64,000 nucleotides of DNA from Takakia lepidozioides (GCA_030704615.1 CM060732.1:61318001-61382000), one strand, 5' to 3'; shown: positions 1 to 64,000, counted from the stretch's first letter. Numbers and translations are program-made. Notes: generated by a model not told the origin, from the letters alone.

Positions 1-26
1 GCCTCCTTCATCTGCATAGACAATCT

Positions 27-2543
27 TTACAGCTCAGCATGGATTTGCTCGATTGGTGGATGCGATTTGTCATCTGCAAAAAACGTATGTCCGTTGTAGT
101 TCACCTCAATACAGCTGCGACCAGGCTCCATTCCGACCCCCCTGTCCATCATTTTCCTCACTTTTACAGTAAGATCCCGCCTGCCAGCCACAGCATAGAT
201 GTTCGATAGTAGCACATAAGTTGCAGCATCATGTGGATCCCACCTGAGAATGTGTTTTGCTGCACGCTCTGCCACTTTCACATTGCCATGAATTCTGCAA
301 GCAGCAAGCAAGGCCCCCCATACTGCAAGAGCTGGTTCGAATGGCATTTTGTTAATGAGCTCCTCAGCTTCATCCACTCGCCCTGCACGGCCAAAGAGGT
401 CCACCATGCAGCCAAAATGCTCTACTGTAGGAGCGAGGAAATTGTCTTGACTCATGGAATCAAAGTAGTGATTGCCTTCATCCACTAGGCCTGTATGACT
501 ACATGCAGAGAGAACACATGTAAAGGTGACACTGTTTGGCATCAATCCTTCCTGTTGCATGTATTCAAATAGTTGCAGGGCCTCTCTACCACACCCATGC
601 TGAGCATATCCTGCAATTATTGCATTCCATGATACCACATCTCTTTCAGCCATACTGTCAAATACTAGATGCGCATCCTCTACACTACCACATTTGGCAT
701 ACATGTCCATAATGGTATTCTCAAGAGCGATATCCGGCATGATTTGAGATTTGATGATAGCAGCATGGACATCTTTGCCCTTTTCCAGTGCTGCAAGGTT
801 GGCACACGCATTGAGAATGGAAATGAATGTAACTTTGTCCGGCATCATCCTTTCCTGTATCATTTGCTTGTAGATATTGAAGGCCTCCACACCACACCCA
901 TGGTGAGCATATCCTGCAATCATCGCATTCCATGCGACCACATCTCGCTCAGCCATGTTGTCAAACACTTCGCGGGCATCCTTCACGCTCCCACATTTGG
1001 GATACATGTGGACAAGGGTAGTCTCAAGAATGACATCTGGCACAAGCCCAGCTTTGATGATGTCGGCATGGATCTCTTTGCCCTTTTCCAGAGCTGCAAG
1101 GCCGGCACAGGCATTGAGAACGCAAATGAACGTGACCTTGTCGGGTGTAATCCCTTCCCGTATCAATTGCTTATACATCTCCAAAGCCTCCATACTGTAC
1201 CCATGCTGAGCATATCCTGCTATCATGGCACTCCATGACACCACATTCCGTTTAGCAATATTGTTGAACACTTTACACGCAGCTTTGATGCTCCCACATT
1301 TGACATACATGTCAATTAAGGTATTCTCCACAACGATATTTGGCAAACTCCCAGCTTTGATGATGGCCGTGTGGACCTCTATGCCCTTTTCCAGGGCTGC
1401 CAGGCCTGCACACGCCTTGAGAACACTAATAAAAGTTACCGCATTGGGTGTCACCCCTTCCCCTGTCATTTGGTCATACATCTCTAGACCCTCCTTACAA
1501 CATCCATGCTGGGCATATCCTGCAATTAATGCACTCCATGAGACCACATTATGTTGAGCCATATTGTTGAACACCCGACGCGCCTCCTTTAAAATCCCGC
1601 ATTTAGCGTACATGTTCACAATGGCAGTCCCTAGAATTATATCTAGCACAATTCCAGCTTTGTCAATGTCATTGTGGACCCCTCTGCCCCGCTCCTGGTA
1701 TGCCGGGCTGGCACACGCATTGAGAACAGAAATAAATGTGACCCTGTTGGCAGTCACCCCTTCTCGTGCCATCTGGTCATAGACCTCCAAAGCCTCCTTG
1801 TCACACCCATTCTGAGCATATCCTGTGATCATTGCGTTCCATGAGACTACATTTCGCTGACTCATGTTATCAAATACTTGCCTCGCATCTTTTATGCCAC
1901 TGCATTTGGCATACATAGCAACAAGGGCTGTATCCAGAATAACATGTGATGGAAGTCCAGCTATGATTATATCAGCATGTATCATTTTACCTCTTTCCAG
2001 GGATCCCAGGCTCGCACAGGCATTGAGAACACAAGTGAATGTGACAGTGTCGGGCGTCACCGCTTTCAGCTGCATTTGCTCATAGATCTCCAACGCCTCC
2101 CTACCACAGCCATGTTTGGCATAGCCTGCCATCATTGTATTCCATGTAAATATATCTCGTTCAGGCATCTTGTCAAACACTTGGTGTGCATCGCTCACAC
2201 TGCCACACTTGGCATACATGTTGACAAGGGTATTGAGGAGAAGGATATTTGGCTTGAATCCACTTAGGATAATGTGGGAGTGCACCTGCTTTCCCTCTGC
2301 TAGGCATTTCCTCTTGATGCACTCCTGCAAGAGACAGACATATGTATCGAGGTCCGCACAAACGCCTCCTTGATTCAAGATGTGTGGCGCCTCTTTCAGT
2401 CGTCCTAACTTACATAGTGTTCTCACATTCCCACTAGTGCCAGAATAGTTCCTATTAACTCCCGCTCCTAGTCCTCTTTCAAAAGCAGTGGTCACCGCGG
2501 TGATGCCTGATTTGAACAAACATGCCTGATTCAACCCTGCCAT
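27..2543 (-). CDS. PLS-class pentatricopeptide repeat protein with E1/E2 and partial E+ domain (organellar RNA-editing specificity factor type); ends at a probable premature stop
   Basis: Intronless ORF with about 6 P-L-S triplets (NVVSWxAMIAGYAQHG / PDKVTFxxVLNACA / TxLVxMYAKCG), E domain (WGALLAACRIHG...YVLLSNIYA) and PG-box (EPGRSCIEV). First ATG is at 2543; the ORF track start at 2564 is GTG. An upstream exon cannot be excluded. Confidence 0.93.
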   Translation of the reverse strand: MAGLNQACLFKSGITAVTTAFERGLGAGVNRNYSGTSGNVRTLCKLGRLKEAPHILNQGGVCADLDTYVCLLQECIKRKCLAEGKQVHSHIILSGFKPNILLLNTLVNMYAKCGSVSDAHQVFDKMPERDIFTWNTMMAGYAKHGCGREALEIYEQMQLKAVTPDTVTFTCVLNACASLGSLERGKMIHADIIIAGLPSHVILDTALVAMYAKCSGIKDARQVFDNMSQRNVVSWNAMITGYAQNGCDKEALEVYDQMAREGVTANRVTFISVLNACASPAYQERGRGVHNDIDKAGIVLDIILGTAIVNMYAKCGILKEARRVFNNMAQHNVVSWSALIAGYAQHGCCKEGLEMYDQMTGEGVTPNAVTFISVLKACAGLAALEKGIEVHTAIIKAGSLPNIVVENTLIDMYVKCGSIKAACKVFNNIAKRNVVSWSAMIAGYAQHGYSMEALEMYKQLIREGITPDKVTFICVLNACAGLAALEKGKEIHADIIKAGLVPDVILETTLVHMYPKCGSVKDAREVFDNMAERDVVAWNAMIAGYAHHGCGVEAFNIYKQMIQERMMPDKVTFISILNACANLAALEKGKDVHAAIIKSQIMPDIALENTIMDMYAKCGSVEDAHLVFDSMAERDVVSWNAIIAGYAQHGCGREALQLFEYMQQEGLMPNSVTFTCVLSACSHTGLVDEGNHYFDSMSQDNFLAPTVEHFGCMVDLFGRAGRVDEAEELINKMPFEPALAVWGALLAACRIHGNVKVAERAAKHILRWDPHDAATYVLLSNIYAVAGRRDLTVKVRKMMDRGVGMEPGRSCIEVNYNGHTFFADDKSHPPIEQIHAEL

Positions 2544-4865
2544 CCTGCATGAGTCAGATCCCACATGAGGACAGGGTTTTGTAATTGGTTACCATTCCAC
2601 AACACAGTATGGAGTTCACTAGCAACACATACACCCACTACGACACCAGCTAAGATAAAATTACAGTTCTGTAATGCATTAACTCCCAGGACCCACTTCT
2701 GACCACAGTGATTCCTTTCACACTGACAAAAAAAATCTCCATGTCAAACAACATCCTATGTAACCCATCAGCACAGAACTTCCTGCTCCATTCCTAAGGG
2801 AAGAGAAGTCACTATCCCTCATTCAAAAAAGAAAGAAATCTGCTCCTTGAGATATGCGATGGGTGGCCCACTGTTTCTGTTTGTGAACTTCAAAATGACC
2901 GTACCAAGCAAACACCTCATGCAACCAAGATAGAAAAATCAAAACTCCATGAGACTGCATCTTTATAAGAGGAGGACTTACTGGGAGTGTCCCCTAGCTG
3001 CTTCCAGCTTTACCAATTGAATTTTTACGCATGTGGGCTTCTTGGAGCTGTGAGTCCACAGTGCCTCATTAGTACTGCTGTGCTGTCCACAGGGATTGAT
3101 CTGCACCCACGGTCCATTCATTGCTCCTTCAGCTAACAACCATCCACAACTAAAATTGCATAAATCCACCCATTCAGTGCAAGTAGCTGCAATTACAACA
3201 GTCAATTTGCATAGCAAATACCCTGCCTCTCCTACTCCCCACAGCACTAGACTAAGAGTGTCCTCATGTAAGGGCTGGCATTGACATCATATCACAATGC
3301 ACAACAGTCATATAGCACTGCTACATTAGTCCTCCGCCTTACAGATGACGTGGCCATGGTGCAGTGCTGTAACATAAATTCGGTCCGATTTCTTCATATG
3401 GACCCTGCATTCTCAAGCAGAGTATCCCACGTTTCAAACTCCAACCTACCACCCCAAGCTGCTCCTTCTGATTGCCTAGCAGCTGCATATTTCATTACAA
3501 CTCACTATCCTTCTAAGACAACGCAAGTTGAATCGTCCCCCATACATCCCCAATCCCTACCCATACTGAATTTTTCCAAAACCATGGAACCTTGCTAGTG
3601 ACCACTGTAAACAACCACAGTCAACAATGAAAACGAGGGAGTTAAAATATTCTTCTGACACAGAAAAAGCTATTCTGCTCCTTTTTCATGACTTACATAA
3701 AGGAAAGGAAAGGAAATTTAGTAAGAGAGAATCAGACTACCTACGGTACACACTTTGACTGTGCCCAGTAGCCGGAGTCTTCTCTCTCTCCCTGGAGGTG
3801 CCTGCAGTCCAAGGTGAGGTGTTCCATAATCCACAAAGGTGGTTGGAATAACAGTAGCCTTGAGTCACTATCCTTGAAATTTCTTGCTGAGCTAACCTCC
3901 AGCATGGCCAAGAAGCAGGGCAGGCTCTAGCTATCGGTAGAGCTACGACTTCTCCCACCCACAGGCAACCTAGACCATTAATCATGGTAGCTCACCCTAT
4001 TTAATGCTTGGCAAAATGATAACATAGATTTTCTGCAAATTTTCGGCATCAGAAGTGCTCTGGTCAATTTGCCCCTCGTGAGTAAACGTGCAGGACACAC
4101 CCCCTCACATTATTCTGCGATGTGGAATTCAAGAATGCTTTATATAAGTTACTGACCTTTTCGCAAGCAAGTTACGCCAAGGTACTGAACAGTACACACA
4201 TCTGCTGTGTCCAGCAAACCTGGATCGAACCCTGGATATTGCATGCGCCACAAATGTAACCAGGACACTGTCTAAAATCTCAGCATCTCCTCGAGATAAA
4301 CCATAACCGAGAGGCTCACTGTCAAAACTATGAGTGTAATATTACATAGTAGAAGATAAGTACACGGACAAGATTCGAACGTCTACTAAGAGAAAACATT
4401 TTCACAGAAAGCGAGCGTTTGGTACATCCAACAGAGGCTGCACGCAAGAGACGGATCGCCAATGTGAACACATAGCGAAAGTGAATAAGGAAAAACGGAA
4501 AGCATACCTCAGAAGTAGACAAAGTGAACCGATGGTCAGATTGTGCGGGCTGGAAGCATGCTGGATTTCTAGATACCCCAGAAGCTCCACCATAGCCCAC
4601 TCTTCACACTCTCCGCAGCCGCACTTCACCGGTATCTGCATTTCTTCCCAAAAACTCCAGTGCTTCCGCATGCTGAAGTGTTTATAGAAGGTCTAAAATT
4701 TTAAAGGATCATACACCAATCTGATCTTCTCTCTCCACAGCTTGAATCCCAAGCTTCTAAGCAGCAGTGCATCGCACTTCCATCATCTTTCCAAGTAACC
4801 TCGCATGAGAGCACCAAGCACACTGCTCAAGAGCACAGCCCAGGGAAGAAGGAGAACCACCCGAA

Positions 4866-4937
4866 CAAGGTAGCAGGATTCGAACACAGAACCACCTGGG
4901 TGGCACACAGTGCACTATCCAACTGAGCTAACCCTCT
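4866..4937 (-). mobile_element. Degenerate tRNA-derived element (SINE head or tRNA pseudogene, possibly Gly-GCC related)
   Basis: Minus strand reads GGGTTAGCTCAGTTGGATAGTGCACTGTGTGCCACCCAGGTGGTTCTGTGTTCGAATCCTGC. Pol III A box TAGCTCAGTTGG and B box GTTCGAATCC are at tRNA spacing; stems are imperfect. Confidence 0.6.
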
Positions 4938-5613
4938 GGTGGTGCAGCTTCATTTATACCTATATACCAGAGGTATTGAAAATTTTGGGAACTCATGATA
5001 TTATTGGACCCTCTCTGAAAAAAAAACAATAAAACATTATTGGACCACACACCAGACGTCTGTGCGAAACCGGCAAAAGTGAATACCAGACCAGACCGCC
5101 ACAGTAGTAATGGCTTAGGGTTCAAAGTTCAAGCACAAGCTATTGGCAACTTTGAAACAGGATGACATTTTGTTGGTGAGGGTAGATGAATGAATGACGG
5201 ATGAGAAATAGATGGACGCACGGCCGTTGGCGTGGGGGGCGCGACGGTTGTGTTGACCGACCAGCTTTCGTCGTCGTCCTGGCGCGGGTCTAGTCTAGGA
5301 TCTGCAGCTGTCGGAGCCTGCATATTTTGTGGCAGGATTGTGTGCAGGGTTTGCGGATCTGTATGCGCTGCCTGCTGCATTTCATGCACTCGGGTGGAAC
5401 TTGTACAAACACATCTATAACTGGAGTGATCTAGACACGTATATCTGTATATATATCAGGGCAATGAGACGATTTGTGCGGCTCATGTAGTACCTGACGA
5501 CATTTCGGAGAGTTATCAGACAGCCATAGAAGCTGAGTGATCGCACACGGACATGTAGAAGAGGGAAGGGGGAGAAGGAAGAGTGGAGCGTAGGGAGGGA
5601 GAGAGCGGGGGTT

Positions 5614-5621
5614 TATATAAA
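5614..5621 (+). promoter_or_regulatory. Candidate TATA box of the enolase gene
   Basis: TATATAAA about 70 bp upstream of the ATG at 5687, after a GA-rich tract. Confidence 0.35.
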
Positions 5622-5686
5622 GACCGCAGGTTAAAGAGACAGGGAACGCGCAGAGAGGAAATAGTTAGTTGAGGCACGAGGACAAA

Positions 5687-8600
5687 ATGTCGGTCCAAGA
5701 GTATTTGGAGAAGCACAAGCTGTCCCTGCGGATAGAGGACGCCGTCAATGCTGCAGTGCGGGCTAAGAGCCCTGATCCAGTCATTTTCATTGTATTCTCG
5801 CTTACTCTCTCTCTTGTTCATCTCTATTTGTCTCGATTTTCTTTGTTTTGTGGTTCTTGCTTAGTCATTCGGTGGGATGAAGTATAAAAGGGAAGGATTC
5901 CACTCTGCAGAAAGTTTTCAATGTTGAAGTTTTGATCAGATACTTAAATTACCCTGCAGACGCATCACTTTAGCAATATATTACTGACAGTTTTCGAGAG
6001 GGGGGAAGAGAAAGAGTACACGAGAGAAGTCGTTGGTTTGTAAGTTTTCACACCATGCTAGCGAAGAGAGTGGTGGGTGGTCTTAGTGACACGACATGAG
6101 TAGTTTCAGATTAAATGTCGGGTTGGGAGAGGGAGATACTCAAATGTCATCCCCACATTCTCGTATGGTCCAGTACTATGGAGAGAAAAGAATGAATATC
6201 AAAGACCTTGTATGAGATAGAGTGGTTGTGACATGAAATTGAAGAGGTTTCGGAAGCACTATATTGAGTGTTGTTTTGGGCAAACTCTTTATCAGCCTTG
6301 ATTTGAGATGTATCCATAAGAAGGTACTTTAATCAATTTTGTGAATTTTTGTGGTGACAAGGATGGAAATAAAAGCTTATGAAAGTGTGTCACCCTAATG
6401 GCTGACCTTTGCAGACCATTCTTGCTGGTAGATGTAAATGAAAATTAGATACAAAGTCTGAGGAGTAAAGGAAAGTTTATTTGCCATTGAGGCATTGTAG
6501 TCCATGAAAATATGGCTCTCAAGAACTCTCTTGCATTTGTGCAGGCCGACCAGCTAAGAAAGTCAGTCCCAGGAGTTATCACTAAGGTGAAGGCTCGTCA
6601 AATTGTAGATAGTCGCGGCAATCCCACAGTGGAGGTGGATCTTTATACCTCCAAGGGCATGTTCCGGTCTGCGGTTCCCAGCGGGGCTTCTACTGGAGTG
6701 TATGTGTTCACCCTTGCCCATTGTCAATTAGGTCACTCCCAACAAAAAGATTACAGTTTTGTTGCAGGCTGTTGATTTCGTACATGATATGCTAGTAGCC
6801 ACATTGGGTCTGTAACTTCTCTCTTTCTCCCTCCAAGTGGGTGCAGTGTTGTTATACAAGGTTTAGTCACGTAAACAAGTTGAGTTTGACACAACCCTGA
6901 GCAAATGATCAGTTAGATGAAGGGCTGGATGACTTGGTTGCAATGAGTCTTGGACAAATATTGCAAGGGAGCTGTCCATCTTGTGACCACACTCCTTCCT
7001 CCTTTGTTCCTTGCAGGCATGAGGCAGTGGAGCTGCGTGATGGAGATAAAACAAAATACTTGGGGAAAGGTGTTTTAAAGGCTGTAGGCAATGTCAATGA
7101 GAAGATTGCACCTGCTCTGTTGGGTATGGATCCAACACAGCAAGCCAAGATTGACAAACTTATGCTTGATCTGGACAAGACTGACAATAAGGTATGTGTG
7201 GGAGGGAGGGACGGAAGAGGGTTTATTTGCATAACCAGTCCATGAGAACTACCTTCTTGGTCGAAATTAAACCCATGAATTGCTCAAACACATACAGAAT
7301 ATACTGAGATTTAAAGGTAAAATGTAGTTTACAGCAACTACACATGGAGAAATGACTTGTCTGATTGGTTTCTGGATGGCAGGGAAATCTAGGTGCAAAT
7401 GCCATCCTGGCTGTGTCAATGGCAGTCTGTAAAGCTGGAGCTGCTGAAAAAGGGGTATGCTCTTTCTTGTCACCTCATTTCTGATTGTTAGATATCAGTG
7501 GCTATCCACATCATACTTACTGCATATTGTCATGGAGGGGAATTGCTCATTTTCCCCTCAAGAGACCCCTTGTGGAAGGCCATGGATCTGTCATGCTCGC
7601 CATTTCCAGCTCTGAGTGTGACTGCTGATCAAGCTGTGGATGCATGCAATTTATGTTGCTAATTACATTGCCTTCACTTTACGTGCTCGTTTATACTTGT
7701 CTTCCCATACTTCTATCAGTGCCAGGTTTGAGTACTGCTGGTACAGTCATTTGTCTGAAAGTGTGAGAAATGGCTGCAGGTGCCACTTTATCAGCACATA
7801 GCAGACCTGTCAGGAAATCCAAAGCTAGTGCTGCCAGTGCCTGCATTTAACATTATCAATGGTGGTAGCCATGCAGGCAACAAGCTCGCCATGCAGGTCC
7901 TTAACCTCTCTGGCTTTCTCTCCTCTTTCACATCCTTTCAAGGTTCCAGTTCTACCAAACAATTGTTTGCCATATTTTGTGGTCCTTGAATGATGGACTT
8001 AAAAGGAGGGAGGAGATGATGATGGAAAAGGAGAAATGCAAGTCTTTCTTATTCACTCCTTGGCAGAGTCATTGAATTGGGCCTTACCCATGACTAATTA
8101 AATTTGCAGGAGTTTATGATTTTACCAACGGGGGCCGCCACCTTCTCTGAGGCTTTGCGGATGGGTGCTGAGACTTATCACCACCTAAAGGTTCCTCCTG
8201 TTCCACTTATCTCCCCTAGGGTGTCAACGCAGGTAGCTAAGACTAGTCTTACGTTCCCCCCTTGCCACAAGTTCCACCCACCCCTTTCTTTATCCCTCTA
8301 TCACACTCAAGAAGATGAACCGTTTCTGAAGAACTTTCATTCTGAGTTTTATATCTCTGGTGGCTCGAAACCACACCCACTTCCAGAGGATGTATACCCT
8401 GCAGGGACCAGGCCATTGAGGATACATCATAGCATTTATCCACAGGCAATTGGCAATGATTACTTCTCTTGATTCTACTTGTGGCGGTGGCTTTGCAGTC
8501 AGTGATCAAGGAGAAGTATGGCATTGATGCGTGCAATGTGGGTGATGAAGGTGGCTTTGCCCCTAACATCTCCAGGCAAGAGGTCTCTGTCATACTTGTT

Positions 8601-11600
8601 TGTTCTCTTTCCAGCTCTTTCTGTGGGACCCTCCTCTCTTATCCTCTTCAGGTATGGGAATCCTGAATATTGCAAACACAAGCAATTACTGGGAGTCATC
8701 TGATGGCTTTTGTTTTGTTGCTGGATGGCAGTAATAAAGAGGGATTGGACCTCGTGAAAGTAGCAATAGAACGAGCTGGCTACACTGGCAAGATCAAGAT
8801 TGGCATGGATGTTGCCGCCAGTGAATTCTTCACTCGTATGACCACATCTCTTGGGGGAGGGGGCTCAATATCACATTACTCTGCTTAATGATGCACTTCA
8901 TCTCAACATTTGGGTTCTTTGATACCTTCTTTCAGTTCTCTGTTGTAGATTCAGTGTGTCCCGTAGGACCTTCGTGTTGACTATACGACAACATTTTACA
9001 GTTTTGATTTTTTTACAATCAGAAACGAGGGCTGATGAATTTCTGGGCTATATGAAAATCAATGGTACAGGATCTACAGATGTGGCCATCTCTTGCAGCA
9101 AAGAGATGTCAAGACAAAGAACAAAGTCAACCCAAAATGGGTGAAGCTTGAAATGCACTTGCCTAGGATCCTCCTTTCCTCTGTGTTAATCCACACACAA
9201 ATGGGGTAATGTAGTTGAAAATTGAGGAACATATCTTTGCTTAAGCAGAACAGGCACCTGCAGTCCAACACATCCAGCACACACTTTTTCCCTGATGGGT
9301 GGAAATCCAGTTTTGGGTTTGGTTTGCACTTCGTGATGTTTATGACTGAGGATTTATAGCAGTGATGTTCTTACTGTCGAAGCTCGTGTGTGCAGCTGAC
9401 AAGAGATATGACCTGGATTTCAAGACACCCAACAACTCAGGGAAAGAGGTTAAGAGTGGTGATGAGATGATTGAAATGTACAAGGATTTTTGTAAAGGTA
9501 CATCTGCTTCCATTCTTGAGAACATCATGCAAGCTTTCCATTCACTTTTCATGTGCACTGGATCTTGAAGACAAAGGTCTAAGACCAAAGTTGTGATTTC
9601 CCACCAGAAAGACGAAGACGGTCTACTCACAAGGTGGTTTAATGTGTGTAGACTATCCTATCATCTCAATTGAGGACCCGTTTGAGCAAGATGACTGGGT
9701 GCACACCAAAAAATTGACTGATTTAAATATTTGTCAGGTATGGTTTTGTTGTACTGGTTGCAGAGCAAACCTTACATTTATCTTTTTCTGCTGTAAAGAA
9801 GGCAAGGTGTGGTCAGGACTATTTGTTTACTTAAGAGACAAATGTTGAAGTGCCTTGGTCACTAAAGCATGCACCAGGAGAAAGCTATGGATATATAATA
9901 AAGAGAAAAGCCATGCCTGTAATATCCAGCTTAGTTCATTCCTTGAGTTGTACTCTTGATTCATACTTTGCTGGCATGTATACCTGGACAGATAGTAGGC
10001 GATGACATTCTTGTGACCAATCCCAAGCGTGTCGCAAAGGCCATCGCGGAGAAGACATGCAATGCCCTGCTTCTTAAGGTGCGGATGGTTCTCTTTTGGG
10101 GTGTTGAAGTTTTGTAGGGTATTGAAGGGAAACATCAGTCTCCCTCTTGAGCCTTGTGTAGTTCGTTGATTTCCGTGGTTCTTTTGTCTGTGGATATTCT
10201 TGTTATACATGCCTGGGGCCTTGGGCTTCCCTCAGATGTAATCTCTTACTTACTTTTTCTCTTGACACTATCTTGTGGAGTGTAAGTGCAACGAGATGTC
10301 TTCTATCACATCTTTCTAAGGTGAAGCACCAGAGCGGGCCATTAGAACATCCAGGCCAACGCTCAGCCCCATCCTTAATCTCCATAATGTGAATGTAATC
10401 AGCTATGGGCAAGCAGTATGCAGGGTAAGGGAGCAGTCATGAGTACATCTCTCTGTATGCCTAGGTTAATGGTAAGATGAGTCTCATGCATTCCATTTGA
10501 GAGAGGGATGTACTCATAAACTACCTTTGTGAGGGGCTCACTCCAGTAGTATGAACCTTGATACAAAAAATTAGTTTGGGCTTTCCAGATATCCTCTAGG
10601 AAGCCCTTCACACAAGCATCAATCTGCTGTGTGTGAGCAGCCCAAAAATGAGGCCCCAACAGGGCCAGGGCTTTAGGCTCAGCCTCAACATTTTGAAACT
10701 TCATTTGAGAGCATCCATGGGGCCGAGGGAGAGAGAATGTACTCATAAGACGTTGTTTGCCGTAGCCTTGTGGCCATTGACCGAGGGAGAGAGAGAAAGA
10801 TAGAGGAACTGACTTTACAATGCCAATGAGAGAGATAGGGGTACCATGAGCTAACAAAGTTGCCCAATAACGGCAACCAGCAGGATAACAGGGGATTGGG
10901 TATGGGCATGGGCTGGAGAGCAGGTGAATCAAATAGGGACAGTGACAGAGTCCATTGAAGCTGTGAACATGTCTAAGAAGGCTGGTTGGGGAGTTATGGC
11001 ATCTCATCGGAGCGGGGAGACTGAAGATTCCTTCATTGCTGACTTGTCGGTTGGTCTAGCCACTGGCCAGATCAAAACCGGGGCACCCTGCCGAAGTGAA
11101 CGCCTTGCTAAATACAACCAGGTATTTTCTTTATTTTCCTCTCACTGAACAAGTTGTATTGGAAGTCTACGTTCTCAGGCGAGTCATAGACATAGTTAGT
11201 GTCATCGTCCTATCAATCCTACTGTTTCTTGCAAGTGAAAGAGACTCCGCAATGATTCAAAAGGAGAAGAGCGACTCTGGGGTGCTTGTCTGTTGGATGT
11301 CCCTTAGTTAAGTCCCCATATAAGCTCGCCAACTTGAGGTTTTAGAAGCGTGGAACACCTTCAACTTATTTCTTTTTGAACATAGACCTCCAGCAGGAAT
11401 GCTTCTTCTACTGGTCTTGGCACCTCAGGATTTGAAGTAAATAGGGTTAGGAACTTCCTAGTGGTCAGCCTTGTTGCTCGGTTGGCTGCAAATAAACTCC
11501 ATCAAGGACCTATGCGGCCCTATCTCAGGATCCTGCTTTGTGTGACCTAAACACTTGGGTATATGTTGAACCCACAGTTCCTTCATTACCAAGGCAGGTT

Positions 11601-11836
11601 GGAGTGGATAATGTGAAGAACACATTTTAACCTGGAGAACTTTTGGCCACTCTCACTTCATATATTTTATGCCTTTCCCATTGCCATTACTATGCAATGG
11701 ATACTGTGTAATGGTAAAATGCCTGTTTTGTTCGCAGCTATTGAGGATCGAAGAGGAGCTTGGGGACAAAGCAGTGTATGCTGGGCTGAACTGGCGGCCC
11801 GCAATGGCTGCCGCCCCAGCTGCTCCTGGAAAGTAG
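5687..11836 (+). CDS. ENO3: Enolase, ENO3/ENOc type with N-terminal extension; 13 exons: 5687-5791, 6545-6699, 7017-7191, 7383-7454, 7780-7896, 8110-8190, 8499-8575, 8732-8835, 9396-9497, 9652-9737, 9992-10078, 10924-11121, 11738-11836
   Basis: Exons join in frame and give the enolase motifs [67 protein letters not shown] and [13 protein letters not shown]. The N-terminus [35 protein letters not shown] matches the plant cytosolic enolase 3 type. Intron 7 is GC-AG. Confidence 0.93.
10504..10701 (-). mobile_element. 5'-truncated copy of the (CT)n-associated LINE with an internal 3'-UTR deletion
   Basis: Encodes [35 protein letters not shown], matching the C-terminus of the 26.4-28.8 kb LINE. 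Flanked by direct repeat CATTTGAGAG (10494-10503 / 10702-10711). Confidence 0.85.
10737..10780 (-). mobile_element. 44-bp 3'-terminal mini-copy of the same LINE
   Basis: ATGTACTCATAAGACGTTGTTTGCCGTAGCCTTGTGGCCATTGA is nearly identical to the LINE terminus at 26391-26434. Flanked by a 14-bp direct repeat CCGAGGGAGAGAGA (10723-10736 / 10781-10794). Confidence 0.88.
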
Positions 11837-12354
11837 TCACATGGAGGTCAACTAGTAAGCAAGCAAGGGCACTTCAGCTCGATACAGCTGGCAAAGCTTT
11901 ACTTGTGGGAAGTTTTGTGTTTAACAGGAAATCGTGTAGGGGTTGTGGAACGTCTGGGTGCTTTTCACATTTGCAATTTCATGAGAATGGTAATAGCTCA
12001 TGGAGAAAAAATTGGTAATGTGGGGAATGGGATGGTCATTCGGCTAAATGTAACCGCCAGAGTCAGGGGGAACAGCAGAGATGAATACTTTTTTATCCTG
12101 CAAAACTGGCAGTAGACTCTCTGAAAGTACCTGCTCTTGTATTTGTAAGGTTCTGTTTCCAGTGTCATGAACTTTGGAACAAAAAAAGTAGGCCAGTTAA
12201 GACGGGTCCTTCAGAAGTAAAATGGGAACATTGTTCCTAGTTTGTGTGGTCTTCCACACGCAATTGGAATTTGGAGCATTGAAGTCAACTAGACCTGTTG
12301 AGAACATCTCCAGTTCACTGCACAAGTGCATATCCTGAATTAACCTCATCTTAT

Positions 12355-12484
12355 ATTGTCTTCTCTTCTCTTCCGTTCTCTTGTCTTGTCTTGTCTTCTC
12401 TTCCCTTCTCTTCTCTTCTCTTTACTTCTCTTCTCTTCTCTTCTCTTCTATTCTCTTCTCTTCCCTTCTCTTCTCTTTTCTCTC
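12355..12484 (+). repeat. (CTTCT)n pentanucleotide microsatellite
   Basis: Imperfect CTTCT/CTTGT run of about 25 units. Confidence 0.9.
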
Positions 12485-13785
12485 CAGCCAGCAGGGACAG
12501 AGAACCAGTTCCTCTTCTCATCTCCAGCATTTATTGTCTGCAATCAACCCAATGTCCCAGAGAAGCTTTCAGCTCCCTGCAGCCTCCTACCTCCATCATC
12601 TGCCCTTGTTTCATTTTTTCTGAAGTGGTTTCTTCTTGGATCGTACCTTGACTTTGATCCCAACTGCTTTGCCCTTTTGTTCGCGCCTATCGAACTGAGG
12701 CAAGAGTTAGCTCGATCCTCGTGCATATTAACCTATGGACTCTGAACTTAACCTTAGACATTAAACCATACCCTAATTAGTGTCAGAGTACATGTCTAAC
12801 GGTCGCTCAGCTGCTTTAAATGAATATTCCGTCCTACTGACTTATCCATATTCGTTACGAAATTTAAGAGGCTGCCATGGTTGCATGTCGATAACGTGTC
12901 AGTCGTCCATTGTAGGGACATGGCTGGACCGTTGAGCGTAATTTGAATGTCGACCGCTGATAGCTGTGGTTAGTAAAGTCGGTAAAAGCGTAAGTTCTCT
13001 TACAAGTGAGGGGGAGTTAATAGTAAGTGAAAAGCCACATTTTCCACTTTTACTAGTAAGTGACTAATGGCATCTTTACAACTGTATAGATGAAATGTAC
13101 AAGAATCTATGGATGAATGAGCGTGGGATTTCGTGGATGTTGAACTGATTGGCAGCTGTCTTTGCTTCATGTTGTAGGACTAAGTAAATTCTTGGGTGGG
13201 AGGACTGAGGGAGTGAAGTTTGCCTTAGATTGTGGGTAAAGAAAGCTAAGAGCAGTGAGAGTGTCTGAGTGTGAGAGTGTTTGTGAAAGTCTGTGTATCT
13301 CTGACAGAGCGTTCACAGCTTCTGCGTGCTTGTACCTGCTCCAAGGCTTCCAATTCGGTAACGGAGACGCCTGCGGACACGAACATTGCTTCTTTCTTGC
13401 AGTTTTGGTAGTTATTTAGTATAGTCCTTGGTCAATTTGGTGGACGCTCTTCAGCAGGGCCTACATTTGCTGCAATGTGAGTGCGCTTGTGTATTATAGA
13501 GGGAGGGAGGGAGGGAGGGAGGGAGGGGGAAACTCAGATACGTACAGAGATTGGAAGACGATACGTGCAGAGGAGACTGCGTTTATGCTTGGATCGAAGT
13601 CAAGTAGGCGGACTACCTGTTTAAGCAGCAAGAGACAAGCCCCGCGAACACCGGTAGCTGAAAGGGGAACGAGAGATTCTGGTAGCGGGAGGTTTTCCTG
13701 GTATTCTCACTGAAAGGAGGTTGGAAAATGCGCAGAAGACCTGAATTTCGAAGGCTATGGTTTGAAGTGGAAAGGTGACACCATC

Positions 13786-16700
13786 ATGAGATCCGGTAGC
13801 CTTTCACAAATGCCTGTCCTAATTTGTACATCTCACTATTTGCCTCTGTCTGGCTGTCGGATCTAGTTGAGCCCCGGCTGTAGAAATTTCCCTGAAGTCC
13901 TGTATCCTCCCTGTGCCTTGTTCCTAGCAAGGGGAGAGCATTTTGAGCAATGAAGATGGCATGTTTCACCTGAATCTTTCTCGAGTGAGCCTGAAGCCTG
14001 TGGAGGGAAGAATCGGAAAGGGATTGCGATCAGCTGGTTAGGCATTACCTCGGTCTTTTCCTAGGATGCACCGTCTTCCTCCCTTCCTTTCACAATCGAC
14101 ATAACGACTTTCCCGAATAGAAGGATGTCTACCTCTCTCTCCTCAAGCTCTGGGCTATTTGGGGACCTTATATTTCTCCTTTCTCTCTCTTCTCTTCTAG
14201 ACACACCTGTCCCGTTAGCATGTTGTCATTAAGAGGTTTACGGGAAAAATCTGAATGGCCACAGTGTGCTACATGTATAGAAACCGGTCCCACTAGAAGA
14301 GCGGGCCTTCTTACCTGGTGATGCCTTATTCCGCTCTTCTTTTGTCCCTCCCTCCGCCACACTCTTTCTGCTTCATTCAACCTAGGGGGAATCTGTCGAT
14401 GGTAAGCAAAGTCTAGCTCCCACTCTGATCCTTGGCAAGGTTCTCTCTTATTCAACGTTACCCTGACAAGGTTTAGTTCATCACGCATCTTAAAGGACTG
14501 TGTCTTATCGAAAAGCGGGGTGCCGACGGTGAACATATAGGACCTTCCTATGCCGTCTTCAGCCTTCACTCAGCTGAAATTTCCGCCTTTTTGCAGCTGA
14601 TGAGAAAGTAGTCTGTTGTAGTCCTTCTTTTGGCTTGAACATCAATATTGGTCCGTCCTATGCAAGGCCTCAAGTGCGACGTGCTTGGGTGTCTTCTGAA
14701 CCGAGGAAGCAGCATATTTGGCATTCTTTGAATATTTCACTCTTGTTTCCATGATTACAAGTGAGCGGACTTGTAAATCACATTTTTTCTGGTGAAATGC
14801 CAGTAGATCATTGGTAGCATACCAGTAAAGGTATGAAGTAGCAATTGTAACTCAGCATTGGTTGTGTTTAGGATGGCGCTCCAAATCGGAGGAAGCATCA
14901 CCATCAAACTCTGAAGAATTCAGACGGAAGAAACAAGAAGGGAGTTTCCGGAGGGTTGTCTTAGGTTTGTACCCATGACTCGACAATATTGTGAGATTTG
15001 CATTGAGAATCTTGCCAGATCTGTTTGCTCTGTGACAGGAACTCCACAAACCACTCATTCATTCTCAATTTTAGGATTTCTTTTAATGGTTGTCTTACCC
15101 TCTAATCACTGCAGAGAGGGGGTGTGTGTGAAATATCATATTCCCAAGTGTGCTATGCCTAAGCTACTTATAAGTTCTCATATCCTCAAGACAATGCTGC
15201 AGAAGGACTTAAGGAATTCTCTAAGCGATTTGTGAACAGCGACAACTTCATTATTGAGATCCAGGGGTGGTTACAAGAAAATCTTGAGAGTCTATCATCA
15301 GGGACATCCCAATTTCATCCTCCATTCCAACTCGACGATCTCCGGGTGCTGGACTTTGCACTGGAAGGTGTTCCATTCCAACAGCTACTGCGAATGCCAT
15401 CAGTCCAGACATCCACACCTCCGTCTGGTAGGTGTGTGCGTAGGGGCAAGCCTAATAACTTCATAAATTTCTGCCTCATTTCACATTTTTTGGAAAAAAA
15501 AAATTGATGACAGTACCATTTGATTACCAAGAAACTTTTGACTAGCTGGGGTCCTGGTCAGCAGATGGATGCTCCTCTGAATTTCTTATGACCTCCCACT
15601 ATAGGCTCCACCCAATACTCAACACACAAGATCCAACAGACAACAACAACAGCAATATCTAAAGACTTTATGCCGAGACTGACGGAGTCCCCTGATGTAT
15701 GCATTCTGCTTTTGAAAGAACCAAGACTTTTCAAACACTTCTAGTTTCGTGAAGTGATGGAGATTTGTGATGAGTCTCTCTCTTGCTAGCAGAGGCAGAC
15801 ATATATCTGGCAGTGGAGGATTTCTTGCATGCAAGCACTCAACGATTGTGGGAGACTTTTTGGACAAGTTCTGATGATTCCCAATGTATGCCTTTCTTCA
15901 TAAGTGGCCCACCGAATTCGACTTCAAAGTCAAAACTGGTATGGTCAATGAATGCTTGCAATTGACTTCATGAAACTTGCCTGAGGTCATCGCATTGTTA
16001 CTCAAAATCGTTCTCATGAGGAACTTTTTTCATCATTCATGTCAGTGAGAGGCATGGCTGAGTGATTGGAAGCATTGATTTGATGGCCATTGACTGGTAT
16101 GTGTTTGTAACATGGTTTGGAGGTTGTGCTGAGCATCATATTGTTTGCCAGTAATCTAGAACTTGTGATAACCATGTAGGGATGTTTGAAACAAAAATAT
16201 CATTGCTTTGGCCTATCGGATTCAGAGAACAAATTTCAGATACTCTCAAGTCTTCAAGCTCCGTAGACACCCACTGGGAGTAACTGATGGGTGCTGTAGT
16301 GTATGGATACGAGTCTGTTGACAGCGAAGTACAGTAGAGCAATTACTCATGTACTTGAACCTGGTATAGCAAATTTGCAACTTGTAGGTTTGCAGTCTGG
16401 CGGAAGTTTCAGGATTTTGAAGCTTAACTAGCAGATGTCTTTACAGCTGTTACCTCCTCCAAAGAGCCACATTTTCCACATTGACCATCATAGCATATAA
16501 TTGGTAGTTCACTCACTGGAGTACCACGTGAACATCATTCAGGACCAGACATTGCCAAATAAAAGAGAGGATATCAAAGACATCTTTGCTAGATTGACCC
16601 ATTTTCCTTGGCAGGCAGCTATACTCGAAAGGGCAAGTCCGATGGGGAGGGTGAGCACACTTCCTGGTGTTGCCCTGGTAGCAAAGAGCGGCAGAAGTGG

Positions 16701-18999
16701 AGTACTGTCTGGGCATGTGCCATGGGAACATGTTGCAGCGTTTGTGGAAACTATGGATGATGTGACAGGGGCACTTTCCCAAGGAGGGCACACTGTCCCA
16801 GCCCTAGGGATTGTAGGACGTGCTCTTTTCCATGGCCTGGTAATGCTTTCATCTCGACTTCTGGCTGAGAGAAATCCTGTGATATGCCACAATGCAGATA
16901 CAGCATATGTCTTGTTTGTAGATACACAACAGGGAGGTGTGGTAAGACTAAAAGGAGACATTGCAAAGCTGGAAACAAACACAAATGAAGTCTACATTAG
17001 TGCTGCACATTGGATGAAGGAGCATGTGGAAATTGCCATTTCTCCCGTTGATCAAGTGTGGAATAGATTTGGCAATGCAAATTGGGGAGATATTGGTGCG
17101 CTGCAGCTGCTTTTAGCACTCTACCATTCAATTGAGCAGTGCAAGGGCCCACCACAAAAACCAGTGGCAGGGATGGCAGCACAACACTGTGCCAGGTTGC
17201 AGCAAAGGCAGATGCAACGCAAAAGTCTTGACATCCAAGAAAATGGTGCTGCATCCTCCAACCATAGCCACTCCGACCGTGGCAGCCATCCTGAGATAGT
17301 TGAGATCGAGGAAGGAGACGAGGTGAGCTACAGCCTACATGCTCCCACTTTCATGTACTCTCTGTGTGCAATTATTCTGTAGTAAGACAGCCCTGGTTGA
17401 AAAACCAAATCCTGCTTCAAGGTTTTGATCCATGTAAGGTTCATTTTTTAGTCAAATGACAACTTGATGATTACAGAACTTATTAGGACCACTGCAGGCC
17501 CAAAGGAGAGAGAGGAGGGATGGCATCTGTGGTGCCAGCATGTCCACATGAGAGCAGGGTATAATATTTATACTTCCCCTGGAGGTGCATGGGACAGACC
17601 TTGATTGGGGTGGCTTGCATATGGTGCAATGGCAGGTTACCCAGCCCAGGCGCAGTCGGGGTGCCCCTCAACACATGATGAAGTTTGAGCCTGGCACAAT
17701 TCTATGGCTGGAAGATGCTCATTGGCAACGGGGTTTTCAGATTCATGAGCAACTAGGCAGCAGGCTGCAATCATTGTACAGAGCTTCTTCTCTTGACGAA
17801 GTGGAGAAGTCTCTCACTGTCTATGTGGGGGCACACCCCTCACAGCTGGAGCCCTCATGGGAAGATATGAGCACATGGTACCAGGCAAGTGGATGACCCT
17901 CGTACTGCATCCTGTTTTGGGATTAACCACTGGGGGATCTCTGCAATGCTCAGTCACCCTAAAACTTCCCCTGGCCTTGGGTATAATGAAACCGTCACTC
18001 AGTTCTGTCATTATTCTTGGATGGGATGTTTTGGTCTCTACTTCCAGAGAGCTATTTGGGAGAGTTGCATATTGTAAGTCAAGGGTCTCGAAGGAAAGGT
18101 GTCAAGCACTAGATCTGTAATCTGAACAAAAACTGTCTCTGATGTTTCCATAGCGTTTTTGTCAGCAACTAGGCTAGACACAAAAACCAAAACCAAATAT
18201 GGTTTTGCTTTGCAAACTTCTAAGGTTACATGTCCTAAAATGTGGGGTTGTTTTCCAGGTTCAGAGGCAGACACGTGTGTTGAATGTCATGACGCAGCGG
18301 GGTATCTCCTGCAAGTTTTTGCCACAGATAATTGCATCTGGCAGACTTATGCATCCAGGGCCATGCTCAAAGAAAAGCGCCATGGACCGCTGTGACCACC
18401 CATTGTGTGGGACCCCGGTCCTTGTGACCTCTCCTGTAGGGGAGACTATTGAATCGGTCATAGAGAGGGAGGGCCTCTTTTCAACAGACGAAGCTCTTCG
18501 CTGCTGCCATGATTGTTTGTCTGCCTTGCAGAGCACAGTTGCTGCAGGGATCCAACATGGGGATATAACCCCAGAGCATGTTATTCGGGTTACAGGGGCC
18601 GATGGCGAGTTTTACTATGTGCTGGCGGACTGGGGGCGTGGAGTGCTGGAGGAGAGGGATAGGCCAGCTGTAGTCCCCAAATTTTCATCCACATCCGCAC
18701 TCCAAGAGGGGAAGCTCTGTCCAGCTTCAGACGCAGAGAGCCTGGTCTATCTCCTCTTCTTTGTCTGTGGGGGTAGTACGCCAGATTTTGAAAGCATGGA
18801 AGCTGCATTGCAATGGAGAGACACAGTCTGGGCCCGGAGAGCCATTCAGCAGCAACTAGGCGAGATCTCTGCAGTTTTGAAGGCATTCGCCGACTACGTA
18901 GACACACTCTGCGGTACACCCTATCCAGTCGATTACAACGTATGGTTGTGTCGTTTGAAGCATGCCCTTAGTCATGATGACCCTCGCATCACTGTATAA
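13786..18999 (+). CDS. Plant-specific protein with a C-terminal kinase-like domain (At2g40980-like); exons about 13786-13795 (tentative), 14872-14964, 15203-15427, 15790-15938, 16615-17322, 17636-17884, 18259-18999
   Basis: Exons join in frame and carry family-like motifs (FALEGVPFQQLLRMP, VEDFLH, QVWNRFGNANWGDIGALQLL, YVGAHPSQLEPSWEDMSTWYQ|VQRQTRVLN, CDHPLCGTP, HGDITPEH, LADWG, CPASDAESLVYLL). The first micro-exon (MRSG) is a guess from phase. The last intron is GC-AG. Family assignment is from memory. Confidence 0.8.
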
Positions 19000-21544
19000 T
19001 TGTTTCACTAGCAAGGAGAGCACTCACTAATCTGAGGAGTGAGGTCTCTCTGATTTTCTTTTTGTAAGACTTTGTACCAAGCATCAGAGCCTTCCTTTTT
19101 TGCTCACTATTCTTGAGCTGAAAATGAGGCCCCATACAGCTGTACTTAACTACACTCAACTGTATTAAAGTAACTAGCAAGAAGGAAAAGGAGAGCAGGC
19201 TCACCGATAGTGAATTTTAAAGTGAAAGTCCACAAGGTGTGAAAAATCAGCAAACTTAAGCCTGGTCTAGCAATGAAAGAGAATCAATCGATACATACGA
19301 GTGTTAAATTCTAACACTCACTAGATATGTAGGAATTTAGGAAAGGGTCTTGTGTGTAGCCACTTTCCAAGTACATGATTTCTCAACTGCAACCCTAGTG
19401 TACTTCCTTGGTGTCGAATTGTTTCATTGGTGCATGATATCAACTTCTACCCAAAATTTGAACCTCGGCATGGTGCCAAAAATTGCACACTGGAACTACA
19501 GTTCCTCCAAATGGCAACTGCTACATTTACAGATCCAACAGACAACTTTGCTGATGAGTTCAGTGATTGCCTTTGGTAGAGTACACCTTTGGAAACCCCT
19601 CTGGAGCAAATTGATACCTCTTATGAAGAGGCTCTTGTTGTTATGATATCTACTTTCTCTGTTCAGCAAATCTCACAGGGCTAACTAAGTGATTGAAGCC
19701 AATGCCCCATCTTGCCTTCAAGTGACATGTTGCAAGTGTGATTATAGTTCAAACAGTCAGTGGGTACTACACAAGGAAGGTCATTTGATTATGAAGGATC
19801 AATCTTGTATGGAGTATTTGCTCCTGCCAGGGGCTCTGAAAAGTTGATTACATCTGTGATTGCGTTCGAAAACAATCAGGTGCTCACCTCCAGGTCATGG
19901 CCTCAATAGATCTCTCAATGAACCAATTATAGGGAATCAGTAATGTTGACAAGGAATATCTACACTTGGCAGGCATGCCATACTCCTTGTTCTCCAGATT
20001 CAACTTCCATAAAATCCACCTCAGAAGACTCCTGACTTCAAACACTCATTAATCAAGTACCTCAGGGCACTACACAGATTTCTCTCAAGCAAATCAATTT
20101 GGACTATGTGCTCAGAAAATAGAAAACAGTGGAGAAATTTTTTTGGGTTCAGCTTAAATTGTTTGTATACACCAAAGCAAGGGAGTCAATAGTTCTTTCA
20201 TCTGATTATCTCCAACCCTTCCACTCCACTGTGGCTGGTTGATCTCTCTTCATACCTACTCATCCCCCATTATATCAGACCTGTTTGGATATAAACTGCC
20301 AAGCAACCCAAGGACAACCTTCTCATACAGCTGATGTAACATCTTTCATACACGAACCCTGACATGACCGACACCGGTCAATAGTCAAAAGAAGACTACT
20401 TCCGTCAAATTAAGGTGACAATTACAGAGGTGACAAATAGGAGAGTTTCAATGGAGTGCCGAAACAGAGTCCGCCTAACTATGGCAGCAGTCAGGTGCCA
20501 GCGAACTCCCCCAGCAGTTGTACAGCAGCAGCTTTTTGTACAGCAGTTGCACGCACATGGTAGCTCCCTCCAGTAGTATACAAGCTACATAAATGTTGTG
20601 CTCCTTTACCAACCCAAAAGCTGCCATTCCAATCACCCACAACAATGCATTCTTAGTTTCAAGTAACAAGAGCAGAGTACCTGTTTCTGTAATTCGGTAT
20701 ACGAAGCCCACTAGAGCCACACTAAGCATACAAATCATCTATTGAAGTATAGAGTAGCAACTTACCAACATTAAAAGGTGAACCAAACAGTGTTGTACAG
20801 AGCCAAGTTACAACCTAAACTAGCGCAACGCACAGTGTCATCTTAACATTGTGTTCAGATGTCCAGACCATCACTTTCATCATGTGTGGTGGAGACAAGT
20901 TGCCACTTATTCTGACAATACGCATACAAGGATGAGCAATAACATGAAGCTCACAACATCATGTTGGTGAGCCAACTTCCAACTCAGAGATAAGTATGCA
21001 CTGAAGAGAACTTTTCATAAGCGGTAACACATGATAAGAGTTGGCCACTAAAAGTCTTCAACCGAGGGTCAAAAAGGGTGTGCAAAAGTTTTAAAACTCG
21101 GTACAGGAAATGTTAAGTTCGTCACCATCCCACTTCAGGGGAAAGACAATTTCCCTACTAGTGAGTATATTTCATGGGTAGCAAAAAGTCCGACTATGAA
21201 AAGGCCCTCACAACTTTCTGGGCATAAACACCTAGATCAAATTCAGCTGATCACAAAATCACATCTCAGGAACTTCTTTGTAGGAAACAAGATAATGAAA
21301 GAGCACAACTGGAGTTCTTGCGAATTTTCCGGTCCATAACTCATGTCTCCAATCACATCCATCACTCTCCACCTCCACCTCATCTCTCCCTTCCTCATTT
21401 CCCCCTTCACCAGCCTGCCCCCATCTCAACACAGTCTAAGCTGGTTGTTTCTCATCACCCTGAGAACTAACAAACAAACATAAATAAATAACGCCAAATG
21501 CACAGGACGTACCAGCAATGAAACGAGTTCACATTGGACAAACC

Positions 21545-22488
21545 TCAGTCCTCGTACACCCGGCACTCATCAGTCTCTGGATTATCCTTGCAAAAGGCCT
21601 CCAAGGGGTCTTTGGTTTCCTGCGCTCGGTCACGTTTGTGTGAGGCTTCTGCACTAAGTTCCTCTACATCATCCCAGGCAGCAGCACACTCTCCGGAGGT
21701 TTCATCGGCGGCACAGACCTCTTGGGCCTCTTCGATGCTCTTTCTCACCTGCCACCAAATAAGCCAATCGCACTGAGCGTTAGCTCACCAGCAAGTGAGA
21801 AGCACTTCAGGTGGGGGAACATATGCTTGTTCGAAGTATAAGTGCCCTGACTGCACAAAGACCTGAGGCAGTGGAGATAAGGAAAGTCTACGACACCGAG
21901 ATTGGATAATTAACGGACCACGGGGATCGATAGGACGACCCCTGCAGGTGCACATATTCATGCAAGCGTCACACAAGCGCAGTGTGTGCTTTTCGTTAGA
22001 CTTGGAGGAAAACAGAGTAATCATTGCCCAAGCAGTTCTGCAGATATTGCGACAGTAACAACTGCGCGAAGCTGAAAACAAACCGGTCAAATGTCCAGAC
22101 GAATTCTTCAATAGAAGGAAAGGCCACTGAAAGGGGGAAAGACAGATAGGCGATAGAGCGAGCGACAGCAAGCCATTGAACAACCAAAAGCAAGTAGTCC
22201 TGAAAAATACTGCATCCGCAAGCTACGACCGGGATTTCATCTATCCCGTAGGTTAAATGCACCGTGTACCTGTGCGTCCAGGTCATCCTTCTTGGTGGTT
22301 TGCACACCGGAGCCTTGCGGTGTGGCCATCGCCACCACCCGAGAGCCGGTTGTCTTGCACCGAAGTGGGGCGACGAGAGCCAGAGGCGCAGGTACCATCC
22401 TTACAGACGACAACGATGACTGTGCGAGGGCCACAGCTGGGGTAGCGGCAGAGACTGCCAAGGACGTCGCCATGGTGAGCGAGGCCAT
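21545..22488 (-). CDS. CP12: Chloroplast Calvin-cycle regulatory protein CP12; exons 22488-22270 and 21748-21545
   Basis: Ala/Ser-rich transit peptide, N-terminal Cys pair (VCAADETSGEC), AWDDVEEL core and C-terminal DPLEAFCKDNPETDECRVYED. GT-AG intron at 22269-21749, phase 0. Confidence 0.96.
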
Positions 22489-22719
22489 AGCAACGGGGGA
22501 TCCAACCGCTGCACGAACTGCAATTCAAACTCTTCTTATGTGAGCAACACAATCGCAAGCAAGCAAATCTCAAGGTGCGCAAAGCAGACAGGGAAGATGC
22601 AGCGGAAGAATCAGCCTGCAATTGGCTATGGCGTGACGAGAGAGACGATGCCCCTCGGGCAGGTCAAGGGGCAGCATGAATCATTTTATCATCCTGCCCG
22701 TGAGCTCGGATATCCATCG

Positions 22720-22886
22720 CCACGTCTGCCCGCGACCAAGGGGCAGCTCTCAGAACAATTTTCGACCTGCCGGGATTAGATAGTCGGAGGCACGTGGCAG
22801 AGTGCAAGCCTTGTGTTGCAGCGTGGCTGCACGGCAATGCGCTTTCTCGTTAAGAAAATGTTGAACGAATGGTTTCGTCGCACGTG
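22720..22886. promoter_or_regulatory. G-box/ACGT cluster in the divergent CP12 / DnaJ promoter
   Basis: CACGTGGC at 22791-22798, CACGTG at 22881-22886 and CCACGT near 22720, upstream of a photosynthetic gene. Confidence 0.45.
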
Positions 22887-23343
22887 GACGGAACTATGCG
22901 AGAATCCGTCCGCGTCCCAGGTGCTGTCCCACGGGACGGATGAAGGGACCGCTGTGACGACACCCCCCGAATTCGCCACTGTACAGGGGTTTCGCCAATA
23001 TATTTGGCGAGACGTAAAATATAATTATGGCAAAAGTGGAAGCAAACCCTAAAACTGCGAGCTTGGGCCATGGGTGGCGAATTCACAGTTGTTTGATGCG
23101 AGCTACTGAGGTAGAGCGAGGAAGAGATGGAGAAGAGAAGGGCAGAGAGGAGATTGGGGAGCTGGAGGGGGGGACGAAGTCTGTAAGGGTAGAGTGAGGT
23201 ACGGGACGAGTTGTTGCGAAAATGAAGGAGAGGTTTGCGGAGCTCTGTGGTTTTTTCGATGATTCAGATAGCGGAATGTGGAGAGTTTTGATTATGTGTG
23301 AGCAAGTGGGGTGATTGTTGCGAGGAAAGTAGAGGCGGGGGGC

Positions 23344-24617
23344 ATGGAGCGGCTGGAGATGGAGGGACAGCCTCCCAGAGAGCTGTATGCGTTGTTGCAT
23401 CTCTCTCCGGAAGCCTCCGACGACGATATAAAGAAAGCATATAGACAATGGGCACAGATATATCACCCCGACAAGTACCAGACTCCGCAGGTTAGCCTTT
23501 TGTTTCTTTTTTTTTGCGCGTGTCTCTCTCTGCTTTCATTCTCCTTTCCTCCTTTGTGTCCACCTACATTTGCACATGGACAATCTGCTTCTCTGAATCT
23601 TTCTTTTCGGGAATTTTTGTCTGGCACCTTTCCTCTCAGATATGCTTATTTCTCCTTAGGAATTGTTCTTATTACATTCTGTTTCCCAGTTACATCTCCC
23701 GAGGTTTAAATGAGGGTTTAGGTTCTATCATACTATTGGCCGACCCCAATTTGTCTGTCTGAATTTGCATTTTTGTCCATTATTTGGGAAAGAGGGAGCT
23801 GGGATCAATTGAGCTGTTATTCCTTATAGGTTACTGATCGGAAGTGAATTTTTCTTACTCCCGTTTGGCCCCTTGCGCCCATATCTCTCTCTAATTTGCT
23901 GTTTGTCTCTGTTTATACTCAGGGGAAGTAGATAAAATCATCTAGAACACACAAGATGGATACCATCGAAATGGGGAATTGGTGGGCTATCGTTAGCTCT
24001 CCATCAGATCTCCGTTACTTCGTTTAGGGCAGTAAGTTCAAGCAGTGTTTGCATCCGGAAAAATCTTAGATTTTACAGAGTCAAAACTAGTTCTAGTGTA
24101 ATGGACCCTAGTTACGCAGCTTCAAGTATTGCAGGTCCCGAATCAAGGGGAATGCAAGAGTTGCTAGATATTGAGACCATGATAGCAAGGTGAGGGAAAG
24201 TAGATGCCTTACATTTTCATAGGGGAAGGGGTTCTTCAGATTGATTCTCACAAGTCATCCAGCTAAAAACACACAGAAGGACTAAAGCTTTATTGCATTG
24301 AGTGGCTGGCAGATGCAAGACACTGCAACCCAGAATTTCCAGCGGATTCGGGAGGCTTATGAGATTTTGAGTGACGAGCGTAAGCGACAAATCTATGATC
24401 TCTATGGTATGGAAGGGTTGACATCAGGTTTAGAGCTAGGGCCAAAGCTAAAAACAAGAGAAGAAGTGAGGGCAGAGTTTGAGCGGTTGCAGCAGCGGCA
24501 GGAAGAAAGGCAACTGGCAGCTCATATCCACCACCAAGGCTCTCTCCTTTTCAACTTGTCATTATCCGAGTTTTTAGAGTCATTCAAAACCGGGCCAAGC
24601 ATAAATGGGTCTGTGTG

Positions 24618-24670
<53 letters not shown>

Positions 24671-27600
24671 TGTCAGTTCCGCCCAAACTGGGCGCGGGGT
24701 CAGTGGCCACAAGGCTACGGCAAACGTCTTACGAGTACATTCTCTCTAAGCTGTCAGCCTGTCTGCTGTCCCATGGACTAAATCAATTTCTTTTGTCTTT
24801 CTCTCTCTCCCCCTCTCTCTTTCTCTCTCTTGTTGCTTACTTCACTTCCGGCGCGAGCCCCTCACAAAGGTAATGTCTGTTCCCTCTTGTTCCACCAAGC
24901 TGGGCACAGGGTCTATGACCACAAGGCTACGGCAAACAACGTCTTATGGGTACATTCTTTTTACTTACTCCCATCTCTCCTATCCCGTCTGGTTGGTAGC
25001 TTGGTTGGTAGGTAAGTCTAGTCTTAGTATTTGTTTGTTATATATGTCATGTGTACATATAAACTGTGGAAGAGAAATCAAATGGATGTTTCTTTGTGGT
25101 CTCTCTTAGGTGCAGCATCTTTGGTCATAGTCACCAAAGTATTAAATCAAGTGAGTGGACTTGAAAGAAGGCTGTATGAAGGGTGTTACGCCATTCTCTC
25201 CAAGTGAACTTGTAATCATCAGCCTAGTGATTGATAATTACCTTGTTTGCAAGGTAACGAATGCCTCAGCTTTGAGCACCATGCTCAAAGCCTTCAAGTG
25301 AATTGGAGCTAACTCAAGTTACTTGAGTTAAAACAGGCATTTGGTCAGTGAGGCAGCTTGAGTTACTTGAGAACGTAACTCAAGCTGCCTCACTGACCAA
25401 ATGCCTGTTTTGAACACAAAAAGTGTTGTGTTATGTCCCATCATCAAGTCTAAATACTTGAACTAGTGCACAATATCTAAGGTGGCTCTTCTTCCGTCTG
25501 TTTATGTGCATCTCTCTTGATGACGTTTATGTGGGTCTCTTTTGTGAGATTTCTTCATGTACTTCAGGGTCTTCTCTACATCTCTTTCTCCTTAGGCAGG
25601 TTCTTAAGGTCTCCAAATAAATGTGGGAGTGCTTGGTCAGATGTTGGACTCATCCCTTGATCTATAAAATATCATCTCCCTAAAAATGTACGGGTGTGGT
25701 GGGTGGTATGCAGCATGGCAATGTCAACGCAAGTACAGGCGCAGGTTTCGAAGAGGGATACAGTTCTGCTAGGAGGCAACATGGCATTGCGACGGGGTAT
25801 GGGTGGGGGCTCAGTGACAGTGGTTTTACGACGCCAAATTTCACCAATTTCTTCCGTGGAGGTCTTAGCTATGGCTGGCCTCCGGTCCATTTTGAGCATC
25901 CAAACATCAAGGTTTTTGCTTTTCCCTCTTTTCAGTATAGAAGATAATTATAATCTGGAATGCTCCCAAGATTTAAGTGATCCTAAGTAAAAACTTTTAA
26001 TAGGGAGGAAAGTATGATAGAGTACAAGTGATTATCTTATCAAGCTAATGCTAACTGCTTAGCAACACAACAGATTGTACTCATAAGACATTGTTTGCCG
26101 TAGCCTTGTGGCCATTGACCCCGCGCCCAGTTTGAACGGAACATAAAGGGACAGAAACTACCTTTGTCAGGGGCTGACGCTGGTAGTATGATTTACCTTG
26201 GAATAAACAGTTGATCCGAGATTTCCAGATATCCTCCAGAAATCCCTTTTCACAAGCATCAATCTGATGTGTGTGATTTGCCCAATAGCTAGACCCCAGG
26301 GCCTGGGCTTTTGGCTCAGCCTCAAGATTTTCATAGTTGTTAAACAGAGGTACAGGCACAATTTCCTTGTGCAACACAACAGAGAGAGAGATTGTACTCA
26401 TAAGACGTTGTTTGCCGTAGCCTTGTGGCCATTGACCCCGCGCCCAGTTTGAGCGGGAACAAAAGGGACAGAACCTACCTCTGTCAGGGGCTGACGTTGG
26501 TAGTAAGACTTAACCTCCATATAAAGAATTAATCCGGGTTTTCCAGATATCCTCTAGAAATCCCTTCACACAAGCATCAATCTGCTGTGTGTGATTTGCC
26601 CAAAAACTAGGCCTCAGGAGGGCCTGGGCTTTTGGCTCAGCCTCGAGACTTTCAAAGTTGGTAAACAGGGGTACAGGCACAATTCCCTTAATAGATTTGA
26701 AGAGAGCGTCTCTTTGGTGAGAGAACCCCGGACAGTGTATCAGAAAATGAATACTGTCTTCAGATTGCCCACACAACGGGCAATTGCACTCTCCCTTTCC
26801 TCTCTGCTTCTGTTTGCTGTTCAAAGGTAGGCTTCCTGCCCTGAGTTTAAATTTCAGTCTAGTGCCGAGAGTGGGTAGACCCTTGAGGTCATCCAAGATG
26901 TCCTCCCCCATGTCACAGACTGGAAAGAAGTTCAGGGAAGTTTTCTGCCTAACTTCATTTTCATCAGACAATCTCATGGCAACAGACATGGCTGAGGACA
27001 CTACAGCCTCTAAGTCAGATTTATCCAGCAGGGTCAAGACTTGCGGATCCAGGTCCAGGTCCTTGAGGATCTCTTCTACTCTCTTCTGCCAGGACTTAGC
27101 CTGTTTGACAGGGCGGTCCTGTTTCCAAGATATAGAGTCGATTAATTTAGGATATCTGGTGTTGGGCATATGTTGCAGCTGACCCCACCATCTGACCTTG
27201 AATTCATCTCGTCGGGAGCTTAAGGACGGAATGCCAAACTCACCCCGAACAGCCACATTGGCTGTTTTGGAGCATGCTGACATACACTCCTTAAGCACCC
27301 CCACTTGAATGGATTCTAGAGACTTAGCCTGGTTGGAGTTATCAACCCATATAGCAGATCCGTACTCCAAGGCAGGTCTAATAACGCGACAAAGCATGGT
27401 TTTCTCAACCTCAGAGTTGACCCCTCTGCAGTGGAAAAATTTAGTGAGCCCCAGAGCTTTGCCCTTGCCAGTTTGAACAACTTTCCGGATATGTGCATCC
27501 CAATTACAATTGGAGGAGAACTCAACGCCCAGGTAAGTGTAGGAAGGGAGGACCGGGATCTCTTGGCTACCCCACTGCCACTTAAGATCACTTCCTCCCT

Positions 27601-30600
27601 CTCCTCTGTCGTTGAATGCTACCACTGCACATTTGCTGACATTAGCCTCTAGCCCCCAAAGATCAAAGTATCTCTTCGTGCAATCAATGAACTCCTGGAG
27701 ATTGGTTGGAGTCTCCCCTATGCCTGCGAAGTCATCCGCAAACATAAGGGCTGGTATGGTGGTATCACCCACCCTTAACCCAAATCCCTCACTTTCCACA
27801 TCCTCGAGGAGTTGATTGATGAAAACATTGAAGAGCAGAGGGGAGAGAGTACATCCTTGAGCTACACCTTGGTCTATGTCAAAGAAGTTGGACTTCTGTC
27901 CGTTAACAGTGACACAGCTTTTGGTGTGAGCATACAAGTTGTGGACAACTCTCCACATCTTTCCCTTGATCCCACAAGACCAGAGGCGGAACCATAGGCC
28001 ATCTCTCCACACTATGTCATAGGCCTTTTTGACATCCAGGAAAAAGACATAAGTGGGTTTCCCTTCTTTTTTCCTTCCCTGGATAGTCTGGCTTAGAGTG
28101 AAGATATGATCCACACAGCCCCTGTTTCGCCGAAAGCCAGCTTGGCCTTCATGGAAACAACCTCTAGACTCCAGATCAACCTCGAGACGAGTAACTCTGC
28201 AGAATGTCTTGCCAACAGCATTGAGGAGCATGATGCCACGGTAGTTCCCCGGTTCTTCTCTGTATAGATTGACAATGACCCCCTGTCGCCAGCGAAAGGG
28301 GATCATTTCAGTCTTCCAGATAAGGTTAAAGAGGAGAACTAGGGCCTCTATCATGGGATCGCCACCGTGCTTGATAAGCTCATTGACAATACCATCAGGT
28401 CCACCAGCTTTACATCCATTTAAATGTTCAATTGCTTCCACAATCTCAGAAGAACTAATGGGAGCATTATAAGCCATTGAAATATACTCCAGTTCATCAG
28501 GGCTGTTTTGAATCATAGGAACAGTTTTTCCAACTGTGTCCCTCCATTCAGCAGAAGACCCCTCACTGTTAGACCTAGAAGTTCTGCCAAGGATACTGTA
28601 GTGAGTTTCAAAGGTTTTGACAATGTCAACCGATGAAGTCACCACTGCACCTTTAGTAGTCTTCAGCGCTTGTACTTGCTGACCGTTTTTCGGTTTGTAC
28701 AAACGTTGAAGGGCCAACCAGAATTTCTTGTCATTACCACCATGGTGGTTTGAGTTTATTTCACTGTATAACTTGTCCCAGTATAAACAGAGAGAGAGAG
28801 AGAGAGAGAGAGAAATTATGTTCATGTATTTGGTGCCTACTTAGGGGCATCACAGCTTTTAATAGGGAGGAAAGTATGATAGAGTACAAGTGATTATCTT
28901 ATCAAGCTAATGCTAACTGCTTAGCAACACAACAGAGAGAGAGAAAGAAAAATTCTGTTCGTGTGTTTGGTGCCTACTTAGGGGCATCACAGCCTTATTT
29001 GCAGACTTCCTCTTGGGTAGACTGTTGGTTCAAGGCAAGGAGAAGCTCCAATGGTGTCAAGTTATTGCCTGGCACGCGCTGAAGCTGAGCTGGCATCATT
29101 GTTACTATGTTGACAAGGGAAGATAAGCAGAGATGAGAAAGTGTTAGAGAGTAGAATGAGACAAGGTAGCCAGATTGGTACACGGTTGTGTTCCTTGTCT
29201 GGATTTTAACGCTAATGCAATTAAGAGTGTTGTGCAGTTAGAAAGTGGTGTCTGGAAGTGGATGTAGATCACTGTATTACGATACTGACACAGCCAAGAA
29301 CTTTTACACGGTGGTGGTGGACAGGCAGTTATCATCCCACGCGACAGGAACACTAGGCTTGTCACTGTCATTGAGGGATGGGTCAGTCACCTTAGCGAAC
29401 ACATGGTCACGGCAACTGTCCGAAGACACCACTGGCAATGTACCCCCCCCCCCCCCTTCTCTCTCTCTCTCTCTCTTTCTCTCTCTCCATGAGGCAGCTG
29501 TGTTGTTGTGTGACACACTGTGGACATTGTGAAGTTTCTTTCTTTGATTATCTTCTTTCTTCTCTCTTTTTTGACACTCTTTTTCCATGAAAGGTGGAGA
29601 TACCCCAGATTGAGGTTTCTAGACCACCTTGATCACAAACATGATGAGCAAAGAAATGCCAACCCTGGCCTGCAGGCACTGAAGCAACATCTTATGAGTA
29701 TATTCTCTCTCTCCGTCTGTGGCATGCCAGCAGAGAATCTATCACTATACTGGTAGTTTGACAGTTTATACTGGGGTTTGTACAGATTTCACTGGTTGTA
29801 GGGCCAGACACAGGGATTGCAGTTGGTTGGCAACGGCATGGCAAGAAAAATGCTGGCTCTGGGGAGTTGAAGGTCAGTTTCCTAGGTTGATGTGTTGTCC
29901 TTCCCTCAGGCCCATACTTCTTAACATCGGTTTCTTGTTGTTCTACTTGGGGCCCCCTGTGGATGTAGTGTAGTTTTCTCTCTCTCTGTCCCTCAATTAT
30001 GTAAGGCAGGCAAAGTGGCTGTGGAACCTCCAGGTGCCTTATGCCTTTTGTTATCCACCATCCGTTGGATAGAAGTATGCACTTTAGTCTGCTTACCATA
30101 GCCTTATGTCCCATCACTGCAAGAAAAGGAGAGAGACAGTGAAAGACCCGGGGGGTGGGGGGCGGAGGATGTGTTGCCATCTAGTGTGCAGTGGAGGCAT
30201 GGCAGCACAATTCCTTCTGTCGAAGCTGAGCAATTCTGAACAGCATTTTTCTCTCTAAGCATTGAACTGAAGTTTGTTTTGGACTGTTGAAGGTGGGGCC
30301 TACTACCTTTGGAGTATCTGGGCAGTACATTCGGCATTTCTCAGCCAGGTCACAGGGTCGAGTCACGGCCAAGCTTGGGAGGTCAAACCACTGCTCTGCT
30401 GCCTGGTTCTCTCTTTTTATGGTTGTCCATGTATGGATGAATTTTGAGAATAGGGTCTCTGCAAATGCCTTGAAGCTGTACTTCTCTGTGCTGCAAGTGT
30501 CAAACTAATAAGCTCTTAAGGTGGCATGCACTCCAATTGTTGGGGGTTAACTTTCGCCATGAGATAACTACTCTTAACATTTCCATTTCTTTCAGTACTC

Positions 30601-31329
30601 TTTCATTCTCACAAATTTTGGAGTAAATCACTCATGAACCTAATACGAGTGACATAACCAAGGCTGATGTGGAAGGATGAGATGTTCATCAGATCTTTCC
30701 TACTGTGTAAGGTGGAGATAGGAGGATAGGAGTGTAAGTACTTCACTACTCATTTTCACAAAGCTGACAAGATACTGTACCTGCTTCACATGGATCAATG
30801 CAGCACGGGAATAGAGGTTGAGATAGGGGGGGAGAGGCGACTGTCGGAGCACAGCTCAGCTGCTATGTTTTGTGTTCTTGGTCTTCAGGTACTTACTGTC
30901 CTTGCTTTGAGAACATTTTGGTTTCTCAATATAGGGTGTTTTCACATAAATCAAGCAATGTATGAGGTCACAGAGCTCTTGTTCTTGAGCTATCTGTCGC
31001 TCTTTGGACCAGTATCATTTTCTGTGTATCATAAATTTTGGTTGAGTTTCAGAGCTGTTCCATTGGAAAACCCTTGACCTGCTCCAAGAGGGCTTAAAAG
31101 GCACTTCCTGAAAAGGGTCTGTCATAGCCAACAAATGGTTTCCTTTGTTGTTGAAAGTGGTATCCAGTGGAGTCTTCATTAGACTTCAGAACCAAGACCT
31201 GAGACTGCTGTACTAGCAATTCTGAGCATACCTCATTTAGTCGTATTGACCTGAAAATGCTGCAGGGTGTTTCCTGGAAAGTTCGCTTCACTCGTGGAGG
31301 CCAAAAGTTTATTATCCCTGTATGGACAG

Positions 31330-31372
<43 letters not shown>

Positions 31373-32545
31373 CCGACAAAACTGTCAACCCTCGGCACTA
31401 GACTGAAATTTAAACTCGGGGCAGGAAGCCTGCCTTTGAACAGCAAACAGATGCAGAGAGGAAAGAGGGATTGCAATTGCCCGTTGTGTGGACAACCTGA
31501 AGACAATATTCATTTTCTGATTCTTTGTCCTGGGTACTCTCCTGAGAGAGACGCCCTCTTCAATCCATCAAGGGAATTGTGTCTGAAGTCGGAACCTTTG
31601 CTTACCAACTTTGAAAGTCTCGAGGCTGAGCCAAAGCCCAGGCCCCTTTGGGGCCTGGTTATTAGGCAAACCACACACAGCAGATTGATGCTTGTTCAAA
31701 GGGATTTCTAGAGGATATCTGGAAAACTCGGATTCATATTCTGTTTCCAGGTAAATCATACTACCGGCGTCAGCCCGTGACAAAGGTAGTTTCTGTCCCT
31801 TTGTGTTCCGCTCAAACTGAGCGCGGGGTAAATGGCCACAAGGCTATGGCAAACAACGTCTTATGAGTACACACTCTCAAACTGTTCCTCCCAAACTGGG
31901 TGCAGGGTCTATGGCCACAAGGTTATGGCAAATTATGTCTTATGAGTACATTCTCTCTTTTAAAGTATGTGCATGTTAATAATGCTGCAATCCTTCCAGA
32001 TTCACCACAAGGAAGTTAAAGCACCAGCCAGTAGTCAGATAATCTCACTAGTCTTACTAGGGCCATGGCCAAGGGTTGTACCCTTTGCTGTTGAATGCTC
32101 ACCATTATGGTTGAGTGTGCCTGATATTTTAACTGTAACAGGTTCTCACATATGCCCATGTTATGAGCATGCATTGAGGTAGTAACACACACATTGCTGG
32201 GAGCTGATGAGGGTCGTGGGAGTTGTAGGAGCTAGTCATTGTCGTGCACGATGAACTGAATGGTCTTGATACTCAGTGAGTGACCCTTAGAAGGAAGACC
32301 ACATTCTTCAATTTGGTTACCTTGCAAATGGATGTCTGCTTGTTGTTATCTCTCTGGCTGTGGTTTGACTGCCAGTCTGCTGTACGTTCAGATTGTACTT
32401 TGCACCGCGCTGAATCCAGTGATAGCTGCTGGAGCGTTAGTTTTGCCATCGTCTCTTTATGCTCTCCTCAAGGTCTGCTCTCTCTCTCTCGCTCTCTCTC
32501 TCTCTCTCAATGGCCACAAGGCTACGGCAAACAACGTCTTATGAG

Positions 32546-32612
<67 letters not shown>

Positions 32613-35600
32613 CCTCTCGGCACTATACTGAAATTTAAGCTCAGGGCGGGAAGCCTACCTTTGAACAGCAAACAGATGCAGAGAGGAAAGGGGGATTGCA
32701 AATGCGCGATGTGTGGGCAACCTGAAGACAATATTCATTTTCTGATTCATTGTCCTGGGTACTCTCGCCAGAGAGACGCCCTCTTCAAATCCATCAAGGG
32801 ATTTGTTCCTGTACCTCTGTTTATCAGCTTTGAAAATCTCGAGGCTGAGCCAAAAGCCAAGGCCCTTTTGGGGCCTAGTTATTGGGCAAATCACACACAC
32901 CAGATTGATGCTTGTGTAAAGGGATTTCTAGAGGACATCTGGAAAACTCGGATCAATTGTCTGTTCCTATGTAAGTCATACTACCGGCGTCAGCCCTGCT
33001 CAAACTGGGCGCTGGGTCAATGGGCCACAAGGCTACGGCAAACAACATCTTATGAGTACATTCTCTCCCAATCTCTCTTGTTCCGCTCAATACTGGCCGC
33101 AGGGTCTATGGCCACTGGGCTACATCAAACAACGTCTTATGAGTACTTTCCCTATACATAGCTTTGAGATCCCGAAGTGTCTGGCCCTCTTACCGACATG
33201 AGTCACTTTGTAATGTGTTGTTCATATCTGTTGAAGGGGTGTCACTCCTTTTTTTGGAGCTCAGCCTAGTTCATTTTTGGTCAATGATTAGGTGGAAAGT
33301 TCAAATTTGTTACTTTTTAAAGAGACTAAGTCACTGAGGATGGAAATATGATCCTTCCATCTTCCTTTCTGACACCTACTTGAACACAAGAGTTGGCTTT
33401 GTCCCTTTCCCAGTGACTTTGTGATGACCTATTCACATATTTGCCTGTTGTACCTCCAACGTGTATATATGCAGATATTTGTTGTAAAGCCATACAATCT
33501 ACGGAGAAAGCGGCAAAAGAGCCTTGAGCTACGACGGTTGACTGTTACTCAGGTCTTCTATCTTTCTCATTTTCAACCACTCGTGTGACTCACTGCCACT
33601 CCATGAATTTATTTTACAGGAGCAGTAATATTGGAATCTATTAAGAAAATGAGATGTGGAATGCTTAGAAAGCCAGTTCCATTCTTAGGATTTGTCACCG
33701 AAAACTTGTAGTTTCATGCTATAGAGTCCATGGCCCCAGAATTATATGTAGGAGTCTTAAGTATACGACTAGTGGTCCAAAAGTATGAATGTATGGATGG
33801 TTTTAACAGAGGGTGATCCTCTCCAGTTAGTATCATCCTTGTATTTGGAAGTTCACCTGCTTACTTCAAGGTTATGGATTTGGTCCACACCTATTAGGTT
33901 CTGCTTGTGGGCAAAGACTCAGTCCATGGTTTGAATGGAAAATTACATCATAGTGTTTGTATACCACATTCCCTCACAAATCTTGCTAAAGAAAGATGTT
34001 TCTGGCAACCATTACACTGTATCCCATGACATTCCAAACAAACAATCGTCAAACAATTTCTTCCCTTGGTGCTTTCATTAAGTTTTTCCTAGAATGTGAT
34101 CTCAATCATGATCGTTGCATTTCACATTGATTGTCAATGGTCTTTGCACATGGGGCCACAGGTACTTGAGGCAAGGGCTGCATCTGAAAAAGCTCAAGAG
34201 CTTTTGAAGAATGTCGCAGAGCGGAAGAAACAGAAACAAGCACAGAGGGAGGGATTGGTTATCCTAGAGGCTTTGTATGGGGACATAAAAGCACACACGG
34301 AGGGCAGGACCTCGAATGGTGATGAGACTGAGGTGCGACCAGAAGAGGATGATTCAGATCTCCCACCTCCCTACTTGGACGTTGCTATCCCTCTGCAGTT
34401 TTTGGTTGATGACTCCGGCAATCTTCGGGTTTGTCTTCTCACACTTTCTCCCCCACCTGCCTTCCTTCTGGCTCTACTCGCTTCCCCTCCTTGAGACACT
34501 ATCGCTTCATCATTTTGACATATGGAAACTTATGACAATCACCCTGCTGGCCTTGGGACAACTCTTTATCTTGACTGCTAAGTCCGTGTCTGCCGTTGCT
34601 TGCACACACGTGAGCGTAACATCCTTCAATTTAGAACCAGAGGCTCTTAAAAGTGAAAGCTGGCATCCTGGGACAAACCCCTTGTTACTTTTGCTAAAAG
34701 AATACCATGGCATGCGGATGCAGCTGCATGAAGGAGTGAAAAAGGCAGGGCTTATGGGCTTTTGTGACCCTTGCCCTGGAGAGTCAAAACGGTTGCAAGT
34801 TATGTACAGTTACCAAGGTCACCACTATCAGGTACATTCTATTCAGGCGCATGTTACCTCAAGGCACCTCGTAGACTCCATAGATTTTCATTCTTTCTCT
34901 CCCCAGCTCAAAAGTATGGTTATCTTTCTTCTTTTCTCTCCAGTAGTGTGTGAATTTTAGTATTTGTGTTGGGTAGAGCGGACATTGGCAGTGCTGGAAT
35001 CAACACTAAACTTATTGTTATGCTTTGCTCCAAACTCTTTATTCACTCCTCAGACCAAGCCTGTAACCCAATTGTTGCCATCTGTGGGGAGTTTGAATGA
35101 TTACTTCACCATGGGAGGTGATTTATCGTAATGCCTGGGCAGTAGCCCTTCAGGGTGAAGGACGCCATAATTTACACTTGCTTCAGCAGGATCAACCCTT
35201 TTTTCAAAACCCTGAATGAATAATCAGAGTTCTATGGAGGAAAGTCTGTTTACAAGTATTTAAATTAGAAGAACAAAATTTTTGCTAGGTGCTTGTGTCC
35301 TGACCCTAGAGCTATGAGGCTGATGCAAAGTCTAGGGGCGATGCAGAGCCTAGGGGCACCTCAGCATCATATCTTGATTCTTTATTCATCCATCCCGCTA
35401 CACACCGCATACAGGTGTTATCATTGAAATGGCTGACCATCCACATAGGTACTTCCGTTTGTAGATGACCTTTAACCGGATTCACTGCCTAGAACCTCCA
35501 ATATAGACATGTGGATCGGAACCTGTACAACCATGTGGCCACCAACCTGTAATGCTTAGCTATCTGTCAGAGCTGGCTGCAAGAATCAGGGTGTGGGATA

Positions 35601-35774
35601 CTTCTGTTTGGTTGCCCTGTCGTCGACTGGCGGTTAAAGAGGGCTGTCGGATGTGGATGTTTGTGAGAGCAGGTTGTGGTTGGAGATTTTGACGAGTTGC
35701 GGATACCGCAGGAGGCACACAAGATTTATGATGGGCGTCCTTCGTCCTCCGAGAATTTGAATCAAGTGGATTGA
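23344..35774 (+). CDS. DnaJ protein, DNAJC11 / plant DnaJ13 (OWL1)-like; 13 exons: 23344-23490, 24313-24608, 25714-25911, 29325-29439, 29786-29872, 30293-30381, 30804-30888, 31266-31319, 32392-32472, 33475-33552, 34162-34428, 34724-34831, 35673-35774
   Basis: J domain with HPD ([33 protein letters not shown]...[18 protein letters not shown]), a beta-rich middle region, [11 protein letters not shown], and a DUF3395-like C-terminus ([30 protein letters not shown]). All junctions are GT-AG and in frame. Confidence 0.92.
24623..24668 (+). repeat. (CT)n microsatellite just after the exon 2 donor
   Basis: About 23 CT units, followed immediately by a LINE 3'-end copy. Confidence 0.95.
24675..24960 (+). 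mobile_element. Two short 3'-end copies of the LINE (about 24675-24741 and 24848-24957)
   Basis: Both contain G(G/A)CCACAAGGCTACGGCAAAC...GTCTTA.G.GTACATTCT. The first is flanked by CTCTCT(AA)GCTGTCAG on both sides. Confidence 0.85.
25330..25411. repeat. Perfect 37-bp inverted repeat with an 8-nt loop, in DnaJ intron 2
   Basis: AAAACAGGCATTTGGTCAGTGAGGCAGCTTGAGTTAC (25330-25366) is the reverse complement of GTAACTCAAGCTGCCTCACTGACCAAATGCCTGTTTT (25375-25411). Confidence 0.95.
26075..26370 (-). mobile_element. Short 5'-truncated LINE copy inserted beside the 3' end of the long copy
   Basis: Matches the last ~300 bp of the long element. 13-bp TSD GCAACACAACAGA at 26062-26074 and 26371-26383. 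Confidence 0.9.
26391..28785 (-). mobile_element. 5'-truncated non-LTR retrotransposon (LINE; RT plus C-terminal CCHC-like finger, RTEX-like architecture) in DnaJ intron 3
   Basis: Open frame with [48 protein letters not shown] and CPLC...HFLIHC. No endonuclease domain is present. 13-bp TSD AACAGAGAGAGAG at 26378-26390 and 28786-28798. The 3' end ...TTATGAGTACAAT runs into (CT)n with no poly(A). Clade assignment is inferred. Confidence 0.93.
28856..28992 (+). repeat. ~137-bp tandem duplication of the LINE target region
   Basis: 28856-28936 is identical to 25994-26074, and 28932-28992 resembles 28787-28855. The LINE pair splits the first copy at its (AG)n tract. Confidence 0.85.
31389..31955 (+). 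mobile_element. Tandem LINE 3' fragments (about 31389-31872 and 31884-31955) after a (CT)n tract in DnaJ intron 8
   Basis: Encodes [20 protein letters not shown]...[15 protein letters not shown] and carries the same 3' terminus twice. Confidence 0.9.
32507..33149 (+). mobile_element. Three head-to-tail LINE 3' fragments (about 32507-32551, 32612-33062, 33079-33149) separated by CT-rich tracts in DnaJ intron 9
   Basis: The terminus CAAACAAC(G/A)TCTTATGAGTAC occurs three times; the middle copy encodes the CCHC region. Confidence 0.9.
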
Positions 35775-36149
35775 TCTCTCCCTGGCCTCTGCCCTCCCCC
35801 CTTGCTGTCATGCTTGTGTTTTCTGTGCATTTCTTTCCTGGTTGTCATGTGAAAAGGAGACATCCCACTGTCTTCCTAGACATTGTGCACACACTTCCAG
35901 GAAGGTTTTTGAATGGCCAATTGGGTACACCAGTTCTCCATCGCTCAGTGCCTCATTGTTTGTCTCCTGATGCTCTGTCAGAAGTTCCACAGAAGAGAGA
36001 TAGATGGCACTAATGGGCTTTTAATTGCCAGAGATGTTACATCCATTTTTGATAGAGAGGGGGATCAACGTATCTGTAGGCTAGGGCATTTTCATATTGT
36101 GATATTCTGCCCTTTTTGGGGGGCTGGGCCGCTGGGGCTGGGGAGATCC

Positions 36150-37000
36150 TTGATACTCAGCAAGAGGCAGATGTAGTTTATGGCATTTGTCAAGGTCTTA
36201 CAATCAGTAGGCACATTCTTCTTTGCAAAACGGCTAGCAAAGGTTTTCGAGGAACTACTGATTTTCCAGCTTTCTGCTGTCATGGATCTGTCCACTAGAT
36301 TTGACTCTCCATAAGTGGAAGTCAAATCAACAACCAATAAAGCAACATACAAAGGTTTGATCCTGCACTTGTGGAAGCATCTGGTTTTCAATGAGGATTT
36401 TTGGAACTGGCAGAGGATGTTGTTCTGGTCATACTATGATCTCTTGAGACAACGAATGCAAGCGGGTGAAATATTGCTAGACCACATAAATGTAGGTGCA
36501 GCTCTGCCGGGAAGACCTAAGCTACATGTTCCAGCTAGCATCAGCAGGAAAGTCGCAGGAAAGCGCATCCCAAATTGCAGCAGTGAAGTCTCCGCAGAAT
36601 ATACGTTGAGTTTCTGGCACTGGAACCTCTTTGAAGGCTCTTTGAAGCCTGGCATGGAGGTCTCTCCAAACCATATCTACAAGCCATCTCCTCAGACAAA
36701 GCAGTGATATTTCAAAATACCATGTGCCAAGTTCTGGCAGTGAGGTCTCTGTAATCCGAAACCCCCAATGACAGTAGTGATGTACTTAAAACCTATCTCC
36801 CCAGTTTTGCTAGTGAACTCCGGATACCTAGTCATGAAGTGCCCAGTCTGAGCAATATGGTCTCTACAAAAGCACTCCGCCCTATACAGCAGTTGTCTCT
36901 AGAAACTGTTGACCACACTTCTGAGAACCTATTTTCATGTCAAGCTAGTTATGCCAGTGGTAGTTTACTTTTGTTGACCCATGTTTTGGGATGAGCATGG
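36150..37000 (-). pseudogene. Possible highly decayed LINE (L1/Tx1-like) APE endonuclease relic
   Basis: Minus-strand fragments in order: IFCGDF (cf. GDFN), TFMWSSN (cf. FTWSN), TRLHS (cf. SRLDR), WKISSS (cf. WKLNxS). Interrupted by stops and frameshifts. Confidence 0.3.
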
Positions 37001-38894
37001 TGTGATGAAGAAGGTTGAAGTCCAAAAGGATTGCTAAGTTGGCCATGGGCGTTCTCTGACAGGAGCCTCTGAGGAGCCCATACGAGGAGATGAGGCATGA
37101 GAATGGAATGGCATTTATTGCTGTTTCCCAGTCCCATGCCAATCACTTCTCCTTGGAGGAGAAGAGTCTCCTAGACCCTCTAATGACACTTCCACCTATA
37201 TGCATACCTTAGTGAATGTCAGACCAACCCAATGCAACCAGTGCACGCCGACAACGCCAAAGGGAAGCTTCTAGCACACCAAGGGAGGGATTTCTGACAT
37301 GCTTGTACTTTCAGATCCACCATTAGGAGGGGCACCTCTCGCAATATGTGATGACCAACAAAGCAGACAAGTTAGCACCAAAGCTCACATTGCTGCATAC
37401 ACATTGAAACCACCAATTGAAGATCATGAGCTAAGAGGCCTTTGCACATATTAGAAGAATAAAGGTAGGTGAGACTCTCCCCAATGGTGAACTTTGTGAG
37501 GGCCCTCATTAAAGGGACTTCTAATGGGGTAAAACATTTGAAATAGAAAAGCAACAAGATTCCCTAGTTCTAGATGAGAAGATTGTGCAAAAAGCCAAGA
37601 AGTCCCTTTAAATACAACAGAACTTATATATATGTCAAATGACATCTCACAGGAGATATTGATGGTTATCCAAAGAATATACCAAGTATGGGTTTCTGAA
37701 GGGAGTTTCTTCAAATTCCATTACTCATAACTTGGAAGAGTGGGCGGCATGAGCAGGTCCTGTGTGGGTTCCGTGTTACTTTTCCATTCAAGCAAGACTT
37801 GTATTTTGATTCTCATATATGAGAATCCCACAAATATTGAATTTCAACAATTTGTCCATTTTAAGTTAGGCATTGATGCACACACCCCTGGTAACAAGCC
37901 TAGGCACAGCCTTGTGTGAGGTTATGATTGAGTTGTCTGTGTGAGCATGGTCCTCTTGCACACATTAATATAGCAAAGTGCGAGGACAATGAACAACATT
38001 GGGACAAAACATTATCTCATGTTGTTGTCGATCCTATGGAAGAACTTGATACGACAACTATATGCAATTTGAGGATGGGTTGGATCTTGTAGAGGGACGT
38101 GTCACGTCACTTTGAGCTGGAGTTTATTGAGTGCGATCACATCGCTTACTTTTGTAATATTGTATGCAATGGTTGCATTAGTGCTCTAAGGGGGCAATTT
38201 TGTCCTTGGTGCAGTGTAACCCGATCAAATCCACATATTGTTGCAACTAAACATAATTTGAGATATGGCGATACAATCATACTTGTACAATATGTTGGTA
38301 CAACAAACGCTTAACTTCATCATTCTCATTGTCCACTTATTAACAATATTATGAGAAAAGAGTTCCTTAAATCAATAGTAAGATTAATTGAACAATTCAA
38401 CAATGCTATCAAATACAATTATTAGAAAAGATATTATATATATATATGTAAATATGGTATTGCCAAGGATGTTTCATAGAACATATACAATAAAAGAAAG
38501 TTGCGACTAAATTTTATTTGGTGGTAGGAAATCATTTTGTCCTTTATCTTAAATATGATGATGTTATACTCGTGAATTTGTCATTTTTTATTGTATGGAG
38601 ACTTTGTATATTACTTCATCATTCAAGTTGTTAATTTATTTTGAAGATTTTCTATCCATAAATGATTGTCACTGATCTTCACATGTTAGATTGATTTATT
38701 ATTTACTCTTTATTTTAATCACGTTATAATTAACCATATGCAATTTCATCGTCAAGTACCTAATCCATTTGGGTTGCTCAAATGCATATTTTGAACTGAA
38801 ATTTTTCAATACAAACAGATTCTTATCATGTACATACATCATGTACAAATCTAAGTGTATCTTCTGGCTCACTCTAGGAAATATTGTGCTCCTC

Positions 38895-38968
38895 CAAGTT
38901 GTAGCTGAGTTGGTATTGAACGCATAGCGCCTCAGAAGTGGTTGTGGGTTCAATCCACCAATTGGTGT
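38895..38968 (+). mobile_element. tRNA-derived SINE-like head
   Basis: A box TAGCTGAGTTGG (38902-38913) and T-arm/B box GTGGGTTCAATCCCAC. Shares GTGGTT.TG.GTTC with 4866-4937 and 61638-61672. Confidence 0.6.
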
Positions 38969-39025
38969 CACAAAGGTGGACACCTTTTGTCAAAAGGCAG
39001 TAGGCCACCTTCCGGACGAAGAGAC

Positions 39026-39712
39026 CAGTGTTGGGCGGTTATGTAATATTTTTGATAACCCCCAGTTCAGGTTCTCTCTTTATTACTGTCTTCTAGGAAC
39101 CTCCGGTTCAGGTTATTTAGATTTTCAAGATTTTCAAGAACCACCGGAACCAGTTATTGTGTCTTTTCATGTCTTCTGGTTCTAATACATACCGGTTATT
39201 TGGTTACTTTCATATGCCGGTTAGCCAATCCGGTTCGGATATATTGTAAATCTAATAACCGGGATAGAATTGCCGGTTCTTGTAATGGTTATGGTTAGAA
39301 GAGCCTTACAGCTTAGGCACTTTGGTGAACTATAGCACTTCTAAATATATTCCAACACACTTTGTATGCATTCATATGATTCACAAAGAACTCTTCCTTA
39401 TCATTGTACCTAGAATAAGAGAGTAAACACGATATGCTGGCTAAACGTAGAACAAGTAACCGCTGGTTACCAGCAAGTATCATTAACTGTAACCGGGGGT
39501 CTCATCTTAACCCACACAGGTTAGGTTAATTTAAAACAATGTCTCATGCCTTGCCGGTTCCAAACCCAGGCGGTTATGGGGGCATGTGGGCCCCGCCGGT
39601 TCCTTGCATTGCAGGTTATTAAAGGATTTTAGAACCTCCGGTGCAGTGGGTATATATCCAGAGCCGGCCCCGCCGGTTATTGGTCACAAATACAGAGAAC
39701 CGCCCAACACTG
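39026..39712. mobile_element. Non-autonomous hAT-like MITE
   Basis: Perfect 15-bp TIRs CAGTGTTGGGCGGTT / AACCGCCCAACACTG with many internal AACCG/CGGTT subterminal repeats. The 8-bp flanks match only partially, so no clean TSD. Confidence 0.8.
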
Positions 39713-40232
39713 GTATGTACAATGGTATGGTTATATTTTTAATGGATGGTATCTTCGACAGTTACATTATATATTATGATTTTTAAAGGTTAACTTCATG
39801 TTATTTTTACATGTTTTTTATATTTGTAGCCACAAACCCCTGTTGTTAGTTATAAATTTATATTTTTGGTACATGGTTATATTATGGTGATCTGATGCCA
39901 GCAGCTCAAATCAGTGATGCCTCCGGCTGGGAGCCCAAAGATATATTGCTATTTTTAAATTGCACAAATGTGAATGAGGATAAGCACAAAAAAATTGTAT
40001 CATTACACATACCCATGCTAGCTTGGGTTCATCAATCCTCGATACGGGTCTCAAGCCGAGTATGAAAATAGTTCATACTTAGATTGGTATGGTAGGTAGG
40101 GGGTAGGTCTAGTGTTCAAAACCCGGGGTCCAGGGTATAGCCGGGATATACGCCCCAAGACATACCCAACTGGTATACCCTTACTCATACCAATGCACAT
40201 ACCCTAGCCGACTGGCTCATACTACAACACTG

Positions 40233-41700
40233 GTAGTGAAATCAATTGGAGACAGCGTCATGCTAGAAATCATAAGCTTAAACTCAATTAAAATCTATTC
40301 CAGGCTTTCTCCAAGTAACACCTCATTTAGGTAACATCTATGTTATTGAACAACTTATGAAAATTAAATGGATTAATTTTTCAGTTTATTATGGATGAAA
40401 GTAATTGATTCCGCTATTTATAAGGAGGAGCCATATGCAACTAGCCGTTTCTTGATATACTAACACTCATCTTTTTCAATAATACTCTCTCCCCCTCAAC
40501 CTGTTAACTGAGACGTCTACAAACAATGTTTTCTTTTTGTTTTCAAATTGTAAAGGCAACAAAGGCCGAAATGGATTGATAAAGGTAGAAAAAAATAACC
40601 ACCGGGGAGTGATGGCTTACATTGGAGGTACCACCCTCTACCAAGAAAAACAAAGCGAACGAAAAGCCACAATGAGCAGGACAAGAGACCGAGGGGAAAA
40701 TCCGTATGAGTCTCCCTGAATAACTCTCTGGCGCAAGAGTACAACCATTGACAAGCCTTCCTTGAAATAAACGTCACCTGAGTGACCTCCAAGTTGTCTC
40801 GGGGAATAGGTGGAAACCATACCACAGGAGCATTTTCTCCTCTAGGAATGCAAATAGGGCTGATGACTATGTCATGGTCATAATTATCAAATGCTTTCGC
40901 AGTATAGAGGTTGAACCCACATCTCCATGAATGATGTCAATAGGAATGTGGAAAACAAGTACCCATGATACAGTGTCGTCAGTGCGCCGTCGAGGATGAT
41001 AGAGCAAAGGATGCTCAAAAGCATGACGCAGACTGCTGCTCACATAAAACGTAGGTTGGGAAGAGAACTCACTCCTCATAATCGGAGGATTAATGCCAAG
41101 TTGACAAAAACTCTCCCACGATGAACTCCGCGGGCCATGATAAAGATAGATATATGGAGGTGACGAGGCGAAGGGGTCGTATGGGGTCGTCGGAGATAGT
41201 TAGCTATAACCTCATGTGTGCTAAACAGTGCAGAACGCTGAGCAATCGTCCTTGCTCGTCGTGGAGCCCCCTCTCTGGCTAATAAACGTAGAAATGAGCA
41301 CATCCAAACAGCAAACCTCCCGGAAGGAAGAACCGCCTAGAAGGTTGACCACCACCACCACCATGGTCTGACCTTCTACCCCTTCGACGGCCACCACGCT
41401 TTGATCCTCTACCACGTCGTCTGCGCTCCTTCCGCGCTTTGCTTCCTTACTATAATTATGAACTTTTTTGGTACGGCGACTCACCACTAGAGTAAACCCT
41501 TCAACATCGACAACAGTAAGTGTAAGTAGGCAGTCCACACATCTGCTAAAACCCTCAGACCTAGTACATCATAACCACCACGCAAAAAATACTCCACGCC
41601 GAACATAGACTCATGCACATCTCTTAGCGTTTGTAGAATATCTCTCACAACAAAATCTGAAGAAAACCTCCTCAAAAATTTGCTCAGAGTCGTGGCACAT
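40233..41700 (-). mobile_element. Internally deleted, decayed Ty1/Copia relic
   Basis: Minus-strand order: RG-rich gag-like stretch (~41400), integrase-like PIDIIHGDV (~40940), FVFLG (~40650), polypurine tract TGAGGGGGAGAG (~40486-40497), then an AT-rich LTR-like segment with TATAAATAG. No RT/RNase H or matching 5' LTR seen. Confidence 0.45.
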
Positions 41701-42559
41701 GAGCTGATTGATCATGCATCGACATCTTGCATCAAATCCTGCTCAATAGGTGATTCAGTGCTGTAGATGTATACAGTGGCTGCCAATTACATAGGTAGGG
41801 TTGTGTATAGTTGTCCAGGTATTCATGGTTATTTTTCATTTGTGTAGCATTTGGGGGGTAAGGTGGTGTCGGGCACCTCACATCGGTAAGCTCCCATTCA
41901 CGTCATAGTTACTCGCTTTCATGCGCGCACCTAACTCTCAAACTGGCTGCCGGGCCAACTCGGAACTTCGGCTGCTCACCGGGACATAACGGTCCCTCTT
42001 TACTCCCCCACAAGACCCTTGCTCAATTTGGGCCTAGTGGAAATTCCCTTTGGTTGTTGGCAGTCCGGAACAGCTCCCTACACCGCTTTCCGGCTCGCAC
42101 GCTTACTCACTAGTTTTTGGTCACCAACGGGCTTGTACCGTTCTCGGGGTTACTACTCCCTTTATATACATCTGTGACTGTCCGCGGGGGTTTCACAAAC
42201 AACCCAGTCATTTTATGGCGAACACCCATGAAGACCCTTGACTCCTAGTGATGAGTCACGGTGAGTCTTGGCCCACCCACCACGGCCCCATTGGACCGTG
42301 ATGAGTCCCAAGACTCCCCACGACTCTCACCACAAGGTCTCCGCCCCATGGTGAGTCCTTTGCCACCCCCACTAAGACCCACTAAGCTACCACCACCCCT
42401 CGTGGAACCACCCCCACCGCAACCCAGTGTGTGGGGCTCCACTTAGTGAGCGCCTCCGCTTGTTGCCACTGCCCCCACCATAGGGGCAGCCCTTCTTGTG
42501 TCCCGACCCCCCTGCCCTCAAGGCATAGGGCCGCGACACACACCCCTACCAACAGGGAG

Positions 42560-44181
42560 TCGATGTCCTCATCGACTTATCCATTTTGTAGAAACTAACA
42601 TCCAAGTTGTGGCGTCGGAATTCCGGTTGCATACATATTGTCAGCACGCAACCGAACATCAGACCTCATCCCGTGGATGTCAGCATTGCGTGATTCCCTC
42701 CTAACAAAAAAACCCAGTTGGCGCCCGAATGCCTTCATTGTGGACGATGTTGAAGTAGAAATCAATGCAATCCGGTATGCCACAGATTTTATTGTGCTCT
42801 CTGGTATCTTGCGTGGTCTGCTCCATGGTCCACAGTATGGTCTGCTATATGGTCTGCTTGGTGGTCTGCCTAATGTCCAACGCCATTCTGACTATGTGGT
42901 CCGTGCAGATCTGTTTTCACAGGGATAAGCATTTTCCTCTGCCTTTGGCATGTGCGCAAGGCCTGGGTCAAGCAATCATGCCAGAAAATTAGTGATCTGG
43001 GAACAGCCTCGAAACTGTTGGCAGATATGGGAGACCTTATGTACTGCAGAGGTGGACCTCATAAAGAAGACGAGGCTGTCAAATGGGTAAAGAAAAAATT
43101 GAGGGCAATGAAAAGAAATATCATGCGGGTCATTTGTTTCTCCACTACATTCATGTGTATTGGGTTCCCAAGATTGCGATATGGTGTACGGCTGCCCGGA
43201 ACATTCCACATGCAAGCCAAGATATGAATGCAAGCATTGAGGCATATCACGGTAACTTAAAGGCGAGATTGAATATGGGCAAAGGGAAAATGACGGGTCG
43301 GAGAGCCGACTGGCTCATATGGGATTTGACAGGGTGTGTCCTTATCCACTACTGGTACTCCATTCATCTGAAGACATATGGGTTCATTCGCAACGATAAA
43401 CAAGTAAAGTACATTTCCAGTGCAATATGTGCAGTCCGTGACATACCTCTGTCGCGTGTAAATTTGCCGAGCGGACCTAGCCAGCCAGCTTATGTTATCA
43501 GTTCCTCTGATCCAAACACTACCTACACGGTGCACAATCCCGAGTCGCAGTGGGCCTAATGCACATGCCCGTTGGCCCTGAAAGGACCTGAAAGGGAATA
43601 TGTGCAAGCACCAGGTTCGGGTCATAAAGTTGCTAAAACCATACTTGCAAGACAGACTGATTGTCCGTATATGCGGCACCCACCTCGGCACTGTTTACGG
43701 CAGATTGGTGAACCTGGACTCGCACGAGGACATGGGAGCATGCGATTTCGAAAGCGAACAGGAAAATGTGCTCCCAAGCGCAACCCCTGCCACCGTGGAG
43801 TCATTCCTCACTCCAGACCTGTTGGAAGCAATTTTAAAGCGGGAGATCAATGAGCTGCTCGACCAAGTACGCAACGATGCATACCTTATACACCATTGCT
43901 TGTCAGCAATGCGTGTTTGTCGAGGACAGATTCAGGACATCCTCGTCAAGCAAGCATCTGGCATGTTGTACCCTACTGTAGCACGAACGTTCAATCGCGT
44001 AAAAGACAACAATAATATGTCCTTGAAGAGGAAAAAAGATTTTGTGGAAATTTTTCAAATGCGTAGGAAAATGAAACTAAACGGGGCCAAACGGGTGTCT
44101 GCCCTTCCCCCTGTTAGCCATATTTACTCAACTCTGAGGCGGGAGTCTCATCGTCCAGAACTGAGAAAGAGAGACATTTGA
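42560..44181 (+). mobile_element. Mutator-like (MULE) transposase pseudogene with SWIM zinc finger
   Basis: WRPNAFIVDD..EINAIR, an intron at about 42775-42908, LCLWHVRKAW, NASIEAYHGNLK, RRADWL, and YTV...CTCP...MCKH (SWIM). In-frame stop at 43557-43559 and frameshifts. Confidence 0.8.
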
Positions 44182-46035
44182 CTATCATTTGCAGAAACAA
44201 TAAAGCAAACAACTCACCTACAGTAGACCAAGGCAACAGACCATGCCTGGGTTACCATCTGCCAAACCCTTTCCATTACAAAGCATTGATGAGGGACATG
44301 CAGTATAGTAGACCACGGAATAAAATAGACCAATGAAGTCTGCACGCAGCCAAAGCGGAGTAGTAGACCACGGTAGAACCCACACAGTAGTACACAATAA
44401 TCGTAGACTGAAGGGAGTGGACCAATAACACAATCGACAAACCAATGAAGTAGTAGACCAGGTCAGGCGTTGCGCGAATGAAGTGCAATCGACAGACAAA
44501 AGTCACAATCCACATACCTAAATAAAGCAGTAGACCAAGACAAATGTGTGTCCACCACGTGTGTAAACCACCACTGTGTTAGACCATGGTTGTCTGGAAA
44601 CCAAGACAATAGAACGTGGAAGGCAGTAGACCAATGAAACCCAACACAATAGACCACGGAAGGGAGTACACCATTAAACACCAAGACAGTAGACCATGCG
44701 AATGAGTACACCAATAACCCAATCGGCAGACCTGAACACTACACCAAGACCCAACACACAGAATGGAGTACACCAACAACAAGACAACAGACCAATGAAG
44801 CGCGACAACGACAGAAGTCAAGGACTAGACCACACCTAACATCGACAGACCTTCAGACCTAAAAACCTACAGACAGACAGACCTGCAGACGTTCCGTAAG
44901 CATACCAGCACGGCGGCAGACCAATGAAATGTTGAACCGACCATTTCAAAATCCGACCACTATTGTACACCATACAAAACTACAGAGCAGTCCATTGGAG
45001 CACCAAAATGGCAAGTCTTTCATTTATTGCCAGGCCTAGAAGAAACAACCCGCACATCATAAGAGTCTGACATGTCCGACACCCCATTCTCATATCCCAT
45101 TGGGTCGAAACATTATATCGCCAAAATGCTGCTTACAACTATGAATCATATTTCCATTGGTAAATTTTGTGAATTCAAGAATTTGTACTTGGTCCGCACT
45201 ACGACTTCAACATGATGAATTTTCTAGAATACCGGCCAATGAAAATATGCTAAGATCTAAGATAAATGTATATGGAATATGATACCACTGTAAGAGTATC
45301 AACTTATAAGAGTTCGTTATCCCTCACCTCTATCAAACGTACATCCCAATTTAAACATGATATTTTTGTAAGAGTATCGACACAAAATCCTTTTATGTAG
45401 TAATCTGATTTAATATCATGATCCGTTCGTGGGCTTACATTGGACTTAAAAATGACTGTGGCACTTCAACAACTCTTTCCAAATTTGTAAGAAATTATTA
45501 TCAAACGCCACAACCATTTTCTACTTGTGGATTGCGAATGCTCCCTATTAATATGTTCAAGAGGCATTAGAACTATTTTGTTATATTATTTATTTGCTTT
45601 TGTTTAAGAGGGGTTGCTGTGGCAAGTAGGATCTATGGGGATAGTTGCGATAGGCATACTCAAAGAGCATACTAGAAATCAATGTCAAAAATTAAGGATC
45701 GCTAAACTCCTATTATGCCTTTCGTTCAAGTGTCACCTCCTCTCCTCTTGCAAATTTACTTCTTATTATCCTTTCAACCGTTCCCATACATTGAATGTTG
45801 GTTCTCATTATAATCTTTTGTTACTGCCAGTTTATGTGTAAATATGAATCCTGCAACAAGTATTATTGTAACAAAACTACTATGGCAAGTGCATCAATTG
45901 ATGGGGGATTATGCAATCAACTTTATTGCTTCAGAACAACATTGGTGTACATGATGTGTAACTTACATGTTTGTCTTCATTTTTTCTCTTCTCTATCTTC
46001 CACCGTTTTTAATTCTATAGAGTATAGATCCTAGT

Positions 46036-47000
46036 CTACTTCTTCCTCTGGAATGTAAACCATTTAGAAGTAAAAGGCTTTCCTCTCTCCGCCCTATTAG
46101 CTTTGCCGCGATCGCCCTTTAGCCAGTCATAGAACCCCTTGATAAACGACATGACGTAAAAACCACATTCCCACGAGAAGGGTTGCTGCGGCACATCTGC
46201 GACATTAAACGAGAATGCAGTGGCCTCGTTCCACTCCGGGCTCATGTGCTTCAAACCAAGGCATTCTCCATACAATCTTTTTATCCAAGGCAGTATCTCC
46301 AAAGTGGTATGCAACTCCTTGATGGAGTTGAGATGAATGAACATACGTTTGACCCGGTCAATAATCACAAAACTCCAATGAGATCTGCCACATCGCACGA
46401 ACAGACGTATCAGCAGAGGTGACAAAAACACCCATTGACAGACCTACTGGTAAACCCACTGGTGGACCCATAGGCAGACACATTGACAGACCCACTCGTA
46501 TAGTCAGTGACAGACCCACTGTTAGAACCACGGACAAACCAACGAGTACACCACTGTTTGACAGGGCAAACCGTGCAGACCCAAGACAAGATCTTGGCAG
46601 ACCCATATAGGGCAAAGGGACACTTATCCATCAACTATTGGTACCAATATGTACTTGCAGGTCTTCAGGTCCTTCCCAATTCGTTGCACCGTCAATCCGC
46701 GCTATTTTGCCGACATGGGTTTGTAGTGTAGTGAAGATGCATTGGGATGCAGGCCAGGAACGGGTTCACTCGCAAGTGGAACAACACTACATATCGCGAC
46801 ATCCACATCATTCTCATAAAACCTACACCACAACTCAAGCAATCGGTCTGTAGCCTCGGATTCCTGTTTCTCTAAGGCTTTCAGGTCGTCCGTGGCAATA
46901 CTGCACTCAAAAGCTAGGTCGTTTTAAAGAAAAGTACAACATTGTCTTTCCACTCGCGATATGTGCAGCGAAAGTGGAGCCAATTTGGGCAGTGATCCTG
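46036..47000 (-). pseudogene. Ulp1-like (C48) SUMO-protease gene, transposon-associated
   Basis: KYILVPI (near 46640-46660), then after a repeat-rich intron SHWSFVII...HLNS...VPQQPFSWECGFYV, i.e. the His / (Asp->Asn) / Gln / Cys motif order of C48 proteases. One stop in the upstream exon. Confidence 0.75.
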
Positions 47001-48819
47001 CAGAAACTCGGAAAAACCCTTTTAGAAAAAAGACACGTTAGCGAACCCTCCACATTGTAGACCCATTCCCGTAGACCCATAGAGACCAGGGTGCCAATGG
47101 AGAAGTGCTAGAGCGCGATATGAGGGGAAGGAGCAGACCCCTAAGAGCAGACCCATTTTACTGCAACATCCTGCAGACCCATGATCCTGGTCTGCTCATA
47201 GGTGGCAGACCAACGCAAAGATTGAGAGACTTACTGGTGTTTATTACGGAGCTCCGCGACTTCGGTCTCCACTTCGAAACAGATCTTGCGGTCAACACTC
47301 ATGAACACTCCGGTCTTGACCTTTTTAGTAGTGCTTTTTTTGGGGGGAATTGGTTTTGCCACCGGGTCTGGTATGCGCTTCTTCCCAGCTGCTGACACCG
47401 TCACTCTGTCTGGTCAGCAGGTTTGTCCAACTTTCTTTCCAATGCAATGGTTGTCTCCTTCATACCCTCCCGGAGCTGGTTAGGTCAACTTCGCAACAAC
47501 ACCTTGTCTGGGGGTTTATTAACACTTTGTGGACCCGTTCTGGACGCTTCATGCAAACCATGGGTTGAACTGGCCCCAACAGTCGACGTAATCACCACTG
47601 GACCGCCCTTTGTGCTAGACCCCATGTTAACTACCTGTGACCGACGAGCTGAGACCTTAGACGCCACAACCTTCACACGATTGACAGACCACACAACATC
47701 AGCAATGCCAAAAGTACACATGACAATGTAACAGACTGCAAAAATGCAATGGAGTCACCTTTGGGGACGCTGTGGGTGTCTGCGATTCCGCCACTGTGGC
47801 AGACACTTCTTTGGAGTGTCTGCACCCAGCGAATGATAAGTGGCAGAAACCTCTATGTGGTCTGCCGCAAGGTCTATGCAAGCTTGCGCGAGGTCTGTCG
47901 ACCGTGATACAAGGTCTGCTGTGGGGTCTACCTTCTCCGCGACGGACTCCAACATAACAAGCACCCTATCAATAGACTTGTCTAAGGACATTAGGGGATC
48001 TACATCTGACTGAGGGTCCACAGACTTATAGGCATAACGTCCATAGATGCATTTGGGTCATCAGGGATTGTGACAGAGCAGAAAGGTCATTATACTGCCT
48101 GGGGGGTGCACTCCAGCCAATATGTACCAGCCACGTGTGTGCACAGGAGGGGGTATTTTAAACCCCCCCATGGTCTTTGAGAACCACCACGGTGCAGCTG
48201 AGCAGGCAGAGATTGAAACATGGCCTGCTAAGACCAAGCTGACCCTCCCAAGAACCTTGTAAACATCATGAAGAATACCATGCCCTGCGGTCGACCACCC
48301 ACCCACGAACGCGGGAGAGGAGGGGAGAGGAGAGGAGAGGAGGGAAAAGAGAGAGCAAAAAAATTGATACCGCGATTTGATCCTGCCGTGCATCGTAGCC
48401 TAAACGATGTCCTTACCACTAGACTACCCCTTAAAATTCCTCAACCCCCTCCTGTAGCATTATATTTAACGTGTTTTAAACCCCCCTATTTATGTATAAT
48501 GTTACCTGACTACAGCCATCAGCAGCACACATAAGAGATCATTTTGGAGGTCAAATCCTCCATGGGTCACAACACAAGGTCAAGGACAATGTGGTGAGGG
48601 CACCTTCTTCTTCGACCTATTTCACCCTGTTTTTCCCTCTCATCACACTCGGCGCCCCTGAATTTGCAACACGGAGCAGAGCTGATAAATGTATTTTAAA
48701 GATCCTTCACGATGGTGGGACAACTGCAGTCGCAAGGTGTGGCGTTTTTTAAGGTACGATGTGAAGAAGTTTGTCCATCCTGGAAATGCGGGCTCTTGCC
48801 TCCTGTTAGTACCATGATT

Positions 48820-49320
48820 TGGTATTCTTCCAGCCTAGGCCAGTCACATTCGTTTGTGTTTGCAATGCGTGTGTGATCCTGGCAGCCCTGGAAAATGAGG
48901 AAGAGGTCCATGGTGGCATCATCAAAGCTGGGATTGTATCAGATGTCAATCTGACCAATGTCGTGGTGGACATGTATGCCAAATGCGGGTGCATGAAGGA
49001 TGCATTAAAGGGGGTGTTGGGCAGTATGGCTGGACGGAATGTGGTGTCATAGAGCGTGATGGTGGCATGCTATAAGCGCTACAAGGGCAGCGGAGGGAGG
49101 CTTTGGAGACCTCTGAGCACATGTACAAGCTTGGTAGCCCTGGAGATTGGAGAAGAGGTCCACGGTGGCATCGTCAAAGCTGTAGTGATTGTATCAGATG
49201 TCATTATGAAAGCTGCCCTGGCGGACATGTATGTCAAATGTGGGTATATGTAAGATGCAAAGGGAGTGATGGGCAGCTAAGGGGCTGTGTATGCAATGTG
49301 GTGTCATGGAGCATAGTGAT
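48820..49320 (+). pseudogene. Decayed PLS-PPR gene fragment
   Basis: PVTFVCVCNAC..LAALE..EEVHGGIIKAGIVSDVNLTNVVVDMYAKCGCMKDA...RNVVS* with stops and frameshifts; similar to the motifs of the PPR gene at 27-2543. Confidence 0.85.
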
Positions 49321-49454
49321 GGAGCAAAGGTCGGGTTCCCCCCCCTGAGTTTGAATTAAGTCTAGTGCAGAGAGGGTGATTTAGGGGCTGAGCTTTGGCT
49401 CAGCCTCAAGATTCAGAAAGTTGGTGCATAGAGTCCATGCAAATGGAGTGCTGT

Positions 49455-50690
49455 TGGGCAGACCTAGAAAAGGGGGAAGAGGTGCATGGTGACATTGTCA
49501 AAAGCTGAAATTAATGTACCTTATGTCATTATGAATAGTGCCCCCTGGTGGACAGGTCTGCCAAATGCGGGTGCATAGAGGATGCAAAGGGAGTGTGGGG
49601 AAAACCTGGAAAAGGGGGAAAAGGTCCATGGTGACATTGTCAAAAGCTGGAATTGTACCTTATGTCATCTGAACAGTGCCCTGGTGGACAGGTCTGCCAA
49701 ATGCGGGTGCGTAGAGGATGCAAAGGGAGTGTGGGGCAGACCTAGAAAAGGGGGAAGAGGTCCATGGTGACACTGTCAAAAGCTGGAATAGTGCCCTGGT
49801 GGACATGTCTGCCAAATGCGGGTGCGTAGAGGATGCAAAGGGAGTGTTGGGCAAACCTGGAAAAGGGGGAAGAGCCATGGTGACATTGTCAAAAGCCGGA
49901 ATTGTACCTTATGTCATCTGAATATTTCCCTGGTGGACAGGTCTGCCAAATGTGGGTGCGTAGAGGATGCAAAGGGAGTGTGGGGCAGACCTGGAAAAGG
50001 GGGTCCATGGTGACATTATCAAAAGCTGGAATCGTACCTTATGTCATTCTGAAGAGTGCCCTGGTGGACAGGTCTGCCAAATACGGGTGCGTAGAGGATG
50101 CCAAGGGAGTGGGGGGCAGACCTGGAAAAGGGGGAGGAGGTCCACGGTGACATTGTCAAAAGCTGGAATTGTACCTTAAGTCATTTGAACAGTGCCCTGG
50201 TGGACAGGTCTGCCAAATGCGGGTGAGTAGAGGATGCAAAGGGAGTGTGGGGCAGACCTGGAAAAGGGGGAGGAGGTCCACGGTGACATTGTCAAAAGCT
50301 GGAATTGTACCTTTTGTCATTTGAACAGTGCCCTGGTGGACAGGTCTGCCAAATGCGGGTGCGTAGAGGATGCAAAGGGAGTGTGGGGCAGACCTGGAAA
50401 AGGGGGAAGAGGTCCAGGGTGACATCATCAAAAGCTGGAATTGTACCTTATGTCATTATGAATAGTGCCCTGGTGGACATGTCTGCCAAATGCGGGTGCG
50501 TAGAGGATGCAAAGGGAGTGTTGCGCAGACCTGGAAAAGGGGGAAGAGGTCCACGGTGACATTGTCAAAAGCTGGAATTGTACCTTGTGTCATTCTGAAT
50601 AGTGCCCTGGTGGACAGGTCTGCAAAAGGGGGAAGAGGTCCAAGGTGACATTGTCAAAAGCTGGAATTGTTGTACTTTGTGTCATTCCGA
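49455..50690 (+). repeat. Minisatellite of about 9 copies of a ~136-bp unit derived from PPR coding sequence
   Basis: GGCAGACCTGGAAAAGGGGG recurs at 50115, 50251 and 50387 (period 136). The unit translates across a frameshift to LEKGEEVHGDIV / KAGIVPYVI.NSALVD.SAKCGCVEDAKGV. Confidence 0.92.
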
Positions 50691-51559
50691 GAGTGCCAAA
50701 TTATCTAGGGAAGGAAAATCACTAAGGGATACATTTCACCCCGTTCTTCCCTCTTATTAGAATTGGCCCTAAAATTCCATGTTGAACTCTGCAATTCCCA
50801 ATGCCCTTTATTACTTAGGCTTTCACTTCACGGAGCAACTTACATCTGTACTGGCCTTGAGTTTTATTGACAGAGCAACACATACTCTTAGTGCTCTTTA
50901 TCATTAAAATATACAGAATCTACTGGCATGGTTCTGTTGACCGGCCATAGATAAGAGTATACATTGTACCATTTGGTGGTTAATCCAAAGATAACATTAT
51001 ACATCTGAAAACCCCGGACTCTTGGAGATAAGATGTCTTGAACAATACATTCTGATTCAGAACTGAAACCATGGTACTATTTAGTATTTAATCAACATGG
51101 TAGGTAGCTTAAAAACTACTCCATAAACTGGCTCAATTTAATAGTATTATGGAAGATATGTGGTGTTCGAGGGAAACACAATTACAATGAGCAGAAAGTC
51201 TTTGACAATCTTATCAAGGGAAAATAGATATTTTTTAATTAATTAATTGGATTTTATTCTGTTTCTAAATGAATAAACTTGATATAATGTAAAAACATAC
51301 ATATACATATTTGAGGGTATTTTTTAATGATTGAAAAGGATATACATATAGAAGGGGGTACTTTTTTAAAATTGTAAATTTTTGTATATGTACAGGAGAG
51401 GGTTTTATAATCCTCAAAAAGTATGTATAGAGGGGGTATAAATTATCCAAGGACCTGTATACAAGGGGTTTTTTTATTAGTCGGCGAACGCACGTGATAC
51501 GCTCATTTTATAAAAAGTGCACCCCCCAGACTATACTGCAGGTCAAAGTCCACTGTAGT

Positions 51560-54500
51560 AATGCCAACATTGTTCTGCTGAGTGGATTCAGGATGTGCTA
51601 TATCTAAAGGTATTTGTGGCAAGGGTGAGGTCCACTACCAATCTCTGCTTCTCAGCAGATGTAGCAGTGGGGGGGGAAAGGAATTGCCTCTCTCATTTTC
51701 GACAATTCGTATGTGCCAGGGGGAATCGGCGTCGCATGTTGAGTGTCACCTGCCCTAATGACCTGCATTGGCAGGGTCTGCTCGAGTTGGAATGGTGAGG
51801 CGTCCATACCTGCGTCCTGATGCACTTCCACCGTGGTGTTCTCAGCCAATGTGGCAGGCACAGATACATCCAACACGGTCTGCTCTGGAAGGTTTTCCTC
51901 CCGCACGGACTTCTCAAGGAGGGTATGCTCCTCCAAGGTCTCCTTGGGAAAGGTCTGCTCTGGGGAGGTATGCTGGTCTACTGGTCCAGGGTCTGCCAGT
52001 GTCTCGCTTGCGAAGGTCTGCTGTGTGTCGGTATGCTCTAGCAATCTCTGATGTGACAACATGTCATCCGGAACGGTCTACTGTGGCATGGTCTGCTCTG
52101 ACATGGTCTCATCCGGAAGGGTCTGCAAAGACAAACTCTGGGCTTGATCTGGGAAGGTCTGCTCCGGAAAGATCTCCTGGAAGATTTGGTCTTGCCCACT
52201 AATATCGGCAGACCGCCGTAACTCGGTCTCTGTTGGTAAGGTCTGCTCCTGCACTGTCTCCTGAGTGAACGTCTGCTTTAGAAAGGTCTGTTGGGGCAAG
52301 GTCTGCGGCACCAAGCTAATGCCACCCAAACTAGTCTGTCCGAGTCTGCCCAACGATTGCTAGAAAATGGCTTCGGACATGGGATCTCATATCATGTGTG
52401 GCACGCGGGGAGTACTGAGAATCTAGTCGGGGGTCTGCTGCTCCTTGTTCTTCACTGACATGGTCTGCTGGTTCGCATCGTGGTACCTCGCGTTTTCCTG
52501 TGAGGGGTCTGCTCGGTCCATGGTCTGCTCACTAACCTCCTATTGGGTCTCCATGATGTTTGGTTTTTGTGATGGGTTTGTTGTTGCATGCACTCCAATG
52601 AGCTTGCATTTAACGGGTGAGTCCACGCCAAAATGGCCCTGAGAAGCTGCCTTGCGCCACTAGCATATTGGTCAAGGGCCTTGCGAACAACCTCGTCCTC
52701 GGGGTCGTACTCTGCAGCAAAGACAACAACATTGTCAGCCACATACCACTCATCCACATAGGGGTCTGTTGCTCCAAACAAGGTATGCTGCTTCAAAGAA
52801 GGTCTGCTACCAGTTCCTACAAGGTCTGTTGGTCTGCTACTTCGAACAAGGTCTGCAAGTCTGTTGGTCTGCAAATATGACAGAACGTTAGTTGGTCTGA
52901 CATACCATGATCAAAGACTCTCGTCCACAAGCCAATATATTTTCATGAGGCGATCCATGAAAACCTTATCAAGCTCTCCCAATGCCGTGAGGCGGTCCTT
53001 TGTTGGAAACCCGTTTCTACAGCACTTAGAAAGCATGTGCTTTGTGGAAAACTATGTCGAGGACTGCTCGCTCCTACACACTCACAAACCACAACATGAC
53101 GTCTTGCGTAACACTTTCCCGACAATCCTGGCTTCCGCCCAGCAGGTCCATCTGCAGATTTTGAAGGTCCTTCTTCAATTTTGTATAAGACCTGAAATTG
53201 CCAAATTGCATCCACTAGCGCCGGAGAAAAGACACTGCCATGTCCTCGAAAACACTCTCTGTCAAGCTGACAAAGTGTTTGGGATGAATACCAAATACTG
53301 GGTGGGCGATGGACATGTGCCTTATCTCCACTGGGCGAGGGTCGTTCATGAGGAAAAGCTGTGCGAGAAGCGGTGGGTCGGTCTCTTCTCCCAGAATCGC
53401 CACTCCGTAATCTTGTGTTTTCTCCAAAAGACGGCGACCTTCCTTTGCGGTAAAGCTCATTATACCAGTCCAGATGCCGATTGCTTTCCCCACAACGGAA
53501 CTTAGGAAGGGTAGGGTCCTCCTCATCTGACGCAGACCGCTGTGGAGGTCGCTAGGGGGCCCCAAATGGGAAATTAGTGCCGGTCTGCTGCCGGTCTGCC
53601 GAAGCATTACGAAGGTCTGCTAGAGGACGGGTCACAGAAGAAAGGTCCACTGAACCGGGTCTACTGGACAGACCCACAGTATGCGATGCAGGATGGACCT
53701 GTTGGACTAACGGAGGTGGCCGAGGTCTGCTGCCGGGCCGCTCGCACTAATTGCTGCAATAGCATCGGCGGACTGTGGATATAGACTGAGGATGTACTCT
53801 CGAATATCCCTAACCTCGTTCCGGACAAGTGCATTTTCCAAGGGAGGACCGTTGGACTTATGCTTCCAGATTTGCAAAGCTTTGTGAACGCGGTTGTCCT
53901 GAGCGTTTGACTCTTGAAACTAAACAATATATTTTAGCCCACGGAAAAAAAGAATGCAGACCGGAACTTAGACTTAGGTGGCAGACCTGCAGACCATATC
54001 TGGTAGACCGGAACTTATATGGGCGAGAAGTAGACCACAACAGCAGACCACAACAGTAGACCATGACTGGTAGACCAGTAGACCATATCTGGCAGACCGT
54101 TTCTTATATGGGAGGCCAACAGACCACAACAGTAGACCAGAACAGTTGACCCAGTACAGTAGACCAAGCAGAGTATACAGCTTAAGAAAACACGGGGAAG
54201 ACCCTATAAAGAGGCTGTAAAGTACCAGCATGCCGTTGTAGTCTTCATCCCGTGGGCACGATCGTGCCTCCACCCACTTCCTCTCTGCTGTGTAAATGGT
54301 TCCCTATCTTACATAACCATACAAAAACGGGAAGAGCTGCGGATCTGATTCTTGTGGGCACTCGGAAGGCAGAAGGCCATGTGGAAGGAGGCACAATGTG
54401 CCAGGGCGGACATGAACGTCATCGAGGGTCTTCTGGTTGAGGGTTTGCTTCTTCGGTTTGATTGAGGGTCTGCTGATTGGGTCTGCTTGAGGGTCTATTT

Positions 54501-57100
54501 CCTCCATGGGGGTATCCGAGTCAAGGTTTATGTCATGTACCGGCGGGGCGTACCCAATGGGGTTTGAGACTAAATACGGTCTCACGATTAACTGCGACAG
54601 CTCCGTCGTCATGTCCTGCACATCTCCCTCTTCATGGGACTCTTCGTCACTATAGACATTCTCACTGGATGACAGAGTTTCAACAACATGGTCTGGTCTG
54701 CTGGCCTTGGTCTGTTGGGACGGTCCTGCTTGCACTTCACTGGTTGTCACTATCTCATCTCGTGGTCTGCCGGAGGCACTCGCAGACCTGTGGCTTTTGC
54801 GCTCTACATTCTTTTTGGCGCCATCACTGAGCTTCCTTTTCTTCACTGGCACATCGCGGCCGGGGCCTAGCAGACCTGCTTGAGTGTGATAATGCTATCG
54901 CACTTCATCGACAGACCGGGCGACGGCAGATGCACCTCTCAACTTCATGACGATTTCTTTACCAGCCTTTGAAGAACTTGGCTTGAAATTGTCGGGGACG
55001 ACACCTTTGCATCCTCCATCAAGGACATGGCGGTTAAGAGTCTCTTTGTCCTTCACGATATCACGGCGAAAGGGGCACTGAAAACGATCCTTCGGCCATT
55101 TTTCTTTCTCCTTGTCTATGCACAAGTCCACAAATGCTTCTATTATTTTAGCGTCGTAGTCATTTGGCTCATACCAGTACCTTCTCTTTGGCTTGTTGCG
55201 GGGGCATGCACATATTGCACCCAATCCGGTCCACCCTTTGGACACGCTTCTTTTATGGCTGCAATATCAGCAGGAAGAGTGTCAGGGACGGTCTGCTCAA
55301 AGCAATTACAGAAGCGGGAGTGAGGATGCGTTGAAGGTGAAGAAGGAAGATGAAGTTCATACCTTCAGATCGGTCTCCGGCAATGATGGCAAAACGACCT
55401 TTCAGGAAAGGGCGGGATCTTTGCTTCTCAGTCGGCAAGCCTGTACACAAGAATCGTCGCGTTACTTTGGAAGGCACCAACCGTGACCCTAAACCCACAG
55501 TGTGTAGAAGGAAAGTGGAAAGACGCGCAAGACGGAAGAGGAGGAAAAGGCGAGTGGCCCAGCGTAATGGCTCGCTGCACGAAGAGGCGGATGCACACGT
55601 GCGGAAAGCGCCACATACGCCATCCACGCGGCCGCGCTCCATTGGATAGGCGCCGAAAACATGTAATGACCGCGCGACGCAATAATGGCCGCAGTCAGGG
55701 TCTACTGTCCTGGTCTGTCCTAAGTCTCCGCCACACTGCCAAATGGGTCTGCAGCATGGGTCTGCCACCGGGTCTGCCACATGGGTCTGCCACATCTGTA
55801 ATGTCACACTGGTCTGCCACACAACTTAGCCACAGTGGTCTGCCACAATGGTCTGCCATACTGGCGGCCTGCCACACTGGCCTGTCGCAATGGTCTGCCA
55901 ATGATTGACTATATTGATTCATATAATGAGCAGACCCATAATCTACTACAAAACCGTTTCTTGGCTGGTCTGCTGTGCCGGCTATATGGTCTGGTCTGGT
56001 ATGGTCTGCTCATGTATCCTCCTGGTCTGCCCATCTCGTGTGCCCTCTGTCCGCATTTCTGTCCCCATCCGTTCGACCATTTGAATGGTCCCCTCATGAG
56101 GTCTGTCGATCCCCGCACTGTCATGCTAACACATGGAAGGTCCACTAGTTCGGTGTGCAATAAATTCCGCCAAACATTCACACTGGCCCGGTCCCGCGGC
56201 TGGGTCCACCTGCAAACAATATTCAAGAGACGAAACTCGGGAGCCAATCTGAATTTTATACAGCCAACCATGCACATATGCTTCTGCCATTTTTGCAATG
56301 CTATACATGGCATATGGAGGACAAGCCTCAAAGAAGACAATGTGATGCCGGAAAGGCCGATTCACGATTGTTGTCCATTAAAATGAGTCCTACTGCCGGT
56401 TCTTAGATCAGAGCTACATACTTCCATTCAAGTCTGTAGTGTAAACTCAATGTAAACACCGACGTCTTCCGCGCCCTCATATACAGTCCCATCAATAGGC
56501 AAACAACAATGCAAAAATAGTAGAAGCATATGAACAAATGAGGCTGTGGCTTGAAACGGTGGACTCCGACGTTGGCACGGGAGTCCACGGCTCCTTCACG
56601 CTGAGTCTTCCAGATGTCAAACAACCAACAACATACAGCGAACAACAAACACCAAAAGGCAGGGGACGAGGGAAGTCGAAAGAGGAGGAAACACAAAAAA
56701 AAGCAAAGGGGTGGAGATCGGCGAGTGCAATGCCATGCCCTAAATCCGGACGGTCTGGATACAACCGCGTTTGGACGGGCAGATGCACGCCACGTCTGCG
56801 CGGGTCTGCTGTGCTGTGGGGGTTCGTCGTGGTCTGGTGGACGATATGCAGACCCACCGGAGGCGACCCGGGTGGACCTCCGGGGGCTGCCATGCCCGCG
56901 GGTGGGGGACTGCTGTCCGTGGGCCGCGTGCGCCGCGGACGTGCAGGGTTCCGACCGCGCTAGGCGGGCGCGGGGGGAGACCCCTGGCCGTGCGGCCTGC
57001 AGGTGAGACATAAACTCCCAATTATTCAAAAATGAGAGGCAAAATGAAAGGCATGCCTTAAAATTGCTCAGGTGTAGCCAATTAGTGGCTGACACCTAGA
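51560..57100 (-). mobile_element. Decayed GGTCTG-rich element, probably a DNA-transposon derivative, with broken minus-strand coding fragments
   Basis: Same CAGACC/GGTCTG motif richness as the 42.5-48 kb MULE. Fragments include a SWIM-like QCEC...SMC*H (~56120-56200), a Cys/His segment (54895-55245), a basic NLS-like MPVKKRK, and EQTFP-type repeats. Multiple stops; no termini identified. Confidence 0.4.
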
Positions 57101-57527
57101 ACATGGACCAAACCCTGGAACTCCGAGACTGGCAACAACAAGTCTGCGGCCGCCTCCTCGCTCGCAGTCGACTGCGAGACTGGGGCTCCGCTCAAGCATC
57201 ACAGTGTTAGTCTCGCACAGAATCGAAGTCTTGGAGCTGAACAAGTCTGAATTCGGGAGGATAGTACTTAGTACTTACCTCAAATGCTACCCGCTGGCCT
57301 CGTGAGCGGTGCTTTTGTGTCTCTGTGCTCAACTCTGTCACCGCTATTCTCTCTCCTTGACCCCGTGATCACTTCGATTATCTGTTGTAGGTAGGCTGCA
57401 TATGTCTATGTCCTGAGAGTCTACGCAGTTCTTGGGTGTCTGCTGGAAATTCAGTTGTGCCTACCACTGTGCAGGAGGCGGAGCTGGTAAGATATTCGCA
57501 GTTTCCTTCTTAGAGGTTTTACTCTCT

Positions 57528-57528
<1 letters not shown>

Positions 57529-57561
<33 letters not shown>
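57529..57561 (+). repeat. Poly(G) tract (33 nt)
   Basis: Uninterrupted G homopolymer. Confidence 0.95.
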
Positions 57562-57562
<1 letters not shown>

Positions 57563-58427
57563 CGCGCTTAGTATTGATTTCCTAGATGTCCAAACTATAC
57601 TGACCTTTCTTGTGTATATGAGAGTCTGGCATCTCTAATGTATTTAAGCAAATTAATGATCAACTTGTTCAGTATCTTTGTTTCAGTTCTGTGTATGCTG
57701 TGATTGATCTAAGAGGTTTTCAGCGCTTTGTATCATAGCGCCCCCCACCCCTGTCGTGACTACGGCTGAAGGCGAGGGATGCTGTCTCCTGTCCTCTGTT
57801 CCCGTGCAGCTGCCTTAATGCTTCAAGTCATGTTGCCCTGCGTTATCCGCATGCTTTCGATCAATGTCAGTGAGGTTGCGATGAGGTTGTGAGGGGCTAC
57901 ATCATTGAAAAATGATTTCCTTCCTCGTCAGAGTCTATTTTTGTTTTTGAGAGGTCCACATAGTTGGCACTTCCAACTTGTGAACATGGTTCTGGTGTTG
58001 AGTCCCAGCAACTTTCTGTGTACGACTCCCTCTCAAAAATCTGGAGTTTTAGGATTGAAAGACGTAGTTCTTGCAAGTCTTAACTACTAGAAGTTGACAA
58101 TGTTTCTTGTAGCAGACCTACTTCCACGACATATGGAAGAAGGGAGGGGTATGAAGATGTAGTTCAGATTTGTCATAGGAATGTATGCACTGTCGCACCC
58201 GCTTCAGAGGTTCTCAAATCCGAATATGTCGTCACCAGCTGTCTTTTGAGACATCCGAGTCATTGCGTTTGTCTACCCGTTCAGCAGGCCTTCCCCAAAT
58301 TCCATGAGACGGAACCCAGGCTAAAAAAAGCTTGGGATTTTCTCCAACATTACCGACAGTCTTCATGTTTGCAATCCTATTGTCTTTCTTTAGTGTAGTT
58401 AGAAGCAAGGAAAAACAAGCTGAGGGT

Positions 58428-58792
58428 GGAATTGTTAAAGTAGCAGGCCTCCTGCCATGTGTCTAGGCCAATGATGAAAAAATGCGGATTTCTTTGAAGC
58501 CTTTGAAAAAGGCTAGGGATGTCTACACTTATACACACCCTGAGGCTTTTGTTGGAATTGTTCAATGTAGCAGGCCTTCTGCCATGTATCTAGCTAGGAG
58601 GAAGGCCAATGATGAAACAATGCGGATTTCTTTGAAGCCTCTGAAAAAGGCTAGGGATGTCTATACTGTTACACCCCCTGAGGCTTTTGTTGGAATTGTT
58701 CAATGTAGCAGGCCTCCTGCCATGTATCTAGCTAGGAGGAAGGCCAATGATGAAAAAATGCAGGCTAATTTGAAGCCTCTGAAACGGCTAGG
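58428..58792 (+). repeat. 138-bp tandem repeat (~2.6 copies), in frame within a 137-aa ORF of unknown nature
   Basis: GTAGCAGGCC recurs at 58440, 58567 and 58705; the ORF repeats MRISLKPLKKARDVYT.T.PEAFVGIVQCSRP.AMYLARRKANDE. Confidence 0.85.
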
Positions 58793-59783
58793 TTTAATTG
58801 AACACTGCCAAACGTGCTCAAGAAATGGAACACTCACAGCAAAGATTGAAAGGCGGCTTGTAGGTATGAGTGGGTTGACCATCTCAACCAACTGACATGT
58901 TCAGTAAGTTCAACTTATCAGTGGGTTGAGATGTTCAGTTGCATGGAGTTGCAAGAGTTTGCTCTATCTTGGTACCAACCCACTAACATGGAGAGGCGAA
59001 GGTGGGTTTCCTGGGGGAGGAAGAAGGCTTGGGCATTGATACTGTGCACGCAAGTTTCAGTTGCAACAGTTGTGAATTCATGTAAGTCCTGCTTTATCTT
59101 CTCACCGTGGTGTTGTGCGGAGAAGGCAGAACGTTTTGGGAAAGGATCGTAGACAAGCTTCATGTGCAGTGTCTCCTCTACCAAAGGCTTGTGAATGTCC
59201 AATGCAGAATGATCTCCCTATTGCCGGTGATGATCACATATTAACGACAGTGTGACAAGACAGAAATTGGAACGGGTTTTATTGAGCGAGGCATTATAAT
59301 GCCCAAAGAATTCTTGATTGGACCACAATGGTAGTCCGATTTACAATCAGAAGCTCGCAATTCAAAAGCCTACAGTATTTGTCTGCAAAGCGCTATCCGC
59401 TTTCTGCCTCCCCCTTCCTTCAAGGAGCTTTCTCGCTACCACGCAGAATTCTGTACAAAATCTCTTTCCCTCCAAAGAAGTAGTCGCCTTCAATGCAAAG
59501 GACGACCCAAACCAATTCTCCTTCGAAAGGGCTTCTGCATACGTCGCCACATAACACTCATCCGAATGCAAGGGAGCAATTCCTGAGTTTCAAATGGGAG
59601 TAATAAGCCTCCCCAAATCTCATATACTAACTAACACAACCGTCCGACCTCCATACCGTTCCACAAGCACAACAGATGTGCGAGAAGTGCATGCATCCTC
59701 TGGCATAGTGATTGCCGGAGTAAACGCACAAAAGAAGTCTCTCTGAACCTCTCCATGGATGCCTAACACAGCAATTATCCACT

Positions 59784-60032
59784 TCACTTCTGGGTTCTCT
59801 TTTGGTATTGGCCCTTGATCCACCGGATGCCTGTCGAGGTGCCTTCCTTGACCTTTTGAGCACCTACAGTGACCGCAGCCTTGGTTTTAACCAAGCCAAT
59901 GCTTGCAGCTTCCTTCATCTTCTTCGTGGTATTTCCTTTCTCCCCATCGGCGTGCTGCTGTTTCGTCTTCTCCTCATTGAATTTATAATCCCACTGGTCA
60001 GCCCAGCTAGTTCCAGGGTTTTCCGATCCCAT
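59784..60032 (-). CDS. Small (82 aa) uncharacterised plant protein of the SWADQWD...WIK.KY.K type
   Basis: MGSENPGTSWADQWDY...GLVKTKAAVTVGAQKVKEGTSTGIRWIKGQYQKRTQK resembles a conserved small land-plant family (recalled, not searched). Intronless; ATG at 60032. Confidence 0.8.
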   Translation of the reverse strand: MGSENPGTSWADQWDYKFNEEKTKQQHADGEKGNTTKKMKEAASIGLVKTKAAVTVGAQKVKEGTSTGIRWIKGQYQKRTQK

Positions 60033-61637
60033 TTCTTCCCTCTTTATCTCCCAAAATTTGTTCAAGAGAAATCGCTGGAAACAGCTTCTCTGCCGCCGCT
60101 GAACAAAAGCACAGATCACCACGAGCAGAACATACAGGGACCGAGCAAGCCAGAAACACTAATCGATCAGAACCAAACCCAATTCGACCACCGCCTCCGA
60201 TCGTCCGACTGCGTGCAGATCTCACACTCCCCGCCCTTGCCTTTCTGTAAGCACACCGATGCTTGTGATCACGCCGCAGGGAGATATGGGAAAGGCACCG
60301 CTGCAATCCCCAATCTTCCCGTTCAAGTAATCTCCAAATCTGGAAGCCGCACAGGAAGGCCGCCCTGCACGAAGACGATGCAGCTTCCGGGAAGCGTGCC
60401 AAGAATCTCTTCTCGTTCCTTCTTCATTCTTCCACAACGAGACTCGGCCTCGTGCGCTTCCCAGATCTCTCGGACACGTTCTATGGGTTCTGTGTGAGAA
60501 TATGACATGTTCTCAATGGCCATAGAGTTTTGCTTTTAGTTAGTTTTTCTACAAAAACAAATCATATAAAAATAAAATAAAATAAAATAATATTGTTTTT
60601 GGCGAAAAATCGCCAAATGGCGACCTCAAAACATTAGAATGGAATATTCTGTCGTGAATTCCCAATTTTTCCATGGATGAAATCGCCAAACTTCTACAGA
60701 GAAAAGCAAATAATGGATGAATTTGCCAAATATGGATGATATAAATGGATGAAAGTACATAGGAGGATGATTCTATCCAAATCTTCAATCGATGAACATA
60801 ATATCTAGCTATTTCCTGTAAAACTTAATAGCCATAGACGCAGTTATTTTTGAATAAACCATAACTACTTTATTTGAAAAAGAGGGAAAACTATTAAAGC
60901 CCTCAAAGAGTCAAAGACATTGAAGGAGGGCACACTGAAGAATTTTTTAACATAAAAAGTGCCTAAAGGACTTTCTTTTCTTTTTCTTTTTTTGGTTAAA
61001 AGGGGACATTAAATATGAGATAAGTTAAAACCCTTGGCTCTTGCCATTATATTCTTTTTTGTTTTTGTCTTAAAAATACTATTTCAGCACTATTTCTCTA
61101 AATTTGTTTTTACAAAATTAGAGTGAGATGAAAAAAGAAGGTTGCTTCTGGTCGATTCAAGCGTAATTTATGTTGTCACTTCATCCGGTTTGAAGATAAA
61201 CATCTTTTCACAACCGCAAAACAATTGCCCAAACCTCTCCCAAGGTACACTATAGTTATGGTAATATATGTGGCTTTGAGCCCGACCACTCAGTTTTCAT
61301 TTGTGAATTCCAATTACGAGAACTTTTTAAGAAAAACGAAAAATGAAAGGCCACAGAAAGGCCATAGAAAGGCCAGAATTTGAAGTGATAGGCAAGGAAA
61401 AATTAACCTCGCATGACATGCCATGGAGGCTGAGAAAAGAGACACCGCCCCCTGACTTTTTCTTTACTCTCTAACTTCAAGTTAATCTTGGTTTTAACGT
61501 TTTAAGTTTTAACACGAATCCTGGTTTTTATTTTCAATTTGGAAAGGGCCATTCATTTCTTTTTAATTTGACTGCAAAGTTAAAATATTTTAGTTTTGAA
61601 AATTGCATAACAATTCTCATCAGTGTAGGTATATGTG

Positions 61638-61672
61638 AGGTGGTTGTGGGTTCAAATCCCGAATACCACATT
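61638..61672 (+). mobile_element. Fragment of the tRNA-derived SINE-like family (B-box region)
   Basis: GTGGTTGTGGGTTCAAATCCC is nearly identical to 38938-38957. Confidence 0.4.
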
Positions 61673-64000
61673 GCACAATCCTAGGGGTTAATAGCAACAT
61701 TCCATTTTCAGTTTAAAAAATGTGGACAAAGACGTGCAATGGCGTGAAGAGCAAGACTAAAATACAAAAGGGGAAGCGGTTTTCTTCTGTTTTATATATC
61801 TTTATTATTATCTCTTCTATCAGAGCTTAGAGTTGAGTACGCGAGCATCTCATAATTACCACAATTGGAGTTCAGCATAAGAAGATGAAACTATCATGAA
61901 TTTTCAATACCCGCTTCCAAAGATTTGAGAGCTGGATCCAAGCACCCCTTGTGTGTTTTCACCTGTATTCATGATTTCAGAAGCTGTACCTGTCAGGGTT
62001 GTTAGGAGTTTGAAGTTTTAACTCACGGATTGTAGGTGAGAGTTGTGCACTGAAACAGCTCAACAACATGTGCCTAGAAGCTACCAACTTGGATTCTCCC
62101 AAGTGGACAGCAAGTCCGGCATGGCTCTATCTTCCAAATGGAACCTGCAAATCAGCTGATTGTGAGCTCACACGGTAAGTAAGCTTTCATATGATGTATT
62201 AACAGTGCAGACCCGTGGATGCAGGCTCAGTCAAAACTGCAGGAGCAGAGGTGCCATTTGGAAAGATCTTGGAATGCTCTAGAAGAAGATTGCTACTTGG
62301 TACCAACGTTGGACCCACATTCTTGTACACGTGATTTGTGGAAAGGTTACAGAACTGACTGATTCTCCGGTGCATTGCTGATGTATGAGTTGGGTGGTGG
62401 GTTGAGTTAGCAAGGGTAGCCATGGACACCATTTGTTATTTCCTTAGTTGTCTCACAGGAAGCTTCCAATTGTAGTCTTCTCTATTTTGTATACATTTGG
62501 TAACTCTTCATTGTTGACTTGAAGAGTATACACCATGGCTGCCTAGCCATCTTCAAAGGACACCAACCCACCTTTCATTTTGTAATGTTTGACTTTTCAA
62601 GAAGCATTTCGTTTTATCAGATGACCTTTTTTTATGGGGAGAATTAAAATATGGATCATCTCTTCAGTGGATTAAACTATCTTGTTAGAGCCTTCTATAA
62701 TAATTGCAAAGTGAGAGGAACTCCTGCTGAAGCCAACATGAATAAGAGCTCTTCTCTATTTGGGCATTGCCCATTCTGATGGGCAAGTTCGTTGTGATAT
62801 TTGAGACATGCATACACACCCCTTCTGTACTTGGCACCTTTCCTACTAAATTTCTTACTAAAATTCTAGGTCTGCAGATATAAGCAACTGTAGAATAGTG
62901 TCTCTTCACTCACAACACTTGTCCAGATCAGAGTCCCCTTATCCCACTGTAGAAACATACATAACAGCACACTGTTCATTCAGTCAAATAAAAAACACAT
63001 GAGAGTCAACTGATCCCCTGATTTTTTATACACCAAGAGAGGTTCCCGTTGTGGAAAACAACCACACCCAATGTGAGAGAGGAATTGGCTCCATAAAGCC
63101 TCAACCATCACCTACATTATATGCAACCAACCACCCACTAAAAATACCCAATGAGGACAGATTGAGAGTCCAGGTCAAACTACCTAGGATTCCAGATCAC
63201 ATGGCTTCCTTGAAAAGAAAAGCTACAACTCCGGCTATGCCCGTGTTAAAGAAGAGACGCACTTACCGGGTAAACTCTACCAATATGTTCAGGTTTGGAA
63301 GAAACTGTCAAGAGAAGAACTTCATGTAACTGCAGGATGCAAATGAGGAACCACAGATGTCCTACACGTGTGCTCAACAAAACAGCAAGAGCAATGTGGA
63401 CATCCCACAAGTGTGTGTATAATGTAAGGGACACAAGCAGCAATAGCTAAAGAGGGATTCCATGTGTATGTGTGACAGACAGCAAGAGCCTAGCGGCCAA
63501 GTTGGGACAGAGAAACAAGAGTATTGTGGCATGCGCCACACAGACTTCTCAACAAGATTTGAAAATAGCCGAGGGAGAGAGCTGCTGCAGCAGCAAGTCG
63601 TATCTGAATTTTACAGAAAATTATCTGGACCCCATGGTCCTGAGTGCAAAATATTTTACACAGCTGATCTCACCTATTCCCAACAACCCTCGGACAGTCA
63701 ACATCCATGTTGGGTTGGCATGACGGACAACCTTTGAACACTGACCTTTGAAAAGGACAGTGCTCTTCCTATGAAATCAAAAGTGGTCCATCTCTGGGCC
63801 ATGGTATAGCTTTTAATGGTTGTTTGTTCTGACCACACGCATACAGGCTAAAATGCTTAGCAATTAATAAGCTTCAGTGTTTATTTGTCAATACCAACAG
63901 AATACATGGTAATGCATGGACCTAAATGAAACTTTCAGAAAGCTGTGTGTTGAAGAGGGTTCTAAAGCACAGGTTACTCATGTATAATGTGTGAAGGAGA

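Follow-up and report, generated by a model that had tools for sequence, protein, structure and literature searches.

The 64-kb window (the whole stretch of DNA analysed here) carries an enolase gene, a DNAJC11-like gene, and 12 termini of one LINE family, all located within 10.5-33.1 kb and all belonging to 5′-truncated copies. Every one of the 12 copies is intronic: those at 10.5-10.8 kb are flanked by enolase exons on the plus strand, and those at 24.6-33.1 kb are bracketed by DnaJ exons (23311-23709 and 24298 onward) and a DnaJ-like_C11_C exon (34316-34960). The copies and their target site duplications (TSDs) are as follows.

26392..28785, minus strand: LINE1, the longest and youngest copy (2.4 kb), with 5′ truncation between EN and RT
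28786..28799 (5′ copy) and 26378-26391 (3′ copy), minus strand: LINE1 TSD, TCTCTCTCTCTGTT / AACAGAGAGAGAGA, the 5′ copy continuous with (TC)12 upstream
26075..26370, minus strand: LINE2, older, 296 bp, 88% identical to LINE1 and directly downstream of it
26371-26383 and 26062-26074, minus strand: LINE2 TSD, TCTGTTGTGTTGC / GCAACACAACAGA
10737..10780, minus strand: 44-bp copy starting at the base of the 3′ hairpin, in an enolase intron ~150 bp from an exon
10781-10794 and 10723-10736, minus strand: TSD of the 44-bp copy, TCTCTCTCCCTCGG / CCGAGGGAGAGAGA
10508..10701, minus strand: 194-bp copy with an internal deletion near the 3′ end, at a target TC run of just 5 nt
10702-10711 and 10494-10503, minus strand: TSD of the 194-bp copy, CTCTCAAATG / CATTTGAGAG
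24677..24740, plus strand: 64-bp copy at the 3′ edge of (TC)26 (24618-24668)
24669-24676 and 24750-24757, plus strand: unique part of the TSD of the 64-bp copy, TCTCTCT..GCTGTCAG on both sides
24845..24955, plus strand: 111-bp old copy with a TC-rich 5′ flank (24796-24830) and a degenerate TSD, TCTYTT..CTTACT
29666..29703, plus strand: degenerate terminal fragment (HMM E 0.045) ending ...TATGAGTATAT, then TCTCTCTCTCC
31373..31951, plus strand: composite insertion of 18 extra nt, a 480-bp copy (to 31872), an 11-nt linker, and a 69-bp terminal unit (31883-31951)
31362-31371 and 31952-31961, plus strand: TSD TCTCTCTTTT, a single duplication bounding the whole 31.4k composite, with (TC)18 upstream
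32509..32550, plus strand: 42-bp copy identical to the LINE1 terminus, within a TC microsatellite
32614..33148, plus strand: second composite, a 448-bp copy (to 33061), linker, and 70-bp terminal unit (33079-33148)

The shared terminus reads …ATGAGTACA[A/T]T and is followed in every copy directly by TCT, TCC, or CTCTC; poly(A) is absent from all 12. A preliminary description of this DNA had reported about a dozen copies of one 3′ terminus lacking poly(A), and three approaches agree with it: a 30-nt terminus pattern allowing up to 3 mismatches finds 8 matches in the window but none in 100 shuffles, and BLAST with the longest copy together with a profile HMM of the termini recovers all 12, with 3′ ends at about 10508, 10737, 24740, 24955, 26075, 26392, 29703, 31872, 31951, 32550, 33061, and 33148. 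These ends match the positions listed earlier, in which start and end coordinates had been mixed. The claim that termini are missing from the TE-rich other half also holds, as the HMM finds no convincing terminus at 34-64 kb (best E 0.29); two weak, non-collinear LINE-like BLAST fragments at 49325-49441 are probably chance matches. Nor are these copies SINEs, being collinear with the LINE coding region and having many different 5′ ends.

What distinguishes the insertion sites is a short TC run. TCTCT or CTCTC lies within 20 nt of the 5′ junction, on its upstream side, in 9 of 9 readable copies compared with 3.8-5.1% of background windows, although the roughly 9 informative sites all fall within one 23-kb stretch and are partly non-independent (two composites have a common layout, and stacked copies have common flanks). 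The element's own tail cannot supply a 5′ flank. The TSDs are 10-17 bp long and begin with TC units, and some reach into unique sequence (GTTGTGTTGC, CCCTCGG, CAAATG, and GCTGTCAG); where tail and TSD both read TC, the point at which one gives way to the other is ambiguous. Each of the four TSDs quoted in the preliminary description could be located on both sides of its insertion, and two more were found, for the 24.67k copy and the 31.4k composite.

The target of LINE1 and LINE2 can also be read in an unfilled state.

28856..28992, minus strand: unfilled paralogue of the LINE1/LINE2 target, a 137-bp tandem unit matching the outer flanks

This unit differs from the outer flanks by 4 mismatches in its 5′ part and by none over 81 nt in its 3′ part, and bears the uninterrupted target TCTCTCTCTCTGTTGTGTTGC once, with (TC)5. 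The LINE1 and LINE2 TSD sequences overlap within it (28931-28944 and 28924-28936), so that one target was used twice, and the TC run therefore predates insertion and is more than a tail. The 5′ copy of the LINE1 TSD has (TC)12 where the unfilled unit has (TC)5, implying that repeat length changed since or during LINE1 insertion.

We have accordingly given very little credence to the reading that the TC repeat is a tail made by RT slippage or read-through, that sites are random, and that the TSDs are chance matches in low-complexity sequence. Lineage-specific 3′ repeats in relatives and the (TC)34 that follows one copy are what such a reading would predict, but it fails to explain TC runs in nine of nine 5′ flanks where about 5% is expected, TSDs that continue into unique sequence, or a run already present in the unfilled paralogue. 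Moreover, most long TC tracts are on the 5′ side of the copies and not on the 3′ side, and in anchored cases the TC units at the 3′ junction never exceed those in the 5′ TSD copy, with LINE2 having TCT alone. The earlier suggestion that the repeat is at least partly target DNA is thus borne out by the 5′ flanks and the unfilled paralogue. Targeting of microsatellites as such is another matter: a TC run is present at readable sites, but CTCTC suffices for the 10.70k copy, and no microsatellite is required. The 42-bp copy at 32509-32550 has TC microsatellite upstream (32478-32508) and (TC)34 downstream (32551-32618), and LINE1 likewise has repeat on both sides; at other copies the run spans just 5-11 nt and the TSD takes in unique sequence. 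Given a target of just CTCTC, the site rule amounts to a preference for priming or nicking at a short sequence, not to a microsatellite requirement.

Local segmental or tandem duplication of a few insertions could in principle have generated most copies and made their clustering uninformative about targeting. The 31.4k and 32.6k composites do share truncation point, linker, second unit, and overall layout at 80% identity, and the LINE1/LINE2 site lies within the 137-bp tandem duplication; yet there are at least 7 different 5′ ends, differing TSDs, insertions in both orientations, and a range of identity to LINE1 from 80 to 100%, and a self-BLAST finds no duplicated flanks except the 137-bp unit. 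We consider wholesale duplication highly improbable. The head-to-tail stacking noted earlier is real and has two sources, repeated use of one TC run and one composite within a single TSD. The further notion that the family colonises introns is harder to sustain: all copies do lie in introns of two genes, but perfect TC runs of at least 8 bp are themselves nearly confined to the first 33 kb of the window (31 of 33), so that in this single window intron bias is inseparable from target distribution, and nothing beyond co-distribution with TC runs is seen.

LINE1 retains an intact frame of 771 codons (26510-28825, the first codons running into the flank) that encodes an RVT_1 domain (E 2.5e-30) and a C-terminal CCHC motif, consistent with the original identification of a LINE with RT and CCHC; the element ends ...TATGAGTACAA. 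The best named homologue of the plant ORF is the Ectocarpus protein P0010 (38% identity over 98% of the plant ORF, E 5e-154), which contains the C-terminal string of curated RTEX-1_Ec32, just as P0016 contains that of RTEX-2_Ec32. In a FastTree phylogeny with one curated anchor (Ectocarpus), built without Repbase references for Tx1, L1, R1, and RTE, the plant ORF falls within the clade holding curated RTEX-1 and RTEX-2 with SH-like support of 100. The CCHC motif is common to the protein-search matches, and relatives including P0133, P0137, P0151, and P0164 have a single ORF of 1,379-1,423 aa with Exo_endo_phos and RVT_1 domains; the AP-type endonuclease is seen in these relatives, upstream of where the plant copies are truncated and hence outside the truncated copies of the window. 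By nearest curated relative, and with one curated anchor in the tree, the family appears to be an RTE-X-type non-LTR retrotransposon in a land plant. A PPR protein encoded in the window is most similar (50-54%) to Diphasiastrum complanatum, by which the host would probably be a non-seed plant of lycophyte-like kind.

Kibi and Koshi (Tx1 clade) and Waldo and Mino (R1 clade) are microsatellite-specific animal LINEs, reportedly described as such by Kojima and Fujiwara in 2004, and Kibi is associated with (TC)n. The preliminary description had named these specialists as known examples; the nearest curated relatives of the plant family are RTE-X. As in those elements, the target repeat flanks the copies, head-to-tail arrays occur, and there is no normal poly(A); unlike them, the plant family has no close sequence relationship to either group that we could find, has relatives with a single ORF instead of ORF1 and ORF2, and can use a 5-nt target. 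An L1/Tx1 reading was rejected on the strength of the RTE-X match; in full-length relatives the 5′ TSD lies too close to the ORF start to accommodate an ORF1 (the 5′ UTR is ~200 bp in relatives L003 and L004), and human L1 ORF2p matches only at E 1e-29. R1-clade membership seems unlikely given the positive RTE-X match. Other searches returned little: i) a protein search with the C-terminal 332 aa alone gave nothing at E 1e-5 and was uninformative; ii) a protein atlas yielded just generic RVT_1 clusters and no plant taxa; iii) metagenome scans with the exact 22-nt terminus and with a gapped clade-level 3′ motif gave no match; and iv) a literature search turned up no paper on a land-plant equivalent.

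The plant family resembles RTEX-1_Ec32 and RTEX-2_Ec32 (PMC12477816, Suppl. 2-3) in its C-terminal CCHC plus FLxxxWxxR and in the 3′ motif GGTC(A/G)ATGG..., and resembles RTEX of Ectocarpus and green algae in having a simple 3′ repeat without poly(A), tail-like TSDs, possible tandem copies, and abundant 5′-truncated copies often found in introns. It differs in its land-plant host, in a repeat that is (TC)n and not (C)n, (CA)n, (CAA)n, and so on, in being known from truncated copies, and in a 3′ motif that is non-coding, the plant ORF stopping ~115 nt before the element end. A hairpin lies within this 3′ region.

26414..26436, minus strand: LINE1 3′ hairpin, GUC..U GGCC ACAA GGCU A.GGC, about 25-45 nt from the element end

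The hairpin is kept in relatives on an animal-type contig and on marine and other metagenome contigs. Over its 8 pairs, 96.9% of cells are paired, compared with at most 52% in slid controls, with 500 shuffles yielding a score this high just twice. The closing pair is CG in four cases, AU in two, and GC in two, compensatory changes (CG/GC/AU) that amount to covariation as expected of a stringent-type LINE. Because the plant hairpin follows the stop codon and lies in a different frame from that of Ectocarpus, it is conserved at the nucleotide level. Support is confined to the local hairpin, as the whole 116-nt 3′ region folds no better than shuffles (z = -0.7), and Rfam holds no matching family. 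The eel element UnaL2 is a stringent-type LINE whose 3′ end combines a stem-loop with short repeats; the plant family is like it in placing a conserved 3′ hairpin beside a short tandem repeat at an RNA end without poly(A), and unlike it in sequence, which is unrelated, and in that recognition of the hairpin by RT is here a suggestion from sequence.

From one relative to another, the start of the TSD changes together with the tail repeat. In L003 and L004 the tail is (TTA)n and the TSDs, TATTAATTGCTGTAG and ATTATCAACAGCCAAATGG, start ATTA; for the Ectocarpus RTEX families, curation gives "(C)n 3'", TSDs that are "C-rich", and copies that "can be present in tandem" (PMC12477816, Suppl. 3); the plant family pairs (TC)n with TC; and all six green-algal RTEX families have microsatellite ends (Ohshima 2013, Table 3, PMC3747384). 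(For the L002 element, a 32-nt match lying 3.9 kb upstream was considered as a TSD but belongs to a repeat within the host's Ig-domain gene.) Simple 3′ repeats, whether microsatellite or homopolymer, and tail-like TSDs are already on record for RTE-X (PMC3747384; PMC12477816), and what we describe is a land-plant example of an insertion rule already seen in algal and animal relatives. For RTE LINEs and Au-like SINEs, too, the first TSD nucleotides correlate with the element's 3′ repeat, and a repeat in the RNA template has been proposed to help set the cleavage or priming site (Nishiyama & Ohshima 2018, PMC6007223). Plant RTE, though, is a different clade, ending in (GTT)n with TSDs that start with T downstream of a T stretch (PMC6007223), and the match in our element, 3-11 nt of a dinucleotide repeat, is far more conspicuous.

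We think it probable that the family is an RTE-X of the stringent kind which integrates at TC runs by target-primed reverse transcription (TPRT) through pairing of the RNA end. The RNA would end in the hairpin, then ...AUGAGUACA[A/U]U, with a few terminal UC units in place of poly(A); the bottom strand would be nicked at (GA)n, and the nicked 3′ end would pair with these UC units and prime cDNA synthesis, with the consequence that the TSD would always begin with TC units on the sense strand of the element. Repeated use of TC sequence, whether in short runs, in microsatellites, or in the flanks of older copies, would build head-to-tail stacks. Truncation at the 5′ end is usual and recurs at internal sites containing TC or where the 3′ structure has its base. 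Because the tails of relatives match their TSDs ((TTA)n with ATTA, (C)n with C-rich), pairing between the 3′ repeat of the RNA and the nicked target is likely to be clade-wide.

Alternatively, the endonuclease itself might recognize and nick a (GA)n/(TC)n duplex, the RNA end being irrelevant to site choice, as proposed for Kibi/Koshi and Waldo/Mino. Each readable insertion is indeed at a TC run, some copies are embedded in long microsatellites and have TC to either side (32509-32550), and one 11-nt run was used twice, 8 nt apart. We nonetheless regard this alternative as unlikely: targets go down to CTCTC, TSDs range in length from 10 to 17 bp, RTE-X and not Tx1 or R1 supplies the nearest relatives, and TSD start tracks the tail across relatives, which a single pairing rule explains more simply than repeated re-evolution of specificity. 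Although the two are inseparable in silico, we infer that the site is set by pairing between RNA and primer and not by a TC-reading endonuclease.

More tentatively, and with the balance of our judgement somewhat against it, the 3′ end of RTE-X may act as an "address label" in which an ancient hairpin recruits RT while the repeat units pick the target, so that changing the repeat would retarget the family; the plant (TC)n would then both exploit and lengthen intronic TC microsatellites, and this would be the first RTE-X documented in embryophytes. The "address label" hairpin is envisaged as common to plant, brown-alga, marine-plankton, and animal-associated copies.

We wish to emphasize that plant LINE biology has so far been drawn almost wholly from flowering plants, for which a summary lists just poly(A)-tailed L1 and (GTT)n-tailed RTE. 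RTE-X would be a third LINE clade alive in a land plant, one copy still retaining its 771-codon open frame, and its insertion rule can be read directly from sequence. A 3′ repeat that varies among relatives beside a hairpin that is constant offers a natural experiment on target choice by the RNA end in TPRT. Repeat libraries built on angiosperms would misannotate the family, which accounts for part of the intronic (CT)n microsatellite landscape in this genome.

The preliminary description had reported about a dozen copies of one 3′ terminus without poly(A), and these were recovered by three routes: a 30-nt terminus pattern allowing up to 3 mismatches matched 8 times in the window versus 0 in 100 shuffles, and BLAST with the longest copy, together with a search of the window using a profile HMM trained on ten termini, brought the total to 12. 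Ten of the 12 score E 3e-14 or better with the HMM; a degenerate terminus (29682-29702) scores E 0.045, and another with an internal deletion keeps the last 11 nt alone (10508-10518). All copies end in ...ATGAGTACA[A/T]T, poly(A) is absent from all 12 3′ ends, and TCT, TCC, or CTCTC comes directly after each of them. The longest copy, LINE1 (26392-28785, minus strand), retains an open frame of 771 codons with an RVT_1 match (E 2.5e-30) and a C-terminal CCHC motif, and comparison with full-length relatives places its truncation point between the endonuclease and RT regions. Since the remaining copies (42-480 bp) are collinear with the LINE1 3′ end, 80-100% identical to it, present in both orientations, and have at least 7 distinct 5′ ends, they are independent 5′-truncated LINE insertions; a SINE reading of the short copies was rejected on grounds of collinearity, orientation, and variety of 5′ ends. 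Some 5′ ends recur: (TC)AATGG at the base of the 3′ hairpin (2 copies), TGTTCC about 77 nt from the element end (3 copies), and CTCTCGGCAC about 490 nt from the element end (2 copies).

As claimed earlier, the copies lie in introns of two genes, an enolase and a DNAJC11-like gene, placed by the following exon and domain positions:

6934-7245, plus strand: enolase gene, Enolase_N domain match
from 8104, plus strand: enolase gene, Enolase_C domain match
8535-8564, plus strand: enolase gene, exon containing a 10-residue peptide
about 10930-11120, plus strand: enolase gene, exon(s) reading SHRSGETED...RSERLAKYN
23311-23709 and from 24298, plus strand: DNAJC11-like gene, DnaJ exons
34316-34960, plus strand: DNAJC11-like gene, DnaJ-like_C11_C

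The HMM likewise gave no convincing terminus in 34-64 kb, in agreement with the reported lack of copies in the TE-rich intergenic half. A preference for introns as such does not follow: 31 of the 33 perfect TC runs of at least 8 bp fall within the first 33 kb of the window (about 15 of these runs adjoin LINE junctions), so that intron bias is inseparable from target availability or DNA age.

In substance, the earlier interpretation, which assigned the TC run to the target, was right. Specifically, i) 9 of 9 copies have TCTCT or CTCTC (element sense strand) in the 20 nt that precede the 5′ junction, versus 3.8-5.1% of background windows, and a run in the 5′ flank cannot be a product of the element's own 3′ tail; ii) target site duplications (TSDs) begin with TC units and then continue into unique sequence (TCTCTCTCCCTCGG; CTCTCAAATG; TCTCTCT..GCTGTCAG; TCTGTTGTGTTGC; TCTCTCTCTCTGTT; TCTCTCTTTT), and the four quoted previously are each found on both sides of their copy; and iii) an unfilled paralogue, a 137-bp tandem unit (28856-28992, minus strand) directly upstream of LINE1, carries the TC run. 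The check proposed earlier, in which empty sites without pre-existing CT/AG repeats would have refuted the claim, thus turned out in its favor. The 137-bp unit corresponds to the outer flanks of LINE1 and LINE2 (an older 296-bp copy, 26075-26370, minus strand, directly downstream of LINE1) without the elements; the 5′ parts differ at 4 positions and the 3′ parts at none of 81. Because TCTCTCTCTCTGTTGTGTTGC occurs exactly once in the unit, and the LINE1 and LINE2 TSDs overlap by 6 nt within it, two insertions drew on one 11-nt TC run that was already there, LINE2 before LINE1. TC units at the 3′ junction never exceed those of the 5′ TSD copy in the anchored cases (LINE2 has TCT alone), and any tail is thus at most a few units long. 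We conclude that the TC run belongs to the target. The shortest target is the CTCTC of a 194-bp copy (10508-10701, minus strand), so a microsatellite is not required.

The tandem duplication of the 137-bp unit (28856-28992 and 28800-28855, minus strand) lies in a DNAJC11-like intron, one unit being empty and the other holding two LINEs; the 3′ parts of the units are identical (0/81 mismatches) although LINE2 and LINE1 differ by 12%.

Copies are stacked in several arrangements. LINE1 and LINE2 share the same TC run; at 10.5-10.8 kb, each of the two copies has its own TSD, and the TC runs that they hit are 11 bp apart; and a 42-bp copy at 32509 is embedded in the TC tract lying upstream of the next copy. 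A composite at 31373-31951 (plus strand) joins a copy of 480 bp to a terminal unit of 69 bp through a linker of 11 nt. A single TSD bounds the whole; it entered as a unit, whether through template switching or from a subfamily whose 3′ unit is duplicated. The layout recurs, at 80% identity, in a second composite (32614-33148). Between the 5′ TSD and body of the first composite lie 18 nt (31373-31390, plus strand), CCGACAAAACTGTCAACC, similar to how the 77-nt terminal unit begins (TGTTCCGCTCAAACTG), which would fit a source that was itself a head-to-tail array.

A protein search with the LINE1 ORF returned no close plant match. The best match (49% identity) was on a 3.2-kb metagenome contig, L001, followed by large clusters at 38-43% identity and many Ectocarpus proteins. 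One of these, P0010, matches the plant ORF at 38% identity over 98% of the query (E 5e-154), and its C-terminal string is that of the curated RTEX-1_Ec32 protein (Supplement 2, PMC12477816); the end of another homolog, P0016, matches that of RTEX-2_Ec32. The LINEs in the Ectocarpus library are RTE-X, RTE, and CRE only (PMC12477816). In a FastTree of 46 sequences, the plant ORF pairs with the homolog P0001 (support 99) inside a clade of support 100 that also holds the curated RTE-X proteins and single-ORF elements of 1,379-1,423 aa (Exo_endo_phos + RVT_1). A CCHC motif is common to the plant ORF and the related sequences compared, and human L1 ORF2p matches only at E 1e-29. The named references in the tree are the curated Ectocarpus RTE-X proteins, and the family is therefore best described as RTE-X-like, anchored on one curated family. 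The likeness drawn earlier to the microsatellite specialists does not hold for Tx1 (Kibi/Koshi) and is unlikely for R1 (Waldo/Mino), as the nearest curated relatives are RTE-X.

The last ~60 nt align between the plant copies and related elements on five contigs (L001-L005, of which L002 is a large contig whose element has Ig-domain genes around it, and L005 is from a TARA ocean metagenome), and share the motif ...TGGG(C/T)GCG(G/T)GGTC(A/G)ATGGC-N6-GCTA(C/T)GGCA...(A/T)TGAGTA... This forms a hairpin of 8 pairs with 96.9% of cells paired and a closing pair that varies (CG, GC, AU); 2 of 500 shuffles reached the observed score, and slid controls were at most 52% paired. The stretch is coding in Ectocarpus and L002 (…GRVVNG…), whereas in the plant it lies past the stop codon and in a different frame, which argues for constraint on the nucleic acid. 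No Rfam family matched the hairpin.

The 3′ repeats differ: L002-L004 carry (TTA)n, L005 a TA-rich end, the Ectocarpus elements (C)n, and the plant family (TC)n. Wherever both junctions are legible, the TSD starts with the tail unit, as in two full-length (about 4.4 kb) single-ORF elements on large ENA contigs:

2289-2303 with 6762-6776: L003, clean 15-bp TSD starting with the (TTA)n tail unit, TATTAATTGCTGTAG
2287-2305 with 6676-6694: L004, clean 19-bp TSD starting with the (TTA)n tail unit, ATTATCAACAGCCAAATGG

The 5′ ends of these elements read GGGGTCTGCGCATGCG and GGTTCCGCGCATGCGCC, respectively. Curation of the Ectocarpus RTEX families records "C-rich" TSDs, "(C)n termini/TSD", and "can be present in tandem" (PMC12477816); 6 of 6 green-algal RTEX families end in microsatellites in Ohshima's table, where L1 and RTE alone are entered for flowering plants (PMC3747384); and for the RTE clade it has already been described that the first TSD base is linked to the 3′ repeat, as in this plant family (PMC6007223). 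As a land-plant member of RTE-X, the element follows a tail-matched insertion rule that its relatives already show. On the simplest account, pairing of the RNA 3′ repeat with the nicked target sets the priming site: the repeat would base-pair with the bottom strand at its nicked 3′ end and thereby select or stabilize the site. That the endonuclease itself prefers (GA)n seems to us unlikely.

Elsewhere in the window, a (TCTTC)24 pentanucleotide microsatellite (12359-12481, plus strand), in the region of the enolase gene, has no associated LINE terminus. A PLS-class PPR gene without introns (27-2564, minus strand; 845-codon frame) carries E and E+ motifs and has its best matches in the lycophyte Diphasiastrum complanatum (50-54%), ahead of gymnosperms and ferns; by this similarity the host would be a land plant, probably a vascular one that bears no seeds. 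A tandem array at 48800-50700 (plus strand), with a 136-bp unit, a 273-bp higher order, and 87-91% matches, has ORFs of degenerate PPR motifs (..EEVHGDIVKSG..ALVDMSAKCGCVEDA..). Its cross-matches to the intact PPR gene are at 70-76%, and the array is apparently a satellite that arose by amplification of a PPR-repeat fragment. Ulp1/C48 protease domains are typical cargo of plant DNA transposons, and an ORF with such a domain (E 2e-10) lies at 46036-46431 (minus strand) in the gene-poor half of the window.
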